Source of the DNA: an uncultured Flavobacteriaceae bacterium | Lineage (GTDB): Bacteria; Bacteroidota; Bacteroidia; Flavobacteriales; Flavobacteriaceae | Assembly: GCA_947489085.1 (NCBI GenBank) | Contig: CANLCJ010000007.1 | Span: 36,467 to 100,466 of the forward strand | Direction: 5' to 3' | Length of the DNA: 64,000 bases | Shown here: piece by piece, positions 1 to 64,000 of the stretch | Position numbering within the stretch: position 1 is the stretch's first letter | How the letters are laid out: every line of letters begins with the position of its first letter | Made by a program: the position numbers and the translations under genes | The notes under the pieces: generated by a model | The model's input: the letters and a program-made list of their open reading frames with translations, nothing else | Told to the model about the DNA's origin: nothing | The model's database searches: none

Positions 1-1166
1 TTCAAGGCTTTACGGCTAAATTTATCGATTTCTAATCCTGTTCCAGCATCAGAAGCGGGTTCGTTTGTAGCGCCAGAAGCCGTATATCCAAAGCGCATAA
101 CCGTCCAATTCCCTTTAGGTAATTTTGCTTTTAATTGACCTGAAGCATCCATTTTATCGGTCAGAACAATGATGTCGTCTTTTTTAATAAAGTCTTTGGC
201 TTTTGGGTTGCCTAGTGGCCTTTTATTTTTTCGGTAAGACGTAAATTCCAGTTCATTGCCTAAGGTATAATTTGCAGAAAGCTGCATCTCATAAATACCT
301 GCATCAAAATCGGTTTGCAGTCTGAAATAACGTGCTGAGATAGGTTTAAAATGATCTTTTACATAACATTCGTCCTTTCCTATACGCTGTAATTTAGTGG
401 TATGTGCTTTGGTGAAATTTACACCATCGTTAGATTTTAAAAGGGTAACGGTGCCTTTACGTTTGTTAAAAAATAGCGACATCGATTGTATGGCATGTGC
501 TTTCCCGTAATCGTATTGCACCCATTCCTTGGGTTTTAAGTCTGATAGGGTTGTTGTTTTACCATCGGTCGCTAAGGCGATATCAAAAGTCGCACTTGAT
601 GTTGTGATTTTTGGCGCTGCACTCGCATCTATAAGTTCGGTTTCTAAGGTTGGATAAGCCACTACAGCAATATCCTTATAAAAATCATGTCGTGCTGGTG
701 GTTGTGCGAGTTGTAATGTAACTTGTTTTCCGCCTTTTACAATTTGGCTGCTATGCACCACCACCTTCATAGCGTGTTCTGGTGTTACCCAAGGTCCTCC
801 GCTAGAGGTCCACCCATCGCAATTGTGTACCCCAAAACTTAGTCCCAAGGCTTCACATTCTTTGGCTGCATGCGTTAAAATATCGCGGTGTTCTTGCGAA
901 TTGTACGTTACATCGCCTTCTGGTAAGCCCATAGACACGTTAAATACCAAAATACCGCCTATACCAGCATCCTTTATGGCTTTTAAATCTTTTGTAAATC
1001 CTACTTTAGACATGTTATCGCTATTCACATGGTACCAGGTGCGTGGTTTTGAGTCCTGAGGCGGATTGATAAAGCCTGATTCGAGATGGCCTGTTGCTGC
1101 TGGCTTTTGTCCAAAGCCAATGGCTATAACAAAGAGCAGACTCCATAACAGATACTTTTTTATCAT
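1..1166 (-). CDS. GH106 alpha-L-rhamnosidase, N-terminal part (runs off the window start; not in the ORF track)
   Basis: Manual translation from ATG at 1166: MIKKYLLWSLLFVIAIGFGQ (signal peptide), GFINPPQDSKPRTWYH, DLKAIKDAGIGG, HNCDGWTSSGGPWVTPEHAMK, GNWTVMRFGYT, GLEIDKFS. These are typical GH106 N-terminal motifs. Confidence 0.85.
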   Translation of the reverse strand, partial: MIKKYLLWSLLFVIAIGFGQKPAATGHLESGFINPPQDSKPRTWYHVNSDNMSKVGFTKDLKAIKDAGIGGILVFNVSMGLPEGDVTYNSQEHRDILTHAAKECEALGLSFGVHNCDGWTSSGGPWVTPEHAMKVVVHSSQIVKGGKQVTLQLAQPPARHDFYKDIAVVAYPTLETELIDASAAPKITTSSATFDIALATDGKTTTLSDLKPKEWVQYDYGKAHAIQSMSLFFNKRKGTVTLLKSNDGVNFTKAHTTKLQRIGKDECYVKDHFKPISARYFRLQTDFDAGIYEMQLSANYTLGNELEFTSYRKNKRPLGNPKAKDFIKKDDIIVLTDKMDASGQLKAKLPKGNWTVMRFGYTASGATNEPASDAGTGLEIDKFSRKAL

Positions 1167-1193
1167 AATTTTAAACGCTTATTTTTTAATGAT

Positions 1194-3308
1194 TTATTCT
1201 TTTTTGTTCAGTACCCATACAACAGATTCCCCTGCATGCTCTCCTTGGGGCAATGCTACTTTTAACTGGGTTTTGCCATTGTGGTAGGTGCTATTTGCTG
1301 TTTTGTAATTGCCTTGAAGCGTCACTGTTACCGTTTTTAAAGTTTGTGTGGGGTCGCTAACTGCCAATTGTAAATGGTCTGCTTTTTCTTCTAATAAAAG
1401 TACGCAAGGGTGATCTACAGCAAGTCCGCCTTTAAGTTTTGAGTTGCCTTTTTTATAAAAAACCATTCCTGCTAATGTTCCATCCATACTTTCGACCGAC
1501 TGAAAGACCGCTGTATTCACAATTTTAAAAGGATGATTTTCATGCAGATTCATCATTTTTTCTTCTGATGCATTCGGTACTAAAATATACGTATAGGCTG
1601 CATTTGTAGGTCTCGCGCCATGGGATACCCATAACTTAAAAATATGCTCTGTTAAAAGCACAGGACGGTAGCGTTTTGCCACTTTATTCCAACTGCCAAC
1701 TAATATATTGGTTGCAATATTGGTGTTTTGATTTTTAGGAAAAAGGTAGCCAATGCTATCATGCAACACCCAATCTATAGCTGCATTTTTTTGTTTACGT
1801 ATGGGCTTCTGGATGTGACCTGCTTTACTAACAACAACATTCCTTTTTAAAAAGGATTGGTTAATTGCAGTAGTGGTTTCTGTATTTTTTTCTGATGAAA
1901 TATCAGTTCCCAAACACACAATAAAATCGTTAAACATGAACCACGATTTTTTGGCCTTTAGCCCATCTCTATCGTAATCCATTACTGCGATACCATTTTG
2001 TCCATTAGAAACGCCACCAACAAATACGCCATTGGTTTTAAAATCTCTAAATTTAATACTAGGTAGTTTAGCGGTGTCTTGCGCAATGGTTGTTCCTGGG
2101 AGTTTTTTCCAATCCCAAAACGGAAATACATTTTGATAGGCCTGGTTGTTTACCGACAGTAAGGCGAGCCCATCGCCCATGTAATAGCCTTGGATATTTT
2201 CGCTGTTTACCGACTCTGTGCCTACCACACGCTTGGAACTCATTTTAACAGAAAAGTAAAAGTCGTTACGACGGTGTACATGAAAATCTGATTCCCAAAA
2301 ATGTTTATTTCCTGATAAAACGGTGCTACTAATAGCTGCATCATAAGCCTTTGCATGAGGCTTATCTAACTGTTTCATCTGTTCTAAACAAACTTTTAAG
2401 CGTGCTGCTTTCTTTTGCTGTTCATCTTTGTAGAGATGTCGTCCTAAAGCGCTAACACCATAAGAATTATTCCAATATATCCATTGTTGCCCTTCTAAAA
2501 CGTAATTTCTTAAAGTAGCTATTTTATGTTTTTCAAATTGAAAAGGGGTCCCATTTACAAACGCATAGCATTGTATCATATTTTCTAAATACCACAGCCC
2601 ATAATTGCCAAATTGCAATTGCGCACCGTGTTCGTGATAGGACCAATCGGCTTTAATGCCTACATTTTTAGAAACTTTTAATTCTTCTTGAATGGCTTTG
2701 CTTGCCTCGGCTACAGTTTCTACATCTCGCAATAACAAGGATTTTAGTAGTACATTGGTCGCTAACCACACTTTATTTTGCCCAGACATTTTTATTTTAG
2801 CACGATTGGCGAGCACTATCCCTTTATCGAATTGCGTTTTGGTCAATTCACTTTCCATTAGCAACAGCGTTGGCAGCAAAAATTTAGGCACCCCAATGTG
2901 TTGATCGTGCCAATTGGCACTTAAAAAATCATGATCTAACCAATAGTCTAGGCTTTTGTGTATTTTTTTTGAAAGCGCTTTATCCTTATACAATTTTGAA
3001 CTTTTAGACGTATAGCTAATGGCTAAAATTTGCAAGTATTTTAAATGGTCTTTTACAGGCCATTCGCTCTTTATCTTAGTGCTATAGTCTATCGTATTCC
3101 AAGAACCGTCTTGCTGTAAGGTGGACAATAGATGGTCTACAATTTGCGGTTCTGCTTTGTGCTGCAAATAATAGTTTAAAACATTTTCATGCAATTGTGC
3201 TAGTGCTTCTGGGTACAATTGCTTTGTCTCCCTATCGGATGTATTACAACCTAATATAAGAAGAATAAGAACGCCTATACCATATGCTTTAAAATACTTG
3301 AGCACCAT
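1194..3308 (-). CDS. Polysaccharide lyase family 8 (chondroitinase AC-like fold), lipoprotein
   Basis: Lipobox LILGC; NWH..IG.P; DWSYHEHGAQLQFGNYG (catalytic His/Tyr region); SALGR; WDWKKLPGTT; AKKSWFMF; C-terminal AVSDPTQ. Confidence 0.85.
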   Translation of the reverse strand: MVLKYFKAYGIGVLILLILGCNTSDRETKQLYPEALAQLHENVLNYYLQHKAEPQIVDHLLSTLQQDGSWNTIDYSTKIKSEWPVKDHLKYLQILAISYTSKSSKLYKDKALSKKIHKSLDYWLDHDFLSANWHDQHIGVPKFLLPTLLLMESELTKTQFDKGIVLANRAKIKMSGQNKVWLATNVLLKSLLLRDVETVAEASKAIQEELKVSKNVGIKADWSYHEHGAQLQFGNYGLWYLENMIQCYAFVNGTPFQFEKHKIATLRNYVLEGQQWIYWNNSYGVSALGRHLYKDEQQKKAARLKVCLEQMKQLDKPHAKAYDAAISSTVLSGNKHFWESDFHVHRRNDFYFSVKMSSKRVVGTESVNSENIQGYYMGDGLALLSVNNQAYQNVFPFWDWKKLPGTTIAQDTAKLPSIKFRDFKTNGVFVGGVSNGQNGIAVMDYDRDGLKAKKSWFMFNDFIVCLGTDISSEKNTETTTAINQSFLKRNVVVSKAGHIQKPIRKQKNAAIDWVLHDSIGYLFPKNQNTNIATNILVGSWNKVAKRYRPVLLTEHIFKLWVSHGARPTNAAYTYILVPNASEEKMMNLHENHPFKIVNTAVFQSVESMDGTLAGMVFYKKGNSKLKGGLAVDHPCVLLLEEKADHLQLAVSDPTQTLKTVTVTLQGNYKTANSTYHNGKTQLKVALPQGEHAGESVVWVLNKKE

Positions 3309-3310
3309 AA

Positions 3311-6300
3311 TTAGTCAATAAACAGCTCGTCTATATATGGCCCACTCTTACCTGTGGTTTCTAATCGGATGCTATTAGCACCTGCTTTTAAGCGAATGAT
3401 AGTGGGCACAAACTTCCATTCTTTTTCCCAACCACCAGTGGACTTAAATTCTAAGGTTCTGATGTATTCGTCGTTCACATACAACTTCATAGGGTGCTTC
3501 TGCCCTTCGTTATTGTGCATGTATCGTAAACGAATGCTGTAATCGCCACCTTCGCCATCATTTTCTTGGTAAAATTCTACCGAGCCTTCTTTATTTTCAA
3601 AAGTTACAAAACCGCTTCCTTTAAAACGTCTCGCTTCTCGACTGGCTTTGGCATTGCCTTTCAAAATTCCATCTTCGGCAGAGAGGTTTACACCTCTACC
3701 AATCCACAGATCTTTAGAATGCTCATCACCCCAAAACAAACCTTTATCCTTACCAAAGGTTTCACTTAGCGTAAGTACCAGTTTGCCGTTTTGTTTTACA
3801 ATGGCTTTTACGGTTGTACCCTCTGTAATTGTGAAAGGTGCTTTATAAATGCGTCCCTTTGTTTCTGGGTCATCGCCATTCGTGGTATAGAACACCTCTA
3901 GTTTTGAAGATGCTTTTTTCCCTAAAACGGCGATCTCTTTAACATCAATAGTAATTTCGTTTGAAATGTATAGGGCCTTATCCCCTAAGATGGATGCGGT
4001 AAGTATTACTGCGTTTTTAGCATCGGGCAGAGCTCTTAGAAACAGTCGTGTTTTCCCAAAAAACAAGGCTCTATACTCCGATTTTGTTCTGCTTGTTGGA
4101 TCAATAGGATTTCCATTTTCCATAGAAATCTTTTTTATATCGCCTTGGATGGCATAATACACCTTGTTCTCTCCATAAGGATATAGGTTGCCTGATGCGT
4201 CTAAACTTTCTGAAGACACAATATAGCTTGTCGTAAAACTATCTTCTGCCTCTAGTTCCTGGATATGATTTTGTAGTGTTGATGGCTGCTTACTGGTTGT
4301 AAATGCCGTTTTTTTAATGATTTTCCCGTCTTTATAGGCTACAGCTTCTAGCGTGCCTTCTTCATAAGGGACCATCCATTCGCACTGCATTTCATTCCAC
4401 ACTGTTCCGGGTTTATCTTTTCCTAGGGATTTACCGTTTAAGAATAGCTCTACCTCATCGGCATTAGAATATACCCAAACTGGAATTACTGTGCCTTTTT
4501 CCATTCTTGGATGCGACCAGTGTGGCAGCATGTGGAGCATCGGGGTTTTGGTCCACTGGCTTTTATAAAAGTAAAACAGGTCTTTTTTAAATCCTGCAAC
4601 GTCTAAAGCCCCTCCCATAAATAAGTTGAAAGGCAAACCGCCATGTACTAAACCTGCTTCTCCGTAATAATCGAAACCTGTCCATCTAAAATGTCCACTA
4701 TGCCATGGATTATCCCGCATCACCTCCCAGTATTTTCGTGCTGATACGCGAACCGTTGCATTGTCGTAAGACGAATTGAAACTTTGCTTTCTGTTGCGCC
4801 AGTTTTTGGGGTTGATTCCTTCATAAAAGAAAATTTCTTTTTCTGTGAGGTTTGGCAATGGGTAGGTTCCTGGTAATTCGTTATCGCGCCACCAGGTCTG
4901 GGTTCTGTAATAGCCTCTGGTTTGCCATGTGTGCGGTGCTTCTGTAGAGATAAAAGGTTTCTCAAAGGTTTTAGTTTCTATAAAGGTTTTGGTTTCTGAA
5001 CCACCATTTACGCCTTCAATATCCATATCTTCTGGATTTCCTGCCCCTGAAGTAAACAATCGTGTGGGATCTAACTGCTTGCCAAATTTCACCAATTCTG
5101 GACCAATAGGGCTATGGGTTTCATTTCCTAAACTCCACACAAAGATACTCGCATGGTTACGGTCTCTGGTAATCCATTCTGTAACATCGCGCTGCCACCA
5201 TGCATCAAAGGCTTGTTTGCCATAATCTTGGGGTGCTTTTTTATGCCAGCCATCAAAAATTTCATCCATTACTAACAATCCTATTTCATCACAAATGTCG
5301 TAGAACATCGGTGGTGTTGGGTTGTGCGAAGGTCGTATTGCATTAATGCCCATAGCTTTTAAGGATTGAAGTTTCCAACGTAACAAAGGTTTTGTCCACG
5401 CGCCACCTACAGGGCCGCCTTCCCAATGCTCACAAACTCCTTTTAGTTTTACATTTTCACCATTAAGCCAAAAGCCTGTATTGGTATCCCATTTTACGGT
5501 TTTAAAACCAAAAGTGGTATGCACTTCATCTATCACCTTTTTACCGTCTAAAATTTGAGTAATGGCTTTATACAAGGTTGGGCTTTCTGGACTCCACAAT
5601 TGGGGTTTCGCGACCGTTAATTCTATAGTATTTAAGCCGCCGTTTATGCTAACCTGCTTCTTGTTTATTATTTTTCCCTTTGGAGATATTACTTTAACCT
5701 TATAGGCTAAACCTTTGTGTTGCCCATTAACTTCAGCATCAATACTAACGGTTGCCGTTGCTGTGGTTATGGATGGTGTCTTTATAAATATACCATTGGG
5801 CTTAAAATGTACAGGGTTAACCTCTATCAACTTTACAGCGGCATAAATCCCACAGGGGTGGTACCAACGTGCAGAAGGCTCTAGAGCATTATCTACACGA
5901 ACAGCAATCGTGTTTTTTCCTGCTTTTAGATGTTTTGAAATGTCGTAACGAAAACTAATATAGCCATAAGGTCTTTTGGCTAAATACGTTCCATTAACCC
6001 AGACTTCACTGTTCATATAAACCCCATCAAAATTAATGTATGTGATGTTTGATAAACTTTTCTTCTCGACCGTAAAAGTCTTGCGGTACCAACCAATACC
6101 ACCATCGTGGTAGCCGCCGCCTTGACCTTGATCGCCACCTTTGCGTACGCCTTTCTCAAAAGACCAATCGTGAGGCATATTTAAAGCCGTCCAATTGGAG
6201 ACGTCTACAGTTTCTTTAGAAAATGATGCATCATCTTCTAAAATAAAACTCCAATGGTTATTAAAGTTGGTTTCTACACGTTGCGCAAAAGAAGATAAGG

Positions 6301-6358
6301 CTGCAAATACACCTATTGCAACACTTAGATACAGATTGAAAAATTGTTGTTTATACAT
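3311..6358 (-). CDS. GH2 glycoside hydrolase with DUF4982-like, Fn3-associated and C-terminal CBM35/CBM6-like modules
   Basis: GIGWYRKTF, FDGVYMNSEVWVNG, GINAIRPSHNP, CDEIGLLVMDE, RDRNHASIFVWSLGNE, WTGFDYYGE, VFYTTNGDDP, C-terminal FKSTGGW..W / LKAGANSIRL / GPYIDEL. Confidence 0.9.
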   Translation of the reverse strand: MYKQQFFNLYLSVAIGVFAALSSFAQRVETNFNNHWSFILEDDASFSKETVDVSNWTALNMPHDWSFEKGVRKGGDQGQGGGYHDGGIGWYRKTFTVEKKSLSNITYINFDGVYMNSEVWVNGTYLAKRPYGYISFRYDISKHLKAGKNTIAVRVDNALEPSARWYHPCGIYAAVKLIEVNPVHFKPNGIFIKTPSITTATATVSIDAEVNGQHKGLAYKVKVISPKGKIINKKQVSINGGLNTIELTVAKPQLWSPESPTLYKAITQILDGKKVIDEVHTTFGFKTVKWDTNTGFWLNGENVKLKGVCEHWEGGPVGGAWTKPLLRWKLQSLKAMGINAIRPSHNPTPPMFYDICDEIGLLVMDEIFDGWHKKAPQDYGKQAFDAWWQRDVTEWITRDRNHASIFVWSLGNETHSPIGPELVKFGKQLDPTRLFTSGAGNPEDMDIEGVNGGSETKTFIETKTFEKPFISTEAPHTWQTRGYYRTQTWWRDNELPGTYPLPNLTEKEIFFYEGINPKNWRNRKQSFNSSYDNATVRVSARKYWEVMRDNPWHSGHFRWTGFDYYGEAGLVHGGLPFNLFMGGALDVAGFKKDLFYFYKSQWTKTPMLHMLPHWSHPRMEKGTVIPVWVYSNADEVELFLNGKSLGKDKPGTVWNEMQCEWMVPYEEGTLEAVAYKDGKIIKKTAFTTSKQPSTLQNHIQELEAEDSFTTSYIVSSESLDASGNLYPYGENKVYYAIQGDIKKISMENGNPIDPTSRTKSEYRALFFGKTRLFLRALPDAKNAVILTASILGDKALYISNEITIDVKEIAVLGKKASSKLEVFYTTNGDDPETKGRIYKAPFTITEGTTVKAIVKQNGKLVLTLSETFGKDKGLFWGDEHSKDLWIGRGVNLSAEDGILKGNAKASREARRFKGSGFVTFENKEGSVEFYQENDGEGGDYSIRLRYMHNNEGQKHPMKLYVNDEYIRTLEFKSTGGWEKEWKFVPTIIRLKAGANSIRLETTGKSGPYIDELFID

Positions 6359-6423
6359 TGTCTGTTTTAATTTATGTGGTAAATGATTGGCTTAAAACAA
6401 AACCATCATCGCATTATAGAAAT

Positions 6424-7902
6424 CTATTTTTTTCTTTGCTTTCTACTTCGATCATTCTGTAAAAAAGGCCCTTTATCTTTTGGAATTTCAGATTCTAAAA
6501 GTGCTTTCATTTTACGTTCTACTTTTTTATACTTTGCATTGCCTGATAGGTTTACAAAAGATAACAAGCTATTTTTATGTTCGTACAATTCTGCACTTAA
6601 CACTTTCTGCGTCTTCGCATCTCTCCATTCTGTATACCTCCAATTGCCATCTGTTGCGGTACACCCCATAATGTTTTTACCACGAGCATATACACTTGTG
6701 GCTACTTTATCCCACTCTTTATTAGGCTCATCTAATAAAGGCATGATACTTTTACCATCGAATGCTTTGCCCTCGATATTACAATAGTCTACTAGTGTTG
6801 GAAAAATATCGACATTCTCTACCAATGCATTAGATGCTACGCCTGTCTTACGCTTTTCATAGCCTGTTTCTCTACTGATGATTAACGGCACACGCACATC
6901 GATCTCTACATTAGAATGCTTGCACCAAGCGCCATATTCTCCAATTTTATACCCATGGTCGCTCATAAACACAACCATCGTGTTTTTGCGCAAATCTAAA
7001 TCTTCTAACGTTTTCATGACTTTCCCTACTTGGGCATCGATATAACTTATAGAGGCATGGTAGCCATGAATTAAATCGCGGGTTAAATCATCGTCTAAAT
7101 CTCCCTCTTTAGGAATACCGTGATAACCTTTTAATTCGCCCCATTTTGTGAGTGCCAAACGGTAAGCCCCTTCTGGTTTTTTTCTAGAAGGAATTTCAAA
7201 ATCATTTTTATTGTACAAATCCCAATACTTTTTTGGAGCATTAAAAGGCAAATGCGGTTTACTTAAACCTACAAACATTAAAAATTTATCGTCTTTTAAT
7301 TTTTCTAAGGTTTCTATAGCGTATTTAGCAGCGCGCCCATCTTTATACGCTTCGTCTGGCACATCTGCGCGATCGAAAGCAGGACCTTTAACGGGTTTCC
7401 CTTCGCTTTTAAGCCGCTCTAAAAGTGCTTTATTTTCGGGAGCATTATACGTGTTTGGTTCTTTTCCATAATAAACAGACCATTCTTTTTTATCATCAGT
7501 ACCATGATGATATACTTTACCAATACTCACCGTTTTGTACCCGTTTTTCTCAAACAATTGCGGCATAGACACCACATCTTTATGCACTGATCTTAAAGAC
7601 GTAAAAATGCTATAAATTCCTAAATTTTGAGGGCGGATTCCTGTTAGTGTACTCATTCGGGAAGGTGCGCAAATGGCTTGCTGTACATAGGCTTTTTTAA
7701 ATAAAACACCTTCTGTTGCTAATTGATCGATATGAGGTGTTTTGGCAGTGGGGCTGCCATAACAGCCTAATTCAGCTCTTAAGTCATCTACATAAAACAC
7801 CAATACATTTGGGGCTTTTGTAGAGGCATCTGTTTTTTCTTGTTGAGCAGTAACACAAAGTGTACTGATGAATAGAAGTCCTAATACTATGATTTTTTTC
7901 AT
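6424..7902 (-). CDS. S1 sulfatase (iduronate-2-sulfatase-like, tentatively S1_7)
   Basis: [16 protein letters not shown] formylglycine motif, [20 protein letters not shown]; signal peptide. Confidence 0.9.
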
Positions 7903-7922
7903 TTGTGTGATATAAATTAATC

Positions 7923-9419
7923 TTATTTAACGGGTTTTGGTGATTGCACAACGCCTTTGCCTTCTTTAAATTTCCAAAATGGAATGGCAGGTTTGTTTTC
8001 TGCAAACACGTAATTGTATTTTTTGAGGTAATAGTCCCTCGATTTAAATTCGTCGCCTAAGGCATCTAACTTCTCCATTAATGTGGCATCTAATTCCTTT
8101 TGAAGCGCTGTAAACTCTGGATTATCTAATAAATTGTTCATTTGATAAGGGTCTGCTACGTTATCGAAAAACAAATTTGGCCCTTCTGTAGTTCTGCCAT
8201 AGGTGTATTGTTTTGTTCTTATAGCACGGTAAGGGAGTTGTTTGAAATTTGATGCAAAAGGCGCTACATTCATTACTAAGGCGGCACGGTCTGCGTTTGG
8301 ATCTGGATGTGTTATCAATTGGGTTAAATCCTCGCCTTCTATACCTTCAGGGATTTTGATATTGGACAAGCCTAATAAGGATGGTAAAATATCTGGTGTG
8401 GTTAAAGGGGCATTGACCACAGCGCCTTTTTGGCTGTCCATACCTGGGTATCTTATTAAAAAGGGTACACGAATAGATTCATCCCAAGCCATTTGCTTAA
8501 CCCAAGGTCTTATCCCATGAGCTCCCATCATTTCGCCATGGTCTGCTGAAAACACAATGATGGTATTATCAGACAGGTTTAGGGTTTCGATTTGTTTTAG
8601 CAAACGCCCAATAGCTTCGTCGGTTGCTGTAGCATGTGCATAATAGCCTTGTAATTCTTCTCGGGTACGCTTTTCTAATCTCTTAGGAACATTAGGGTTT
8701 AATGTTAACGCCTCTTTAGGATACAGATCTTTGTACTTTTGCGGTGCAGAATGGTGCGGAAAATGAGGCGTTGCTATAGACAATACCGCTAAAAAAGGGG
8801 CTTCGTCTTTGGCATGTGCCTCTAAGTATTTATTCGCATCTTCTACAATAGCAAAAGGTGAATAGTCTTTCCAGTATTTTAGTTCGGGATTGTCATTATC
8901 ATAATACGGCATTTTATTGTAATTATGCGAACATTCTAATCCTTTCCAATAGGTAAATCCTTGGCGACGTTCTTTAGGAATAAATCCTTGACGTCCATGA
9001 CCATCCAAATGCCATTTGCCCCAATAAGCTGTGTTATACCCTTCGGCTTTATATATCTCGGCCATGGTTACTTCTTCTGAGGGTAAGTATATATCGTTAA
9101 CAATCATTCCCGTTGTTGTGGGGAACTTCCCTGTAAAAAGCGCTGCCCTATGCGGCGTACATACTGGTAAAACAGATACCGCGTTGGTAAAGTTGATTGC
9201 TGTTTTTGCAAAGGCATCTAAATTAGGCGTTTTCACGTCTTTATTTCCAGCATAACCTAAGGCTGAACCCCTCCATTGATCGGTTAAAATGTAAACAATA
9301 TTGGGTTTTCGTTCCTCTACATCCTCACTAGTATTAGATGTAATGTTTTTGGGTTTACAACTAAATAGTACACTTACTAGAATGACTAGAATTAGTTTAT
9401 AATGCCTTTGCTTTTTCAT
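7923..9419 (-). CDS. S1 sulfatase, lipoprotein (paralogue of 11171..12673)
   Basis: [18 protein letters not shown] motif, GKWHL, SADHGE; lipobox LFSC. Confidence 0.9.
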
Positions 9420-9427
9420 CCTATTCT

Positions 9428-11128
9428 TTAAATTTTTTGAGCTTTTGTATAGACACCTGTTCGATTCAATTCGTCATAAATACGTGCTTTCCAAAAATAG
9501 GCGTTGCCTTTTTTCAATTTAACTGTGTTTGGTTTTATAACTTCGTTTGCAGCACTTTTTACTCTGGTACTATTCCAAACATCTCCAATATTATTATCGA
9601 TATTTTCTTGAGAAGACGCTACCAAAATTTGGTATGCCGTTTGTTGTTGCGTTTTATCAGACACGGTCCATTGGAATTTTTCACCATCAAACGTGCTGTT
9701 TAAAGCTTCTAATACATAGGGGTCTTTGTACTTGTTTATTAAGTCTTCACACTTGGCTCTCAGATTCTTTAATACGTCTTGATACTGTGCATTATCTACA
9801 AGGTTATTTGTTTCTCTAGGATCGTCTTTAAGGTTGTATAATTCTTCTATAGATTTATCGTTAACATACCTAAAGTATTTCCAGTCTTTTGTGCGTACAC
9901 CTTCACTTGGTGTTATATTCTTAAAGTCCCATAGGTGTTCTACTAAAATGGTATCGCGCTCTAAGTTTACGTTTTCTTTTTCTACAAATGGTTTTAAACT
10001 TTTACCGTGCCAAGTTGCTGGTGCTTTAACACCTGCAAAGTCTAATATGGTAGATGGTATGTCTATGTTTAATGCCATTTGTTCAACATCTTTGTGTGTT
10101 GGATTTCTTGGATCGTAAATAATTAAAGGTACTCTTAATGAGTTGTCGTACATTAACCATTTTCCAGCTATTTGACGTTCGCCTAAAAAGAATCCATTAT
10201 CGCCCATTACTACAATAACGGTGTTATCGGCTATGCCTTTTGCTTCTAGTTTTGCTCTAATTTTAGCTATTTCATTGTCTATTCCTGCAAGCATTCTAAA
10301 ATACCCTTTAACACTGTGTTGGTATTTTTCTGGAGTATCGTAACGCCAGTGCCAACGTAAACGGTTAAAGCCGTTTTTTACGAGTTGTGGTAGTTTGTCG
10401 TAATAAGCATCGGTTGCTATATTGGCTTCTGGTACTGTTACATTTTCTAAAATATGGTTGTTTTCTTCTTGCCAGAAGTATTGTTCTACAGTATTATCAC
10501 TGGCATGTGGTGCACTAAAGCTTAGTTGTAGGCAAAATGGCTTGTCTGCTGGTGCTTTGTCTATAAATTGCAATGCTTTTTCTCCTGTATAGCGGGTTAG
10601 GTGTACGGTGTCTTTACCTAATGTTTTGTAGTAATAACTGGTATAGTCTTTTTTGTTGTAACGTATCCCGAAATTTTCATGTGCATCGTATAGAGAGTCT
10701 AACTTTTTATATTTTACGCCAAACTTCCCATAAAGCCCTGTATAATAGCCTGATTTTTTTAACAATCGTGGATAGGCATTTTCCATATACGCGTCTTTAA
10801 TTGCCGTTGTAGTAAAGCTATAATTGTGGGTACGCTCTTGTAAGCCACTTATTATACTGGCTCTACTAGCGGAGCATATTGGTGTTGTTGCTATAGTATT
10901 TTTAAAAAACACCCCACTTTCTGCTAGCTTATCCATTTCTGGTGTGTGAGCTAGTTTATTACCTACATAGCCTAAGGCATCCCACCTTTGGTCGTCTGTA
11001 AGTATAAAAATAATGTTTGGTTTTTTTTCTTCTACTTGCGCTACTTCTGTTATTTTCTTACCGCAAGCCGTTTGTAACATGGCTATAAAAACTAGTGCTG
11101 TTAGTTTTAAAGTTTCTTTTATCTTCAT
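9428..11128 (-). CDS. S1 sulfatase (tentatively S1_25) with a C-terminal remnant of a GH78 N-terminal domain
   Basis: KPNIIFILTDDQR, CSASR, GDNGFFLGER; lipobox QTAC. The last ~90 aa (QTAYQILVASS..DVWNS..YFWKARIYDE) align with the N-termini of the GH78 proteins in this window. Confidence 0.85.
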   Translation of the reverse strand: MKIKETLKLTALVFIAMLQTACGKKITEVAQVEEKKPNIIFILTDDQRWDALGYVGNKLAHTPEMDKLAESGVFFKNTIATTPICSASRASIISGLQERTHNYSFTTTAIKDAYMENAYPRLLKKSGYYTGLYGKFGVKYKKLDSLYDAHENFGIRYNKKDYTSYYYKTLGKDTVHLTRYTGEKALQFIDKAPADKPFCLQLSFSAPHASDNTVEQYFWQEENNHILENVTVPEANIATDAYYDKLPQLVKNGFNRLRWHWRYDTPEKYQHSVKGYFRMLAGIDNEIAKIRAKLEAKGIADNTVIVVMGDNGFFLGERQIAGKWLMYDNSLRVPLIIYDPRNPTHKDVEQMALNIDIPSTILDFAGVKAPATWHGKSLKPFVEKENVNLERDTILVEHLWDFKNITPSEGVRTKDWKYFRYVNDKSIEELYNLKDDPRETNNLVDNAQYQDVLKNLRAKCEDLINKYKDPYVLEALNSTFDGEKFQWTVSDKTQQQTAYQILVASSQENIDNNIGDVWNSTRVKSAANEVIKPNTVKLKKGNAYFWKARIYDELNRTGVYTKAQKI

Positions 11129-11170
11129 TGTTCGTATCGCTATTGTTGTTATTAATCGATTAGTAGTTTT

Positions 11171-12673
11171 TTAGTAATTTAAAGGTTTTGGCGATTGTAC
11201 TACTCCCGCTCCTTTATCGAAACTCCACCAGTCTATGGCGTGTTTTTTTTCATCTAAAATGTAGCCCCATTTTTTCATGTAATAGGCTCTTGGTCTTATT
11301 TCGTCTCCTATCTTTTTTAATTGCGCTAGTAGTTGCGCTTCTAAATTGGCTTGTACTGTTTTAAGTTCTGGTTTGCCTAATAGATTATTTTGTTGATAAG
11401 GGTCTTCTATATTATCGTAAAACATGCTTGGTCCTTCTGGGGTTACCGCATATGTATATTGTTTTGTTCTTATCCCTCTGTAAGGCGCATCGTTTAAATT
11501 AGCGCCAAATGGGGCTACATTCATTACTAACGCTGCACGATCTGCATTAGGATCTGGATTTTTTATGAGTTTAGAAACATCATCACCTTCAATTGTACTT
11601 GGAATTGTAATACCTGATAAATTTAGTAATGAAGGGAGTATGTCTGGTGTTGTTAATGGTGCATTTACTACGGCGCCTTTGTGCCTGCCTATTTCTGGGT
11701 AACTTATAAGGAATGGTACTCTAACAGACTCGTCCCAAGCCAACTGCTTTACAAATGGTTTTACGCCGTGTGCCCCCATCATTTCGCCATGATCTGCCGA
11801 AAAAACAACTATCGTGTTTTTTAATAAGTCTTGTTTTCTAAGGTTTTCTAATACTAAGCCTATAGCTTCGTCTGTAGCTGTGGCATGGGCGTAATATCCT
11901 TGTAATTCTTTACGACTTCTTTCCTTGAATTTGTCTGCCACATTTGGATTTAAAGTCAACCCTTCTGGCGGATACATGTTTTTGTACTTTTTTGGTGCAG
12001 ATGAATGTGGGTAATGTGGTGTTGCAATAGAAATAACGGCTAAAAACGGCGTTTCATCTTTTGCATGTTGTGTTATGTATGTGTTGGCATCTTTTGCTAT
12101 TGCAAACGGAGAGTATTCGCCCCATGTTTTTATAGTTGTATCATCATTATCATAATAAGGCATTTTGGTGTAATTGTGCGAGCATTCTAAAGCACGCCAT
12201 AACTGGAACCCTTGACGTCTTTCTTTAGGTATAAACGTTTTTCTTCCATGACCGTCTAAATGCCATTTGCCCCAATAGGCTGTATTATACCCTGCTTCGT
12301 TGTAAATTTCTGCCATGGTTAATTCTTCGGCTGGCAAATGTATGTCGTTTAAAAACATACCTGTTGTAGTGGGGAACCGCCCTGTAAATAATGCTGCTCG
12401 GTGTGGTGTACACACAGGTGTTACAGAGACGGTATTGGTAAAATTTACAGCTTCTTTTGCAAATGCATCTAGATGCGGTGTTTTTACATCTGGATTTCCG
12501 GCATAGCCTAAGGCTGAACCACGCCATTGGTCTGTAAGAATGTAAACCACATTTGGTTTTTTAGCTTTTTTTTCAAAAACTTCAGCTACAGCCTCTGATT
12601 TTGATTCTTTTTTACAACTTGAAACAGCAACTCCTAGGAGTAATAAAGCTATTAATAGTGATTTTATTTTCAT
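11171..12673 (-). CDS. S1 sulfatase, lipoprotein (paralogue of 7923..9419)
   Basis: [29 protein letters not shown]; lipobox VSSC. Confidence 0.9.
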   Translation of the reverse strand: MKIKSLLIALLLLGVAVSSCKKESKSEAVAEVFEKKAKKPNVVYILTDQWRGSALGYAGNPDVKTPHLDAFAKEAVNFTNTVSVTPVCTPHRAALFTGRFPTTTGMFLNDIHLPAEELTMAEIYNEAGYNTAYWGKWHLDGHGRKTFIPKERRQGFQLWRALECSHNYTKMPYYDNDDTTIKTWGEYSPFAIAKDANTYITQHAKDETPFLAVISIATPHYPHSSAPKKYKNMYPPEGLTLNPNVADKFKERSRKELQGYYAHATATDEAIGLVLENLRKQDLLKNTIVVFSADHGEMMGAHGVKPFVKQLAWDESVRVPFLISYPEIGRHKGAVVNAPLTTPDILPSLLNLSGITIPSTIEGDDVSKLIKNPDPNADRAALVMNVAPFGANLNDAPYRGIRTKQYTYAVTPEGPSMFYDNIEDPYQQNNLLGKPELKTVQANLEAQLLAQLKKIGDEIRPRAYYMKKWGYILDEKKHAIDWWSFDKGAGVVQSPKPLNY

Positions 12674-12701
12674 TTTTTTGATTGAATTGTATGTTGGCTT
12701 A

Positions 12702-13120
12702 TTACTTCTGTTGTATTCCTGTTTTTGTTGCTGTAATTTCTTTAATGGTACCGTCTTCGTTATAATACAAATACTCTATACATGTGTTGCGTCTGTATTT
12801 TGTGCCGCCATTCCAATCTTGTACGTGGTAAAAGAAATAATTTTGTCCTTTGTAATTGACTATGGAATGATGGTCTTGTAATTTATGGCATCTTTCTTAT
12901 CGTGAGAGGTGTACATCCAAACTTTACCGTCGTTCCAAATATGTGCTGAAGGGTCTGCTGTCCTAATATGTTTTATAACAGGGTTATTTGCCTTTATTTT
13001 AGTAGCAACATCAACTTGCTCTACAGTGTCTGCTTTAGATTTTTTTTCTTGGTGTTTACTACTCCACACAAGTGCTGTAAACACCAAGGTTAATGTGATT
13101 ATATAAGGTTTTACTTTCAC
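12702..13120 (-). pseudogene. Internally deleted GH43 gene
   Basis: The 5' part encodes a signal peptide plus HIRTADPSAHIWNDGKVWMYTSHD (GH43 N-terminus). In another frame the sequence continues directly as HHSIVNYKGQNYFFYH..RRNTCIEYLYYNEDGTIKEI..* (GH43 C-terminus, stop at 12702-12704). The middle of the gene is missing. Confidence 0.8.
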
Positions 13121-15852
13121 TACAACTTAGAGGTAAAAGTATATGTTCCCGGTTGCACTTGTAATGTATTGTCGTTTACTGCTTTTACATTGCCATTTTC
13201 TTCAACATTCTCTATACGTCCTGGCATTATTACTTCTGCGGTTGTGTTAGGAGGTACAGTAACTTTTAGATTGAATATGCCTTCTGCTGTAGTCCAAGAA
13301 GAAACCACTTTTCCGTAAGGTGTGTTTAGATTTGCTTCTGCAGCCGTTAATGGCATTTTTGGCACTGGTGCTATTCTTATAGTTTTGTATCCTGCTTCTA
13401 ATGGTGCAATTCCAGCGATACGCTCGTATATCCATTCGCCTATTGCTCCATAAGCGTAGTGGTTTAAGCTGTTCATATTTTGAGGATTGAAACCTTCATC
13501 TTTACTATAGCTATTCCAGCGTTCCCAAATGGTTGTAGCACCTTGGTTTATAGAGTAAAACCACGATGGGTAGGTTTCGTTGAATAATAATTTATATATT
13601 AAATCTGTTCTTCCCATATCATCTAACACTTGAGATAAAAGCGGTGTCCCTAAAAATCCTGTTCTTAAGTGGTTATTGGCTTCACTTAATTTTCTCACTA
13701 AATTTTCTTGTACGCTTTTCTTCTTAGCTTCAGGCACTAAATCGAATGCTAGAGGTAAAAGGTAAGAGGTTTGTGTTTCTGGCCCTTCTTTAATTTTTCC
13801 TGAGGCATCCAAAAACTTATTATCGAATGCTTTTGCTACAGATTTATATAAATTCGTGTACGTGTTGTAATCGTCTGTTTTCCCTAACACTTTAGCTGCT
13901 TGCGCAGTTAATTTTGCGGAGTGTGCGAAAAAAGCAGTACCAATTAAATTAAGAGCTGTATCTCCTCTATTATCTCCACTTTCTGGATAAGGTTGTAACC
14001 AATCGGCAAAAAAGCCCATTCGAGAAATGTTATTTTTAGAAGCTGTTTTATGATAAGCAACCCAAGCTTTCATTGTTTCGTAATTTTCTTCTAAAATGGT
14101 TTTATCTCCAGTTCTAAAATATATTTTCCAAGGAATAATAGTACATACATCTCCCCAACCTGCACTTACCTTATTGTTATTTAAAACGTCTGGTACTACC
14201 CAAGGGATACCGCCATTATCGTATTGCGATTCTCTAACACTTTGTAACCAACTGGCCCAAAATTTATAGACATCTGCATTAAACATAGACGTTGGCCCAA
14301 ACACTTGGGCATCTCCTGTCCACCCCATACGCTCGTCGCGTTGTGGACAATCTGTTGGTATATCGAAAAAATTACCTCTTAATCCCCAAACAATATTGCT
14401 TTGCAATTGGTTTAATTTGTCGTGAGATGAAGTGAATGTACCATTCTTTTCAAAATCTGAATATTGCACTAAACCTTTAACCCAATTTTCTGTTGGTTCT
14501 ACTGTGGTATCGAAACCGCTTAGCTCAACGTACCTAAAACCGTGGAATGTAAATTTAGGAGACCATTCTATAACGCCATCTTTTGAGGCTGTATAGTAGT
14601 TTGTTGATTGTGCAGAACGGTAGTTTTCTGTATAAAATGTTCCATCTGGCGATAACATTTCTGCAAACCGAACTTTTAAAGTTTCTCCTTTTTTCATAGG
14701 TACTTTTAAAAGTGGCACGCCAACCATGTTTTGTTTTAAATCGAAGATAACTGTTGTTTCTTTTTTTGTAATTTCTTTTGTTGGAAGTTCTATTTTACTT
14801 TTTACTGTTGTATGGCGTTTGGGTTCTAATCGTATGCTATTATCAACCGCAAAAGCGTTAACAGTTTCCCATCCTTCATCTTTAAAACCATTAGCGGTCC
14901 AATTTGGTAGCTCTAAATTTGCATCGTAGGTTTCTCCATCGTAAATCTCAGAAAGACGTATTGGGCCATTGGTTGTACCTTTCCAAGTATTATCAGATAG
15001 TAGCATCTGTTTGGAACCATCTTTCATTGTTAATTCTAACTGGCATAAAATTTTTGGCGTTTCTGTATCGCTCCAAAAAGATTTCATCCAACCTAAGCGT
15101 CCAGAGTGCCATCCAGATGCGACTTCTACTCCAATAGTATTTTTTCCTTTTGTTACAAAATCGCTAACATTATAGGTAATGGTTTCAATACGCTTTTTAT
15201 ATGGTGTGTATCCTGGAGGCATAACATCGTCGCTAACGTCTTTTCCATTTAGGGCTACATCGAAAACACCTTTTGCAGTAATATATAAACGTGCTTCGGT
15301 AATATCGGCAGGTATTTCAAACTCTTTTCTAAGATACTGTGGCCGGTGAATAACGTTTTCCTGACTTCCTATTACTTGTTCTTTTTTGGTATCTACCCCA
15401 ATCCATTGGGCTTTCCAATCCTTGTTAGATAATAACCCCAATTCGAAATGATTGATTGCACTCCAAGAGGATACTGCATCATCTTGATTCCAATATTGTA
15501 CTTGCCAATACACTTTTTGTCTGGATTGTAAAGGAGTGCCTTTATATTTAATCCAAACAGATTGGTCTGTATTCGTTTTTTGGGAATCCCATAAATCGGC
15601 ATTGTCTGGCAGTAAATCTGGGCTACTTGCTGCTAAAATTCTATAAGCTGTTTGAGATTTTACAGTAGACGTTACTGGTAGCTGCCATGAAAACGTAGGG
15701 CTTGCATCGTAAAAGCCCAAAGGGTTTTCAATGCCTTCGGAAATATTTAAATGCAAAGGTGCGTCTTGCGTTTCTGATGCTTTAGGCGCTTTACACGATG
15801 TTAAAAAACATGACATGCAACCTGCAACTGCGATTAAAAGAGTTTTAAACAT
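13120..15852 (-). CDS. GH78 alpha-L-rhamnosidase, lipoprotein
   Basis: PQYLRKEF, DLKQNMVG, FTFHGFRYVE, PTDCPQRDERMGWTGDAQ, TGFLGT, GATTIWERW, SLNHYAYG; lipobox LTSC. Confidence 0.95.
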   Translation of the reverse strand: MFKTLLIAVAGCMSCFLTSCKAPKASETQDAPLHLNISEGIENPLGFYDASPTFSWQLPVTSTVKSQTAYRILAASSPDLLPDNADLWDSQKTNTDQSVWIKYKGTPLQSRQKVYWQVQYWNQDDAVSSWSAINHFELGLLSNKDWKAQWIGVDTKKEQVIGSQENVIHRPQYLRKEFEIPADITEARLYITAKGVFDVALNGKDVSDDVMPPGYTPYKKRIETITYNVSDFVTKGKNTIGVEVASGWHSGRLGWMKSFWSDTETPKILCQLELTMKDGSKQMLLSDNTWKGTTNGPIRLSEIYDGETYDANLELPNWTANGFKDEGWETVNAFAVDNSIRLEPKRHTTVKSKIELPTKEITKKETTVIFDLKQNMVGVPLLKVPMKKGETLKVRFAEMLSPDGTFYTENYRSAQSTNYYTASKDGVIEWSPKFTFHGFRYVELSGFDTTVEPTENWVKGLVQYSDFEKNGTFTSSHDKLNQLQSNIVWGLRGNFFDIPTDCPQRDERMGWTGDAQVFGPTSMFNADVYKFWASWLQSVRESQYDNGGIPWVVPDVLNNNKVSAGWGDVCTIIPWKIYFRTGDKTILEENYETMKAWVAYHKTASKNNISRMGFFADWLQPYPESGDNRGDTALNLIGTAFFAHSAKLTAQAAKVLGKTDDYNTYTNLYKSVAKAFDNKFLDASGKIKEGPETQTSYLLPLAFDLVPEAKKKSVQENLVRKLSEANNHLRTGFLGTPLLSQVLDDMGRTDLIYKLLFNETYPSWFYSINQGATTIWERWNSYSKDEGFNPQNMNSLNHYAYGAIGEWIYERIAGIAPLEAGYKTIRIAPVPKMPLTAAEANLNTPYGKVVSSWTTAEGIFNLKVTVPPNTTAEVIMPGRIENVEENGNVKAVNDNTLQVQPGTYTFTSKL

Positions 15853-15876
15853 AATGGTTTTTAGATAGTTATGATA

Positions 15877-18687
15877 TTAAATTTTTGTTTGTATAGAGTA
15901 GTCTCCTGGTTGAACAAGAAACTTTATGTTTTGGCTTGTACTGTTTAAAATTTTAATAGATGAATTACCATCAATTTTCGTACCATTTATTGTAGTATTT
16001 TGAATTTCTCCAAAAGGTAGTTCTACTTCTGCCGTCGTATTTGGTGGAATGCTAATTTCTAAACTGTAGGTTTCTTTTTCTTTACGCCAAGACGACTTTA
16101 TGTTTCCATAAGGTGTTTCTACAGTTGCAGAAGCAGATGTTAAAGGTGCTCTTGGTTTTGGCGCTATTTTTATGATTTTGTAACCTGGTGCTATTGGAGC
16201 TATACCTGCAATACGCTCGTAAAGCCATTGGCCTATGGCTCCGTAAGCATAATGGTTTAAACTGTTCATGCTTTGCGAGTTATAGCCACCTGCTTTGCTA
16301 AAACTATTCCAACGTTCCCACATGGTTGTAGCGCCTTGATTTATAGAGTAAAACCAAGAAGGATAAGTTTCTTTAAACAGAATTTTATACATTATATCTA
16401 TTTCTCCCATATTGTCTAAAACTTTTGGTAAAATAGGTGTGCCTAAAAACCCTGTTCCTAGGTGGTAATCGGTATTTTTAATTTCTTCGAGCAAATGGTT
16501 TTGTGCTTTTAGTTTGGTTTCTGCTTTAAATAGGCCGAAATGTAAACCTAATAGGTAGCTTGTTTGCGTTTGTCTTTCTTGTTTAAATCTGGCATTTTCG
16601 TCAAAAAACTCATTTTCAAAAGCGTTAGCAATAGCGCTATACAAGGTTTTATATTTTTTTTCGTCGTCGGCTTTTCCTAATACGCCTGCTATTTTAGATA
16701 TTAAGTGTGCAGAATGTGCAAAGTGAGCGGTGTTAATTAATTCTTTTGGTGTATCGCCTCTATTTGCTTTTTTTAAGCTTTTAGAGGGGTAGGGTTGTAG
16801 CCAATCTCCAAAAGAATGCATTACTGGGATATAAGGTTTTTTTCTTATTTTGGATTGGTAATACCTCAACCATTTCTTTGCCGACTCATAGCTTTCTTCT
16901 AGTATTGTTAGATCTCCTGTTATGTTGTAAATATCCCAAGGAATGATAACGCAGGCATCTCCCCAACCAGAACTGCCATTTTTATTTTGAAGTACGTCTG
17001 GAACTATATAGGGCACCAAACCGTTTTTGTGTTCAGATTGGTTTTCTCTCAAACTTTGCAACCAGGCTGTCCAAAATGCATGGGTATTATAGTTAAACAG
17101 TGCTGTGAGGGCAATAACTTGCGCGTCTCCTGTCCAACCTAAACGTTCATCGCGCTGCGGACAGTCTGTCGGGATATCGAAAAAATTATCGCGTAACCCC
17201 CAGGTAATGTTTTGTTGTAATTGGTTTAACTTTTTATGAGACGATGTAAACGTTCCGTTTATCTTAAAATTAGAGTGTTGTGCTATGCCTTGCACCCAGG
17301 ATGCATCTGGCTTCGCATTTTTATCGTAACCACTTAATTCTATATATTGAAAGCCGTGAAATGTAAATTTAGGCGTGTATTCTATAACACCGTCTTTAGC
17401 TGCGATGTAATAGTCGGTTGATTTTGCTGAACGGTAATTTTTGGTATAAAAAACATTGTCTTTTAATAACATTTCAGAAAAACGGATTTTTAAAGTGTCT
17501 CCCTTTTTCATTGGTACTTTTAGTCTTGGTACTCCCACGATATTCTGTTTCACATTAAAAACTGATGCGTTTTCTTTAATCGAAACTATTTCCACATCAT
17601 TTAAAATGACTTGATTTTTTACAGTATGGTGTCTTTTTGGTGCTAATTTTACAGTATTAGAGAGCGCTTCAGTTTCGACAGATTCCCATTTTTCATCATT
17701 AAAAGCAATAGTATTCCAATCTTGTATTTCAAAATTAGCGTCGTATAGCTCGCCGTCGTAAATACTGGCTAAACGTATCGGGCCATTGGTAGTGCCTTTC
17801 CAAGACGCATCTGATACAATTGTTTGTTTAGAACCGTCTTTCATGGTAACTTCTAATTGGCACAGGATTTTGGGTGATGCAAAATTTTCATACAATGCTC
17901 GACCTCTGCTTATTCTTCCTGAATGCCAACCAGAGGCTAACTCTACTGCAATGGCATTTTTGCCTTTCTTTAAAAGTTGTGTTACATTATATGTTATTGT
18001 TTCTATTCGATGGTTATAAGGCGTCCAACCGGGCGTCATTACATCGTCGCTTACGTCTTTTCCATTTAAATGTACGTCGAACACACCTTTTGCCGTAATA
18101 TATAACCTTGCGGAAGCTACTTTAGAAGACAGTTTGAATTTTTTTCTTAAATATTGGGGTCTGTGCATCAAAAATTTACGCACGCCTCTTATACTATCTT
18201 TTGCGGTATTTAATCCCACCCATTGGGCTTTCCAGTCGGCGTTTTCTAGCAGTCCAAACTCTATTGTGTTTACAGCACTCCACAAAGAGGGTTGCTCATC
18301 TTGGTTCCAGTATTTTACTTGCCAGTAGATTTTTTGTCTGGATTGTAATGTAGTGCCTTTGTATTTTACAAATATTGATGTATCGGTTTCTTGCTTTGTG
18401 GAATCCCAAAGGTCTGCTTGATCTGGCAGTAAATCTGGAGAAGTTGCTACAACAATTCTATAGGCTGTTTGCGATAAGACGTTTTTTAAAGCGGGGAGCT
18501 TCCATGAAAACGTTGGTGTATTATCGTAAAACCCTATTGGATTTTCGAACCCTTGGGAAACTGTAAGCGCATTTGGTGCTTTAATTTGTGCATTAACTAG
18601 AGTAGCTTGTAGCACCAAAAACAAGACACTACAAATCAGTTGTTTAGCGGCATTTAATTTCAAGAACGCATCAGTTTCTCGCATCAT
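15877..18687 (-). CDS. GH78 alpha-L-rhamnosidase (tandem paralogue of 13120..15852)
   Basis: PTDCPQRDERLGWTGDAQ, TGFLGT, GATTMWERW, SLNHYAYG; cleavable signal peptide (VNA-Q). Confidence 0.95.
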   Translation of the reverse strand: MMRETDAFLKLNAAKQLICSVLFLVLQATLVNAQIKAPNALTVSQGFENPIGFYDNTPTFSWKLPALKNVLSQTAYRIVVATSPDLLPDQADLWDSTKQETDTSIFVKYKGTTLQSRQKIYWQVKYWNQDEQPSLWSAVNTIEFGLLENADWKAQWVGLNTAKDSIRGVRKFLMHRPQYLRKKFKLSSKVASARLYITAKGVFDVHLNGKDVSDDVMTPGWTPYNHRIETITYNVTQLLKKGKNAIAVELASGWHSGRISRGRALYENFASPKILCQLEVTMKDGSKQTIVSDASWKGTTNGPIRLASIYDGELYDANFEIQDWNTIAFNDEKWESVETEALSNTVKLAPKRHHTVKNQVILNDVEIVSIKENASVFNVKQNIVGVPRLKVPMKKGDTLKIRFSEMLLKDNVFYTKNYRSAKSTDYYIAAKDGVIEYTPKFTFHGFQYIELSGYDKNAKPDASWVQGIAQHSNFKINGTFTSSHKKLNQLQQNITWGLRDNFFDIPTDCPQRDERLGWTGDAQVIALTALFNYNTHAFWTAWLQSLRENQSEHKNGLVPYIVPDVLQNKNGSSGWGDACVIIPWDIYNITGDLTILEESYESAKKWLRYYQSKIRKKPYIPVMHSFGDWLQPYPSKSLKKANRGDTPKELINTAHFAHSAHLISKIAGVLGKADDEKKYKTLYSAIANAFENEFFDENARFKQERQTQTSYLLGLHFGLFKAETKLKAQNHLLEEIKNTDYHLGTGFLGTPILPKVLDNMGEIDIMYKILFKETYPSWFYSINQGATTMWERWNSFSKAGGYNSQSMNSLNHYAYGAIGQWLYERIAGIAPIAPGYKIIKIAPKPRAPLTSASATVETPYGNIKSSWRKEKETYSLEISIPPNTTAEVELPFGEIQNTTINGTKIDGNSSIKILNSTSQNIKFLVQPGDYSIQTKI

Positions 18688-18751
18688 AATATTTAATTTA
18701 AAAATCGAGTATAGATTTAGTTTGCAATTTCCATTTTCTTTTCGAGTAAAG

Positions 18752-18768
18752 TATCCTGATATAGCATG
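18752..18768 (-). promoter_or_regulatory. Candidate operator, 10-bp-period direct repeat (CATGCTA-tat-CAGGATA)
   Basis: 65 nt upstream of the GH78 start at 18687; one of a recurring set of CAGGATA sites. Confidence 0.55.
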
Positions 18769-19100
18769 AATGGGGAAACTGCTTCACTATCATCTCTGTT
18801 GTGTATCGTTCTGCCAGCATTACAAAGTAAAGCTCTGTCTGTTATTGGGCTTTTTTTGTTACTGTCTTGCACTCTTATCATTATATCGCACCATATTTGG
18901 CCTATTAAAGTTTGTTTTAAAAAAGCTTTTATTCTTTATAAATTTAAATTTTGCATGGTGCTTTTACATTTTTGCATAAGTGTATAGGAGCCATAATACC
19001 TAGGTTTGCCTTAGTAGATGTGTGCATTAAAGAACGTCTTTTCATTTTTTCCTATTTTCTTAAAATGTGGACTAAATGTATACGAACTCATTTAATAAAG

Positions 19101-19117
19101 TATCCTGCGCTGTGCTG
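19101..19117 (-). promoter_or_regulatory. Candidate operator (CAGCACA-gcg-CAGGATA)
   Basis: 56 nt upstream of the short ORF 18944..19045; same motif family. Confidence 0.45.
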
Positions 19118-19508
19118 TAGTTTAACCCTTTTCTGTATTAAAAACTCTATTACAACTGTGATCGTCTTCATATGCTATTGTAAACCGCACTTTTCAGTTT
19201 TACCATAATGGCATTGCCCTAAAACTGAGGCAATACTAGTTCGTATTTGATATCTCGGCTTCATAACACCATTCTACCCCTTAAAGCAGGTAGAGCTAAC
19301 TGCTATAGTTCAAACATAATTCAATGCTTTCTTTTTATACTCTTGAGCAAAAATTTCGTGTATACGTGTTTTTTTCTACCATACTTGGGTTAAAAAACGC
19401 AACCTTAATTACGCTAATTTTCAATATTTTGCCTTAAACTAGTGAAAAATGATTCAACATATTTATACAAAATTATTAGCCATAAATGCATAAAGCTGTT
19501 ATTATGAA

Positions 19509-19555
19509 AAATGACATTTAATGTTTAATTAAAATTTAAACATTAAATGTCATTT
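19509..19555 (-). terminator. Probable intrinsic terminator after the PL24 gene
   Basis: Perfect 20-bp inverted repeat aaatgacatttaatgtttaa / ttaaacattaaatgtcattt with a 7-nt loop, about 40 nt past the stop codon. Confidence 0.65.
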
Positions 19556-19592
19556 CTAAATACCTCTAAAGGTTCTTATGGTTTAAGGTCGA

Positions 19593-22022
19593 CTATCGTA
19601 TTACCAGTTTGGTATAGGATACTCCTTGTTTATCGTCTGTAATTTTAACCATGTATAACCCCGATTTAAAACGGTCGTTATTTTCTATCTCTAAAACATT
19701 AGAATTGACTGTCTTTTGATATACAATTTTACCTAACATATCGTTTATTACAACAGTTAAGGCTGTAGTACCTCTACGCGTTATCGTAAATTTATTGCTG
19801 GCTGGATTAGGGAATAACAGTACTTGAGATGCATTTGCTTCTGTACCGCTAGTAGATAGAACTCTAATGGATTCCATAATCCATTTAGATCTGTCGTTTA
19901 AACCCGGTGTATGTTCAATACTATTATTTTCGCTATGGGCTAAATATCTGTTTCCGGATCTTGTTCTAAAGCTATAGGTTTCGTCTTCGCTGTTATATAT
20001 AACTGTCCATACTTTATCGGAGTCTGAATTTGGTGCGGAGCGGGTTGTATTTATTATTTCGCCAACTGGATTTCCTGCAAATCTTAATATACCTCTTGAT
20101 GTTTTACTATCTATATTGTAAAAATCTCCAGATCTAACAATTTCCCACTGTTTATCTACTCCTTCTCCAGAAATACTAGCTACAACATCTCCGTCTTCAG
20201 ACTTTAAATACATTCCTGTGCTTACGTTTTTCATTCTATAAATATCTCCTGTTAAATCTGTTAAGTCTCTAGGCTCTACATTTATAGTTGCAGTTGTACT
20301 GATTTGTTCGCCAGTGCTACTGTATGCAATAGCTTCTATTTCGTGTTGCCCTTCTACAGCATCCCAGCTCGCATTAAAAGGCGCTTCGTTGTCTGTTTTT
20401 ATAAGTTCTCCTTCTCTGTAAAACTCTACTCTAGACACTATACCGTTATCTGTATAGGCATCTACAGCTATGGGTATGTTTTGTTCTGCATTAAAAGATT
20501 GATTATTTTCTATTGTTGTAAATGCAACCGTTAAGGGTTGTGGCTCTGCATTTACGTCTAGATCTATAATCTGTAAATACACTGGTTGCGCACTGCCTGA
20601 GCTTCTTTCCATAAGGTAGTAATAAAGTATGCCGTTAGCGATAAACACTCTACCATGATCGAAACTTCTACCGCTGTTATCCTCATACACTCTTCTAAAA
20701 TTATTTGTACCTCCTTTAGCTTTTTCGACAAAAACTTTATTGTTTTCTAAACCTATAATGTAAATGTCGTCTGCAAAGGTATATATTGCTTGGGCTCCAG
20801 AAAATTCGGTTGTTGTTGTAAACTCGGTCTCCCCACCTCTTCTATATGTATGAACAGATTTTGAGACACCATTCTCTCTATCTTCCACACTACTTATTAA
20901 GTGTACATCTTCCCGAGCTGTCACTGTCCAATCGAAACCGCCAACAATATACACTTGGTCTTTTGCTGTTGTTTCCACCAGATCTCCTGGTTCTGTAACT
21001 AGTATTCTATCTGAATCGATTAGAGGCAACTGAAATTCTTCGCCTCTATGGTTTTTCCAACCTGTTAATCCGTCTTGATCGTCTGAATAGGCATAGTAAA
21101 TTCCGTTTTGAAATATGAATTTATCATTATTGTTAGAAGACCTTCTCTGGTAACCAATTCTCATTTTTCCATTAACATATTTTATGTCTCCGTAAAGCCC
21201 CCAATTGAAACTTTGTCCTCTACTTCTCGCATTAAGTATATTAAAGTGCGTGAATCCTGACCATGATGCTGTAGCTGCATCATATTTTGAAAATTTATAT
21301 GCCCCATTATTATTACCACCTTCTCTCATATACATGAATAAATCTCCAGAATCGTTCAAGAAAAACTGTGGATATGTAAGTGCGTTAAAATTACTATAAT
21401 CTTCTCCTCCGTTTAAGCTTAAATGTTTGTAACCGCCTTCACTGTTTTGTACAAATTTATCTAATGTAAACTCTGAATCTGCTATTGTGGCTATATTTTG
21501 TTCTGAATAGGAATATCTAAAATAATCGTTACTTAAACTTCCATCGGATGGTCTTGTTCTGGAATAGGCATGCATGTCATACAATAAATGTATTGTACCA
21601 TCCAAGGGGCTTACGCCTACCGCTATGGTATTATGAGATTCTCCTAACCAAGCTCTGTTTTGAAAACCGTTATGCCTGTGGGGAAATTCTATTGTTGCTG
21701 CTGTTCTTGTGTTTGTATTGTAACGGGTTAACATTACGTGCCTGTCTGTTTTACCGCCTCGATACCAAGTTACAAAAACATACTCATTGTACGTTTTTAT
21801 ACAATCGCCATGTGCAGAAATATTTCTACCAAACACATAATCGTAAGAACTATCGCTTCCATTATCTGCGGCACCAGTACCTACTTTATTACCATTGAAG
21901 TGCAACGCATTGTTGGCGATTAACACTTCTGAAGTTAGCCTTACCTGAGCCAAAACAGAAACATTGATTCCAATTGATATTACAATAAGATGTATGAAAC
22001 GCTTAACGTAATTTTTTTTCAT
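19593..22022 (-). CDS. PL24 ulvan lyase (BNR-repeat beta-propeller) + Ig-like domain + ricin-type module + T9SS C-terminal domain
   Basis: YDYVFGRNISAHGDCIKTY, GESHNTIAVGVSPLDGTIHLLYDMHAY, LTYPQFF, YMREGGNN match the PL24 (LOR_107-type) pattern as recalled; LFPNPA..GLYMVKI..KLVIR T9SS CTD. Confidence 0.85.
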   Translation of the reverse strand: MKKNYVKRFIHLIVISIGINVSVLAQVRLTSEVLIANNALHFNGNKVGTGAADNGSDSSYDYVFGRNISAHGDCIKTYNEYVFVTWYRGGKTDRHVMLTRYNTNTRTAATIEFPHRHNGFQNRAWLGESHNTIAVGVSPLDGTIHLLYDMHAYSRTRPSDGSLSNDYFRYSYSEQNIATIADSEFTLDKFVQNSEGGYKHLSLNGGEDYSNFNALTYPQFFLNDSGDLFMYMREGGNNNGAYKFSKYDAATASWSGFTHFNILNARSRGQSFNWGLYGDIKYVNGKMRIGYQRRSSNNNDKFIFQNGIYYAYSDDQDGLTGWKNHRGEEFQLPLIDSDRILVTEPGDLVETTAKDQVYIVGGFDWTVTAREDVHLISSVEDRENGVSKSVHTYRRGGETEFTTTTEFSGAQAIYTFADDIYIIGLENNKVFVEKAKGGTNNFRRVYEDNSGRSFDHGRVFIANGILYYYLMERSSGSAQPVYLQIIDLDVNAEPQPLTVAFTTIENNQSFNAEQNIPIAVDAYTDNGIVSRVEFYREGELIKTDNEAPFNASWDAVEGQHEIEAIAYSSTGEQISTTATINVEPRDLTDLTGDIYRMKNVSTGMYLKSEDGDVVASISGEGVDKQWEIVRSGDFYNIDSKTSRGILRFAGNPVGEIINTTRSAPNSDSDKVWTVIYNSEDETYSFRTRSGNRYLAHSENNSIEHTPGLNDRSKWIMESIRVLSTSGTEANASQVLLFPNPASNKFTITRRGTTALTVVINDMLGKIVYQKTVNSNVLEIENNDRFKSGLYMVKITDDKQGVSYTKLVIR

Positions 22023-22386
22023 AATCGATAGAATTAAATTTTATATACTCTTAAAAAGCCTTCAAAAAAAGGCGTATTTGGACTTTCCATAAAACTTATA
22101 AAAGGTAATGCTAGTCGAAAACGAAACGAGAGAGGTTAATGAGTTGCTGTTATTGAACCTCAGTAACTTTTATTGCTCCAAGTTTAATTTATCTCACCAA
22201 ATATTATCAACAAGATAATTGAAGCCTTTACGAGTTATGTTTCTTTTACGATTTAAAAAGATATATAGAGGGTTAATATCTTGTAAGCAGGTTTTTCTTT
22301 TTCAAAAGAGTTTATAGTTTAGTCGGTGTTTTAAGCCGTTGTAAAAACGACGATGTAGTAAAATTACGCAAAACAGTCTTTTACAG

Positions 22387-22403
22387 CATCCTGTTGTATC
22401 CTG
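22387..22403 (-). promoter_or_regulatory. Candidate operator (CAGGATA-caa-CAGGATG)
   Basis: Near-perfect direct repeat with 10-bp period, 365 nt upstream of the PL24 start. Confidence 0.55.
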
Positions 22404-22532
22404 ATAACTAAAGCAATAACGTTTTTCATTCTGAATTTAAATGGTAAAAAAACTATTTATTGAATAACTTTTAAATTAATTATAAGCTTCAACAAATAGT
22501 TTTTTCATTTAATTATGCAACGTTGCTAACAC

Positions 22533-24695
22533 TTACTCTATGACTAGTTTTTTATTAAATACTTTACCATCATTACTTACAATTTTAACTAAATATAGTC
22601 CTGACACTAAACTGTTAGAGCTATTTAAAATTAGGCTTTCGTCCGTAATTGATCCCGAGTAGACTGTTTTCCCCAATACATTTAAAATTTGCACACTTGC
22701 GCTTTGCATGCCATTTATTTTAATATTTACTTGTGTGTTAGCTGGGTTTGGATATATGTTTACCTCGGGGTTTACTGTGCTATTTTTGGTATCTGCTAGA
22801 GTTTTAGCAGATGTGCCAGTAGCTTCTAAAGTCCACTTGCTTCTATTTTCTGTATTAGTACTTAGTTGGATTAATTTATTACCATCGTTGATCTCATTAT
22901 ATATATAACGTCCTGTATCTTTTAGTTCTATTCTATAACTACCCACAGGGGAGGATAAACTATTAACACGCCATACTTTATCTACATCTGCTCTCGGGCC
23001 TGTTCTTTTGGTTCCAATAACATCGTTAGCTTTAGCTCTTAAAATACCACTTCCGTCTCCTGTTGTTCTGCTATCTATATTGTAATAATTACCCGATTTT
23101 ATAAACTGCCACTCTTTATCTACACCGCTATTTACGCTAGCCGCGACAATTGCATTACCTCCTACGGCGCGCAGATATCTTCCTGTTTCTATATTTTTTA
23201 TCTTATACCAAACTCCTGTTATGTTTTCTTCGATAGGTTCTGGTTCTGGCTCTTCTATTTCAGTGCCTTCTATATTAAATACAAAACAAAATACTTTTTG
23301 ACTATCTGTATGCCTATTACTTCTATTTTCTACTATAACTACCAAACTTCCATTGACAAGCCTTACTACAGAACTGCCCAAAACTTCTCCAGTTTCGTAA
23401 ACAAGATCGTTTCTATAATTAAACGTTCCTGCTTTAGTACTTTGTATGGTTATTTTACCAGAACTTTTCTGTATTGCAGTATGATATATTCTATCTCCAA
23501 ATGCTATCCCTGTTTTACTTTCTCCAACATGCCTTGTAAATTCTTTTTCTCCTGCTTTACGCACGTATGTATAATAATATTGCGTTGCGTTTTTACCCCT
23601 ACTTCTATAACTTAAATGGACATCGCCTTTATCGCTTACCGCTATAGATGGTCCGCTACTTGAGCCTTTACCATTCTTTGTTTCTGGCAAATCTATAAGA
23701 AACGGCGAATAGTCTTGTACAGGCAATCTATAATTAACACCTGCTGCTGCTTCATCGACATTTACACCTACAAAATTAGAGGTCATTGTTGGGCCACAGT
23801 TTGCAAGGTAGATGCCTTCGTTTAAAATATCATCTGGCTTTTTTCTTGCCCATCTTACCGAAAAACCGTAGTAAAGATTTCCTCCTGCTAAAACGGGAGC
23901 TGCTCCATAAGCATAGTTTCTGTCTACAACTTCTACGTGTGGTTTTCCAGATCCTCTAAGTACCATTTTAGATCGAGACCATGTGCTGGTTTTACCATTA
24001 TAAACATGTACCATTTCATTACCGCCCACAGCAGAACCCTTTCTGTAATTAAGTATAATATCTCCATCTGCATTCTCGGTAAGTTGAGGATAGGTAATGG
24101 TAATGTTTTCTCCATCTGCCAAGTAACCTCTTGTGGGTTTAAAATTGCCAATTTTAAAATCGCTGTTTTTAACAAAAGCGACTCCTGGTTTTGATACAAT
24201 GTACTTTAAAGGGTCGTTATGATGATCGTAAAAAATATGTATTGTTCCATCTGTTTTACTTACAGCTACGCTTATAGTATTGTGTGAGTCGCCCCAACCA
24301 TTTACTTTGGGGCCAATTAAAGTGTTTTTATGTGGCAATTGTACCGAAGTCCACGTTCCAGAACCTATTTTTTTACGAGAAATCATCAGGTCTCTATTTT
24401 TCATACCGCCTCTGTACCACCCAAAAAATATATAGCCATTAACTATAGTAAAACAATCGCCTCTAGGGCTTATACTAGGATTGTAATGATAAGCTTTAAC
24501 GGCAACACTATCTCTGGTTTTTGGATACCAAAAATATAAGCCTTGATTGGTTATGGTACTTCGCTCTTTAAAACTAACATTTTGTGAAACAGTTGTTTGA
24601 GTAAAAACAAAACCGAGTGCTATTGCGGCTGTTTTAAAAATTTTCGATACTTTAAATGTCTTAGTTTTCGACCTTAGTTTGATTAAATAGTTCAT
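22533..24695 (-). CDS. Divergent PL24-like BNR-repeat lyase + ricin-type module + T9SS CTD
   Basis: ISPRGDC, GDSHNTISVAVS..DGTIHIFYDHHN, ITYPQ, NYRKG; WYKIKNIETGRYL ricin module; IYPNPA..GLYLVKI..KLVIE. Confidence 0.7.
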   Translation of the reverse strand: MNYLIKLRSKTKTFKVSKIFKTAAIALGFVFTQTTVSQNVSFKERSTITNQGLYFWYPKTRDSVAVKAYHYNPSISPRGDCFTIVNGYIFFGWYRGGMKNRDLMISRKKIGSGTWTSVQLPHKNTLIGPKVNGWGDSHNTISVAVSKTDGTIHIFYDHHNDPLKYIVSKPGVAFVKNSDFKIGNFKPTRGYLADGENITITYPQLTENADGDIILNYRKGSAVGGNEMVHVYNGKTSTWSRSKMVLRGSGKPHVEVVDRNYAYGAAPVLAGGNLYYGFSVRWARKKPDDILNEGIYLANCGPTMTSNFVGVNVDEAAAGVNYRLPVQDYSPFLIDLPETKNGKGSSSGPSIAVSDKGDVHLSYRSRGKNATQYYYTYVRKAGEKEFTRHVGESKTGIAFGDRIYHTAIQKSSGKITIQSTKAGTFNYRNDLVYETGEVLGSSVVRLVNGSLVVIVENRSNRHTDSQKVFCFVFNIEGTEIEEPEPEPIEENITGVWYKIKNIETGRYLRAVGGNAIVAASVNSGVDKEWQFIKSGNYYNIDSRTTGDGSGILRAKANDVIGTKRTGPRADVDKVWRVNSLSSPVGSYRIELKDTGRYIYNEINDGNKLIQLSTNTENRSKWTLEATGTSAKTLADTKNSTVNPEVNIYPNPANTQVNIKINGMQSASVQILNVLGKTVYSGSITDESLILNSSNSLVSGLYLVKIVSNDGKVFNKKLVIE

Positions 24696-25197
24696 TGGTA
24701 TATTAAAAGTTTAGTTTATTAAGTTTCTATTCCAGTTAAAGAACAACACAGGTAATTCTATAAAGTACTAGCCTCGACAAATTCAATGTGTTGCAAATAC
24801 ATATGTTATGGAGTATTGTATTGCTTTTACGAGGATGTTAAAGCGGAATACTTTAGATATAGTTTCTTCATAAATTTGTTGGTTTATTTATTACACTTTA
24901 ATGGTGTAAATGGTATTATCAAATATAAGAAAAAACTTACTTAAAAAGAAGGTTTTCTATGTTAACTGAACTAATAATCAAATGTTACTTTATACCCGTA
25001 ACTAGATTGTGGTATTTAAGTAAATCGCATTTGTTCTCTCCTTTTATTTTGTTGAACATTCTGTGTACGGGGGTTGCAATTTGAACTCAAATTGTAAGCA
25101 GTGTACTCTTTTACGATAATCATTTATATTATTTATCGCTATAATTTACAGTGATAAAAATTTTACAACTTGTCGGGGGACAAGCTATTGCAATAAA

Positions 25198-25231
25198 AAA
25201 AGTCTCTTAGAAATACTTCTAAGAGACTTTT
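25198..25231 (-). terminator. Intrinsic terminator
   Basis: Perfect 15-bp stem aaaagtctcttagaa / ttctaagagactttt, 4-nt loop, U-tract on the - strand, 24 nt after the stop of 25255..27357. Confidence 0.85.
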
Positions 25232-25254
25232 ACTAAAATTTTAAAATTGTGCGC

Positions 25255-27357
25255 TTATTTAATAATAAGCTTAGTATTGTAGACGGTTTGATCTTGTCCA
25301 ATAACGTTAACCAAATACATACCTGTTGAAAACTTACGATCTCTGGCTATAGCTAAACGGTTATTTGTCATAGTTTTTGAATAAACAACTTTACCTAATA
25401 GATTTGAAATAACAACATTTGCGTTATCAAAACCTTGCAATGCAATAGTAAATCCGCTTGAAGCTGGATTTGGATATATACGTACACCGAGTTCGTCTTT
25501 TCTTGTTGCTATGGTTGCTTTTGAGGATGATTGAGATGATGCTACTGGCTCTATAATCCACTTGCTTCTGTCTCCTCTTTTAGTATTTAGTTTTATAACT
25601 TTATTAGAATCGTTTGTTTCGTTATAGATAAATCGTCCCGTATCTCTAAGCTCCAAACGGTACGTTCCTTGCGGTGAGGCAACTTCGTTAACGCGCCAAA
25701 CTTTATCTGTATCTGCATTAGGAGCTGCTCTTTGTGTACCTATAATATCAGACCCTCTAGCTCTTAGTACTCCACTTCCTGTAGATGTTGTTCTACTGTC
25801 TATATTATAATAATTACCTGTTTTTACAAAACGCCATTGTTTGTCGTTTCCAGATTGTACAGATGCTCCAATTATATTCTCCGAGTTTACAGAACGTAAA
25901 TATCTACCCGTCTCTAAATTCTTTATCCTGTACCATCCGTTTTCTAAATCGGCTACATTTCCAGATGAATTATTATTTCCTATAGATGCTGTCGTTGAAG
26001 AAGTTCCTAAATCGAACTCATAACAACGCGTTTCGTGCTTATCTGATTCTGCTCTTACATCTGTTATAATATATAATTTACCGTCTTGTATAAACTTTAC
26101 AAATTCCCCGAAATTATAAGGTGCTTTAATTTCAAGTTCTTTTGTTTGAGTAACTGAACCTGGCGCATTACTTCTAATAGTTATTGTGCCGTCTGGTGTA
26201 CCGTCTGTTACTCTACCTCTAACTGTAACGGAATAGAATTTATCGCCGTAAGCATCTGCATCTATATAAACTCCTGAATGCCTTGTAAATTCATTTTCAT
26301 CACGCTTTTTTGTATAGGTGTAAAAATATTTAGAGTCTCCTCCTCTTCCTCTATAGGCTACTTGCATATCTCCATTTTCTGTAACAGCAAATGCTGGAGA
26401 AGCGTTAGAGCCTCCATTATCTTTTGTGTCTGGATCGTCTAATAAAAAAGGAGAATAGTTGCGTATTGGCAGTCCTAACTCTTGGCTCGTATTACCAACA
26501 ATTCTTTTCCAATTCCCCGTCATTCTATTTCCAGCATCGGCAACATAAACGCCTTCATTTAAGGCATTATTATTATCCCATCTTACCGAGAATGCATAAT
26601 AGAATCTTCCATTTCCATAAGTAGGGGATCCATATGCATAGTTGTTTTGGTTTGCTGGTATTGGAGATTGGTACCCCTGTACCACTCGCTTGGACTTACT
26701 CCATCTCCCGTTGGCATACACATGCATAAATTCACTGCCTCCATGTGAGTTACCTCTTCTATAGTTTAAAATTAATTCGCCTAGATTGTTCTTATTAATT
26801 TCTGGATATGTAATAGTTAATCTTTCACTATCGGTTAATGTACTTCGTCTGCTTTCAAAATTACTTACCTTAAAATCTGCATTGCTAGCAAAAGCAATAT
26901 TCGATTTAGACACTATGTAGTTTAAAGGGTCGTTATGGTGATCGAATAGTATATGTATTTTACCATCGTCGTCACTAACTGCAACTGTTATTGTTTGGTG
27001 CGTATTACCAAAGATTCTAGGGCCATTTTTATCTCTGGGGTCTACAATTAATGTGTTCTTATTACTAAATTGTATTGTTTTCCACGAATTTTCCCCTATC
27101 TTTTTTCGAGATAACATTAGGTTACGCTGGTTCATCCCACCTTTGTACCAACCGTAAAATATATAACCGTTTGCAACCGTAAAACAATCGCCTCTTGGAC
27201 TTATTGTTGCTGCATATATATAGGCTTTTTGCCCGTCTGGATACCAATAATGTAAGCCTTCGTCTGTAATTTGCGTTTCTTTTATTAATGAAACTTGCCC
27301 AAAGGAAGATAGGGCGCATAGCAGGCATGCTATGGCCAAGACATAAATTCTTTTCAT
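25255..27357 (-). CDS. Divergent PL24-like BNR-repeat lyase + ricin-type module + T9SS CTD (paralogue of 22533..24695)
   Basis: ISPRGDC, GNTHQTITVAVS..DGKIHILFDHHN, ITYPE, NYRRG; WYRIKNLETGRYL; IYPNPA..GMYLVNV..KLIIK. Confidence 0.7.
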   Translation of the reverse strand: MKRIYVLAIACLLCALSSFGQVSLIKETQITDEGLHYWYPDGQKAYIYAATISPRGDCFTVANGYIFYGWYKGGMNQRNLMLSRKKIGENSWKTIQFSNKNTLIVDPRDKNGPRIFGNTHQTITVAVSDDDGKIHILFDHHNDPLNYIVSKSNIAFASNADFKVSNFESRRSTLTDSERLTITYPEINKNNLGELILNYRRGNSHGGSEFMHVYANGRWSKSKRVVQGYQSPIPANQNNYAYGSPTYGNGRFYYAFSVRWDNNNALNEGVYVADAGNRMTGNWKRIVGNTSQELGLPIRNYSPFLLDDPDTKDNGGSNASPAFAVTENGDMQVAYRGRGGDSKYFYTYTKKRDENEFTRHSGVYIDADAYGDKFYSVTVRGRVTDGTPDGTITIRSNAPGSVTQTKELEIKAPYNFGEFVKFIQDGKLYIITDVRAESDKHETRCYEFDLGTSSTTASIGNNNSSGNVADLENGWYRIKNLETGRYLRSVNSENIIGASVQSGNDKQWRFVKTGNYYNIDSRTTSTGSGVLRARGSDIIGTQRAAPNADTDKVWRVNEVASPQGTYRLELRDTGRFIYNETNDSNKVIKLNTKRGDRSKWIIEPVASSQSSSKATIATRKDELGVRIYPNPASSGFTIALQGFDNANVVISNLLGKVVYSKTMTNNRLAIARDRKFSTGMYLVNVIGQDQTVYNTKLIIK

Positions 27358-27449
27358 AATGTACTTTATTTAGTTAGTTTAGGTATTCTACTCTCAGAAT
27401 ATTTAAGAGTAGAATTCTGACAAAACTAACACTTACATTACGTGTTACC

Positions 27450-27466
27450 TATCCTGCTCTATCATG
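27450..27466 (-). promoter_or_regulatory. Candidate operator (CATGATA-gag-CAGGATA)
   Basis: 93 nt upstream of the start at 27357; a possible Bacteroidota -7 box (TAGTTTTG, 27421-27428) lies between site and start. Confidence 0.55.
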
Positions 27467-27884
27467 TAATTTTTAATACAAAAACGAATGTTTCTTGCAA
27501 TTATTTGATTTTAAATTAATTAGCTCAAACAATTAATTTTAAAAATGCTTATTTATTTTAGTTTTGGCTTTATTTGTCATTTTATTTTAAAAATGATTGT
27601 AAAAAAATGCTATAGTCTTAATTATTTTCAAAAAATTAAGTCATCTTATAATTGAGGTATTGAGCTAATTTTAATAAAAACCACCTTATAAAATCTTGCT
27701 TTTATGGTATGCTTATTATTGCTTAACAAATCATTTTCATTTCCCTATTTTAAGGCTACTTAGAATACCTTGATTTAAACAGAAAGACTATTTTGAGTTT
27801 TGCACTTTTAGATAATTGTAAAACTTTAAGCCTCTATATTACTGTGTTTTAATAGAAATTTGACACAGAGTGAAAAGTGCATAA

Positions 27885-27929
27885 AAAAATGACAGATCTC
27901 AGCTTTTAGTGCTGAGATCTGTCATTTTT
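27885..27929 (-). terminator. Intrinsic terminator after rhaM
   Basis: Perfect 19-bp stem aaaaatgacagatctcagc / gctgagatctgtcattttt, 7-nt loop. Confidence 0.85.
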
Positions 27930-27982
27930 AAAAGTGTATTATTGGTGTAGAATACTAATGTAGCTACTTTACTGTGATATTT

Positions 27983-28297
27983 TTATTCTAAATAGAAGAC
28001 TTCCTCTAAGGGTACAGAAACCGGAGAATTGTCAGCATTTACTTCCATGATATCTGCCATAAAATCCCACCATTTTTTAACAACTTCGTTATTGGCTAAA
28101 TCTTGAGATCCGCCCTCTCCTGACACTTTTTGAAAAGCAAATAATGTATGGGTTTCTTCATCTAAAAAAATAGAATACTCACTAACTCCACTTTCTTTTA
28201 ATAGTACTTTTAATTCAGGCCATAGCTCGTCATGTCGCTTCTTGTAAGCTTCTTTTTGGCCTTTATTTAGTTTCATCTTAAATGCTAATCTTTGCAT
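27983..28297 (-). CDS. rhaM: L-rhamnose mutarotase
   Basis: MQRLAFKMKL..YKKRHDELWPEL...YSIFLD...LFA...KKWWDFMADIM...PVSVPLEEVFYLE; 104 aa. Confidence 0.95.
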   Translation of the reverse strand: MQRLAFKMKLNKGQKEAYKKRHDELWPELKVLLKESGVSEYSIFLDEETHTLFAFQKVSGEGGSQDLANNEVVKKWWDFMADIMEVNADNSPVSVPLEEVFYLE

Positions 28298-28397
28298 GTG
28301 TATTGTTTTATTTTTTATGCAATATATTAATTCATTTTATATTTATAAATCATTAATATTTGATTTTTAAAGCATTCGGCTTTCTTTAAATGGTACT

Positions 28398-30593
28398 TTA
28401 TTTAACTTGCACTGTTAGCGTTGTTAATTTTGCGCCTAAATCTGTACTTCTTTTGCCTGGAGATGCATTCCCTATTGTTATTACAGCTTCGCCTTTGTGG
28501 CGTTTAGCTTCGCCTTTGCTGTTAAAATAATCGAAGGCATTTTCTGCTAAGGTAAATTGTATGGTTTTAGATTCCTTTGGTTTTAAACTTACCCGTTTAA
28601 AATCTTTCATAGAAGACAGTGGTACATTTTCTTCACTCCCCTTTAATGAGACATACAATTGAAAAACATCTTCTAAATTTGTATCTCCTGTATTGGTTAC
28701 TGTAACTTCTAACGGAGTTACTGTATTCTTTTTTATTTTGGTACTGGTTATTGTAATTGGAGATAGGTTTGAAGACGCATAAGACAGGCCAAAACCAAAA
28801 GGATACATTGGTTCTTTTTCCATGTATTTATACGTTCTCCCCTTCATATTGTAATCTGAATAGTCTGGAAGTTGATTCCTGTCTTTTGGGAATGTAATAG
28901 GAAGTTTACCAGATGGTGAAACGTCTCCAAAAATAACGTCGGCTACAGCATTTCCACCTTGTTCGCCAGGATACCAGGCATATATTACGGCATCTGCTAG
29001 TTTACTTACTTCTTGTAAATCTAACGGGCAGCCTGCAAATACAACTACTATTAATGGTTTTTTATGGTTACCTCGCATTCGCTTTAAATAGGCTAGTTGG
29101 TTTTCTGGCAATTCCATTGTAATATTATCACCTTTATTCGCAGAGCCTATTGCCTCGTTTTCTTCACCTTCCATTACTATGGTTAACCCTAAGCCTATTA
29201 TTGTTGCGTCTGCCTTAGAGGCCAAGTGGCTGTAATCGTCTCCATCGTTTTTATTGGGTTGATTTATCATAGCGCCTGCACGGTATTGTACGCGTGTAAT
29301 TGGAGATACTTTACCTACTATACCTTCTACTAAAGTTACCAAATTTTCGCCTAAACCATGGTAGTTCCCTATTAGCGTTCTTACATCTCCTGCTAGTGGC
29401 CCACTTATAAATAATTGTTTCGCATCTTTTTTTAATGGCAATACATTGTTAGAGTTCTTTAATAAAACGACTGATTTTTGCGCTACTTTACGCGTTAAAT
29501 CTATATGAGATTTGGACCTTACAACATCTAATCCAATATTAGCGTACGGATTAACTTCTGGCGCATCGAACATGCCTAATTTAAATCTGGTTTTTAAAAG
29601 TGGACGTAAACCATTATCTATATCTGTTTCTGTAATTAAACCTTGTTTTAAGGCGTTCCCTAATTTATGGTATGTATCTCCGCAATTAAGATTTGTACCG
29701 CTTTTTAGAGCTAGTGCGGCAGATGCTTCTGGACTGTCTGTTATTTTATGAGATTGATGGAAGTTACGTATGGCCCAACAATCGCTTAAAACATGGCCTT
29801 TAAATTGCCAATCTTGTCTTAAAATAGATTGTAATAATGTTGGACTGCCGCAGCAAGCCTCATCATTTGTTCTGTTATAAGCACACATTACAGCTTCTAC
29901 ACCTGCATCTACACAGGCCTTAAATGCTGGCAAATAGGTTTCTCTAAGGTCTTGCGGATTTACTATGGCATTAAAACTATGTCTACTGGCTTCTGGACCA
30001 CTGTGTACTGCATAATGTTTTGCACAGGCTGCTGTTTTTAAATATTTAGGATGGTTGCCTTGCATGCCTTTAATAAAAGAGGCACCTATTTGTCCTGAAA
30101 GAAAGGGATCTTCTCCATAGGTTTCTTGCCCTCTACCCCATCTTGGGTCTCTAAAAATATTTACGTTTGGACTCCAAAAGGAAAGCCCCATGTAACGAAT
30201 AAACTCTCCGTTATTTTTAACAAGGTGGTTGTTTACGGCTCTCGCTTCGTTAGATATGGCATCGCCCACTTGCTGTATCAAGTCTCTATCGAACGTTGCT
30301 GCTAACCCTATGGCTTGTGGAAATATTGTAGCTTTTGGGCCTCTAGCCACGCCATGAAGCGCTTCGTTCCACCAATCGTAAGATTTAATGTCGAATCTAT
30401 CTATAGCGCTGCTCGCATTTAGCAATTGGGAGATTTTTTCATCCACCGTTAAGCAATTTATTAGAAGCTCTACACGCTCATCAAAACTTAAGGTATTGTC
30501 TTTCCATGCTTTGGTGTCACAGCTACTTTGCGCACCTAAATTATAAACTATTAGGGTGATAAGTGTTAGGATTAATTTTTTTAGGTGTTTCAT
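28398..30593 (-). CDS. GH3 beta-xylosidase/glucosidase
   Basis: WWNEALHGVA, WSPNVNIFRDPRWGRGQETYGEDP, AKHYAVH, LSDCWA (nucleophile), WYPGEQGG. Confidence 0.95.
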   Translation of the reverse strand: MKHLKKLILTLITLIVYNLGAQSSCDTKAWKDNTLSFDERVELLINCLTVDEKISQLLNASSAIDRFDIKSYDWWNEALHGVARGPKATIFPQAIGLAATFDRDLIQQVGDAISNEARAVNNHLVKNNGEFIRYMGLSFWSPNVNIFRDPRWGRGQETYGEDPFLSGQIGASFIKGMQGNHPKYLKTAACAKHYAVHSGPEASRHSFNAIVNPQDLRETYLPAFKACVDAGVEAVMCAYNRTNDEACCGSPTLLQSILRQDWQFKGHVLSDCWAIRNFHQSHKITDSPEASAALALKSGTNLNCGDTYHKLGNALKQGLITETDIDNGLRPLLKTRFKLGMFDAPEVNPYANIGLDVVRSKSHIDLTRKVAQKSVVLLKNSNNVLPLKKDAKQLFISGPLAGDVRTLIGNYHGLGENLVTLVEGIVGKVSPITRVQYRAGAMINQPNKNDGDDYSHLASKADATIIGLGLTIVMEGEENEAIGSANKGDNITMELPENQLAYLKRMRGNHKKPLIVVVFAGCPLDLQEVSKLADAVIYAWYPGEQGGNAVADVIFGDVSPSGKLPITFPKDRNQLPDYSDYNMKGRTYKYMEKEPMYPFGFGLSYASSNLSPITITSTKIKKNTVTPLEVTVTNTGDTNLEDVFQLYVSLKGSEENVPLSSMKDFKRVSLKPKESKTIQFTLAENAFDYFNSKGEAKRHKGEAVITIGNASPGKRSTDLGAKLTTLTVQVK

Positions 30594-31052
30594 TTTTTTT
30601 GAATAAATATTTACTATTGTTTGTATATTCTGTAATCTTTTATTTTTAACAAGTATTAAAACTGGTAGCTATTTTAAAAATGATAATTCTCAATTTTCAC
30701 GAATAGACACATCTAAAAATATTTAAAATAAAAACTAAATATATGTTAAAAATCCAAATATACAAATGGTTTAAATCTAGGCTTGATATACACAACATGT
30801 GTTACAGATTTACAACATATTTACTGCCTATTAGGTTATAATACAAACTACGATAGTCTATTCTATGAGGTTTAAAAGCGAGATGGTAGACATGTATAAC
30901 ATATATCTTTTTTTAGAGTTTAATACTATTTGATATTTTATTATTTATTTCTAATTTCAATTTAGACCACTCTTACGGTTTCTAATAAATACATTTAACA
31001 TTTCCATCTCTAAAGCAACATATATACTTATGTTGCTTTTACAATACAAAAA

Positions 31053-31127
31053 AACCCAAATTAAAGGTATTACTCTACGACAACTTTATTGTTATCATAC
31101 TAATAAGTAATTTCTTTAATTTGGGTT
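31053..31127 (-). terminator. Long hairpin, probable terminator after the second GH3
   Basis: Inverted repeat aacccaaattaaag / ctttaatttgggtt with inner attact/agtaat pairing, followed by a U-tract on the - strand. Confidence 0.55.
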
Positions 31128-31164
31128 AGTAAAATGTAAATTAAAACATCTAAAATGCTTTAAT

Positions 31165-33324
31165 CTATTTCACGTTTAATGTTATGGTTTGTAAATCTTT
31201 CTCTAAAGAAGAACTTCCTACTGATATTGTAAATGTTCCTGGTTCTACAACCTTAACTAGGTCTTGATTTAATACGTTTAAAGCATTAAAATCGAGTGTA
31301 AACGTTACTGTTTTTGTTTCTCCTGGTTTTAAGGTAATACGCTCAAAACCTTTAAGCATTTTTAAATAGCGCCCTACAGAAGCATGATCGTCTCTAACGT
31401 AAAGTTGTACTACCTCATCTCCTAGCTTTTTACCTGTATTTGTTACCTCTACAGCTACTGTAGTGCTTCCATCTGGCTGTATTGTTTGGGCTTCTAATTT
31501 TAATGCACTGTATTTAAAAGTAGTGTAACTTAAACCGTAACCAAAAGGAAATAAAGGAGATTTATCTGTAAACCTGTATTTTCCTTTTCCAGAGCCTATA
31601 AAATCTGGACGCTCTAAATACGTTGTTGGTATCTGGCCTACAGATCTAGGAAATGATACTGTTAGTTTCCCTCCTGGGTTTGTATCACCAAAAAGGGCAT
31701 CGGCTATAGCATCTCCAGAGCGCATCCCTAAATACCAAGTTTCTAATATTGATGGTACGTTTTCTGCAATATAATTTATGGTAAGTGGACGCCCGTTTAT
31801 AAGTACTGCTATTACTGGTTTTCCTGTTTTATGTATGGCCTCAACTAATTCGTTTTGTACACCGTACAAGTCCAAATCAGATCTGTCTCCACCTTCTCCA
31901 CATGTACGTTTAGACCCTCCTACTACTAAAATAACAGCGTCTGATTTTTTTGCCGCTGCAACTGCTTTCGGTATTCCTGCTTTAGAAGTACCTAATAGGC
32001 TTACGCCTTGCGCGTAATTAATTTTAACTTTATCGCCTACTTTTTGTTTTATACCATCTAATACAGACACATAATATGGTGGTACTCCAGAATACCCTCC
32101 CAAAAGAGTATAAGTTCCTTTTGCGGGCTTGTTTTCGTGAGCATTTGGCCCTATTACTGCTATAGATTTTATTTTATTTTTATCTAAAGGCAATACGTTG
32201 CCTTCGTTCTTTAATAAAATCATGGCTTTTTTAGCCATTTCGTAGGCATGTTCTTGGTGTTCTTTTTTACTTACCTGAACGTCTTCTGCTATAGTTTTCG
32301 GTGCTTTATCGAATAAGCCTAAATTGTGTTTTGCAGTTAAAATTCTTGTTGCTGCTTTATCGATGTACTTAACCAATTCTGGATTTTTCTCTAATGTATC
32401 TTTTAATACTGTACTGTGGTATGCATAGAGGTGCAGTGGTTTTTTTATAACCAAATCCATATCTACTCCTGCTTTTAAACCAAGAATGGCAGCTTCTGCT
32501 CTTGTTTCTGTAATGTAATGCATTGTTTGTAAACGGCCTACATCATTATTGTCTGAAACTAAGAAACCATCGAAACCTAACTCTCCTCTTAAAATATCTT
32601 TTAACAACCAAGTGTTCATGTGGCATGGTACACCATTAAAATCTTGATGTCCTGGCATAATACAACCTACTTTTGCTTCTTTTACAGCGGCCTCAAACGG
32701 TGGTAAAAATATTTCTCTTAGACGTCTTTCAGACATATCACTAAACCCTCCGTTTATACCTCTTCTATTTTCTGGGTAACCTACAAAATGCTTAGCTGTT
32801 GTTAATACATGGTTTTCATCAAAACGTTCTTCCCCTACGCCTTGCATGCCTTCTATAAACGCTACACCCATTTGAGATACTAAGTAAGGATCTTCTCCAT
32901 AAGACTCTTCCACACGACCATATCTTGGGTCGCCAGTAATTACATCTAAATTTGGAGAGTAACAATGTGTTATATCTAGACTACGTGCTTCTATAGCTGT
33001 TTGCGATGCCATTTTTCTTATCAATTCAGGATCCCAAGTTGAACCACAGGCTATGGCTTGTGGGTAAACGGTAACTCCAGCATCTTCCCATAAACCATGT
33101 AACCCTTCGCTATACTTCATTCTAGGAATGCCTAAGCGTTCGTTAGCTGGAGCATCTTGCGTCATCTCTGCTATTTTCTCCTCTAAAGTCATCTCACTTA
33201 TAAGTTGAGATACGCGTTCTGGCACTGCTGCATGTTCATGTTTTCCTGAAGCTTCGTTTTCATGTTTTGAATTACAGCTCAATATGGCAAGTGAAATTGC
33301 CATGACACCTATTAACTTTTTCAT
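31165..33324 (-). CDS. GH3 glycoside hydrolase, lipoprotein
   Basis: DPRYGRVEESYGEDPYL, AKHFVGY, LVSDNND, TWYLGMRSG; lipobox ILSC. Confidence 0.95.
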   Translation of the reverse strand: MKKLIGVMAISLAILSCNSKHENEASGKHEHAAVPERVSQLISEMTLEEKIAEMTQDAPANERLGIPRMKYSEGLHGLWEDAGVTVYPQAIACGSTWDPELIRKMASQTAIEARSLDITHCYSPNLDVITGDPRYGRVEESYGEDPYLVSQMGVAFIEGMQGVGEERFDENHVLTTAKHFVGYPENRRGINGGFSDMSERRLREIFLPPFEAAVKEAKVGCIMPGHQDFNGVPCHMNTWLLKDILRGELGFDGFLVSDNNDVGRLQTMHYITETRAEAAILGLKAGVDMDLVIKKPLHLYAYHSTVLKDTLEKNPELVKYIDKAATRILTAKHNLGLFDKAPKTIAEDVQVSKKEHQEHAYEMAKKAMILLKNEGNVLPLDKNKIKSIAVIGPNAHENKPAKGTYTLLGGYSGVPPYYVSVLDGIKQKVGDKVKINYAQGVSLLGTSKAGIPKAVAAAKKSDAVILVVGGSKRTCGEGGDRSDLDLYGVQNELVEAIHKTGKPVIAVLINGRPLTINYIAENVPSILETWYLGMRSGDAIADALFGDTNPGGKLTVSFPRSVGQIPTTYLERPDFIGSGKGKYRFTDKSPLFPFGYGLSYTTFKYSALKLEAQTIQPDGSTTVAVEVTNTGKKLGDEVVQLYVRDDHASVGRYLKMLKGFERITLKPGETKTVTFTLDFNALNVLNQDLVKVVEPGTFTISVGSSSLEKDLQTITLNVK

Positions 33325-33363
33325 TAAATTTTAGATTATTATAATGGTTTTTATATGTGGTTT

Positions 33364-34755
33364 TTAAAAATTTCTTAAACCTGGCACTATTTTTAAATTT
33401 AGTTTTTCAACACCTTCAGGCCATTTTAAAATGGTTAACTTTTGCTGAAATGCATCCCAAATAAAATTTGATGCACTAAAGTTTTCTGGAGCCTTATAGG
33501 TTTCTAGTCCTACTGTTTTAATAGGGTTGTAATATAGTACTATATCTTCATTTATTAAAATAGAAAATCCGTCTGGATAATGCCTATTGGCGCCTATAAA
33601 TATTGTAGAAGTACCTTTACTGTTATCTGGCACAATATCTACATTTAGTGTACGTGTAGCATGACGAAACAAAAACGTTTTTATATCTCCTGCTATAACT
33701 TGCGGAAAAGGTCTTGCTATAATATCCGTTATGTATTTTCTTTCTACAGTACCAGCATCGGTTTTATCGCTAAAAATAGCCCAAGTTGAAGGGCCTCCTG
33801 CCATAAAATTTTGCATTGTTCTATTGCCTAAAAACCATGCTTTTATAGACCCCACACCCATGGTATCGAACACTTCTGCCGTTTTTATGTAAAGTTCTCT
33901 GTAGCTTAATTGGCCTAATCTGCCTGATATTAGTGTGTCTGTGCTTGCAAACGTGGGGAAACCCCATTCGCCTATAAGTATTGGCGCATTTAAAATTGTA
34001 GATTCTTTATCGAATCTGTCCATTACTGGTTTTACCAGATCGATATCATTTTGATAAATATGAGGTGCAAAAACAATATTCTTTCTTTTAATGGGGCTGG
34101 AAATTTCTGCATATTGATTATTATCTACAGCTTCACCTTTATTCATAAAAATAGATTGCACTAAAATTTTCTTATCTGAATTTATCTTCTGGCTTTCGTC
34201 TATTATTTTTTGATATAACGGAATTAAATAATTATCTGTTAATTCTTTATAACTTATATCCATGGTTAATTTTCTAGGCTCGTTAACTATATCGTACCCT
34301 AAAACCCATTTTTCTTTAGAATACCGCTTCCAAATTACCTGCCATGCTTTTATATATATTTTATGTTCTTTGTGCTTATTTAACCAAAATTCTTCCCACA
34401 CAAATTTATCTACGCCGTAAACAGTCATTTTAAACACTGTTTTTATACCTGCTTTTCTTCCTAATGCCACTAGGCCATCTAATTTGTTTAAGTAATTTTC
34501 ATCTAAGCGTCCTCCTGCGAAATTACTTAGTTTACCTAATTCTAAACGAATAACTTGGGTATTCGCCCCCATTCTTACCATTCGTACATAATCGTCGCTA
34601 TTAAAAAATACTTCACCTTCTCCATCATTTGTATTTATTACAAATCCTCTAGGTATTATGTGTCTTCCTGCTTCGTCTCGTAAACCATGTTTTATTTGGG
34701 CGCACAGACTTAATGTTACGATATTAAATAGTGCAAATAGTAGTCTCATTTTCAT
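33364..34755 (-). CDS. GH5-like (clan GH-A, endoglycoceramidase-like) glycoside hydrolase
   Basis: LRDEAGRHIIPRGF, GYDIVNEP (acid/base), FAPHIY, LIGEWG (nucleophile), ARPFPQVIAG C-terminal domain. Confidence 0.75.
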   Translation of the reverse strand: MKMRLLFALFNIVTLSLCAQIKHGLRDEAGRHIIPRGFVINTNDGEGEVFFNSDDYVRMVRMGANTQVIRLELGKLSNFAGGRLDENYLNKLDGLVALGRKAGIKTVFKMTVYGVDKFVWEEFWLNKHKEHKIYIKAWQVIWKRYSKEKWVLGYDIVNEPRKLTMDISYKELTDNYLIPLYQKIIDESQKINSDKKILVQSIFMNKGEAVDNNQYAEISSPIKRKNIVFAPHIYQNDIDLVKPVMDRFDKESTILNAPILIGEWGFPTFASTDTLISGRLGQLSYRELYIKTAEVFDTMGVGSIKAWFLGNRTMQNFMAGGPSTWAIFSDKTDAGTVERKYITDIIARPFPQVIAGDIKTFLFRHATRTLNVDIVPDNSKGTSTIFIGANRHYPDGFSILINEDIVLYYNPIKTVGLETYKAPENFSASNFIWDAFQQKLTILKWPEGVEKLNLKIVPGLRNF

Positions 34756-34925
34756 AAAAGATATTTTAATTTTCCTGTTTTAGTATTCTAGATTATATAT
34801 TGTATGCTTTATATTTTAATTGTTGTATTTGCAAAAACATAGTATTGACCTATTCAAGCCCATACTTTTACAAATAGTTTTTTTTGAATGTGTTACATAT
34901 AGCCTCTCTTTTGAAACTTTTTTTA

Positions 34926-35732
34926 TTATTCTTTTTTCAATTTGATGTTTTTATATTTTACAACCATTGGAGGCCCTGTATGTACTTGAACGCCTATATA
35001 TCCTTTAGTTCTGCGGTTTATGGTATCCATGTCTGTAACATCGCTCATTAAAACACCATTAATGTAGTGTAACATTCTATTACTCTTTACAACCAGATGC
35101 ATTGTATTCCAACTGGTATCATTTACTTGTTGTTTTAGTTCTGCGATATGTTCTGTTAGTTTAGCCACTTCTCTGGATTTCCACCTGTTTTTCTCAATAT
35201 TTTTTCTAAGGTTGTTTTTAGAAATATGAGCTGGCATTGGAGGTACTGTAACGCGCTCTCCTACATAGGCTAAGGTTGTTCTTTTCTTTTCTTCATAATT
35301 TTGTCCTACATAACGCTTTTTACCATCAATATCAGATTGATAACCGCGTAAGGCAAAAGGGACACCTTCGATTATTTCACTTCTGTAATTTACACCACTA
35401 TTGCCAAGTTGAGATATTTTGTAATCTAATTTAAGTTCGAAATCTTCTGGCTGTTCTTCGGTATAAATAATAAAACTGTTACGTTTAAGGCGTGTGTGTT
35501 CTGTTACTTTGCCTTCTAACACACCGTTTTTTAAAACATGCCAATATGTGGTGTCTCCTACCCAACCTTTTAGGTTAATTCCATTAAATATGGTTGTAAA
35601 ACCATCGTTATCTATTTTTTGGATAACGGGCAGTTCTGTTTCGGTTTTTTTTTGTGTTTTGCAAGCGTTTAAACACAAAAAAAATAGAATGGCACTAGCA
35701 ATTGTTACGTATTTGTTTTTTATGAAATTCAT
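34926..35732 (-). CDS. DUF1080 (3-keto-glycoside hydrolase/lyase family) lipoprotein
   Basis: IFNGINLKGW, DFELKLDYK, GNSGVNYRS, GYQSDID, WNTMHLVVK, HYINGVLM, GYIGVQVH, KYKNIKLK; lipobox LNAC. Confidence 0.9.
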   Translation of the reverse strand: MNFIKNKYVTIASAILFFLCLNACKTQKKTETELPVIQKIDNDGFTTIFNGINLKGWVGDTTYWHVLKNGVLEGKVTEHTRLKRNSFIIYTEEQPEDFELKLDYKISQLGNSGVNYRSEIIEGVPFALRGYQSDIDGKKRYVGQNYEEKKRTTLAYVGERVTVPPMPAHISKNNLRKNIEKNRWKSREVAKLTEHIAELKQQVNDTSWNTMHLVVKSNRMLHYINGVLMSDVTDMDTINRRTKGYIGVQVHTGPPMVVKYKNIKLKKE

Positions 35733-35737
35733 TACAA

Positions 35738-38188
35738 TTAATTGAAGGTTTGCACACCTCTTCTAGACGTTTTTAAAGTGAGATTGTATGTTTTATATGT
35801 TAAATTGGTACCTTCTCCAACATACAGTGTAATCACTTCTGCTTTGTTTGCCTCTTGTTCTATACGTACAATACCGTAATGGCCTGTAAAGCTTATATTG
35901 TGTTCTGGTAGCTTAATAGTTTTTATGTTGTCTAAACATAGTATGTAATCTATTATTTTTTTGTTGTTAACTGCGCTTGTAACTTTAGCGCCTACATAAG
36001 CGTTTTTATGTTTTAAATTAGCAACACTTACTACTGAGCTTTCTTTACCAATTGTGGGTTCTAAAATAGAGATAAATGGTTTATCCCAAGCTTCTCCGTT
36101 TTGCCTTATGGCCAATACTTGGGTACTTTTTTTGTCATAGCCATTTTTTGCTTCTCTAGTGGGAGGTGCAAGGGCTGTTGTATATTCTCTTAGTGTGCCT
36201 CCTGGTGTAAATAAATGCATAAAGCGGTTTTTACTCTTTATTTCAAACTCAACTTTTACAGCTTTATCAAAAGGCTTAGTCACTTTTTCTTTTTCGAAAA
36301 AACGCCATCCAGGAGATTGCACAGGATCTCCTATATCGTTTTGGTAACGTTTTGTTTTACTTCCCTTTAGCGCCTTTCCTTTAGTATCTAAAATAGTAGT
36401 TTTGTCTCCTATATTATGGTATATGTAATCGTGAAATTTATTTTTCTCTAGAGATTTAGAGCGAAATAAATCGAAATAATACCCTGTAGTATTGCTTGTT
36501 CTTAAAATACCTAGTGTACGTTGTTGCTTTGCTTTGTTTATATCATCGTTAAATAATTGCGTTGCAAAATTAAAATTAGGAGCTATTGGGTCCTTTAAAT
36601 GTTTTGGTTCTGCTGCAACATTTCGTACCGTATTTTGCCAAACATAGGCATCGTTTTTCCAGGACCCTTCTTGAATGCCATGAGAAGTGCCATTAACTAT
36701 TACTGTATTATTACCAGCATAAAGCCTGAAGTAATTTTCGTGTAATGGCATACGTCTCTCCGATATTTGTTTAGGTAGTCCTGCATTTGGCACCATAGTA
36801 TAATCTGCACCATACAACTCCATCGTAATTCCAGTGAGGTGAGAGTGCACATAGTGTGCCCCTCCTATAATTCCACATAAGCCATAGGTTCTGTTATTGT
36901 TTTTTACGTAGTTACGTTGCAAAGCTATACCTGTATGTGGTATAATTACTGTTGGCTTTTGGAAATCTATTTTCGTATTTATTGAATTTGGAATATCGTG
37001 TCCCCAGAATAATTTTAATTCTTGATAGTTGTTAAAAACATGATCTGAATCTTTGAAGTTGCGACCACCACGGCTTTTATAACCTTGTCTAAGCGCTATT
37101 AGAGCATTTAACTCTAAATCTTTATATCCTTGTCGTTTTGCTAGATCTAAAGTATAGGCGTACAACTCTTCTGTTTGGTCTATATTTCTTTTAGAATCGC
37201 CGTAGCGCACAAATGTTCTGTCTGGGTGTCTTAAATTATCAAATAAAAAATTACCCTCTAAAATATGTCTGTGGTTTTTAGTAACATTCATTTCTGGCTT
37301 AATACGGTCTACAATATTTAAAACCAAGGTAACGGCTGGCATAAAACTATAACTGAGTGATTCTGGCCAAATACCTTGTTTCCCAAACATAGGTAAAATG
37401 GTGTTTTTAAATGAATTTTGATGCTGTGTACCCTTTTCCCAGAACACATTGAATAATCGTTCTCGTTCTACATCGTCTTCTACACACAAAATACCAAATA
37501 GAGCTCCTGGGGCTGTTAGTATTGGATGATTGGAAATTACTTTACCATGCCGATCTGCCTTTCCGTATTCTTGAAGCATGTCGCCTACCATATTACGTAT
37601 TGCTTTTTGTGCCTTTTCGTTATTGAATGCAACACGTTTTTTAAGTGCCTTACTGTAAACTGTTGCGCCAGGAGATTTTAAATAGTTGTATATAAAATCG
37701 TAAGTTAACGCTAATGGACCATAAGTGGTTCTTGGGTCGTAAAAATGGTTACCCGCTATGGTTGTTTTTCTAATACTGCGTTGGGAGAGCTCTTCAAAAT
37801 AAGGTTCTAATATATCTGCAGCAAACTTTGCATAGTCTTTGTTCTGGGTTAAATAATAAAGCATTGCCGACCTGGATGCTAGAGCTAAGAGGTCGTTATG
37901 TTTTTTAGTTAATGGTGCTGCCGCAAACTCTGTGTTTTGCTTACTGTTTGATGCAAACCTAGGAAAGGATTCTAAAATTGCATCAGGATTGTTAATGTGT
38001 TGGAACATCTTTGCATCTACCTGAATATGTAAATTCAATTCGACTGCTTTTGCCCAACTGTAAGTTGCTATCTTTTGTAAAATTTGACTGCGTTCGCCTT
38101 GGGTAACAAAAATTGCGGGATGCTTTAAAGATTGAGCGTTACCCGCTATTGAGAGACAGAGTGTTAATAATGCAATTATTTTTTTCAT
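35738..38188 (-). CDS. Heparinase II/III-fold polysaccharide lyase, probably PL40 ulvan lyase
   Basis: Helical N-terminal region (GNHFYDPRT, SNHP, GIWPESLSYS) followed by heparinase II/III-like GGAHYVHSH..G..MELYG and HNT-like GNNTVIVNG. The PL40 call rests on recalled architecture and ulvan context. Confidence 0.55.
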   Translation of the reverse strand: MKKIIALLTLCLSIAGNAQSLKHPAIFVTQGERSQILQKIATYSWAKAVELNLHIQVDAKMFQHINNPDAILESFPRFASNSKQNTEFAAAPLTKKHNDLLALASRSAMLYYLTQNKDYAKFAADILEPYFEELSQRSIRKTTIAGNHFYDPRTTYGPLALTYDFIYNYLKSPGATVYSKALKKRVAFNNEKAQKAIRNMVGDMLQEYGKADRHGKVISNHPILTAPGALFGILCVEDDVERERLFNVFWEKGTQHQNSFKNTILPMFGKQGIWPESLSYSFMPAVTLVLNIVDRIKPEMNVTKNHRHILEGNFLFDNLRHPDRTFVRYGDSKRNIDQTEELYAYTLDLAKRQGYKDLELNALIALRQGYKSRGGRNFKDSDHVFNNYQELKLFWGHDIPNSINTKIDFQKPTVIIPHTGIALQRNYVKNNNRTYGLCGIIGGAHYVHSHLTGITMELYGADYTMVPNAGLPKQISERRMPLHENYFRLYAGNNTVIVNGTSHGIQEGSWKNDAYVWQNTVRNVAAEPKHLKDPIAPNFNFATQLFNDDINKAKQQRTLGILRTSNTTGYYFDLFRSKSLEKNKFHDYIYHNIGDKTTILDTKGKALKGSKTKRYQNDIGDPVQSPGWRFFEKEKVTKPFDKAVKVEFEIKSKNRFMHLFTPGGTLREYTTALAPPTREAKNGYDKKSTQVLAIRQNGEAWDKPFISILEPTIGKESSVVSVANLKHKNAYVGAKVTSAVNNKKIIDYILCLDNIKTIKLPEHNISFTGHYGIVRIEQEANKAEVITLYVGEGTNLTYKTYNLTLKTSRRGVQTFN

Positions 38189-38205
38189 GAACGGATTTTA
38201 TTTTT

Positions 38206-39792
38206 TTATTTACTCTTCCACCAGTCTGCATTAGGTATAAAATCTTTAGATAACATCTGCTTTCGTTTCTTTTCTAAAGAGGGTAATTTTTTAGCGACTA
38301 TCTCTGTTTTCATAACTTTAGCTCTCGCACTGTTGTATGTGGTATCTGGTGTGGGTTGTTTTGCTTCTACTTGCTTTAACCAAGAAAACAACTTTAACCG
38401 CATACGCTCTGCTGCTAAAGGTTCTTGTTGTATAATATTTAAATTGTCGCTTTCTGGCGATGGTAAATTGTAAAGTTCTTCTCGCCCATCTTCCCAATAA
38501 TAAATATATTTCCTATTATTTTCTTGTAGTATGGATGCTGGTTCTCCTCCTTGATTGCCGTAATGCGGATAGTGCCAAAACATGGGGCGTTCTTGTTTCA
38601 TGTGTTTTCCCTCTAGCAATGGCTTTAAACTTACGCCGTCTACGTGTTGTGTTCTTTTTAAGGGAATATTTGCCAAATCAAGAAGTGTAGGGTAAAAATC
38701 TGTGCCATTAACGGCATAATTTGTGGTTTTACCTTCGGTTTCTAGCCAGGGTACTTTTATAAGGTATGGCACTCGTAATCCGCCTTCCCACTGGTAGCCT
38801 TTACCTCCTCTTAAGGGTAAATTACTAGTAGCATAATGGTCTCCAGATGCTACACCACCATTGTCTGATGTGAAAACAATTATTGTATTTTCTGCAATTC
38901 CAGCGTCTTCTATTGTTTTTAAAACCAAACCTACCGCATCATCTACAGTTTCTAGAAGCCCTGCATAAATTGGGTTATCTTGAACTTGCCTAATAGGTAG
39001 ATTGCGTTCCATTACATAGCCTTTATCTGCTATCCCTTGAGTTTCTGCTTTGTCTCTAAACTTTTGCCATCTTGCTTCTGTGGTTTGCAATGGTGCATGT
39101 ACTGCGTAGAATGATAGAAACGTAAAAAATGTGGTGTCTCTATGTTTTTTAATGAATTTGGCTGTTTCTTCTGCTAATCGTAGTGTTAGGTTTTCTCCTT
39201 TGGTTTTACTTTTTAACTTCGGATTTTGCCATGGGGAAAAGAATCCTCCTGAAGGCCCTCCGCGATGAAATCCACCTTTATTTATATCGAAGCCGTGGTC
39301 TTCGGGATAAGAGCCTTTATCTCCTAAATGCCATTTTCCTGCGAAAAACGTTTTATAGCCTGCTGTTTTCATAGCTTCTGCTATGGTAATATCTTCGTGT
39401 GGTAAACTTGTAGTATAATCTGCTGGTAAGAGTTTATTGTTTCTATTGCGCTTTCGCCATTCTGTTCCTGTTTTAGCGCCAATCCAATCTGTTATGCCAT
39501 GTCGCGCAGTGTACTTACCTAACATGATACTTGCTCGAGACGGGCTGCAAACACGACTAGCGGCATAACCGTTGGTAAAATTCATCGCCTCTCTAGACAG
39601 CCGATCTATATTTGGGGTGTGGTAAAATGTACTTCCTGTATATCCCAAATCGTGAGCGCCAAGATCGTCTACCAGAATATAAACAATATTAGGCGCCTTT
39701 GTCTCTAAATTATAGACTTGTTGTGCTTTACAACCCCATAATAGATACAGACAAATGGCACCTGTTATTTTAATTAAAATACTATATTTCAC
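38206..39792 (-). CDS. S1 sulfatase (tentatively S1_16), lipoprotein
   Basis: PNIVYILVDDLG, CSPSR, GKWHLG, TSDNGG, LRGGKG..WEGG.RVP, WHYPHY; lipobox LWGC. Confidence 0.9.
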   Translation of the reverse strand: MKYSILIKITGAICLYLLWGCKAQQVYNLETKAPNIVYILVDDLGAHDLGYTGSTFYHTPNIDRLSREAMNFTNGYAASRVCSPSRASIMLGKYTARHGITDWIGAKTGTEWRKRNRNNKLLPADYTTSLPHEDITIAEAMKTAGYKTFFAGKWHLGDKGSYPEDHGFDINKGGFHRGGPSGGFFSPWQNPKLKSKTKGENLTLRLAEETAKFIKKHRDTTFFTFLSFYAVHAPLQTTEARWQKFRDKAETQGIADKGYVMERNLPIRQVQDNPIYAGLLETVDDAVGLVLKTIEDAGIAENTIIVFTSDNGGVASGDHYATSNLPLRGGKGYQWEGGLRVPYLIKVPWLETEGKTTNYAVNGTDFYPTLLDLANIPLKRTQHVDGVSLKPLLEGKHMKQERPMFWHYPHYGNQGGEPASILQENNRKYIYYWEDGREELYNLPSPESDNLNIIQQEPLAAERMRLKLFSWLKQVEAKQPTPDTTYNSARAKVMKTEIVAKKLPSLEKKRKQMLSKDFIPNADWWKSK

Positions 39793-39812
39793 GTCTTAAA
39801 TTCAAACAGAAA

Positions 39813-41603
39813 TTAGTTAGATGCTTTTGGACCGTCGTAATCGTAAGTAAACCAATCTACATCGATGTAACCTGCATCTTCTTTTTCATTCCAAGAAAAG
39901 AATCCTAATCGGTCTCCTGTCCATTTTCCAAATGCTATTGTAAATGTTGGACCAAATTTCTTATAGTTTTCTCCATCTAAGCTATATTCGTAAGTTGCTT
40001 GATCTACATTGTTTGAGGTTTTTACATATAAGGTGTTTCCTGTTAGCTCTGGGCCTTGGGTTTTCTCTGCCATACCATTCATGTAAAACAAGTGTTTTTT
40101 ACCAGCACTGTCTACCTCTACACCTAACAAGTTAAATACGCCACCATATCTTACAAATCCTGCCAACTGGTGTGGTGCCATTCCTGAAATATCAAATTTA
40201 GCTGCTGCTGTTCCTGTAGTTATCCCCATAATACGTTGGCTTATGGTATTGCTTGCTCTCCAGAAGTCAGAATCTGATCCGTCGTTATTTGTCCACTCAT
40301 TAATATTAGGGCCGTAACCTTTTTTATTAGGCAGTACTTTACTTGCTTTTAAACGCAACCAACCTGTACGTTCTGTAAGAGACCAATGTGTATTCCTTGG
40401 ATTGTGATTCCACTCCCATTGTAATCCTAATTTGGCACTAGAAAAATCGTCGTCTGTACTTGGTGCTGCTATAGGGTAACCATCTATTGGTTTTTTAAAT
40501 TGTTTTACTGGTTCTCCTATACCGTCGTTATCTTCGTCTACACCAATAATTGGCCATCCATCTACCCAAGTTACTGGTTCTAGACATTGTGGTCTGCCTT
40601 GAAATGGAATATCGTCGTTTTGGATTAATTGATGCATGTACCACCATGATTTGTCTGGTGCTTGCATAAGCGCGCCTTGACTGGCACTTCTGTTATTAAA
40701 AACAGTGCCTTTTTCTAAAACTGTTTTTACTTCGTATGGCCCATAAATACTTTCTTTAGATCGTAATACGATTTGTTTCCTGTCGTTTTTGGGATTTTTT
40801 ACACCTGGTTTTGTCGAGCGGTCTCCCATAGTCCATTGTGCTAAAAAGATATACCAAGTGTCTTCTATTTTGTAAATCTTTGCGGCTTCTGCTCCCATGC
40901 CTGTATATACAAGTTTGCCTTCGTCTAGAATTTTAGTACCATCCCAGCTCATCTCGTATATTCTATTTTCGTTACCTTCTATAGTATTGTCTGCACTTTT
41001 TTGTTTTCCTGCTGTGTTTACTATAACGTAAGCTTTATGCGTTTCTTCGTCCCAAAACACTGCTGGATCATCTAATACTTTTGCTTTAGGCAGCATAAAT
41101 ATAGGCTTACTCCAAGGCCCTTTAATATCTTTAGCTGTTGTTACCATAAGCCCATGTTGGTAGTCTATTTGGTAACAATACCATGTGCCATCATGATATT
41201 CTAAATCTCCTGCCCATACACCAAAGGAATACCCGTTCATACGGTTCCAATTGTATTCTGGTGCCCAAGACAAATCTGCAAAAACATGACCTACATTAGT
41301 CCAATTTACCATGTCTTTAGAAGCTAAGATAGGCATCCCAGGAGATACATGCTGTTTAGACGTAATCATATAATAAGTGTCGCCCACTTGTTCTATATCA
41401 GAATCTGGATAATCTGCATTTAGTATTGGATTTACATAAGTACCATCGCCTTGGTCTCCCCAGCTACCTGTTTGACCTTTAACTGCTACAGCTGCCGTTT
41501 TAGATTCGACTTTTTCTGTCTTTTCTTTTGAATTGCATGCCAAAAATGTAAAACAAAAACTTCCTATTAAGAGCGGTAATGTTTTAAAATAAAATAGTTT
41601 CAT
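39813..41603 (-). CDS. GH43 glycoside hydrolase (beta-xylosidase-like) with C-terminal lectin-like domain, lipoprotein
   Basis: YVNPILNADYPDSDI, GVWAG, LDDPAVFWD, AEAAKIYK, QGRPQCLEPVTW.DGWP, QWEWNHNP, DVDWF; lipobox FLAC. Confidence 0.9.
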   Translation of the reverse strand: MKLFYFKTLPLLIGSFCFTFLACNSKEKTEKVESKTAAVAVKGQTGSWGDQGDGTYVNPILNADYPDSDIEQVGDTYYMITSKQHVSPGMPILASKDMVNWTNVGHVFADLSWAPEYNWNRMNGYSFGVWAGDLEYHDGTWYCYQIDYQHGLMVTTAKDIKGPWSKPIFMLPKAKVLDDPAVFWDEETHKAYVIVNTAGKQKSADNTIEGNENRIYEMSWDGTKILDEGKLVYTGMGAEAAKIYKIEDTWYIFLAQWTMGDRSTKPGVKNPKNDRKQIVLRSKESIYGPYEVKTVLEKGTVFNNRSASQGALMQAPDKSWWYMHQLIQNDDIPFQGRPQCLEPVTWVDGWPIIGVDEDNDGIGEPVKQFKKPIDGYPIAAPSTDDDFSSAKLGLQWEWNHNPRNTHWSLTERTGWLRLKASKVLPNKKGYGPNINEWTNNDGSDSDFWRASNTISQRIMGITTGTAAAKFDISGMAPHQLAGFVRYGGVFNLLGVEVDSAGKKHLFYMNGMAEKTQGPELTGNTLYVKTSNNVDQATYEYSLDGENYKKFGPTFTIAFGKWTGDRLGFFSWNEKEDAGYIDVDWFTYDYDGPKASN

Positions 41604-41660
41604 GAATTGTTTTTTTGATAAATTATAAAGGCTAAAAATAGTTTTTTTTATCGGGGTTCT

Positions 41661-41677
41661 TATCCTGAACAGTCTTG
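41661..41677 (-). promoter_or_regulatory. Candidate operator (CAAGACT-gtt-CAGGATA)
   Basis: 58 nt upstream of the GH43 start. Confidence 0.5.
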
Positions 41678-41826
41678 TTTATAGATAGCATATTTTAGTT
41701 TTGTATTGTTTTTTTAAATTCTGCTTTACCTTTATACAGCGCATTCCTTTATGCATCAAATAGTATACCGTTTTTCAACAAATACCACTTATTATTATTA
41801 TTTCTTATAAACGTCTGTATTGATGG

Positions 41827-43851
41827 TTAATACCGTTTCCGCTCTAAAGTATTCCCTTCCTTATCGTACACCTTCCAAACACCTACACGCTTGTCTTTTT
41901 TATAGCGCCCTTTAATATTTATAGTTCCAGTTGGAAAATATTTCCTGTAAACACCATGTTTTAGTCCTTTTTTCAATGGAACACTTACTTTCAATGTTCC
42001 GTCTTTATAGAGTTCTTTGTATTTTTTCGCATTTAAATCGTCTGGTGTAATGGCATCTACTTTTATAACTTCTTCGTCTTCCACCATTCTAAGTAAGTGA
42101 TTATTGCTTACTTCTGGTTGTGCCATAATTTTTGGCAATACGCTATACTTAATGTTTAGCATTTCTTGGGGTTGGGCTGTAAAATGCAGTATTTTCTCAA
42201 AAGTTTTCGGGTCGCGGTAGGCTGCCGTAAATTTACTTTCGAACATTGCTCCAGAGGCTGATAATTGCAATCCTATTTGAGAGAAACATGTGATGTAGGC
42301 TTTATTTCTCTCTAATTCTTTCCTTGCGGTTGCACTAAGCATTGTACTTATATTTTTATAAAACAAGGGCATATTTAAGTACGCAAACATGTTAGATTTC
42401 GAGTCGAAATTTTCAGAAAAACGCTTGTATTCTTTAGAGGTTATTAAGGTGTTCTTAGCTTCAAAATCATTGATAATATCTTTTAACGTTTGTGGGTGGT
42501 TGCTAAAAATTACATAATCTTCGATAATGGTAAAGTAGGGTTTGTCTAAATCTTTAAAAAATCGCCCTAAAAGCGGTTTAAAAAACCCTTTCATAGCCAT
42601 AAAATTGATGGCATAACCGCGATAACTAACCTGCCTAAATTTAACAGGTGTTTTCTTCTTGATTTGCTTTAAAACAAAGTCGAGTTCTTCTTTAGCGTCA
42701 TCGCCATCTTTAGCTTTTAAAACTACCGCAAATTCGTTTTTCTTACCTAGTGCATTGGGTTGTAATTGTAAAAAGGCAATCTCATCGTCCATCCAACTTA
42801 TAAATTGATCTTGAACACTTATGTTTAAAAATTTTTCTGTTTTTAAAATGGTGTTATCATAGGTTTGGAATGTGGCTTCTTTTTTTGCTTTTAATTCTTG
42901 AAAGTTTTCATAGAAACGCTCAAAATCGTCAAATCCTAAACTCAAATAAAATGCTGTACGTTGCGGCGCAACTTTAGCTATACTTCGTTTTCCAAGTCCA
43001 GATTTGTGTAAAGCTTCTATATATGTTTCGTTGGTATCCTTAAAATTAGTATAGCCTTCTGCTTTTAGCAGATCGTTGTCTAAATCGAAACTAAACCCTG
43101 AATACAACAGGTTATCGCTTATGTATTGTAAAGATTCGTTTGGCACATCCATATACGCCTTAGCAAAATCGTCCAAATAGTTTTGTTGTACATATAAACG
43201 AAGCATATCATCGTGACCTACTTTCTTAAAAACATCCAAATAGTACTGGTCTCTGCCTATAACTGGTTTTACATATTCTGCTATGGCAGCCTCGGTTAGT
43301 GCATTTGTGTACGATGCCACTAGTAAATTATCTAAAATGGTAATGTATAGGGTTTCTTTTGTTGTTTTATCTAACAACTCTATAATTTCGTGCTTATCGT
43401 GTATGCGTCTGCTAAAGCTATAATCATCACTCAGTACTTTATCCAGATAATCTTTTAACTGGGTAAATTTTGAAATTTTTTGCAGGTCTACCACAAATAA
43501 AAAATCGTAATCGTTTTTTTTATACATGTGTGCAGATACCAACAGAGCCCTAGACCCCAAAAGCTTGAAAAGTTTTTTATTTTCTTGAAAAAGTGTATCT
43601 AATGTGTTTGCGTTCTCTGTGAGTTCCGAAAAGTAGGTTTGTTTTTTTAAATGTTTCCAAATAGTATTGGCTCGAATTTCTTCCCAAGTAGAAATGGGTT
43701 CTTCGGTTTCTATAAAAAATACAGCGTTAGACGGGATTACGTATATAGGTTTTAACGATTTTGTTGGAGAAACAACTAATGTGTAGAGCCCATAGCCTAG
43801 ACTACAACATAAAATTACTATTATTAATACTATATATCGTTTTTTGCTCAT
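41827..43851 (-). CDS. DUF3352-like membrane-anchored protein with C-terminal MORN-variant repeats
   Basis: N-terminal TM helix; IYVIPSNAVFFIE; KPYFTIIEDYVIFSNHPQTL; C-terminal KHGVYRKYFPTG..GRYKKDKRVGVWKVYDKEG. Confidence 0.6.
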   Translation of the reverse strand: MSKKRYIVLIIVILCCSLGYGLYTLVVSPTKSLKPIYVIPSNAVFFIETEEPISTWEEIRANTIWKHLKKQTYFSELTENANTLDTLFQENKKLFKLLGSRALLVSAHMYKKNDYDFLFVVDLQKISKFTQLKDYLDKVLSDDYSFSRRIHDKHEIIELLDKTTKETLYITILDNLLVASYTNALTEAAIAEYVKPVIGRDQYYLDVFKKVGHDDMLRLYVQQNYLDDFAKAYMDVPNESLQYISDNLLYSGFSFDLDNDLLKAEGYTNFKDTNETYIEALHKSGLGKRSIAKVAPQRTAFYLSLGFDDFERFYENFQELKAKKEATFQTYDNTILKTEKFLNISVQDQFISWMDDEIAFLQLQPNALGKKNEFAVVLKAKDGDDAKEELDFVLKQIKKKTPVKFRQVSYRGYAINFMAMKGFFKPLLGRFFKDLDKPYFTIIEDYVIFSNHPQTLKDIINDFEAKNTLITSKEYKRFSENFDSKSNMFAYLNMPLFYKNISTMLSATARKELERNKAYITCFSQIGLQLSASGAMFESKFTAAYRDPKTFEKILHFTAQPQEMLNIKYSVLPKIMAQPEVSNNHLLRMVEDEEVIKVDAITPDDLNAKKYKELYKDGTLKVSVPLKKGLKHGVYRKYFPTGTINIKGRYKKDKRVGVWKVYDKEGNTLERKRY

Positions 43852-43913
43852 AATTACAGTTAAGTAGGATTCTGTTTAATTTGCTCTAAAATATTAATAT
43901 TTTACTAAAAAAA

Positions 43914-43947
43914 CATAGCCACTCGTTTTAAGAAAACTGTGGCTATG
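43914..43947 (-). terminator. Probable intrinsic terminator after the third GH78
   Basis: catagccac / gtggctatg stem with inner gtttt/aaaac pairing, U-tract on the - strand, about 55 nt after the stop at 44003. Confidence 0.6.
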
Positions 43948-44002
43948 CGTTTTTGTTATTGGTATTCTATGTTTAATTATGGTGCTAACCTCATAACATC
44001 TT

Positions 44003-46876
44003 TTATTTTGTGTAACGTATGGTGTATTTACCAGAACCCAACATCACATTGGTTTTGTCTTTAATTTGGATGTTATTTTTAGACTTGAACGTGTTAAAAG
44101 CCTCCCCGTTTATATGCAGTGTCTCTAAAGCATTTTTAGTTAACACTAATTGAGCTTTAGTATTAAAAGGCACTTCTAATTGTGCGGAAAATTCGGTACT
44201 AGTTTGTGTCCATTCATTTTTAATTGTACCGTAAGATGTAGGGACTTTTACTGTTGTGCTTTTTACCGCTTTTGGGTACTGGGGGTGTACAGTAAATTCT
44301 TTGTAACCTGGCTGCTCTGTACTAGATTTTATACCTCCTAAAGCTTCGTAAAAATAAGCTGCAAATCCAGAGTGCATTGGGTGATTTAGAGAGTTTGTTG
44401 GCCCTTCTAGTTTTTCCCATTCGAATTGGCGTTCTGGCCATGTGGTGAAACCAGAATTCATTACATAGGTTTGGCTTGGAAAGTCTGGTGTTGTTAATAT
44501 CTGGTAAGCTAGGTCTGCTTTTCCGTATTTAGAAAGCACAGTATATATGTAACGGTTACCATGAATTCCTGTTGAATGGTGACCGCCTTTAACAACAACA
44601 ATATCATGTTCTAACCCATTTACAATACTTTCAATATCGTTTTCTGGCGCTATTCCAAATTGCAAAGCTTGTACCGTTGCTGTTTGGCTCTGGTACCACT
44701 TATGTTTTGTATTGGGTATTTCAACTAAGTACTCTTTATTAAATGCGTTTTTTAAATCTTGCTGTTCATTCTGCATTTTAGTGGCATAGGCTTCATCGTT
44801 ATTCAATTCTGCAAAGGTTTTCATAATCCCTAAAACATCGTAAAAATAGGCGTTTGCAGAAATAATGGGGTTACATTCCATAGCAGAAGGATTTTTACGT
44901 CTGTCCCATCGCGGTGGACACCAGTCGCCCATACCATCTTGCATTATACCGTTTTCGCCCTTATAATTGAGGTAAAAATCGGTTAAACCTTTCATTTCCT
45001 CATAGTATTCTTTAACTATAGCATCATCTCCATAAAATTTATAATTGTACCATGGCAAATACATGGTAGCTACTCCCCAATCTATCTTAGCATAGGTAGA
45101 TGTTCGCTTCCCAGGGGCAATCATTGTAGGCACTTTAAATTTAATTTCCGGATTGTTATGTCCTTTTAAGGGACGCATTTGTGTTTTAATGTCTTCCATG
45201 TATTTTTTGTAGAAATCGTACATATCATAATTATACAATGCATATTCGCAAAAGGCGTGTGCATCTCCTAACCATCCACATTTTTCGCGGTGAGGGCAAT
45301 CCTCTGGAATACCGTGAATGTTATCTGCAATAGTCCATTTGCTTATCTCGTGCATTTTATTAAACAAACTGTCTGAAGATTTAAAATATCCTGTTTCTTT
45401 AATATCTGTTGCTACCAATACTGCTTTAATCATATTAGCATCTGGCTTTACATTCGTGCCTTTAATTTTAGCAAATCTAAATCCGTGATAGCTAAATTTA
45501 GGTTCCCAGGATTCTACACCATTTCCTTTACAGATGTACTTATAGATTTGAGCCATTCCATTAGCTCCTCCACCTGTAGAACCTTGAAAAACATCTTTGC
45601 CGTTTGTTAATAACGCTTCTGTTGTAGTAACTTCTATTAATTGTCCTGCTTTTCCTTGTACATTTAGCTTTACCCAACCAGCAATGTTTTGTCCGAAGTC
45701 CACTATCCAATTGCCGTCTGGTGCTTTAAACACCTTTTGTGGTTCAAACTCTTTTAGTTTTTTAATGGCAGGAATTTGCTGTGCACTTATTTTTTTAACC
45801 TTTGGAGCAGCTACTTTAGCATTACCCCAAGATGTAGCATTGTAACCAACAGTGTTCCAATCTCCCAACTCGTAACGTGCATCGTAAGTATCGCCGCCAT
45901 AAATGTTATTAAATACAATTGGTCCAGTAGCTTCTTTCCATTTCTCGTCGGTATAAAAATCTTCTGACGACCCATCTGTATAGTTTAGCTTTACCAAACA
46001 GCGCACAGTAGGTGGTCCATAAGACACGCCTCTTTTATTTGATTCTGGATCTCTATTCCATGAAATATTTTGCCCATAAAACCCATTTCCTAATATAATT
46101 CCAAAGGCATTTTTACCAGATTGTAACTGGGATGTGATATCGTAATTTACATAATACGCTTGTTTATCGTAATTTGACGGTGCCGGATCTAACACATGAT
46201 CGCCTACTTTCTTACCATTTAAATACAGCTCATAGTACCCTAAACCACAGATATAAACTTGGGCGTTTTCTACTTTTTTATCTAATTTTATTTCGTTTCT
46301 AAAATAACTGGCTGCAAAACCTTCTACTAGCTTTGCTTCTTTCATATTACCTCTCTTGTAGTCTCTAAAGCGATGCTCTGAAGTTCGTGTATCTTTATTT
46401 AAGGTAATCCATTTTGATGCTCCCCAATTTTCAGACCCCATTAAACCTGTTTGAAACTCTTGTACTGGAGACCACTGGGTCACTGCGCCCTCTTCATCCC
46501 AAATTTTCACTTTCCAAAAATAAGTTTGCATTGCTTTTAAGACTTCCCCTTCATATTTTACAAAAGCAGAGTTATCACTATCTATTTTACTAGAGTTCCA
46601 CACGTCTGCGGTTTTTGTGTCAAGGTATTCGCGCTTGCTTGCTACAAGTATTTGGTATGCAGATTGCGACTTATTAAAGTCGGATGCTGCTATTTCCCAT
46701 GAAAACAATGGCGATTTTAACTCTATTGTTTTAGGATTCACCTTAGAATTGCATGTTAGTTTTTCAAATTCTAAGGCAGCGATTTCTGTTTTGGTTTGTT
46801 TTTCTTGGCATGAAGACACCGCGATAACTAAGCTTAACAGAAAGGCTACTGATATTTTATTCAACATAAATTTCAT
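44003..46876 (-). CDS. GH78 alpha-L-rhamnosidase, lipoprotein (start corrected from 47056 to 46876, possibly 46867)
   Basis: VDFGQNIAGW, FSYHGFRF, IPEDCPHREKCGWLGD, TTWPE, SLNHPM. Signal peptide MKFMLNKISVAFLLSLVIAVSSC starts at 46876; the longer track N-terminus looks like non-coding read-through. Confidence 0.9.
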   Translation of the reverse strand: MKFMLNKISVAFLLSLVIAVSSCQEKQTKTEIAALEFEKLTCNSKVNPKTIELKSPLFSWEIAASDFNKSQSAYQILVASKREYLDTKTADVWNSSKIDSDNSAFVKYEGEVLKAMQTYFWKVKIWDEEGAVTQWSPVQEFQTGLMGSENWGASKWITLNKDTRTSEHRFRDYKRGNMKEAKLVEGFAASYFRNEIKLDKKVENAQVYICGLGYYELYLNGKKVGDHVLDPAPSNYDKQAYYVNYDITSQLQSGKNAFGIILGNGFYGQNISWNRDPESNKRGVSYGPPTVRCLVKLNYTDGSSEDFYTDEKWKEATGPIVFNNIYGGDTYDARYELGDWNTVGYNATSWGNAKVAAPKVKKISAQQIPAIKKLKEFEPQKVFKAPDGNWIVDFGQNIAGWVKLNVQGKAGQLIEVTTTEALLTNGKDVFQGSTGGGANGMAQIYKYICKGNGVESWEPKFSYHGFRFAKIKGTNVKPDANMIKAVLVATDIKETGYFKSSDSLFNKMHEISKWTIADNIHGIPEDCPHREKCGWLGDAHAFCEYALYNYDMYDFYKKYMEDIKTQMRPLKGHNNPEIKFKVPTMIAPGKRTSTYAKIDWGVATMYLPWYNYKFYGDDAIVKEYYEEMKGLTDFYLNYKGENGIMQDGMGDWCPPRWDRRKNPSAMECNPIISANAYFYDVLGIMKTFAELNNDEAYATKMQNEQQDLKNAFNKEYLVEIPNTKHKWYQSQTATVQALQFGIAPENDIESIVNGLEHDIVVVKGGHHSTGIHGNRYIYTVLSKYGKADLAYQILTTPDFPSQTYVMNSGFTTWPERQFEWEKLEGPTNSLNHPMHSGFAAYFYEALGGIKSSTEQPGYKEFTVHPQYPKAVKSTTVKVPTSYGTIKNEWTQTSTEFSAQLEVPFNTKAQLVLTKNALETLHINGEAFNTFKSKNNIQIKDKTNVMLGSGKYTIRYTK

Positions 46877-46942
46877 TTTTAAATGTATACTTTTATTTGC
46901 GCATTTTAAGCTACTAAAATTACTTGTAACGTCATTACCAAT

Positions 46943-46959
46943 CATCCTGTATTGTCCTG
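46943..46959 (-). promoter_or_regulatory. Candidate operator (CAGGACA-ata-CAGGATG)
   Basis: 10-bp-period repeat 67 nt upstream of the corrected GH78 start. Confidence 0.55.
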
Positions 46960-47478
46960 TAAATGGGTTAAAATGTATTCTAAAATTAGTTGCAATCAAA
47001 AACACAACTTTCACCTTCTCAAAAACCTGTTTATCAAACAGTTGAAGCCCAAACATAATTAAGTGCTATACTTTATAGTTTTAATAGTCCGAATAAAAGA
47101 AGTGATTTAAATTTAGAATACATCTCAACTAGCCCCTTCAAACTATTTTAAATTCTGTTTAAAAGCCCGATTATTAGCCACAAGAAACACATCTTTTTAA
47201 AACCTTAACTACTACTATACCAGACTAGTAAACTAAAGCGCAGGATAGAAAATTTTAAAAGGCTAATTACATTACAGCCACTAAACTGTTAATTTAAATT
47301 AACAACACACTAAGATAAAAGGCTACAGCAATCGAATACTCCCATTAATTGTGGTTACTTTTCCCTCTGGTTTTTAAGTTGTTTACTCTAAATTAACCTA
47401 ACCACTAAATTAATATAATCATAAAAAAACAATTTTTACAATAGCAAAACTATGTTCTACTTTGCTGTTTTCGAAGTA

Positions 47479-47509
47479 AAAAAAGCTGCCTTATAAGAGC
47501 AGCTTTTTT
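47479..47509. terminator. Bidirectional terminator-like hairpin with no obvious upstream gene
   Basis: aaaaaagctgc / gcagctttttt stem in the divergent intergenic region. Confidence 0.55.
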
Positions 47510-47772
47510 GTTATTTATACCTTTTACATAAAATAAATGAATGTTAAATGTTATTTTTTTTACAAAAAAAACAGGAGCAACAAAATAACATGTATTCTTT
47601 TTCTTTGACATAAAAGAAAGAATAAGAATACAATATAAAATGTACTAAAATCAAGGGCTAAGGGTGTTTACAATCGAAAACAGAAACTTCAATTTTTGAT
47701 CTTCATGGGGCATTAGCTTTTCTTATAACACTATAATTAACTGTTTTACAAACCTATAAATATTAAACATAA

Positions 47773-47789
47773 CAGGTTGGTACAGGATA
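47773..47789 (+). promoter_or_regulatory. Candidate operator (CAGGTTG-gta-CAGGATA)
   Basis: 96 nt upstream of the start at 47885; the motif flips to the + strand together with the gene. Confidence 0.55.
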
Positions 47790-47884
47790 ATTAATTGTGT
47801 AAGCCGTTTTATTTTTAAGAAAAAAGCGCTTTTTAATTTTTACCAACTATTCCATAATTAATACATTAATTTAAATTATTTAAA

Positions 47885-48796
47885 ATGAAAAGAAAACTTA
47901 AACTTACTAATTTCACGAAACTAGGTTTTGCCATCTTACTAACCACTGCTTTTTCGTGTTCTTCTGAAGATTCTGAAACTGTGTTACAAAATGAATTAGC
48001 CACAGAGACTGCTACTAATGTAGCTAATAGAACCAATTGTAATGAAACTAGTTTCCCTAATTTAGGCCCTGGCGCAACCAGAGGACAGGTAAGAGGTTGC
48101 AACGATGTCTCTAACCCGAATAACATAGGCACATTAGATTGTAGATCTTCCGAGGGCGGTTATAGAAATGTAAGCGGTGGCTTTGGAGAATATAGCATTA
48201 CTGGTTCTACAGCCAGATTCGATGGCACTAGAACTCGTGTAGAACGCTTTTTTAATAGTATTAGTCGAGCTGCTAACAGAACCTCAACGTTAACTTATAG
48301 TTTTATAATAGATGATGTGAGTAGCGGTAGTACTTGTATTGTGCAGTCTCATGCTACAGGAAGGATTGTTGCTGGCTCAAGAACTGGGCAAGATGCCAGA
48401 AGTGCTTTGTTTTTACTTTATGTTAAACGTGCTTTAAGAAATGGAAGTCCTATTAGAGACTCCAGTGGTAGAGAGGTCTATGTATTAGAAGTACACGAAT
48501 CTACTACACCTTTTACCAGTACTAATAGAGGTACCAGAACCATTACGCGACTAAGAAACGTTACACAGGGCGTACAATACAATTTATCTTACAGAACTGG
48601 TTACGATGAAAACAGGAATGCCGAATCTAGAATAAGTGTTTCTGGTGGTGGCAATACGAGGAGCCGTAACTTACAACACAATTATACCACAGAGCGCATT
48701 ACAACTAGATATGGCGCTTACGAAGCTTGCGATGTTTGTAGCGACGATGAATTTCAAATTAGAATTAAAAACACTCAGTTTTGTAGAACAAATTAA
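47885..48796 (+). CDS. Divergent PL28/PL7-like beta-jelly-roll lyase, lipoprotein
   Basis: Lipobox AFSC. Aligns by eye with the neighbouring PL28: GEYSI..FD..TRVER, STCIVQSH, ALFLLYVK, RYGAY. Confidence 0.6.
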   Translation: MKRKLKLTNFTKLGFAILLTTAFSCSSEDSETVLQNELATETATNVANRTNCNETSFPNLGPGATRGQVRGCNDVSNPNNIGTLDCRSSEGGYRNVSGGFGEYSITGSTARFDGTRTRVERFFNSISRAANRTSTLTYSFIIDDVSSGSTCIVQSHATGRIVAGSRTGQDARSALFLLYVKRALRNGSPIRDSSGREVYVLEVHESTTPFTSTNRGTRTITRLRNVTQGVQYNLSYRTGYDENRNAESRISVSGGGNTRSRNLQHNYTTERITTRYGAYEACDVCSDDEFQIRIKNTQFCRTN

Positions 48797-48965
48797 AAAA
48801 GAAAAGCGCTTACTAAAAATATATTTGTGTTTTTTAATACATATTTTAAAGAGATCAAACGTATAAACGTTTAATCTCTTTTCTTTTAACATTTCACCTC
48901 AACTAACACAACTACTTAATTATCAGCACCAATTACAAGTAATTTAACTTTTTTATAAATATTTC

Positions 48966-48996
48966 TTTACAGTTTAATTAAACAATAATATCTTTG
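48966..48996 (+). promoter_or_regulatory. Possible Bacteroidota sigma70 promoter (TTTA-N19-TATCTTTG)
   Basis: Matches the -7 consensus TAnnTTTG with a near-consensus -33 element, 123 nt upstream of the PL28 start. Confidence 0.4.
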
Positions 48997-49119
48997 ATTT
49001 AACATAATTATTCCTACAATTTATTTCATAACTAAACTTAGCTCAAATAATATGAGATTGTTATTGGAATATGTTATGACCCTTAAATCTAATCATGAAT
49101 TTTTAAACATTAAACTATT

Positions 49120-50064
49120 ATGTATTCATTAAAATTAAGTAACTTATTTAGAACAGGCTTTTTAATTCTATTAGTCTCTACAACTTCTTGTTCTGTTGAA
49201 GACGAGGTAAACACTTTGGAAGAAAATAGTACTTACGAAAACACCGAGGATTTATTTTCTAAAAGAAAACCGAAATCTGATGACGATGTTTGCACACCAG
49301 AAGGTAATAATACGTCTCGAATATATACATTCCCTAACGATGTTAACAAAACTACAGTATGGGCAACATCGCAAATTGATGACAGAACTTGTGCTTATGA
49401 TTACACACAAGAAACTTTCAATAACCTTACTTATGGTGTATACAAGCTTAAAACAAATTCAAATCATTTTGATAATTTGCAACCAAGAATTGAACGTCCT
49501 AGTAGAGCTGTTAACACTACAGGCAATGGCAGTTATGTTCTTATATCTGGTTATGTAACCATACGTGAAGCAGGACATGTTTCAGACCAATGGCCTTTTG
49601 ATGATGTTCGAAACCAATCTGGATCTTACTTCATACAAGCTAAAGGAAAACATACCAACCCAGATATTGGTTCTAACGACCCTGCAATTTGCTTACTTTT
49701 AGCTAAACCAAAATTTACTGGACAAAATCAAACCTCCTTCGATATTTACAGAGAGGAAATTACCAAAAGAGGTGGTTCTGGAACAACAGGTAGACAAATG
49801 GTGTTCCTTACTAATATTCCAGCCAATACACGCAAATTTGTAAGCATGAAAAATGGATTTAATGCCAATAACGAGCAATATGTAAACATAACCATTGGAG
49901 ACACCGATTATAACTGGATAGTACCTAATTCTATAGGCGAGGTAAATGGCCTTAACCAAGTAGGAACACAAGCTAAAATACGTTTTGGTGCCTACCGCTG
50001 TAAAGGTGGCGAAGCTGATATTTTATGGGATACTGTAAACCAGAGTTACAACGAGGTTCAATAA
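49120..50064 (+). CDS. PL28 ulvan lyase, lipoprotein, catalytic domain only
   Basis: DDRTCAYDY, YGVYK..SNHFD.LQPRIER, GSYFIQAKGKH, DPAICL.LAKP, IRFGAY match the NLR48/Formosa PL28 pattern as recalled; lipobox TTSC. Confidence 0.85.
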   Translation: MYSLKLSNLFRTGFLILLVSTTSCSVEDEVNTLEENSTYENTEDLFSKRKPKSDDDVCTPEGNNTSRIYTFPNDVNKTTVWATSQIDDRTCAYDYTQETFNNLTYGVYKLKTNSNHFDNLQPRIERPSRAVNTTGNGSYVLISGYVTIREAGHVSDQWPFDDVRNQSGSYFIQAKGKHTNPDIGSNDPAICLLLAKPKFTGQNQTSFDIYREEITKRGGSGTTGRQMVFLTNIPANTRKFVSMKNGFNANNEQYVNITIGDTDYNWIVPNSIGEVNGLNQVGTQAKIRFGAYRCKGGEADILWDTVNQSYNEVQ

Positions 50065-50220
50065 TTTAACCCAGATCATTCATTAGAAAATCCATTAGGG
50101 CTTTCAAATGTTTCAAACACTAGCGTGACGCTTTGCTTATGGCATTTCAAACCCTCATGACGATGTTATAATGCATAGTCTGGATTAAAAAAAACAGGAT
50201 CGATCCACTACAACATAACC

Positions 50221-50256
50221 AAAAAGACATAAGGCAACATTGCTTTATGTCTTTTT
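50221..50256. terminator. Bidirectional terminator between convergent genes
   Basis: aaaaagacataaggca / tgctttatgtcttttt (one wobble), A/U tracts on both sides. Confidence 0.8.
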
Positions 50257-50324
50257 CGGTTATTATTTCATGATTGAGTTTGTATACACAAACAAAAATT
50301 TATCTAAATTATTTTATCTTATAC

Positions 50325-51422
50325 CTAAACACGCTCTAATTTTATAGGGTATGCTTTATTCGCATTCCATTGGCACACGTATAAATTTTCATCATTATCT
50401 ACACATACATCATGGCAATGGCGAAAAATAGGCTGCTCTTGTACCATGCGTTGTAGTTTTCCTTTTTTATACTTTGGTTTTGTGCCACCAGGATTAGACA
50501 CCACTTTTCCCTTTTCATCTAAAATAGTTACAAAACCTGATTTAGGATTGATGTTGTAAGGATGTGTGTTTTTGTCGCCTTCTACATAATCGATCCCTGA
50601 CGACCAACATACCCCTGAATATAAGTTTTTATTATGAATCACGGGGCGACATACAAATGCGCCTGGTAAATCTATTTGTTCTATATATTTGCCGTCTAAC
50701 GTAAAGCGCTTAAAACAATTGGCTGCTCTAGAGGTGATTAATAAAGTAGGTTCTTTGCCTCTATAATCGATACAAACCCCATGACTAGTTTGAAATTGAT
50801 TTTGACCTGTACCTCTTCCTTCTCCTATTTTTCTAATAAATTCTCCATCTTTTGTAAATTGTAACACGTAGTTAGCGCCATAGCCATCGGCTATATAAAT
50901 ATCTCCATTAGGGCCAATAGCACTTTCTGTAGGCTTAAATTTATCTTTTTTAGCGTAGGCACCGTATTTAGAGGGGTGTCCTATAATCATTAATTCTCTA
51001 CCATCGGTTGTTGTTTTTATCATGCTTTCGCCTTTGGCGTCGCAGATAAATAAAAAATCTTCAGAACCATCGTTCCATATAGACAAGCCATGCCCACCTT
51101 TGTAACGAATACCCCAAGAATCTAACAGTTTTCCTGATTTATCGTAAATTAAAATATTATTTTTAGTATTGTCTCCTACCAAGATTAAACGCCCTTTGGA
51201 GTCCATAACCATTTCGTGGCAATTTTTAACAGGCGTAATGGCCCTATCTAAATCGCCCCAAGACTTGTGTACTTTATACTTAAAATCGCCATGCCCAATA
51301 ACAGTATCATACATTTTAGGCTTCGACTTTAATATGTTAAAATGTGGCACTACAGCTAAACCTAAACTTGCTTTTGCCGTGGTATTTATAAATGTTCTTC
51401 TGTTTATTTTAGATTTTGTCAT
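50325..51422 (-). CDS. Tat-exported NHL-repeat six-bladed beta-propeller, similar to peptidyl-alpha-hydroxyglycine alpha-amidating lyase (PAL)
   Basis: Tat signal INRRTFI; GGHGL, GDIYIADGYG, TSHGVCI, TSRAAN, HCHDVCVD..NLYV. Confidence 0.75.
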   Translation of the reverse strand: MTKSKINRRTFINTTAKASLGLAVVPHFNILKSKPKMYDTVIGHGDFKYKVHKSWGDLDRAITPVKNCHEMVMDSKGRLILVGDNTKNNILIYDKSGKLLDSWGIRYKGGHGLSIWNDGSEDFLFICDAKGESMIKTTTDGRELMIIGHPSKYGAYAKKDKFKPTESAIGPNGDIYIADGYGANYVLQFTKDGEFIRKIGEGRGTGQNQFQTSHGVCIDYRGKEPTLLITSRAANCFKRFTLDGKYIEQIDLPGAFVCRPVIHNKNLYSGVCWSSGIDYVEGDKNTHPYNINPKSGFVTILDEKGKVVSNPGGTKPKYKKGKLQRMVQEQPIFRHCHDVCVDNDENLYVCQWNANKAYPIKLERV

Positions 51423-51437
51423 GATTACTGTAAACGT

Positions 51438-52916
51438 TTAAGTGATGTTGTTTTTTGATGTTTTCATTGGCTTACCAAATAAATCTAATATGGGTTTTCC
51501 TTTACCATCTGGGGTGGTATAAAAGGGCCTGCCTTCTATTTCGTAATGGGTTTGAGGATGGATCCCTAAGGCACTATAAATAGATTGGTGTACTTGGTCT
51601 ATCACTACTTTATTTTCTATAGAAACACAAGGCCTTTCGTCTGCTGTTTTACCATAAACGAGTCCTTTTTTAACACCTCCACCCCACATTAAAATAGAAC
51701 CTCCATCGGTAAAATGGCGGTGCATACCGTAGTGCCTAATATGCTCTATTTTATCTGGTTGTCTTCTGGCTTGGTCTCTAACTTCTTCACCTGGCCTGCC
51801 TTCCATAATAGCATCTCTACTAAATTCACTCGCTAAAATAACCAAGGTTCTATCCAAATGGCCAGATTCGTCTAAATCTTTTATTAACTGCGCTACAGGT
51901 CTGTCTATTAAGGCTTTCATTTGTTTGGCTCTTGTATGCCCGTTTGCATGCGTATCCCAACCTAAAAAGGGTTCGTACTCGGTAGATACGCTAATAAAAC
52001 GCCCTCCGTTTTGTGCTAAACGTTTAGCGAGCAAACACCCTAATCCAAATCGTCCTGTATTATAAGTATCATACACGTCTTTCGGTTCTTGAGACAAATC
52101 AAACACCTTAGCTTCTGGCGAATTTAAAAGTCGATACGATTGTTCCATTGAGCGCATTAGCGATTCGCGTTGGTAATCGCTTGCTTGTTCCATAACCTCA
52201 CTTTTATTCGCTAATGCTTTGTACAATTTATAACGTGCCTCAAAACGTTTTAAAGACATGCCTTCTGGAGGCCGTACACTGTCTAAACCTTCTGAGGGGT
52301 CTGGAATTAAAAACGGGCCATATTCACTGCCTAAAAACCCTGCAGTGTGAAAGGCTTTTAACTCTTCGGCTTCCCCCATGGTAAAACGCTGGCCGATAGA
52401 TATAAATGGTGGTATTACAGGGTTGGCTGGGCCTAGTTCTTTCGCAATCCATGCGCCAATATGAGGGGCTTGTACCGATTGTGGCGGCTCATAACAGGTA
52501 TGCCAGTGAAATTGATGCCTGGTATGCAGTATAAATCCTAAATCGGCTGCTTTGTAAGATCTAATAATTGCACCTTTATCCATTACACCTCCAATAGATT
52601 GTAAGCCTTCAGAAAACTCTAGTCCATCAACTACTGTGGGATGTTTTGGAAATGTACTTAATACCCTATTGGTTTCTAAACCTTTTTCAAAAGGGGCATA
52701 GGCTTTAGGGTCGAAGGTTTCGGTATGCGCCATTCCGCCCGCCATCCATAATAAAATAACGCTATCGGCAGTTGCGGCTCTTTTTTGCACTTCTGGAGAA
52801 CAGGAGCTTAAAAAACTGGCTAAAGGTAGTGTTGTAGCGGAGGCTGCAATACTGGCTGCAGACATTTTTTTTATAAATTCTCTACGTGAATTGCTCTTAT
52901 TATTTTTATAGGTCAT
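51438..52916 (-). CDS. DUF1501 family protein (alkaline phosphatase/sulfatase-like clan), Tat lipoprotein, copy A
   Basis: SRREFIKK, FLSSC, LLWMAGGMAHTETFDPK, PHIGAWIA.ELG, FGLGCLLAKRL..G.RFI, WDTH, LIKDL..SG.LDRTLV...SEFSR, GGGVK.G.VYGKT. Confidence 0.85.
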   Translation of the reverse strand: MTYKNNKSNSRREFIKKMSAASIAASATTLPLASFLSSCSPEVQKRAATADSVILLWMAGGMAHTETFDPKAYAPFEKGLETNRVLSTFPKHPTVVDGLEFSEGLQSIGGVMDKGAIIRSYKAADLGFILHTRHQFHWHTCYEPPQSVQAPHIGAWIAKELGPANPVIPPFISIGQRFTMGEAEELKAFHTAGFLGSEYGPFLIPDPSEGLDSVRPPEGMSLKRFEARYKLYKALANKSEVMEQASDYQRESLMRSMEQSYRLLNSPEAKVFDLSQEPKDVYDTYNTGRFGLGCLLAKRLAQNGGRFISVSTEYEPFLGWDTHANGHTRAKQMKALIDRPVAQLIKDLDESGHLDRTLVILASEFSRDAIMEGRPGEEVRDQARRQPDKIEHIRHYGMHRHFTDGGSILMWGGGVKKGLVYGKTADERPCVSIENKVVIDQVHQSIYSALGIHPQTHYEIEGRPFYTTPDGKGKPILDLFGKPMKTSKNNIT

Positions 52917-52934
52917 AACTAAAAAACGGTCTCA

Positions 52935-55772
52935 TTAGTTTATAAATTGAAATTCGGGCGACATTAATACCGACCAAAATACGTCTTGTACTTGTGCTGT
53001 CGAAGGTTGCTCCCCTAAAGACGCCATAACAATGTTTTGCTCTTCTTTAGATGGTGCTCTTCCCAGTAATTCTTGATAAAGTGTATCTACAATTAAACGG
53101 CTATCGTTCCCATATGTGTTAAGCCATTTTTTTGCGCCTTGCTTTAAAATGCCATTAAAAAAACCGCCATTGGTTAATTCCAAGGCTTGTAATAACGTGG
53201 CTTGTTCTTCTCGCGTTGTGGTTACAATTTCTCTATTTGGACGTCCAAGAGCTTTTAAGAACGGGTGCTGTTTTACCAAACTAGCTCTGGCAAATGTTTT
53301 TTGATGGTCTTTAAATGTAAAGTCTAATAATTTTGCCCAGTTACTGGTTCTATAGTTCTTTACTTTTTTCCATCTTTTGGCTTCAAAATCCAAATCTGCC
53401 CAATTGGCTTTGGGTGCTACATCTGTACTTAGCCATGTTTCGTCGGAGTAGAGGTTAAATACGCTATCATCTTTAAAAGCAACTTTCATGGCAAACAAAA
53501 TACTCGCTGGATTGCCTATTTTTCCTTTATTATCTCCCTCTACAGCAATACAATTAGTGCCTTTGGTTAGAAGGTTTGCAACGTTGTATTTCCCAACATC
53601 TGTCCAATTATCGCCTGTACCTACAGGTTTACCGTTAATAAACAGTTTGTAGGCATCGTCTACCGAAATTAAAATAGAGGCGTCTTGTATGTTCTCTTTT
53701 TTAAGTTGAAATGTTTTTCTAAAGTAACGCTTTCCTGGTAGTGGTAATACGGTATTGGTTAGGTCTTTTTGATGGTGCCAAATGCGTTGGGCTGGCATTT
53801 TTTCTTCGTTAGGATTGTAAGCCACTGCAACATAAACAGGTGCTATAACTTGACTTATAGCATCTGAAAACTGCTCTGCACTTAAGCGCCTTAAAACAGG
53901 CCCTTTAAACACATAATCTTGCTTTATAGCTTCTGCTGTTTTATAACTTACAGTAGGCAACTGGTAGGCCTTAGAAGTCATAATACGTTTTATCAAATGC
54001 TTTAAATCTGTACCAGAATCGATAAAATCTGAAGCCAACCAATCTAACAATTCGGCATTCCAAGGGGTGTTATCCATTTCATCTACGGGCTCTATAATAC
54101 CTCTTCCTATTAGCCGTTCCCATATACGGTTTGTTATGGTTCTGTATAAACGCCCGTTCTCTTTACTGGTCATTACTTCAGAGAGTTTTAACAAGCGTTC
54201 TTTTAACGTTTCGCCTTCTACGCTTCCTAATTCTGGATACAGAAAGTTAACTTTAGCAATCTTACCTATAGGCTTATCACATCGGTTAAGTTCTAATGGT
54301 TTTTCTGCAAAAATTGAAGCAAAACCGTAAGCTTGATCTAAGGTTAAATTGCTAATAAAACTATTATGACAAGATGCACATTTTACATTAACGCCCATTA
54401 AGGATTGTCCTATATTTTGAGCGGCTTGCATTTCGGTGCGCTGGCTGGAGTTTACAACGCCACGCCATTGGATGCCTTTTATAAAACCTTCCGATGCTTT
54501 ACTCGGGTTCATCAATTCGCTCACTACTTGATCATAAGATTTATTTTGCTTTAAGGTATTGTATAACCATGTTGTAATTTGAAATCGCCCTCGGGTTATA
54601 AACCCTGTTCCGCTATAATCATTACGCAATAAATCGTTCCAAAAACTTAGCCAATTTTGTGTGTAATTTTCAGAATCGTTCAACAATTCATCAATTAAAA
54701 GTTCGCGTTTTTTTGGGTTTGTGCTTGCTATAAAAGCATTTACTGCTGTAGGTTTTGGCAATAGTCCCACAACATCCATATAAGCTCTTTTTATAAACTT
54801 TCTATCATCCACTACAGCGTTCCAGTCTACTTTTTTATCTTTAAAGTAAACGCTTACAATTTTATCTACAGGATGCGTTTCTTCTGTTACGGTTGGTAGT
54901 GCTGGTTGTGTTAAAGCCAATGGGGCTTCTGGAAATACTTTAACGGCTTTGTCTGACCAATGTGCGCCATCTTCTATCCATAATTTTATAAGTGCAATTT
55001 CATCAGGTGTGAGTAATTTGCCTTTAGTAGGCATTACTTTTTTATCATTTGCTGGAAGAATAATGCGCTTGTAAATTTCACTTTCTTCTGGCTGTCCTGG
55101 CACAACTGCTAATCCTGATGTTCCCCCTTTAAAAACACCTTCTTTATGTTCTAAAACTAACCCCCCTTTTTGTTTGTTTTCACTGTGGCATTGGTAGCAT
55201 TTATGTGCAAAAAGCCCTCGTACTTCTAGGTTTAATTTGTCTTTTTGTAGTTCTGATAATTCTGAAGCACCTTTAAGCTCTGTAAGCAATGCGCTAGATT
55301 CTAAATTACTATAGCCTTTTTCATTTCCAGGTAATATTTCGGTTAAATAATCTTCACCATGGGTTAAATTAGCGCCTAAGTGGCCTGCTATGCTTAGCAG
55401 TACAACGGTAGTAACTAGCATAAAACGGTATGCTTTTAAATTTAAGGGGGCCTTTTTCAATGTACGACTTAAAATTATAGCAGTAAGAATGGCTAAAACA
55501 GCTGTAGCGATTCCTGTATATTGGTGATTGTCTACCAAATCTCCAGAATACTCGTCTTGGGTTTTTAAAAACCAACCAAAAAGCGCGGCACATGCAGCAA
55601 CACCAGCCCCTATATATACCATCCAATTAATGCCTTCTCTAAGGCCTTTGCGTTTACCGCCTAGGGTAAGTAATTCTAATACTAATGCTACAACTAAAAG
55701 ACCTATGGGAAAATGCACCAATAGCGGATGCAAGCGTCCGAAAAATTGTAGTATCCAGTTTGTGTTTTCCAT
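52935..55772 (-). CDS. Membrane-anchored planctomycete-type cytochrome c / DUF1549 / DUF1553 protein with CBM67-like insert, copy A
   Basis: N-terminal TM region (HPLLVHFPIG, GHLGANLTHG; DUF2231-like); CYQCH..KGGL.L (PSCyt1); HPVD..V..; FIKRAYMDVVGLLP; KCASCH; NRIWERLIGRGIIEPVDE; RRLSAEQFSDAI; LQALELTN. Confidence 0.85.
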   Translation of the reverse strand: MENTNWILQFFGRLHPLLVHFPIGLLVVALVLELLTLGGKRKGLREGINWMVYIGAGVAACAALFGWFLKTQDEYSGDLVDNHQYTGIATAVLAILTAIILSRTLKKAPLNLKAYRFMLVTTVVLLSIAGHLGANLTHGEDYLTEILPGNEKGYSNLESSALLTELKGASELSELQKDKLNLEVRGLFAHKCYQCHSENKQKGGLVLEHKEGVFKGGTSGLAVVPGQPEESEIYKRIILPANDKKVMPTKGKLLTPDEIALIKLWIEDGAHWSDKAVKVFPEAPLALTQPALPTVTEETHPVDKIVSVYFKDKKVDWNAVVDDRKFIKRAYMDVVGLLPKPTAVNAFIASTNPKKRELLIDELLNDSENYTQNWLSFWNDLLRNDYSGTGFITRGRFQITTWLYNTLKQNKSYDQVVSELMNPSKASEGFIKGIQWRGVVNSSQRTEMQAAQNIGQSLMGVNVKCASCHNSFISNLTLDQAYGFASIFAEKPLELNRCDKPIGKIAKVNFLYPELGSVEGETLKERLLKLSEVMTSKENGRLYRTITNRIWERLIGRGIIEPVDEMDNTPWNAELLDWLASDFIDSGTDLKHLIKRIMTSKAYQLPTVSYKTAEAIKQDYVFKGPVLRRLSAEQFSDAISQVIAPVYVAVAYNPNEEKMPAQRIWHHQKDLTNTVLPLPGKRYFRKTFQLKKENIQDASILISVDDAYKLFINGKPVGTGDNWTDVGKYNVANLLTKGTNCIAVEGDNKGKIGNPASILFAMKVAFKDDSVFNLYSDETWLSTDVAPKANWADLDFEAKRWKKVKNYRTSNWAKLLDFTFKDHQKTFARASLVKQHPFLKALGRPNREIVTTTREEQATLLQALELTNGGFFNGILKQGAKKWLNTYGNDSRLIVDTLYQELLGRAPSKEEQNIVMASLGEQPSTAQVQDVFWSVLMSPEFQFIN

Positions 55773-55828
55773 GTTATATTTTAATCAAAAAAAGTAATTA
55801 TAAAATTATTTTAAATGTGTTCTAAGAT

Positions 55829-55845
55829 TGTCCTGTGGTGTCGCA
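55829..55845 (-). promoter_or_regulatory. Weak candidate operator (TGCGACA-cca-CAGGACA)
   Basis: 57 nt upstream of the start at 55772; degenerate. Confidence 0.3.
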
Positions 55846-55865
55846 TAGCTTCATTACAACTTATG

Positions 55866-57314
55866 TTAAGTGGTCTGCATTGGTTTTCCAAACAAATCTA
55901 AAATTGGTTTTCCTTTTCCGTCTGGTGTGGTATAAAATGGACGGCCTTCTATTTCGTAATGGGTTTGCGCATCTATGCCTAGAGCGTGATATACCGACTG
56001 ATGAACTTGATCTATAACTACAGGTTTTTCTATAGAGGAGCAGGGCCTTTCATCGGCTGTTTTACCGTATACTAATCCTTTTTCTACGCCTCCACCCCAC
56101 ATTAAAATAGAACTGCCATCTGTAAAATGACGGTGCATGCCATAATATTTTTCATCTTCTATAATATCGGGTTGATCGACTTGATTTTTAACAAGTTCGC
56201 CCGGTCGTCCTTCCATTATAGCATCTCTACTAAATTCGCTTGCCAGTATAATTAATGTTTTATCTAAATGCCCTGTTTCGTCTAAATCTTTAATTAATTG
56301 AGAAACGGGTCTGTCTATCAGTGCTTTCATTTTTTTAGCTCTAATGTGTCCATTTTCGTGCGTATCCCAGCCTAAAAATGGTTCGTATTCTGTAGATACG
56401 CTAATAAATCTACCACCGTTCATTGCCAAACGTTTTGCTAATAAACAGCCCAAACCAAAGCGCCCTGTGTTGTAGGTATCGTAAACGTCTTTTGGTTCTT
56501 GCGATAAATCGAACACCTTGGCTTCTGGAGAGTTTAGTAAGCGGTAAGATTGTTCCATAGAACGCATTAAAGATTCGCGCTGATAATTACTCCCCTTTTC
56601 CATGATTTCACTTTTATTCACCAATTCTTTGTAGAGTTTATAGCGCGACTCAAATCGTTTTAAAGACATGCCTTTAGGCGGTCGTACACTATCTAAGCCA
56701 CTAGAGGGATCGGGAATTAAAAATGGCCCATACTCTGTACCTAGAAACCCTGCTGAATGAAAGGCTTTTAGCTCTTCGGCTTCTCCCATGGTAAAACGCT
56801 GCCCTATAGAAATAAAAGGGGGAATTACAGGGTTTACTGGCCCTAATTCTTTAGCTATCCACGCCCCTATATGTGGTGCTTGCACCGATTGTGGGGGTTC
56901 GTAGCAGGTATGCCAATGGTACTGGTGTCTGGTGTGTAAAATATGACCCAAATCGGCAGATTTATAGGAGCGGATTATAGCGCCTTTATCCATAACGCTC
57001 CCAATTCCCTCTAATCCTTGGGAAAACTCTAAACCATCTACCACTGTTGGTATTTTAGGAAACGTACTTAAAATACGCTTGCTTTCTACACCTTTTTCGT
57101 AAGGCACATAGGCTTTAGGATCGAATGTTTCTGTATGTGCCATACCGCCAGCCATCCAAAGTAAAATAACAGTATCTGCTGTGGCTGCTCTTTTTTGTAC
57201 TTCTGGGGTACAAGAACTTAAAAAACTTGATATAGAAATAGTTGTTGTAGAGGCCGCTATACTGGCAGCAGTCATTTTTTTTATAAATTCTCTACGTGAG
57301 TTTTGTGTTTCCAT
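55866..57314 (-). CDS. DUF1501 family protein, Tat lipoprotein, copy B
   Basis: Same motifs as copy A; highly similar sequence. Confidence 0.85.
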   Translation of the reverse strand: METQNSRREFIKKMTAASIAASTTTISISSFLSSCTPEVQKRAATADTVILLWMAGGMAHTETFDPKAYVPYEKGVESKRILSTFPKIPTVVDGLEFSQGLEGIGSVMDKGAIIRSYKSADLGHILHTRHQYHWHTCYEPPQSVQAPHIGAWIAKELGPVNPVIPPFISIGQRFTMGEAEELKAFHSAGFLGTEYGPFLIPDPSSGLDSVRPPKGMSLKRFESRYKLYKELVNKSEIMEKGSNYQRESLMRSMEQSYRLLNSPEAKVFDLSQEPKDVYDTYNTGRFGLGCLLAKRLAMNGGRFISVSTEYEPFLGWDTHENGHIRAKKMKALIDRPVSQLIKDLDETGHLDKTLIILASEFSRDAIMEGRPGELVKNQVDQPDIIEDEKYYGMHRHFTDGSSILMWGGGVEKGLVYGKTADERPCSSIEKPVVIDQVHQSVYHALGIDAQTHYEIEGRPFYTTPDGKGKPILDLFGKPMQTT

Positions 57315-57352
57315 GTTCTTTATCTTTAAAGCGTATTTCTAATTTTTTAGAA

Positions 57353-60187
57353 TTAATCAATAAATTGAAATTCTGGTGACATTAAAACAGCCCAAAACAA
57401 ATCTTGTAATTGTGCTTTTTCTGGATTTGTCCCTAAAACGTTAAGCATTACTTCGCGTTCTTCTTTCGAGGGCTTACGGCCTAATGCGTTTCGATACAAA
57501 TCGCTAACCATTTTTCCTGTATCTGTGGCGTATCTGTCTAACCAAAGTCGCGCGCCTTCTTCTAAAACACTATCAAAAAACGCTCCATTTGTTAGCTCTA
57601 AAGCTTGTAATAATGTTGCTTGTTCTTCTCTAGAAGTGGTTACTATTTCCCTACTTGGGCGCCCAAGTGCTTTCATAAACGGGTGTTGTTTTACCAAACT
57701 AGCACGCGCAAATTTTTCGTCTTGGTCTTTAAATGTAAAATTGAGCAATTTGCCCCAATTGTTAAAGTTACGTGTGCCATAGTCTCTCACCTCTAGCCAA
57801 TTTGAATCGTTAAAATGAACCGCTGTCCAACCCGATTCTGGTAATGCATCAACACTTTTCCATGTGGTGTCTGAGTTCATTTCTAAAATAGCTCCAGATG
57901 CTTGTTCTATTTTTAAAGCAAATAGAATCCCTGCTGGATTTGCTATGGTACCATCGTTCTCTCCTAGCACGGCTATTGTATTTTTTCCAACAACCAAATA
58001 GGAACTTATGTCTATTTTACCAACGTCTTTCCAATTGTTATTTTCTAAAACTTTTTGTCCGTTTATAAAAAGCTGGTACGAGTGGTCTACCGAAATTAGA
58101 GCTTTAGCACTCACTATGTTTAACGATGGTAGGTGAAAAGACTTTCTAAAATAGCGTTTACCAGGTTCTGGCAACACGACCCTGTTAAATTTAATTTCTT
58201 TGTGCCATATGCGTTTGGCTTTTATATTTTCGCCATTAGGATTAAAGGCAACATCTGGATACATTGGTGCTATAACTTGGCTTACAGCATCAGAGAATTG
58301 CTCTGCACTTAAACGGCGTGATATAGGCCCTTTGAATACGTAATTAACCTTGGTGTCTTCTATTTTATCATAATTAATCATGGGTTGTTGGTAGGCTTTA
58401 GAAGTGACAATACGCTTTATCAAATGCTTTAAATCTGAGCCATTATCCACAAAATCTGCCGCTAACCAATCTAGAACCTCTGCATCCCAAGGGGCATTAT
58501 CCATCTCGTCTAGTGGCATAACAATACCACGACCCATTAAACGGCTCCAAAATCTATTGGCCAGCGTACGGTATAGCCTGCCATTATCTCTTTGTACCAT
58601 AACTTCAGACAGTTTTAATAAACGGTCTTTTATAGTTTTACCTTCTACGCTTCCTAACTCAGGGTATAAAAAGCTGGCTTTTGCCATTTTGCCTATAGGT
58701 TTATCGCACCTGTTTAGCTCTAGTATTGAATCTGAAAAAATAGTGGCGAAACCATAGGCTTGAGCTAGGGTAAGATTGCTAATAAAACTATTATGACAAG
58801 AGGCGCATTTTACATTTACGCCCATTAAAGATTGCCCTATGTTTTGTGCGGCTTGCATTTCGGTGCGTTGGCTGGCATTTACAACGCCACGCCATTGTAC
58901 GCCTCTAATAAAACCTTTAGAGCCTTTAACTGGGTTTACCAATTCGCGTACTATATCGTCGTACGATTTATTTGTTATTAGCGCATTGTACAACCAGTTG
59001 GTAATTGGACGTTTTCCTCCTGCGCTACTGTAATCGTTTCGTAATAGATCATTCCAGAATGTAAGCCAATGTTGTGTATAATTTTTATTGTCGCTTAGTA
59101 GTTTATCTACTAATGCTTCTCGTTTATGTTCGTTTTTATCATTGATGAAGGCCTCAACTACATCAACATCTGGCAACAAACCAATAATATCCATGTGGAT
59201 GCGCCTTACAAACGTTCTATCGTCTACAACCTCTTGCCAGTCTACGTTGTTTTTATCAAAATAAGCATCTACTAACTTATCTATAGGATGGGTTTCTTTG
59301 GTTGCTGTGGGCAATGTTGGTGTTAGTAAAGCCAATGGGGCTTCTGGAAATACTTTAACGGCTTTGTCTGACCAATGCGCACCATCTTCTATCCATAATT
59401 TTATAAGCGCAATTTCATCGGGCGTTAATAATTTGCCCTTGGTAGGCATTACTTTTTTATCGTTTGCTGGTAAAATAACGCGCTTGTAAATTTCACTTTC
59501 TTCTGGTTGTCCCGGCACAACTGCTAATCCTGATGTTCCGCCTTTAAAAACACCTTCTTTATGTTCTAGAACCAACCCACCTTTTTGTTTGTTTTCACTA
59601 TGGCATTGGTAACATTTATGTGCAAAAAGGCCTCGTACTTCTAGGTTTAATTTGTCTTTTTGCAGTTCTGATAATTCTGAAGCACCTTGAAGTTCTGTAA
59701 GCAATGCGCTAGATTCTAAATTACTATAGCCTTTTTCATTTCCAGGTAATACTTCAGTTAAATAGTCTTCACCATGGGTTAAATTAGCACCTAAGTGGCC
59801 TGCTATACTTAACAGAACTACTGTAGCAACCAGCATAAAACGGTACGCTTTTAAATTTAGGATGTTCTTCTTTAAACTTTTTCTTAAAATTACAGCGGTA
59901 ATAAGGGCCAAAACAGCTGTAGCGATTCCTGTGTATTGGTGATTGTCTACCAAATCTCCAGAATACTCATCTTGGGTTTTTAAAAACCAACCAAAAAGCG
60001 CAGCACATACAGCAACACCAGACCCTATGTACACCATCCAATTAATGCCTTCTCTAAGGCCTTTGCGTTTACCGCTTAGGGTAAGTAGTTCTAAGACTAA
60101 AGCCACAACTAAAAGACCTATTGGAAAATGTACCAATAGCGGATGTAAGCGTCCGAAAAATTGTAATACCCAATTTGTAGTTTCCAT
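57353..60187 (-). CDS. Membrane-anchored planctomycete-type cytochrome c / DUF1549 / DUF1553 protein with CBM67-like insert, copy B
   Basis: Same architecture as copy A: HPLLVHFPIG, CYQCH, CASCH, NRFWSRLMGRG, RRLSAEQFSDA, insert KRYFRKSF..SVDHSYQLFING..GKNTIAV..NPAGILFAL. Confidence 0.85.
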   Translation of the reverse strand: METTNWVLQFFGRLHPLLVHFPIGLLVVALVLELLTLSGKRKGLREGINWMVYIGSGVAVCAALFGWFLKTQDEYSGDLVDNHQYTGIATAVLALITAVILRKSLKKNILNLKAYRFMLVATVVLLSIAGHLGANLTHGEDYLTEVLPGNEKGYSNLESSALLTELQGASELSELQKDKLNLEVRGLFAHKCYQCHSENKQKGGLVLEHKEGVFKGGTSGLAVVPGQPEESEIYKRVILPANDKKVMPTKGKLLTPDEIALIKLWIEDGAHWSDKAVKVFPEAPLALLTPTLPTATKETHPIDKLVDAYFDKNNVDWQEVVDDRTFVRRIHMDIIGLLPDVDVVEAFINDKNEHKREALVDKLLSDNKNYTQHWLTFWNDLLRNDYSSAGGKRPITNWLYNALITNKSYDDIVRELVNPVKGSKGFIRGVQWRGVVNASQRTEMQAAQNIGQSLMGVNVKCASCHNSFISNLTLAQAYGFATIFSDSILELNRCDKPIGKMAKASFLYPELGSVEGKTIKDRLLKLSEVMVQRDNGRLYRTLANRFWSRLMGRGIVMPLDEMDNAPWDAEVLDWLAADFVDNGSDLKHLIKRIVTSKAYQQPMINYDKIEDTKVNYVFKGPISRRLSAEQFSDAVSQVIAPMYPDVAFNPNGENIKAKRIWHKEIKFNRVVLPEPGKRYFRKSFHLPSLNIVSAKALISVDHSYQLFINGQKVLENNNWKDVGKIDISSYLVVGKNTIAVLGENDGTIANPAGILFALKIEQASGAILEMNSDTTWKSVDALPESGWTAVHFNDSNWLEVRDYGTRNFNNWGKLLNFTFKDQDEKFARASLVKQHPFMKALGRPSREIVTTSREEQATLLQALELTNGAFFDSVLEEGARLWLDRYATDTGKMVSDLYRNALGRKPSKEEREVMLNVLGTNPEKAQLQDLFWAVLMSPEFQFID

Positions 60188-60229
60188 ACTATTTTATCGT
60201 TTATCCTTAACGTTTTTTAAAATTAAAGT

Positions 60230-60236
60230 TATCCTG
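60230..60236 (-). promoter_or_regulatory. Candidate operator half-site CAGGATA
   Basis: In the 60-nt gap between rhaT and the cytochrome gene, 43 nt upstream of the start at 60187. Confidence 0.4.
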
Positions 60237-60247
60237 TCTCATTTTTA

Positions 60248-61303
60248 TTAGTATAACGAATTTCCAATACCCACCAAAACAACGGATAAAATAATTACAA
60301 CAATTCCCGATGTTATTGTTAATTTAGTGTTTTTAGCAACGCCATGCCACTCCTTGCGGTACACCCCCCAAAGGTTTGCGGTTAAAATAATGGTAGACAT
60401 GTGTAAAATCCAAGAACTGGCACCATTACCTAATTTGCTTTCGCCCATACCGTAAAAGAAAAACTGTAAAAACCAAACGGTACCTGCCAAAGTAGAAAAC
60501 AGTACGTTTTTAGAAATAGGCGTTTGCTTATTTGTAAAGTCTTTATACGCTTTGTTTTTTAGGCTCAAATAAGTAGTCCATACCAAATTAGAGACTAAAC
60601 CACCCCAAAGAATAACTACAAAAGTAACGTTGTTTGCAAATAAATGATCGTAGCCTGATGCAACAGCTGCGTCTGCTAAAGGTTTACCCGATTCGATCCC
60701 AAAGCTAAAAAATGAACTTAATATGCCCGAAAGCACAGCAACTATTAGGCCTTTTACCAAATTAAATTCTGTTACACTCTTCTTCTTTTCTTCATCAGAC
60801 AATTCTTTTTCTTTTAGCATACCTGCTTTTCCGCAAATTGCAATACCTATCAAACACACTAAAACCCCAAGTAAAACGACTTTTCCTCCAGAAGTCGCTA
60901 TCATGTCTGTAAAGGAGGTTTTCCCCTCCTCTGGATTAAAGTTGTAATATATTGATGGGACTATGGCTCCAAATGCTGCACAAAAGCCCAAAACGACTGA
61001 GTTTCCTAAAGACATCCCTAAGTACCGTACGCCTAAACCATAAGACAAACCACCTATGCCCCAAAGCAACCCCATTAAAAAGGTAAACCCTAAAATTGTG
61101 CTTGAACTTGATGCTATAATTTCTACAAACCCTGGGACGGTTAAATAGGCTGCTATTGGGGGTACAATAAGCCAAGACATAACACCGCCTACCATCCAGT
61201 AGGTTTCCCATGCCCACCCTTTTACTTTATTATAGGGCATATAAAAACTACCTGCGGCTACGCCTCCTAAAGCATGAAATAAAACTCCTAATAGTGCCTG
61301 CAT
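60248..61303 (-). CDS. rhaT: L-rhamnose/H+ symporter
   Basis: GVLFHALGG.AAGSFYMPY.KVKGWAWETYW, LWGIGGLSYGLGVRYLGMSLG, WFLQFFFYGMG, SWILHM; about 10 TM segments. Confidence 0.95.
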   Translation of the reverse strand: MQALLGVLFHALGGVAAGSFYMPYNKVKGWAWETYWMVGGVMSWLIVPPIAAYLTVPGFVEIIASSSSTILGFTFLMGLLWGIGGLSYGLGVRYLGMSLGNSVVLGFCAAFGAIVPSIYYNFNPEEGKTSFTDMIATSGGKVVLLGVLVCLIGIAICGKAGMLKEKELSDEEKKKSVTEFNLVKGLIVAVLSGILSSFFSFGIESGKPLADAAVASGYDHLFANNVTFVVILWGGLVSNLVWTTYLSLKNKAYKDFTNKQTPISKNVLFSTLAGTVWFLQFFFYGMGESKLGNGASSWILHMSTIILTANLWGVYRKEWHGVAKNTKLTITSGIVVIILSVVLVGIGNSLY

Positions 61304-61321
61304 AATTTTTGAATCTACTTA

Positions 61322-62719
61322 TTACTCCTTTATTTTATTGATGTATTCTGGGTTTTCAGTTTTTGGAATAGCTGCATTTGTATCTTTCCACCAAGTCTTT
61401 AAAAGCGCTACCATTTCGGCTGCTTTTTCAGGATTTTTTTCTGCGAGATTGTGTCTTTCTGCGATGTCTTCAGACAAATTGTATAATTCAATAGCATTAT
61501 CTTCAAAATAATAATGGAGTTTCCAGTCTCCTTTTCTTACCACAGATCCTGGACGTGTTCTAAATAAAGGGTCGCGATTTTCGTTATCGTTTACATTATA
61601 AGCTTCTAAATAAATAGGGAAATGCCAAAATAGAGGTCGCTCGAAAATCTGTACATCTTCTTCTAAAACGGGTGCTAAATTAGCTCCGTCTAATTGAAGC
61701 GCACTGGCATCTACTCCAGCATATTTTAATACCGTTGGAAAAATATCTAAGTTCGTTATGGGAACTTCACTCTTTGTGTTTGCTTTAATCTTATCTTTCA
61801 ATACAAAGAAAAAAGGTTCTCTAATACCGCCTTCGTAATAGCTTCCTTTTCCTGCTCTAAGTGGTTTTTGTTTTGTTATGCCATACAAACCACCATTATC
61901 TGAAGTAAAAACAATAAGTGTGTTATCTAAAAGGTTTTTGTCTTTTAACTTATTGATAAGTAAGCCTATATTTCTATCTAAATTATCTACCATAGAGGCA
62001 TATTTGGCATTGCCTTGCCCCTTCCATGGCGATTTTTTCTCGTATTTAGGCACAATACTATCTACTGCCATTATAGGCACGTGTACGGCATAGGGTGAAT
62101 AGTTTAAATAAAATGGTTTTTGAACGCTGTCTACAAATTTTAAAGCGTGTTCCATCACCAAATCGGTTAAATACTCGCTATTGCCTTTTTCAATCTTCAC
62201 ATTTTTATAAGGCGGGTAATAGCTTCTAGGCAGCCCATTATGCCCTCCTCCAATATTCACATCAAAACCATACTCTAAAGGGTTATCACTTAAATGCCAT
62301 TTTCCCGCATGGCAGGTTAGGTATCCATTTTCATGCAAAACCTTTGGTAAAATGAGGTGTTTTGGGGATAAGGTATGGGTGTTTTTTATGGGAATTATTT
62401 TTCTATCTTCAGATTTACCTCGTGTTGAAGGGCTAACGGTGTAAACGCCGTGTCGTGGTGTCCACTGCCCCGTCATTAAACTGGCTCTACTAGGGGCGCA
62501 GTTAGAGGCCGATGCATAGCCGTTTGTAAATACCATTCCTAAACTGGAGAGGTGATCTATATTAGGGGTTTCATAGTATTTGCTTCCCATAAAACCAACA
62601 TCTTTCCAGCCCATGTCATCCACATTTATAATGATGATATTAGGTCGGGGTGGTGTATCTTGTTTGCTTTTACAAGCTACACACAGTAGTAACATTAAGC
62701 ATAAAGCTATTATTCTCAT
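61322..62719 (-). CDS. S1 sulfatase (tentatively S1_16), lipoprotein
   Basis: RPNIIIINVDDMG, CAPSR, GKWHL, TSDNGG, LRAGKGSYYEGGIR, WHFPIY; lipobox CVAC. Confidence 0.9.
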   Translation of the reverse strand: MRIIALCLMLLLCVACKSKQDTPPRPNIIIINVDDMGWKDVGFMGSKYYETPNIDHLSSLGMVFTNGYASASNCAPSRASLMTGQWTPRHGVYTVSPSTRGKSEDRKIIPIKNTHTLSPKHLILPKVLHENGYLTCHAGKWHLSDNPLEYGFDVNIGGGHNGLPRSYYPPYKNVKIEKGNSEYLTDLVMEHALKFVDSVQKPFYLNYSPYAVHVPIMAVDSIVPKYEKKSPWKGQGNAKYASMVDNLDRNIGLLINKLKDKNLLDNTLIVFTSDNGGLYGITKQKPLRAGKGSYYEGGIREPFFFVLKDKIKANTKSEVPITNLDIFPTVLKYAGVDASALQLDGANLAPVLEEDVQIFERPLFWHFPIYLEAYNVNDNENRDPLFRTRPGSVVRKGDWKLHYYFEDNAIELYNLSEDIAERHNLAEKNPEKAAEMVALLKTWWKDTNAAIPKTENPEYINKIKE

Positions 62720-62774
62720 TGTTTTTTAATTTTGTGAGCTAATTTAAAATTTAAATAAACTTTGTTTTAATTTT

Positions 62775-64000
62775 CTATAATTTCTTTATTCTATAAACAT
62801 TAATTTTAACAGGACCTATTAAACCAGATGGTAAAAGTTCTGAGTTTTTATTGTAATGTTTAAATGCTGCTAAAGTAACACGTTCTGTTGGTCTATTGGT
62901 ATTGTTTAAAAGCCACTCGGGCCATTCTTTTATATGTGGCCCTCTTCGTTTGTAATCTAGCTCCAACTGTTCGTCGCCAATTAATCGGTTTGGCCAAAGG
63001 TTTGTAATTTTTACTTCAAGTGTGTTGGTGCCTTTTACCACAGCGTCATCAATATTAATGCTGTACGGAGCTTTCCATAATACTCCAAGGTTTTTTCCAT
63101 TAAGGATAACTTCTGCAATTACCTTTACATTGCCTAAATCTAATTGCAAGGCGTTGCTAGGCTTAAGTAGCTCTGCGGTTATATTGAATTCTTTTTTATA
63201 GCTTGCAGTACCTGAAAAATAGCGAATTTCCTTTTCTGTAGCGTCAGCCCATGACATGAGTTGCTGAAACGTCGTGTGTAAAGTATCTTTATTTATTAAT
63301 GGAAAACTCACGTTCCATGCATTAGAAAGCGCAATAGGCTTAGGTATTGCTTTTACTGTTAAGGTTTTGGGTTTTCCCTTGGAAGTACTATAAGTAATTT
63401 TACCAGTATATGGAGTGACCCAAGCCACTGTATTATTAGTGTTAACTAATTTAGACCTAGGGCTTTCCTGTGTTAACTTTAGAATGCTTCCTTCGGCAAC
63501 TAAAGCTGTTTTCGTTTCATTACTAATGGTATAACTAACACGTAACGCATTTTTAGTGTTATTGTTTTTATTTAGTAAACTATCGTTTACAGAAATTTTA
63601 TAGGTGCCAGAATCTACGATTGCTTTTATTTTTTCTGTAACATCGTAAATAGGTTTATTTGGCGGGATGTTATGTGTTCCTCTTGCAAATTTCCCAAAAA
63701 CAGCTTTTAAAATCACTAATTGTCCTTTGTTAGCCGCATCTATCTCTAGCCATTCTTTTTCCATGGCATTTTTTTCGTGAAGCACTTCTCCAATTTTATA
63801 TTGAATACGCAACTCTTTTTTATAGCCAGGAGCTGGGTCGCCAGAACAAAGATTGCGAGTCGCCTGCACAGACAATTTGTTATTAGCAACGCTTTTAGCT
63901 ACTTTCTCTGTTACGTCAACCAAACCATCAGGTAAAAATGTTCCGTATTCTGCTTTTATTATTTGTAATTCTGAAGGCAAAACGGGTTCGGGTTTTTGAG
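62775..64000 (-). CDS. C-terminal part of a GH106-type alpha-L-rhamnosidase with two DUF3395/SUEL-like repeats (starts beyond the window)
   Basis: IRYFSGTASY, LDLGNVKVIAEV.LNGKNLGVLWKAPY, LEVKITNLWPNRLIGD, LLPSGLIGPV. The frame is open to the window end, so the track's start is not the real one. Confidence 0.8.
   Translation of the reverse strand, partial: QKPEPVLPSELQIIKAEYGTFLPDGLVDVTEKVAKSVANNKLSVQATRNLCSGDPAPGYKKELRIQYKIGEVLHEKNAMEKEWLEIDAANKGQLVILKAVFGKFARGTHNIPPNKPIYDVTEKIKAIVDSGTYKISVNDSLLNKNNNTKNALRVSYTISNETKTALVAEGSILKLTQESPRSKLVNTNNTVAWVTPYTGKITYSTSKGKPKTLTVKAIPKPIALSNAWNVSFPLINKDTLHTTFQQLMSWADATEKEIRYFSGTASYKKEFNITAELLKPSNALQLDLGNVKVIAEVILNGKNLGVLWKAPYSINIDDAVVKGTNTLEVKITNLWPNRLIGDEQLELDYKRRGPHIKEWPEWLLNNTNRPTERVTLAAFKHYNKNSELLPSGLIGPVKINVYRIKKL

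What the first reader, a model, noticed from the sequence alone, without database searches (positions are those of the whole stretch)
18752..60236. Recurrent CAGGATA direct repeat with 10-bp period: candidate operator of an ulvan/rhamnose regulon
Seen: exact CAGGATA occurs in intergenic DNA at 18752, 19101, 22397, 27450, 41661, 47241, 47783 and 60230, with variants at 46943/46953 and 55829. It is nearly always oriented with the downstream gene, flipping to + at 47783, and usually lies 43-96 nt from the start codon. Most sites have a second half-site exactly 10 bp away (CATGCTA, CAGCACA, CAGGATG, CATGATA, CAAGACT, CAGGACA, CAGGTTG). A rough hand estimate gives under one chance hit in ~6-7 kb of AT-rich intergenic DNA. 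Inference: binding site of a regulator not encoded in this window. It links GH78s, lyases, GH43 and the cytochrome cassette into one regulon. I do not recognise the motif.
Basis: partly seen in the sequence, partly recalled or inferred. Interest (0 to 1): 0.72.

Follow-up and report, generated by a model that had tools for sequence, protein, structure and literature searches.

The report
Rhamnose/ulvan regulon activator box
The repeated CAGGATA word is a real regulatory DNA site, conserved across about 20 genera of marine flavobacteria, that sits where the upstream (-33) promoter signal would normally be in front of ulvan-degrading and rhamnose-utilising genes and is most likely bound by a rhamnose-sensing GntR-type regulator encoded outside this window.

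Summary
CAGGATA is the most over-represented 7-mer in the window's 7.4 kb of intergenic DNA (8 found, 0.51 expected). The unit is an 8-bp box repeated at exactly 10 bp: CAGGAYAG-ta-CAGGATAS.

A matrix trained only on sites from other genomes recovers the window's sites. Across the window plus 76 related loci (1.65 Mb) it gives 222 intergenic and 32 coding hits; shuffled matrices give 2.3 and 34. Of the intergenic hits, 221 point at the downstream gene.

The proximal box ends 20 nt before a Bacteroidetes -7 box (TAnnTTTG). The pair therefore spans about -49 to -33, the geometry of a class II activator site rather than an operator.

Targets are GH78 rhamnosidases, ulvan lyases, GH2/GH3/GH5/GH43, susC, the PSCyt/DUF1501 cassette, and xylose and L-rhamnose catabolic operons.

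No regulator is encoded in the window. Elsewhere, an AraR-like GntR regulator with a sugar-binding domain always lies near the sites. In three genera it is divergent from a box-bearing rhamnose operon with no hybrid two-component system (HTCS) nearby, so it is the best candidate; the ulvan-locus (PUL) HTCS comes second.

I found no published description. The binding protein and the direction of control are inferred, not shown.

The parts
27421..27466 (-). Promoter module before ulvan lyase 25255-27357. Distal box CATGATA (27460-27466), proximal box CAGGATA (27450-27456), -7 box TAGTTTTG (27421-27428).
   Evidence: 23.1 bits with the matrix trained on foreign sites. Exact TAnnTTTG 21 nt after the box; 92 nt to the ATG.
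22359..22403 (-). Promoter module before ulvan lyase 19593-22022. Distal CAGGATA (22397-22403), proximal CAGGATG (22387-22393), -7-like TAATTTTA (22359-22366). A leader of about 330 nt follows.
   Evidence: 21.2 bits; 0 mismatches to the 17-mer consensus; -7 box at spacer 20. Orthologous lyase promoters carry the box in 46 cases.
41633..41677 (-). Promoter module before GH43 39813-41603 and the downstream sulfatase, unknown gene and 3-keto-disaccharide-hydrolase-like gene. Boxes CAAGACT / CAGGATA; -7-like TATTTTTA (41633-41640).
   Evidence: 16.2 bits; spacer 20; 57 nt to the ATG.
19073..19117 (-). Orphan promoter module. Boxes CAGCACA / CAGGATA; -7-like TACATTTA (19073-19080). It precedes the remnant (ATG at 19045) of a decayed TAT-signal protein gene.
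   Evidence: 14.8 bits. blastx shows residues 1-25 and 33-104 of the 638-aa family, whose intact members carry the box in 9 loci.
46915..46959 (-). Promoter module before the third GH78 (true start 46876). Boxes CAGGACA (46953-46959) / CAGGATG (46943-46949); -7-like TAATTTTA (46915-46922).
   Evidence: 13.2 bits; spacer 20. The corrected start codon gives a lipoprotein signal peptide and brings the Pfam domain offset into line with the other two GH78s.
55801..55845 (-). Promoter module before PSCyt 52935-55772, DUF1501 and the NHL propeller. Boxes TGCGACA / CAGGACA; -7-like TAATTTTA (55801-55808).
   Evidence: 10.8 bits; spacer 20; 56 nt to the ATG. The orthologous operon in L077 has a 17.9-bit box.
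18724..18768 (-). Promoter module before the GH78-GH78-sulfatase operon (15877-18687 onward). Boxes CATGCTA / CAGGATA; -7 variant GAAATTGC (18724-18731; TAnnTTGY type).
   Evidence: Only 7.6 bits in the window because the distal box has drifted, but it is positionally orthologous to the box found in 51 other loci with the same nAnnTTGC element.
47773..47817 (+). Promoter module before the PL28-like lipoprotein 47885-48796. Boxes CAGGTTG / CAGGATA; -7-like TATTTTTA (47810-47817).
   Evidence: 6.6 bits, but 2 mismatches to the 17-mer consensus; -7 box at spacer 20; 95 nt to the ATG. The gene is a distant relative of the ulvan lyase in PDB 6D2C.
47231..47247 (+). Doubtful site: CAGGATA with a poor distal half (AACTAAA), no good -7 box, and no gene within 637 nt.
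   Evidence: 7.9 bits; the -7-like element has 2 mismatches. It may be chance or a decayed promoter. A terminator-like hairpin lies 235 nt downstream (47482-47506).
60230..60246 (-). Doubtful site: a single CAGGATA in the 60-nt gap between rhaT and PSCyt 57353-60187.
   Evidence: -0.7 bits; no distal box and no -7 box. The only support is the strong box at the equivalent place in L077.

Best explanation
The tandem box CAGGAYAG-ta-CAGGATAS is the DNA-binding site of a dimeric winged-helix transcription factor. The factor activates sigma-A promoters that lack a -33 element.

The proximal box occupies about -39 to -33 and the distal box about -49 to -43. The two protomers would therefore sit head-to-tail on one face of the helix, next to or touching RNA polymerase. 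This is class II activation, as at pho boxes.

The most likely binding protein is the AraR-like regulator found in or beside these loci in other genomes: an N-terminal GntR winged helix fused to a periplasmic-binding-protein-type sugar-binding domain. It would sense L-rhamnose or a close derivative released from ulvan. It would switch on rhamnose and xylose catabolism, rhaT, rhaM, GH78 rhamnosidases, ulvan lyases, other glycosidases, sulfatases, susCD and the PSCyt/DUF1501 cassette. It is encoded outside this window.

Shown here: the motif, its conservation, its orientation, its fixed distance to the -7 box, its target genes and its genomic association with the regulator gene. Inferred: the position relative to the transcription start, activation rather than repression, the identity of the protein, and the effector.
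For: Enrichment:
- Top 7-mer in the window's intergenic DNA, 8 found against 0.51 expected.
- The 17-mer consensus hits 6 times against 0.63 expected.

Independent recovery:
- A matrix built only from 51 GH78-upstream sites in other genomes finds the window's boxes before other genes: 5 sites of at least 12 bits against 0.57 in simulations.

Across 1.65 Mb (window plus 76 loci):
- 222 intergenic and 32 coding hits, against 2.3 and 33.7 for column-shuffled matrices.
- 221 of 222 intergenic hits point to the downstream gene; the median distance to the ATG is 63 nt.
- No hits in the five non-Flavobacteriaceae loci.

Repeat structure:
- 167 sites before non-GH78 genes give CAGGAYAGtaCAGGATAS. The distal box converges on the proximal one although the training matrix favoured CGAGACA there.

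Geometry:
- A TAnnTTTG-like box starts exactly 20 nt after the proximal box in 106 of 221 sites, and at 19-21 nt in 126.
- That box lies at -12 to -5 in Flavobacterium transcription-start maps (PMC9723704).

Regulator:
- The only transcription factors seen near the sites are the GntR-PBP gene and an HTCS.
- In an Arenibacter-like contig, Maribacter ulvicola and Aquimarina gracilis, the GntR-PBP orthologue (54-56% identity) is divergent from an L-rhamnose operon (rhaEW above the NCBIfam cut-off, rhaI-type isomerase, FGGY kinase).
- In those three loci a 15-18.5-bit box with a -7 box points into that operon, further boxes precede susC and GH78 genes, and no HTCS lies within 10 kb.
- An HTCS homologue with a DNA-binding domain judged by eye to be about 85% identical, in a non-ulvan Flavobacterium locus, has no box nearby.
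- The regulator's N-terminal domain best matches the B. subtilis AraR DNA-binding domain, PDB 4EGY.
Against: - AraR and most sugar-responsive GntR regulators are repressors that bind palindromes. This motif is a direct repeat with no dyad symmetry.
- No box precedes the GntR-PBP gene itself in ulvan loci. It has a different conserved upstream element.
- In ulvan loci the GntR-PBP and the HTCS are almost always neighbours, so context there cannot separate them. In Zobellia russellii boxes flank the HTCS with no GntR-PBP within 10 kb.
- Predicted HTCS-controlled promoters in Bacteroides share the same 19-21-nt distance to the -7 box.
- No transcription-start, expression or binding data exist for any of these promoters. 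No RNA run holds the source sequence.
- The loci were fetched through PUL genes, so genome-wide specificity was not measured.
Confidence: 0.45

Rival explanations
1. [quoted passage not shown] It would sense ulvan oligosaccharides in the periplasm and activate all the locus's promoters.
For: - An HTCS with the full architecture (Reg_prop, Y_Y_Y, HisKA, HATPase, REC, HTH_18) is conserved in ulvan loci of many genera.
- Boxes flank it in Zobellia russellii with no GntR-PBP in view.
- HTCSs are the classical activators of these loci.
- In Bacteroides the proximal unit of predicted HTCS direct repeats ends 19-21 nt before TAnnTTTG, the same distance as here: BT0367 20; BT2818 19; BT4114, BT4116 and BT4108 21.
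Against: - All 16 predicted Bacteroides HTCS motifs, and AraC-type RhaR motifs, have a period of about 21 bp with 12-16-bp units (PMC3878776; PMC3870299). Here the period is 10 bp, and there is no further copy 21 bp upstream.
- Two AraC-type domains cannot sit 10 bp apart, and the two helix-turn-helix motifs of one domain are not expected to read the same heptamer.
- Boxes occur with the rhamnose operon in three genera with no HTCS within 10 kb.
- A close HTCS homologue in Flavobacterium pectinovorum has no box at its susC promoter.
Confidence: 0.2
2. The GntR-PBP regulator binds the boxes but acts as a repressor, as AraR does. The boxes would then be true operators that block polymerase access to the -33 region until rhamnose releases the protein.
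For: - The closest characterised relative by sequence is the repressor AraR.
- The only marine PUL regulator characterised in the papers searched, AusR, is a GntR repressor with paired operators 3 bp apart near the -7 box (PMC7641319).
- A site at -49 to -33 could occlude sigma region 4.
Against: - A 221:1 orientation bias and a one-nucleotide-sharp spacing to the -7 box are not required for occlusion. AusR operators lie at variable distances: overlapping the box, 32 nt away or 125 nt away.
- The promoters carry ATAS where TTTG is expected, so they look dependent on an activator.
- The motif is not palindromic.
Confidence: 0.15
3. The boxes are bound by another tandem-binding winged-helix activator that was not in view, such as an OmpR/PhoB-type response regulator or a SARP/OmpR-like regulator. 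These are listed among regulator types in polysaccharide utilisation loci.
For: Seven- to eight-bp direct repeats at a 10-11-bp period that replace the upstream promoter element are the textbook architecture of pho boxes and SARP sites (my own knowledge). SARP-OmpR regulators are reported in PULs (PMC7641319). Only about 22 kb per genome was examined.
Against: A phmmer search with PhoB over all 926 proteins of the loci found only the HTCS receiver domain. By-eye inspection of the N-terminal 40 residues and lengths of the remaining protein clusters showed no further regulator, but they were not domain-scanned. No such gene lies next to the box-bearing rhamnose operons.
Confidence: 0.15
4. CAGGATA is the -35-type element of an alternative (ECF) sigma factor rather than a transcription-factor site.
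For: Strict orientation and fixed spacing to a downstream element would fit. One metagenomic locus (L085) has a 17-bit box about 190 nt upstream of an ECF sigma gene.
Against: - The downstream element is the sigma-A -7 box TAnnTTTG, not an ECF-type CGT box.
- The second, equally conserved box 10 bp upstream has no role in sigma recognition.
- The Maribacter susC representative examined shows no obvious N-terminal signalling extension in its first ~70 residues (read by eye, not domain-scanned).
- No sigma/anti-sigma pair was seen among the proteins of the GH78-anchored ulvan loci (by-eye review).
Confidence: 0.03
5. Chance recurrence of a short word, with no function.
For: Five of the 13 exact copies are in coding DNA at the chance rate. 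Two listed sites (47241, 60230) look like isolated heptamers.
Against: About 100-fold intergenic enrichment over shuffled matrices, conservation at orthologous promoters across about 20 genera, 221:1 orientation and fixed spacing.
Confidence: 0.01

Closest known systems
Predicted HTCS binding sites in Bacteroides polysaccharide utilisation loci (Ravcheev et al. 2013, PMC3878776)
   Same: Direct repeats lie immediately upstream of a sigma-A -7 box. The proximal unit ends 19-21 nt before TAnnTTTG. There is one site per operon across the locus, and the regulator is encoded in the locus.
   Different: The period there is about 21 bp with 12-16-bp units, matching AraC-type domains. Here the period is 10 bp with 8-bp units and no 21-bp partner. 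No CAGGAT-containing site appears in their alignments.
Pho box / PhoB and other OmpR-family class II sites; SARP heptamer repeats (my own knowledge, not tested here)
   Same: Two 7-bp direct repeats at a 10-11-bp period substitute for the upstream promoter element. They are strictly oriented and bound head-to-tail by winged-helix domains that contact sigma region 4.
   Different: No OmpR- or SARP-type gene was found near the sites. The promoter is the Bacteroidetes -33/-7 type.
Bacillus subtilis AraR (GntR winged helix plus LacI/GalR-type sugar-binding domain)
   Same: It has the same domain architecture as the candidate regulator, and its DNA-binding domain is the best solved-structure match (4EGY). 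It is a sugar-responsive regulator of glycoside hydrolases plus monosaccharide catabolism.
   Different: AraR is a repressor that binds palindromic operators (my own knowledge). Here the site is a direct repeat at an activator position.
AusR operators of the alginate utilisation system in Zobellia galactanivorans (PMC7641319)
   Same: It is a GntR-family regulator encoded in a marine flavobacterial locus. Paired sites 3 bp apart lie in the promoters of many genes of the locus, and the motif was found together with the -7 box.
   Different: AusR belongs to the FadR subfamily. Its operators are palindromic (TKGTN2-3ACMA), overlap the -7 box or lie at variable distances, and repression has been demonstrated.
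Non-orthologous rhamnose regulators RhaR/RhaS (AraC, DeoR and LacI families; Rodionova et al. 2013, PMC3870299)
   Same: They control rhamnose catabolism together with upstream rhamnoside hydrolysis. The DeoR-type RhaR motifs are direct repeats with a 10-11-bp period.
   Different: No GntR-family RhaR, and no flavobacterial regulon, is described there (the term 'Flavobacter' has 0 occurrences). DeoR-type regulators are repressors with different sequences.
BguR motif of laminarin loci in marine Bacteroidota (bioRxiv 10.64898/2026.01.10.698779)
   Same: It is a conserved motif found by comparing intergenic regions of one type of polysaccharide utilisation locus across marine flavobacteria.
   Different: The regulator differs (membrane-spanning, GerE-type helix-turn-helix), the substrate differs, and the site is reported only before the first structural gene.

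Membership tests
Bacteroidetes sigma-A promoter | -7 box TAnnTTTG about 5-12 nt upstream of the transcription start | tested here: met
   A TAnnTTTG-like box (at most 1 mismatch) lies 19-21 nt after the proximal box in 126 of 221 sites, and in 7 of 10 window sites. GH78 promoters use the TAnnTTGY variant described in PMC9723704. Transcription starts themselves were not mapped.
Bacteroidetes sigma-A promoter | -33 element TTTG about 19 nt upstream of the -7 box | tested here: not met
   The slot is occupied by the last bases of the proximal box (ATAS; the final base is G in 40% and C in 44%). This is consistent with dependence on an activator.
Class II activator site (overlapping or replacing the upstream promoter element) | Fixed phase and orientation relative to the core promoter, centred near -41 | tested here: met
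   A sharp spacing peak at 20 nt (106 sites; 14 at 19 nt; 6 at 21 nt) and 221:1 orientation. The position of -49 to -33 follows if the -7 box is at -12 to -5.
Class II activator site | Transcription depends on the bound factor | not testable with these tools
   No expression data; no RNA run contains the source sequence.
HTCS (AraC-type) binding site | Direct repeat with a period of about 21 bp and 12-16-bp units | tested here: not met
   The period is 10 bp. The fraction of sites with a further box at -20, -21 or -31 is 0-2%.
HTCS (AraC-type) binding site | Cognate HTCS encoded in the same locus | tested here: inconclusive
   Met in ulvan loci of other genera. Not met in the window or at the rhamnose loci L119-L121.
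GntR-family operator | Dyad-symmetric NyGTNxACNy core | tested here: not met
   The consensus CAGGAYAGtaCAGGATAS is a direct repeat. The central GTAC is only partly conserved and the flanks are not symmetric.
GntR-family operator | About 17 bp bound by two winged-helix domains, with the regulator gene adjacent to regulated genes | tested here: met
   The conserved core is 17-18 bp. The GntR-PBP gene is next to box-bearing promoters in L118-L121 and in about 18 ulvan loci.
OmpR/PhoB-type tandem site | 7-bp direct repeats at a 10-11-bp period | tested here: met
OmpR/PhoB-type tandem site | Winged-helix response regulator encoded with the regulon | tested here: not met
   A phmmer search with PhoB finds only the HTCS receiver domain among 926 proteins of the loci. 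The view is limited to about 22 kb per genome.
ECF sigma promoter | -10 element of the CGT type and a sigma/anti-sigma pair in the locus | tested here: not met
   The downstream element is TAnnTTTG. No sigma/anti-sigma pair was seen among the proteins of the GH78-anchored ulvan loci (by-eye review). The Maribacter susC representative shows no obvious N-terminal signalling extension in its first ~70 residues (by eye, not domain-scanned).

The most novel reading that the evidence does not exclude
An AraR-like GntR regulator with a sugar-binding domain is the previously unrecognised L-rhamnose regulator of marine Flavobacteriaceae. It would be a further non-orthologous RhaR family.

Unlike its repressor relatives, it would bind head-to-tail to a 10-bp-period direct repeat and activate transcription from the -33 position. 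A released monosaccharide would then be the master signal for whole ulvan utilisation loci, including susCD, secreted lyases and a PSCyt/DUF1501 cassette of unknown function. The locus's HTCS would act through other sites or other signals.
Probability: 0.4. Interest if true: 0.7.

Novelty: new member of a known kind. Interest (0 to 1): 0.6.

Why it matters
Ulvan from green-tide algae is a major marine carbon source. Its enzymology is well worked out, but I found no description of how these loci are regulated in the papers searched. AusR for alginate was presented in 2020 as the first regulatory model for any marine polysaccharide utilisation locus.

A compact, highly specific promoter code shared by about 20 genera has several uses:
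- It lets one read operon structure and regulon membership directly from sequence. That draws uncharacterised genes into the ulvan/rhamnose response: the PSCyt/DUF1501/NHL cassette, a 288-aa secreted protein, a 638-aa TAT-signal protein and PL28-like lipoproteins.
- It gives a defined probe for testing which regulator, GntR-PBP or HTCS, controls the locus and which sugar is the signal.
- It offers a rhamnose- or ulvan-inducible promoter part for flavobacterial genetics and for biosensors of algal biomass breakdown.

Tried and rejected
- **Source contig.** Looking up the window's own terminal proteins to extend the contig found nothing on record. Only a 1.8-kb metagenomic contig holds rhaM, so the regulator in the source genome could not be reached.
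- **RNA evidence.** Only DNA metagenomes hold the sequence, at about 50% of sampled words, so no transcription-start or induction data exist. I made no further attempts on relatives.
- **Rfam.** No match anywhere in the window. The sigma-70 and terminator scan is uninformative for Bacteroidetes promoters.
- **Second enriched word.** TAGAATAC/GTATTCTA was considered as a second operator. It is specific to this window (6 of 13 intergenic copies across all loci), with no consistent orientation, so I dropped it.
- **Element upstream of the GntR-PBP gene** (TGTTAAAAAAyTTTTAGTTACCCTATTTnAGATTTTTA). It occurs once per locus and nowhere else, so it is not a regulon motif.
- **HTCS as the binding protein.** This was my first choice from context and from the shared distance to the -7 box. 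I demoted it after the 10-bp versus 21-bp mismatch, the box-free Flavobacterium homologue and the HTCS-free rhamnose loci.
- **First reading of the conserved TTG** downstream of GH78 sites as the -33 element, which would place the site at about -66. I rejected this once all 221 sites showed TAnnTTTG at that position.
- **ECF sigma and repeat-element explanations.** Rejected; flanks outside the box and the -7 box are not conserved.
- **Box inside the lyase coding sequence at 25924** (9.0 bits). This is at the chance rate for coding DNA.

Full report
**What the window is.** Pfam annotation of all 31 long ORFs and the two truncated end ORFs shows a segment of an ulvan utilisation locus from a low-GC (36%) flavobacterium. 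It contains:
- GH106, PL8, GH2 and six sulfatases.
- Three GH78 rhamnosidases.
- Three BNR_4 / beta-trefoil ulvan lyases with type IX secretion tails.
- rhaM, two GH3, GH5 and GH43.
- A PL28 lyase and a distant PL28-like lipoprotein (PDB 6D2C relative).
- Two PSCyt-DUF1501 pairs, an NHL propeller and rhaT.

The window has no susC/susD and no transcription factor. The closest GH78 relatives are from Hyunsoonleella and Algibacter (up to 93% identity). The source genome itself is not in the collections.

**The observation.** Exact CAGGATA occurs 13 times in the window. A second-order Markov model expects 0.51 there. In an unbiased ranking of all 8,192 7-mers it comes first (p = 7.6e-8).

Every stated partner heptamer 10 bp upstream is present. 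The 17-mer CAGGAYASNNCAGGAYR with up to 2 mismatches hits six times against 0.63 expected, always in promoter DNA. Two listed sites (47241, 60230) are isolated heptamers and are doubtful on window evidence alone.

**Conservation elsewhere.** I fetched 76 loci encoding relatives of the GH78 at 15877-18687. In 51 of them a tandem box lies 60-130 nt upstream of the orthologous gene. The genera include Algibacter, Hyunsoonleella, Winogradskyella, Polaribacter, Psychroserpens, Seonamhaeicola, Tamlana, Olleya, Lutibacter, Cellulophaga, Aquimarina and Maribacter.

A 19-column matrix built only from those foreign sites, scanned over the window, ranks these positions first (bits):

| Site | Score |
|---|---|
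| 27450 | 23.1 |
| 22387 | 21.2 |
| 41661 | 16.2 |
| 19101 | 14.8 |
| 46943 | 13.2 |
| 55829 | 10.8 |

All lie before genes other than the one used for training. Five sites reach 12 bits, against 0.57 in Markov simulations.

Over the window plus all 76 loci (1.65 Mb, of which 122 kb is intergenic by a greedy ORF call), the matrix gives 222 intergenic and 32 coding hits of at least 10 bits. Twenty column-shuffled matrices give on average 2.3 and 33.7. So coding hits are at the chance rate and intergenic hits are about 100-fold enriched. The five gammaproteobacterial and planctomycete loci have none.

**Anatomy.** The 167 sites before non-GH78 genes give C-A-G-G-A-Y-A-G-t-a-C-A-G-G-A-T-A-S. This is an 8-bp unit repeated at exactly 10 bp. 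The distal unit converges on the proximal sequence even though the training matrix preferred CGAGACA there, so the repeat is not an artefact of the matrix. No further copies occur at -20, -21 or -31, or on the opposite strand.

Of the 222 intergenic sites, 221 point toward the downstream gene. The median distance from the proximal box to the ATG is 63 nt.

Aligning all sites shows one more conserved element, TAnnTTTG. It starts exactly 20 nt after the proximal box in 106 of 221 sites, at 19 nt in 14 and at 21 nt in 6. This is the Bacteroidetes sigma-A -7 box, which lies at -12 to -5 in a Flavobacterium transcription-start map (PMC9723704). GH78 promoters use the TAnnTTGY variant described in the same paper.

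On that basis the proximal box covers about -39 to -33 and the distal box about -49 to -43. The bases ATAS stand where the -33 TTTG would be. In the window, seven of ten sites have such a box at the right distance.

**Regulon.** Genes directly downstream of sites, with site counts:
- GH78: 54.
- BNR_4 ulvan lyases: 46.
- A 288-aa secreted protein with a type IX secretion tail: 28.
- GH2: 24.
- A 638-aa TAT-signal protein: 9.
- GH5: 8.
- GH3.
- susC: all 4 full-length genes in view.
- In Polaribacter, an operon that looks like xylB, xylA and a sugar porter (names assigned by eye from the N-terminal sequences, not domain-scanned).

For the cytochrome cassette I fetched 38 metagenomic relatives of the PSCyt gene. 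The closest, L077 (69% identity), has the operon PSCyt-DUF1501-NHL-GH78 preceded by a 17.9-bit box 46 nt from the ATG. L084 has a 24.5-bit box about 200 nt upstream. More distant relatives in other lineages have none. The cassette is therefore a plausible regulon member, although the window's own sites there are moderate (55829) or poor (60230).

**Which protein?** Within about 22 kb around the GH78 genes, the only regulators are two proteins that usually sit side by side at the end of the locus. One is a 346-aa protein with an N-terminal GntR winged helix and a Peripla_BP_3-type C-terminal domain. The other is an HTCS.

I first favoured the HTCS. Re-reading the alignments of predicted HTCS sites in Bacteroides showed that their proximal unit also ends 19-21 nt before TAnnTTTG: BT0367, BT2818, BT4108, BT4114, BT4116 and BT4119. 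So the geometry is that of known activator-controlled promoters of such loci.

Three results then moved the weight to the GntR-type protein:
1. Predicted HTCS and AraC-type motifs have a period of about 21 bp with 12-16-bp units. The present 10-bp period fits two winged-helix domains, not AraC-type domains.
2. A Flavobacterium pectinovorum HTCS homologue, with a DNA-binding domain judged by eye to be about 85% identical, has no box anywhere within 10 kb, including its susC promoter.
3. Orthologues of the GntR-type protein (54-56% identity) in an Arenibacter-like contig, Maribacter ulvicola and Aquimarina gracilis are transcribed divergently from an L-rhamnose catabolic operon. The operon holds bifunctional rhamnulose-1-phosphate aldolase/dehydrogenase above the NCBIfam cut-off, an RhaI-type isomerase and an FGGY kinase. 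The divergent region holds a 15-18.5-bit box with a -7 box at +20, pointing into that operon. Further boxes precede the neighbouring susC and GH78 genes, and no HTCS lies within 10 kb.

The regulator's DNA-binding domain is most similar to that of B. subtilis AraR among solved structures. In Wenyingzhuangia the order is GntR-PBP, box, susC. A paralogue heads the box-preceded xylB operon in one Polaribacter.

Points against the GntR-type protein. Context cannot separate the two regulators inside ulvan loci. Zobellia russellii has boxes beside the HTCS with no GntR-PBP in view. AraR-type proteins are repressors of palindromic operators.

**Activator or repressor?** This is inference only. Three features are what contact with RNA polymerase requires and what simple occlusion does not: a 221:1 orientation bias, a one-nucleotide-sharp distance to the -7 box, and the absence of a -33 consensus. 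By contrast, the operators of the flavobacterial repressor AusR lie at variable distances. I put activation at roughly 3:1 over repression.

**Prior descriptions.** Full-text searches on ulvan loci, Formosa agariphila PUL H, marine flavobacterial regulators and rhamnose regulons found no description of this motif or of ulvan-locus regulation. The rhamnose-regulon survey covers Bacteroidales but not Flavobacteriia and lists AraC, DeoR and LacI regulators only. CAGGAT does not occur in the published Bacteroides site alignments.

**Verdict.** The site is a real, widely conserved, promoter-embedded tandem box of an ulvan/rhamnose/xylose regulon. It is a new member of a familiar kind of element. 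The binding protein (GntR-PBP favoured over HTCS) and the direction of control are still to be shown experimentally.

Noticed in passing
window 12674-13119: The 446-nt 'intergenic' gap is a pseudogene of a GH43-like protein. blastx recovers only residues about 1-83 and 266-322 of the 323-aa family that is intact at this position in other genomes.
   Followed up: yes
window 18688-19045: Remnant of a 638-aa TAT-signal protein gene (residues 1-25 and 33-104 only), left behind its still-intact box-bearing promoter at 19073-19117. The orphan promoter may now read into the GH78 operon.
   Followed up: yes
window 44003-47056: The mechanical ORF start at 47056 is too far upstream. The likely start is ATG 46876 (MKFMLNKISVAFLLSLVIAVSSC, a lipoprotein signal), which places the 46943/46953 box in promoter DNA.
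   Followed up: yes
window 27383, 27761, 27948, 34783, 43962, 47114: The 8-mer TAGAATAC/GTATTCTA occurs 6 times in intergenic DNA against 0.35 expected, three times about 25 nt before a start codon. It is nearly specific to this genome (6 of 13 intergenic copies across all 77 sequences) and has no consistent orientation. It remains unexplained.
   Followed up: partly
window 22023-22358: An unusually long leader of about 330 nt lies between the strong 22387 promoter and the lyase ATG at 22022. It has no protein remnant, no Rfam match, and a weak terminator-like hairpin at 22058-22073 just before the ATG. It could be an attenuator or a small transcript.
   Followed up: partly
window 47482-47506: A symmetric terminator-like hairpin (AAAGCTGCC-TTATAAGA-GCAGCTTT, flanked by A and T runs) lies in the middle of the 828-nt divergent region, 235 nt downstream of the doubtful 47241 box.
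   Followed up: no
L003 19517, L008 19084, L043 18723, L063 18537 and 13 other loci: A 38-nt element, TGTTAAAAAAyTTTTAGTTACCCTATTTnAGATTTTT, is almost invariant upstream of the GntR-PBP regulator gene across genera and occurs once per locus. It may be the gene's own promoter plus an autoregulatory or HTCS site.
   Followed up: partly
window 50325-60187; L077 4001-10830: The PSCyt (DUF1549/DUF1553 cytochrome-like) plus DUF1501 pair is duplicated in tandem in the window and followed by an NHL propeller. In L077 a single copy forms an operon with the NHL propeller and a GH78. Its function in ulvan or rhamnose use is unknown.
   Followed up: partly
GH78-upstream sites in L001-L069 (for example L002 9864-9920): The spacer between the box and the -7 element of GH78 promoters carries a conserved T5-6 N3-4 A6-8 tract (GTTTTTnnnnAAAAAAA) that is absent from the other box-bearing promoters. 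It may be a bend or a second protein's site.
   Followed up: no
L085 9313-9331: In a 44%-GC metagenomic Bacteroidetes contig, a 17-bit box lies about 190 nt upstream of an ECF sigma factor gene, next to a PSCyt/DUF1501 pair. This is a single case and may be chance.
   Followed up: partly
L116 7893-8132, 9768-10000, 23193-23384: The intergenic regions of the Flavobacterium pectinovorum locus are filled with repeats of the types GCAGATTT...AAATCTGC and CACGAATTCGTG / AACTTTG (REP-like elements).
   Followed up: no

What the first reader, a model, noticed from the sequence alone, without database searches (positions are those of the whole stretch)
50325..61303. Duplicated sugar-targeted periplasmic cytochrome cassette (DUF1549/DUF1553-cyt c + Tat DUF1501 + PAL-like propeller) inside an ulvan locus, behind rhaT
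Seen: sulfatase, rhaT, big protein B, DUF1501 B, big protein A, DUF1501 A and the NHL propeller are co-oriented with gaps under 95 nt and end at one terminator (50221-50256). Each big protein has a His-rich N-terminal TM domain (HPLLVH, NHQ, GHLG..HG) and two haem-c motifs (CYQCH, CASCH). Both DUF1501 proteins have SRREFIKK Tat signals followed by a FLSSC lipobox. Established: DUF1549/DUF1553/PSCyt and DUF1501 are uncharacterised partner families, abundant in Planctomycetes, and DUF1501 belongs to the alkaline phosphatase/sulfatase clan; to my knowledge such a cassette is not part of the described ulvan pathway. Inference: a membrane-bound electron-transfer module coupled to a cofactor-loaded Tat enzyme that oxidises, or oxidatively desulfates or cleaves, rhamnose-containing oligosaccharides. 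This context would give the first substrate hint for these families.
Basis: partly seen in the sequence, partly recalled or inferred. Interest (0 to 1): 0.88.

Follow-up and report, generated by a model that had tools for sequence, protein, structure and literature searches.

The report
Rhamnose-targeted cytochrome/DUF1501 module in ulvan locus
Two old paralogous copies of an uncharacterised membrane cytochrome plus sulfatase-fold enzyme pair, each carrying a rhamnose-type sugar-binding domain, sit in a rhamnose/ulvan operon of a marine flavobacterium, which gives a testable substrate context for very large protein families of unknown function.

Summary
Seven co-oriented minus-strand genes, with gaps of 93 nt or less, run from an S1 sulfatase and RhaT through two BIG+DUF1501 pairs to an NHL propeller. 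They end at a 16-bp hairpin.

Each BIG protein has these parts:
- a DUF2231 four-helix membrane domain with five invariant His
- PSCyt1, with CxxCH and Met
- PSCyt2/DUF1549, with a second CxxCH
- PSD1/DUF1553, interrupted by a CBM67-like module

DUF1501 is a Tat-exported lipoprotein with an alkaline-phosphatase/sulfatase-superfamily fold. It lacks the sulfatase motif. The propeller is Tat-exported and PAL-like.

- The two pairs are ancient paralogues (dS saturated). Only the first ~900 nt of the BIG genes look homogenised (dS ~0.3).
- Across 80 genome loci the BIG+DUF1501 pair is nearly universal. Only one derived clade, the A and B lineages, is linked to rhamnose/ulvan genes: 14 of 14 loci against 2 of 55.
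- In that clade a residue at the CBM67 sugar site changes.

Earlier papers had already described the DUF1501/PSCyt module and proposed a carbohydrate role, so "first substrate hint" is overstated. The oxidative chemistry remains inference. I rate this a new variant of a known, uncharacterised kind, with moderate to high interest.

The parts
62775..63980 (-). C-terminal part of a GH106-type alpha-L-rhamnosidase. The ORF runs off the window end.
   Evidence: NF045579 rhamnoside jelly-roll domain, 150 bits; BT4145-like rhamnosidase hit. The full-length homologue in L007 (1160 aa) matches PF17132 GH106 at E 7e-188.
61322..62719 (-). S1 (formylglycine-type) sulfatase with a lipoprotein-like signal peptide.
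   Evidence: PF00884 at E 1e-53. Conserved upstream of rhaT/BIG in L007, L026 and L068 at 86% identity.
60248..61303 (-). RhaT L-rhamnose/H+ symporter.
   Evidence: NF010024, 513 bits against a cut-off of 468. Lies directly upstream of B-lineage BIG genes in L007, L008 and L026; in L068 a PL28 ulvan-lyase gene on the opposite strand lies between rhaT and BIG.
57353..60187 (-). BIG-B, 944 aa: DUF2231 4-TM domain, PSCyt1 haem c, PSCyt2/DUF1549 with a second CxxCH, PSD1/DUF1553 split by a CBM67-like module, and a DUF1800-like C-terminus.
   Evidence: Pfam; invariant His, Cys and Met residues; B lineage in the tree.
57740..58216 (-). CBM67-like jelly-roll insert of BIG-B (aa 658-816). Site motif is D-H.
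   Evidence: PDB 3w5m residues 155-295 at E 1.5e-14; POL-type lectins at E 1e-16; NF041573, 72 bits.
55866..57314 (-). DUF1501-B, a Tat-signal lipoprotein (SRREFIKK ... FLSSC).
   Evidence: PF07394 at E 6e-71. 87% identical to DUF1501-A with saturated dS.
52935..55772 (-). BIG-A, 945 aa, with the same architecture as BIG-B.
   Evidence: Pfam; A lineage in the tree.
55362..55733 (-). DUF2231 membrane domain of BIG-A (aa 14-137). Contains the invariant H15, H20, H83 and H131; the fifth invariant His, H138, lies one residue past the matched stretch.
   Evidence: PF09990 at E 5e-14. The five His are 99-100% conserved in 76 homologues. The DUF2231+PSCyt1 module recurs fused to multi-haem chains.
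55029..55199 (-). PSCyt1 cytochrome c domain of BIG-A (C192-x-x-C195-H196, axial M247).
   Evidence: PF07635 at E 7e-16. Residues invariant.
54303..54872 (-). PSCyt2/DUF1549 domain of BIG-A with a second CxxCH (C465-A-S-C468-H469).
   Evidence: PF07583 at E 7e-40. Invariant. The same two-motif layout occurs in mainstream PSCyt proteins.
53352..53792 (-). CBM67-like insert of BIG-A (aa 661-807). Site motif is D705-D706, with W723, N748 and P755.
   Evidence: PDB lectins 6t0q/6kbj at E 7e-19; 3w5m at E 7e-7. Site conservation.
54873..55772 (-). Gene-conversion tract, copy in BIG-A (codons 1-300). The partner tract is 59288-60187 in BIG-B.
   Evidence: dS 0.29-0.50 here, against more than 1.3 or saturated in most of the remainder (0.75 in codons 425-484).
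51438..52916 (-). DUF1501-A, a Tat-signal lipoprotein with an alkaline-phosphatase/sulfatase-superfamily fold and a His-rich insert (HTRHQFHWHTCYEPP).
   Evidence: PF07394 at E 1e-72. AF2 pTM 0.71. Foldseek finds LtaS and S1 sulfatases at E 2e-5. Alignment to mainstream DUF1501.
50325..51422 (-). Tat-signal (RRTFI) six-bladed NHL propeller, PAL-like.
   Evidence: NHL/DUF5128. PAL 3fvz at E 5e-7, with HGLSI and DGY aligned. Invariant H111, Y181, H214, R232 and H337.
50221..50256 (.). Bidirectional terminator-like hairpin between the convergent NHL and PL28 genes.
   Evidence: 16-bp stem, 4-nt loop, A-run and T-run flanks.
49120..50064 (+). PL28 ulvan lyase (lipoprotein), convergent on the cassette.
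   Evidence: PF22826 at E 1e-85. Homologues lie within 10 kb of BIG in 7 A/B-clade loci.

Best explanation
The region encodes two paralogous copies of a conserved two-protein periplasmic module, followed by an accessory lyase-like propeller. All of it sits in an operon-like gene row whose other genes release and import L-rhamnose: a GH106 rhamnosidase, an S1 sulfatase and RhaT.

Shown:
- BIG is anchored in the inner membrane by a four-helix DUF2231 domain.
- BIG carries two c-type haem motifs and a CBM67-like sugar-binding module.
- DUF1501 is a Tat-exported lipoprotein with an alkaline-phosphatase/sulfatase-superfamily fold and a non-canonical, His-rich active-site region.
- The propeller keeps the residues of peptidyl-hydroxyglycine lyase (PAL) that could be checked.
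- The clade containing both copies is consistently syntenic with rhamnose/ulvan genes.

Inferred mechanism:
1. Ulvan oligosaccharides enter the periplasm.
2. The CBM67-like module of BIG captures a terminal rhamnose-type residue, possibly sulfated, at the membrane surface.
3. The tightly co-evolving DUF1501 partner carries out metal-dependent chemistry on it.
4. The two haems c and the His-rich DUF2231 domain couple a redox step of that reaction to the quinone pool. The direction of electron flow is unknown.
5. The PAL-like Zn lyase resolves an unstable hydroxylated intermediate.
6. The released rhamnose is taken up by RhaT.

The A and B copies differ most in the CBM and PSD1 regions. They probably handle two different rhamnose-containing ends.
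For: - Architecture.
- Invariance: the TM His residues, both CxxCH motifs, Met247 and the CBM67 site residues D705, W723, N748 and P755 are invariant in 76 homologues.
- CBM67 homology: 3w5m residues 155-295 match at E 1.5e-14, and the alignment places D179-N180 on D705-x706.
- Pairing: BIG and DUF1501 are adjacent in about 76 of 80 loci.
- DUF1501 is under extreme purifying selection. dN is 0.088 with saturated dS, and identity is still 79% or more at rank 120 of the homologue list.
- Fold: AF2 pTM 0.71; Foldseek hits are exclusively LtaS and S1 sulfatases.
- Targeting: the Tat RR and the lipobox Cys are invariant.
- The DUF2231+PSCyt1 module is fused elsewhere to chains of up to six PSCyt1 haem domains.
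- PAL alignment and invariant catalytic-position residues.
- Synteny: 14 of 14 against 2 of 55 loci, and NHL in 13 of 14 against 5 of 55.
- Site residue 706 is H in 75% of the family. It is D throughout lineage A and N in five lineage-B members; N is the SaRha78A residue.
- Published proposals of an electron-transport role and a carbohydrate role: PMC3542564 and PMC5615132.
Against: - No expression, haem, metal or activity data exist.
- No alkaline-phosphatase-superfamily enzyme is known to perform redox chemistry.
- The Ser that is invariant in mainstream DUF1501 (GGPSQ) is Ala in this subfamily, so the nucleophile is unknown.
- The AF2 model is only moderate (pLDDT 62), and the active-site loops have low confidence.
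- Most family members (53 of 55 non-A/B loci) lack rhamnose genes. Some sit next to dnaE or other housekeeping genes.
- The window's own BIG-B keeps the ancestral His at site 706.
- Co-transcription is inferred only from short gaps. No Bacteroidetes -7 box was found or excluded decisively.
- The canonical ulvan degrader pathway papers that could be searched mention no such genes.
Confidence: 0.5

Rival explanations
1. DUF1501 is a purely hydrolytic enzyme, a non-canonical sulfatase or phosphoesterase. BIG is its substrate-binding scaffold. The haems serve only to generate or maintain the enzyme's cofactor or metal oxidation state (a maturase-like role), or are structural. No substrate oxidation occurs.
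For: - Foldseek hits are sulfatases and LtaS.
- hhalign matches the strand before the sulfatase SDNG metal motif (LVILASEF ~ LIVFTSDN).
- S1 sulfatases lie within 10 kb in 20 of 69 loci of 12 kb or longer.
- The BIG C-terminus resembles haem-less DUF1800 (E 1e-4). From my own knowledge, DUF1800 also pairs with DUF1501, which would suggest that haem is not essential to the pair.
Against: - There is no C/S-x-P-x-R motif, and the DD metal ligands after strand 1 are replaced by GG.
- One haem protein per enzyme gene is unusual for a maturase.
- Both haem motifs and all five TM His are invariant. That argues for a function used continuously.
Confidence: 0.22
2. The module has a general envelope or respiratory function unrelated to glycans. 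Its place in the ulvan locus is a lineage-specific accident of gene order.
For: - 53 of 55 non-A/B loci lack rhamnose markers.
- dnaE/dinB-type genes lie directly upstream in several loci.
- The very high conservation (about 80% for DUF1501 across orders) is more typical of core functions than of PUL enzymes.
Against: - Every member keeps a CBM67-like module with conserved site residues.
- About 14 loci place the pair directly behind ECF-sigma/FecR/SusC/SusD, which is a PUL-type layout.
- A/B-clade synteny is 14 of 14 across Polaribacter, Algibacter, Maribacter, Cellulophaga and Echinicola.
- The change at the sugar site coincides with the change of context.
Confidence: 0.12
3. BIG is a periplasmic sugar receptor. 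It either hands rhamnose or oligosaccharide to RhaT or signals substrate availability. DUF1501 is a non-catalytic partner.
For: - rhaT lies directly upstream in three B-lineage loci and the window, and in L068 with one intervening gene.
- The CBM module is conserved.
- The mainstream Ser is lost in this DUF1501 subfamily.
Against: - BIG has no cytoplasmic output domain.
- Most family members have no adjacent transporter.
- The many invariant His, Asp and Glu residues of DUF1501 and its dN/dS of about 0.03 fit an enzyme.
- A receptor would not need haems.
Confidence: 0.06

Closest known systems
DUF1501 + PSCyt1/PSCyt2/PSD1 gene module of Planctomycetes-Verrucomicrobia (Kamneva et al. 2012, PMC3542564; He et al. 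2017, PMC5615132)
   Same: - The same three Pfam domains occur in the large protein, with an adjacent DUF1501 gene.
- DUF1501 has a Tat motif.
- A carbohydrate-binding module is inserted in the large protein.
- Two CxxCH motifs lie about 270-290 residues apart.
- Function is unknown.
   Different: - BIG is anchored by an N-terminal DUF2231 4-TM domain. The mainstream Bacteroidota copies seen here have a lipoprotein signal instead.
- The CBM is CBM67-like and sits inside PSD1.
- The DUF1501 partner is a divergent subfamily, about 25% identical to mainstream. Ser is replaced by Ala in the GGPSQ motif, a His-rich insert is present, and it has a lipobox.
- A PAL-like propeller is appended.
- The module is embedded in an ulvan/rhamnose operon of a flavobacterium.
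S1 formylglycine sulfatases and LtaS (alkaline phosphatase superfamily)
   Same: Overall alpha/beta fold (Foldseek probability about 1, E 2e-5 to 3e-3). The strand-plus-acidic-residue motif matches (SEF against SDN).
   Different: - No C/S-x-P-x-R motif.
- No Pfam Sulfatase hit.
- No PDB sequence hit.
- TM-scores are only 0.3-0.39.
- Export is by Tat.
- The gene is obligatorily paired with a cytochrome gene.
CBM67 of Streptomyces avermitilis Rha78A (PDB 3w5m) and CBM67-like fungal lectins (POL; 6kbj, 6t0q)
   Same: Significant sequence match over the whole module. Conserved Asp, Trp, Asn and Pro lie at the positions aligned to D179, W203, N228 and P233.
   Different: - The module is inserted in a cytochrome/DUF1553 protein rather than a glycosidase or lectin.
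- The N180-equivalent is H in most of the family, D in lineage A and N in part of lineage B.
- Ligand binding is untested. The roles of the SaRha78A residues are recalled from memory, because that paper was not available.
Peptidyl-alpha-hydroxyglycine alpha-amidating lyase (PAL, PDB 3fvz). In animals it works with the PHM monooxygenase and the transmembrane cytochrome b561.
   Same: - Six-bladed NHL propeller.
- The HGLSI and DGY motifs align.
- Invariant H111, Y181, H214, R232 and H337 fit the PAL Zn-His, Tyr and Arg positions.
- By analogy, the cassette also contains a transmembrane His-rich electron carrier.
   Different: - Bacterial, Tat-exported, and in a glycan locus.
- Only part of the alignment was verified with tools.
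- No PHM-like copper monooxygenase is present.
- The propeller is absent from about 75% of family loci.
Periplasmic 3-keto-glycoside (glycoside 3-dehydrogenase) pathways
   Same: A periplasmic, Tat-dependent, cytochrome-linked route of sugar processing. GFO/IDH/MocA and DUF1080 (3-keto-disaccharide hydrolase) genes occur near the pair in about 10 and 8 loci, and a DUF1080 gene lies in the window at 34926-35732.
   Different: The cassette has no flavin- or NAD-dependent dehydrogenase. DUF1501 has a hydrolase-type fold.

Membership tests
PSCyt/PSD + DUF1501 module (PVC-type) | The large protein contains PSCyt1, PSCyt2 (DUF1549) and PSD1 (DUF1553). | tested here: met
   All three score above the Pfam cut-offs in both BIG proteins.
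PSCyt/PSD + DUF1501 module (PVC-type) | An adjacent, co-oriented DUF1501 gene with a twin-arginine motif. | tested here: met
   PF07394 at 246 and 240 bits. SRREF is invariant. Gaps are 18 and 38 nt. The pairing holds in about 76 of 80 loci.
PSCyt/PSD + DUF1501 module (PVC-type) | CxxCH haem-attachment motifs in PSCyt1 and PSCyt2. | tested here: met
   C192xxCH and C465xxCH are invariant in 76 sequences. Mainstream proteins show the same pair of motifs. Actual haem attachment cannot be tested here.
S1 formylglycine sulfatase | C/S-x-P-x-R formylglycine motif and an N-terminal DD metal ligand pair. | tested here: not met
   The motif is absent. Strand 1 ends in GG. There is no Pfam Sulfatase hit.
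Alkaline phosphatase superfamily (clan level) | The alpha/beta core fold. | tested here: met
   Foldseek top 50 hits are all LtaS, sulfatase or AP-superfamily proteins, with probability 0.84-1.0. The model is only moderate (pLDDT 62).
CBM67 | Sequence homology to the SaRha78A CBM67 module. | tested here: met
   3w5m residues 155-295 at E 1.5e-14 (BIG-B) and residues 141-282 at E 7e-7 (BIG-A).
CBM67 | Ca2+/rhamnose-binding residues (D179, N180, N228 and P233 in SaRha78A, as I recall them). | tested here: inconclusive
   The D, N and P equivalents are invariant. The N180 equivalent is D in BIG-A and H in BIG-B. The residue roles could not be checked because the paper is not held.
CBM67 | Binding of L-rhamnose. 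| not testable with these tools
   Needs ITC or glycan-array work on the recombinant insert.
PAL-type NHL lyase | Six-bladed NHL propeller with three Zn-binding His plus a catalytic Tyr and Arg. | tested here: inconclusive
   H111 and Y181 align to the PAL HGLSI and DGY motifs. H214, R232 and H337 are invariant, but they were matched to PAL only from my memory of its sequence.
Ulvan utilisation locus | Ulvan lyase together with GH78 rhamnosidase and S1 sulfatases. | tested here: met
   PL28 at E 1e-85. Three BNR_4 + PF24208 ulvan-lyase trefoil proteins, three GH78 genes and seven sulfatases.
Ulvan utilisation locus | A SusC/SusD pair. | tested here: not met
   None of the ORFs of 150 aa or more in the 64-kb window gave a SusC or SusD hit. 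The pair may lie outside the window.
DUF1800 + DUF1501 pair | A DUF1800 domain in the partner protein. | tested here: inconclusive
   Only sub-threshold hits of the BIG C-terminus to PF08811 were found (21.7 and 21.4 bits against a cut-off of 26.1).

The most novel reading that the evidence does not exclude
BIG, DUF1501 and the PAL-like propeller together form a previously unrecognised class of periplasmic enzyme that uses haem to drive oxidative glycan processing.

In this reading, electrons pass between the quinone pool and a metal centre in the sulfatase-fold DUF1501 through the DUF2231 domain and two haems c. DUF1501 then oxidises or hydroxylates a carbon next to a sulfate ester, ether or glycosidic oxygen of sulfated rhamnose. 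The Zn lyase cleaves the resulting hemiacetal-type intermediate. This would be a bacterial carbohydrate analogue of the PHM-PAL-cytochrome b561 system.

If true, it would assign a reaction type to the DUF1501, DUF1549 and DUF1553 families.
Probability: 0.15. Interest if true: 0.9.

Novelty: new variant of a known kind. Interest (0 to 1): 0.62.

Why it matters
DUF1501, DUF1549/PSCyt2 and DUF1553/PSD1 are among the most abundant uncharacterised families in Planctomycetota and Verrucomicrobiota. They also occur widely in marine Bacteroidota. The searchable literature reports no biochemical function for them.

This locus offers several handles for experiments:
- a defined polysaccharide (ulvan)
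- a defined sugar (L-rhamnose, by way of a CBM67-like module and RhaT)
- a clade-specific synteny signal
- cultured carriers: Algibacter pectinivorans DSM 25730, Polaribacter aquimarinus, Polaribacter sp. WD7, Maribacter sp. R86514 and Echinicola pacifica DSM 19836

That makes the function question directly testable. It would also add a step to the ulvan pathway that the Formosa agariphila model does not contain.

Tried and rejected
- AlphaFold2 of DUF1501-A with a shallow alignment (29 sequences at 79% identity or more) gave pLDDT 43.7 and was discarded. A two-clade alignment gave only pLDDT 62. This is enough for fold assignment but not for active-site geometry.
- PDB sequence searches with DUF1501, as a single sequence and as a profile, found nothing.
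- hhalign against the six window sulfatases aligned only 35 columns, at 59% probability. Residue-by-residue mapping to the sulfatase site was therefore abandoned.
- Two PDB sub-queries meant to bring up the PAL alignment failed. A third succeeded for blades 2-3 only.
- The CBM67 structure paper (PMC3636921) is not held, so the residue roles rest on memory.
- The sigma-70 promoter scan was no better than shuffled sequence: 59 hits against 53±7. No Bacteroidetes TAnnTTTG box lies in the intergenic gaps. Operon boundaries remain inferred.
- The BIG CBM insert shows no similarity to the jelly-roll of the neighbouring GH106, so local domain shuffling was rejected.
- I considered and rejected the idea of a recent tandem duplication.
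- I also rejected DUF1501 as an ordinary S1 sulfatase (motifs absent), and the cassette as a glycoside 3-dehydrogenase system (no dehydrogenase gene in it).
- Literature searches for DUF2231, for DUF1553 and for ulvan combined with cytochrome returned nothing functional.

Full report
**Observation**

In the direction of transcription they are:
- the C-terminal part of a GH106 rhamnosidase, 62775-63980, cut by the window end
- an S1 sulfatase, 61322-62719
- RhaT, 60248-61303 (513 bits, above the NCBIfam equivalog cut-off)
- BIG-B, 57353-60187
- DUF1501-B, 55866-57314
- BIG-A, 52935-55772
- DUF1501-A, 51438-52916
- an NHL propeller, 50325-51422

The gaps between them are 55, 18, 60, 38, 93, 18 and 15 nt. 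A 16-bp hairpin flanked by A- and T-runs at 50221-50256 separates the NHL gene from a convergent gene. That convergent gene is a PL28 ulvan lyase (E 1e-85).

The rest of the window carries PL8, GH2, GH3 (two), GH43, three GH78 genes, three BNR_4 + ulvan-lyase-trefoil + T9SS proteins, a DUF1080 3-keto-disaccharide hydrolase and six more S1 sulfatases. The 'ulvan locus' context is therefore sound. No SusC/SusD pair lies in the window.

**Anatomy of BIG**

Pfam gives the following layout:
- DUF2231, aa 14-137
- PSCyt1, aa 192-248
- PSCyt2/DUF1549, aa 301-490
- PSD1/DUF1553 in two pieces
- a sub-threshold DUF1800-like C-terminus

The piece that splits PSD1 (aa ~660-810) matches the CBM67-like lectins 6t0q and 6kbj (E 7e-19). 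It also matches residues 141-295 of the Streptomyces rhamnosidase 3w5m, which is its CBM67 module (E down to 1.5e-14).

In 76 full-length homologues the following are invariant or nearly so:
- H15, H20, H83, H131 and H138
- C192-x-x-C195-H196 and M247
- C465-x-x-C468-H469
- the CBM positions D705, W723, N748 and P755

By the positive-inside rule, read directly from the sequence, all five His lie near the periplasmic face of the four helices.

The DUF2231+PSCyt1 module on its own has 978 50%-identity clusters at E<1e-30. In other proteins it is fused to chains of three to six PSCyt1 domains, or to LRR, LamG, WD40 or PSCyt2/PSD1 domains. This fits a generic membrane entry or exit point for electrons.

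**Anatomy of DUF1501**

Both copies have an invariant SRR-x-F Tat motif and an invariant FLSSC lipobox.

The subfamily is extraordinarily conserved. Identity is still 79% at rank 120 of the homologue list, across Flavobacteriales, Cytophagales and Saprospiraceae. It is only about 25% identical to mainstream DUF1501 proteins found in the same genomes.

Compared with mainstream DUF1501:
- GGPSQ-ETFDYKP becomes GGMAH-TETFD-PK, so the invariant Ser becomes Ala.
- A His-rich insert, HTRHQFHWHTCYEPP, is gained.
- WDTH and SEFSRD are kept.

There is no PDB sequence relative. An AF2 model built on a two-clade alignment reached pLDDT 62 and pTM 0.71. Foldseek returned only LtaS and S1 sulfatases, at E 2e-5 to 3e-3 and TM 0.3-0.39. 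hhalign aligns LVILASEF with the sulfatase LIVFTSDN strand.

DUF1501 is therefore a member of the alkaline-phosphatase superfamily with a non-canonical site. It is not an S1 sulfatase.

**Anatomy of the propeller**

The propeller has a Tat-type RRTFI motif. It matches NHL repeats and PAL (3fvz, E 5e-7). The alignment places GGHGLSI on PAL's PHGLSI and ADGYG on SDGYC. H111, Y181, H214, R232 and H337 are invariant in 20 homologues. As I remember the PAL sequence, these are its three Zn-binding His, its catalytic Tyr and its Arg. Only the first two were verified with a tool.

**The duplication is old**

BIG-A and BIG-B are 72% identical, and the two DUF1501 proteins are 87% identical. Synonymous divergence is saturated across both DUF1501 genes and, apart from one window at 0.75 (codons 425-484), exceeds 1.3 across BIG codons 301-945. 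It is only 0.29-0.50 in BIG codons 1-300.

A neighbour-joining tree of BIG aa 301-945 separates two lineages:
- Lineage A contains BIG-A, L001, L004-L006, L009 and L037, plus the A copies of the two-copy loci L002 and L003.
- Lineage B contains BIG-B, L007, L008, L018, L020, L026, L068 and the B copy of L002.

Many genomes carry only one lineage. Both lineages occur in tandem only in the window and its closest relatives: L002 and L003 hold both BIG genes, and L001 starts within the B unit.

The 'duplicated cassette' is thus two long-diverged paralogues. Their DUF2231+PSCyt1 part has been homogenised, most simply by gene conversion.

**Neighbourhood survey**

Eighty genome loci were examined.
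- BIG and DUF1501 are adjacent and co-oriented in about 76 of 80.
- Lineages A and B, with Echinicola L032, form the only clade linked to rhamnose/ulvan genes. All 14 loci of 12 kb or more carry GH78, GH106, rhaT, PL28 or a BNR_4 lyase within 10 kb. Only 2 of 55 other loci do (Fisher 8e-13; the loci are not phylogenetically independent, but they span at least five genera).
- NHL follows DUF1501 in 13 of 14 A/B loci, against 5 of 55 others.

The remaining family members sit in other contexts:
- directly behind ECF-sigma/FecR/SusC/SusD in about 14 loci, often followed by a second pair of the type PSCyt-CBM6 + mainstream DUF1501
- near GFO/IDH/MocA and DUF1080 genes
- next to dnaE/dinB

The CBM67 site residue aligned to N180 of SaRha78A is His in 75% of the family. 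It is Asp throughout lineage A and Asn in five lineage-B members. A change at the sugar site therefore accompanies the move into rhamnose loci. The window's BIG-B keeps His.

**Literature**

Kamneva et al. 2012 described DUF1501 + PSCyt1/2 + PSD1 as a conserved PVC module. They noted Tat signals and carbohydrate-binding domains, and they proposed electron transfer.

He et al. 2017 reported PSCyt proteins with CBMs, including Bac_rhamnosid_N, next to sulfatases. They found enrichment in oxic-layer genomes, and they proposed that these proteins 'mirror' glycoside hydrolases acting on imported oligomers.

No functional study was found. The ulvan papers searched mention no cytochrome or DUF genes. 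The claim of a 'first substrate hint' is therefore overstated. The specific link to rhamnose/ulvan in cultivable flavobacteria appears to be new.

**Mechanism**

Shown:
- membrane anchoring of BIG
- the periplasmic location implied by c-type haem motifs and Tat signals
- a conserved sugar-binding-type module
- a sulfatase-superfamily partner under very strong constraint
- a PAL-like accessory protein
- clade-specific synteny with rhamnose release and uptake genes

Inferred:
- The CBM67-like module holds a terminal rhamnose-type residue of an imported ulvan oligosaccharide.
- DUF1501 acts on that residue.
- The haems and DUF2231 link a redox step to the quinone pool, in an unknown direction.
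- The PAL-like lyase resolves an unstable intermediate.
- RhaT imports the product.

I put about 0.5 on this general picture. I put about 0.15 on the specific oxidative hydroxylation-plus-lyase chemistry. The main rival, at about 0.22, is a purely hydrolytic enzyme whose haem partner serves cofactor or metal maintenance.

**Verdict**

The feature is real, well-delimited and non-random. It is a new variant (DUF2231-anchored, CBM67-bearing, with a divergent lipoprotein DUF1501 and a PAL-like partner) of a known but uncharacterised module. Its value lies in making the function of very large DUF families experimentally approachable.

Noticed in passing
window 54873-55772 and 59288-60187: The first ~900 nt of the two BIG genes have dS of about 0.3, while most of the rest of both gene pairs is saturated. 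This is a gene-conversion (or recent recombination) tract covering exactly the DUF2231+PSCyt1 part.
   Followed up: yes
window 49120-50064 (+): A PL28 ulvan lyase (E 1e-85). Its lipoprotein signal is followed by acidic residues (CSVEDE), which looks like a Bacteroidota surface-export signal. It is convergent on the cassette and shares the hairpin terminator.
   Followed up: partly
window 19593-27357 (-): Three tandem paralogues with a BNR_4 propeller, an ulvan-lyase beta-trefoil (PF24208) and a T9SS sorting tail. They are separated by unusually long gaps of about 500-560 nt. They are probably secreted PL25-type ulvan lyases.
   Followed up: no
window 35738-38188 (-) and 47885-48796 (+): An 816-aa protein and a 303-aa protein inside the locus have no Pfam or NCBIfam hit. 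The 816-aa protein has a 37%-identical homologue in the Echinicola pacifica locus L032. They are candidates for undescribed ulvan-active enzymes.
   Followed up: partly
window 34926-35732 (-): A DUF1080 / 3-keto-disaccharide hydrolase gene lies inside the ulvan locus. The same family and GFO/IDH/MocA oxidoreductases recur near BIG+DUF1501 pairs in other genomes (8 and 10 loci). This hints at oxidative 3-keto-glycoside chemistry in these loci.
   Followed up: partly
L010, L011, L012, L013, L016, L017, L029, L050 (about 14.3-20.9 kb in each locus): A second, mainstream-type pair lies a short way downstream of the BIG-type pair: directly after it in seven of these loci, and one ORF further on in L029. 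The pair is a lipoprotein PSCyt1-PSCyt2-CBM6-PSD1 protein plus a DUF1501. In several of these loci the genes lie behind ECF-sigma/FecR/SusC/SusD, so these PULs appear to have DUF1501 proteins as their only 'enzymes'.
   Followed up: partly
window 1-64000: No SusC/SusD pair and no regulator were found among the ORFs of 150 aa or more. Nearly all genes are on the minus strand, so the transporter and regulatory part of this PUL must lie outside the window.
   Followed up: no
window 41827-43851 (-): A DUF3352 protein (674 aa) with a weak adhesin-like C-terminus is embedded between GH43 and GH78. Its function is unknown.
   Followed up: no
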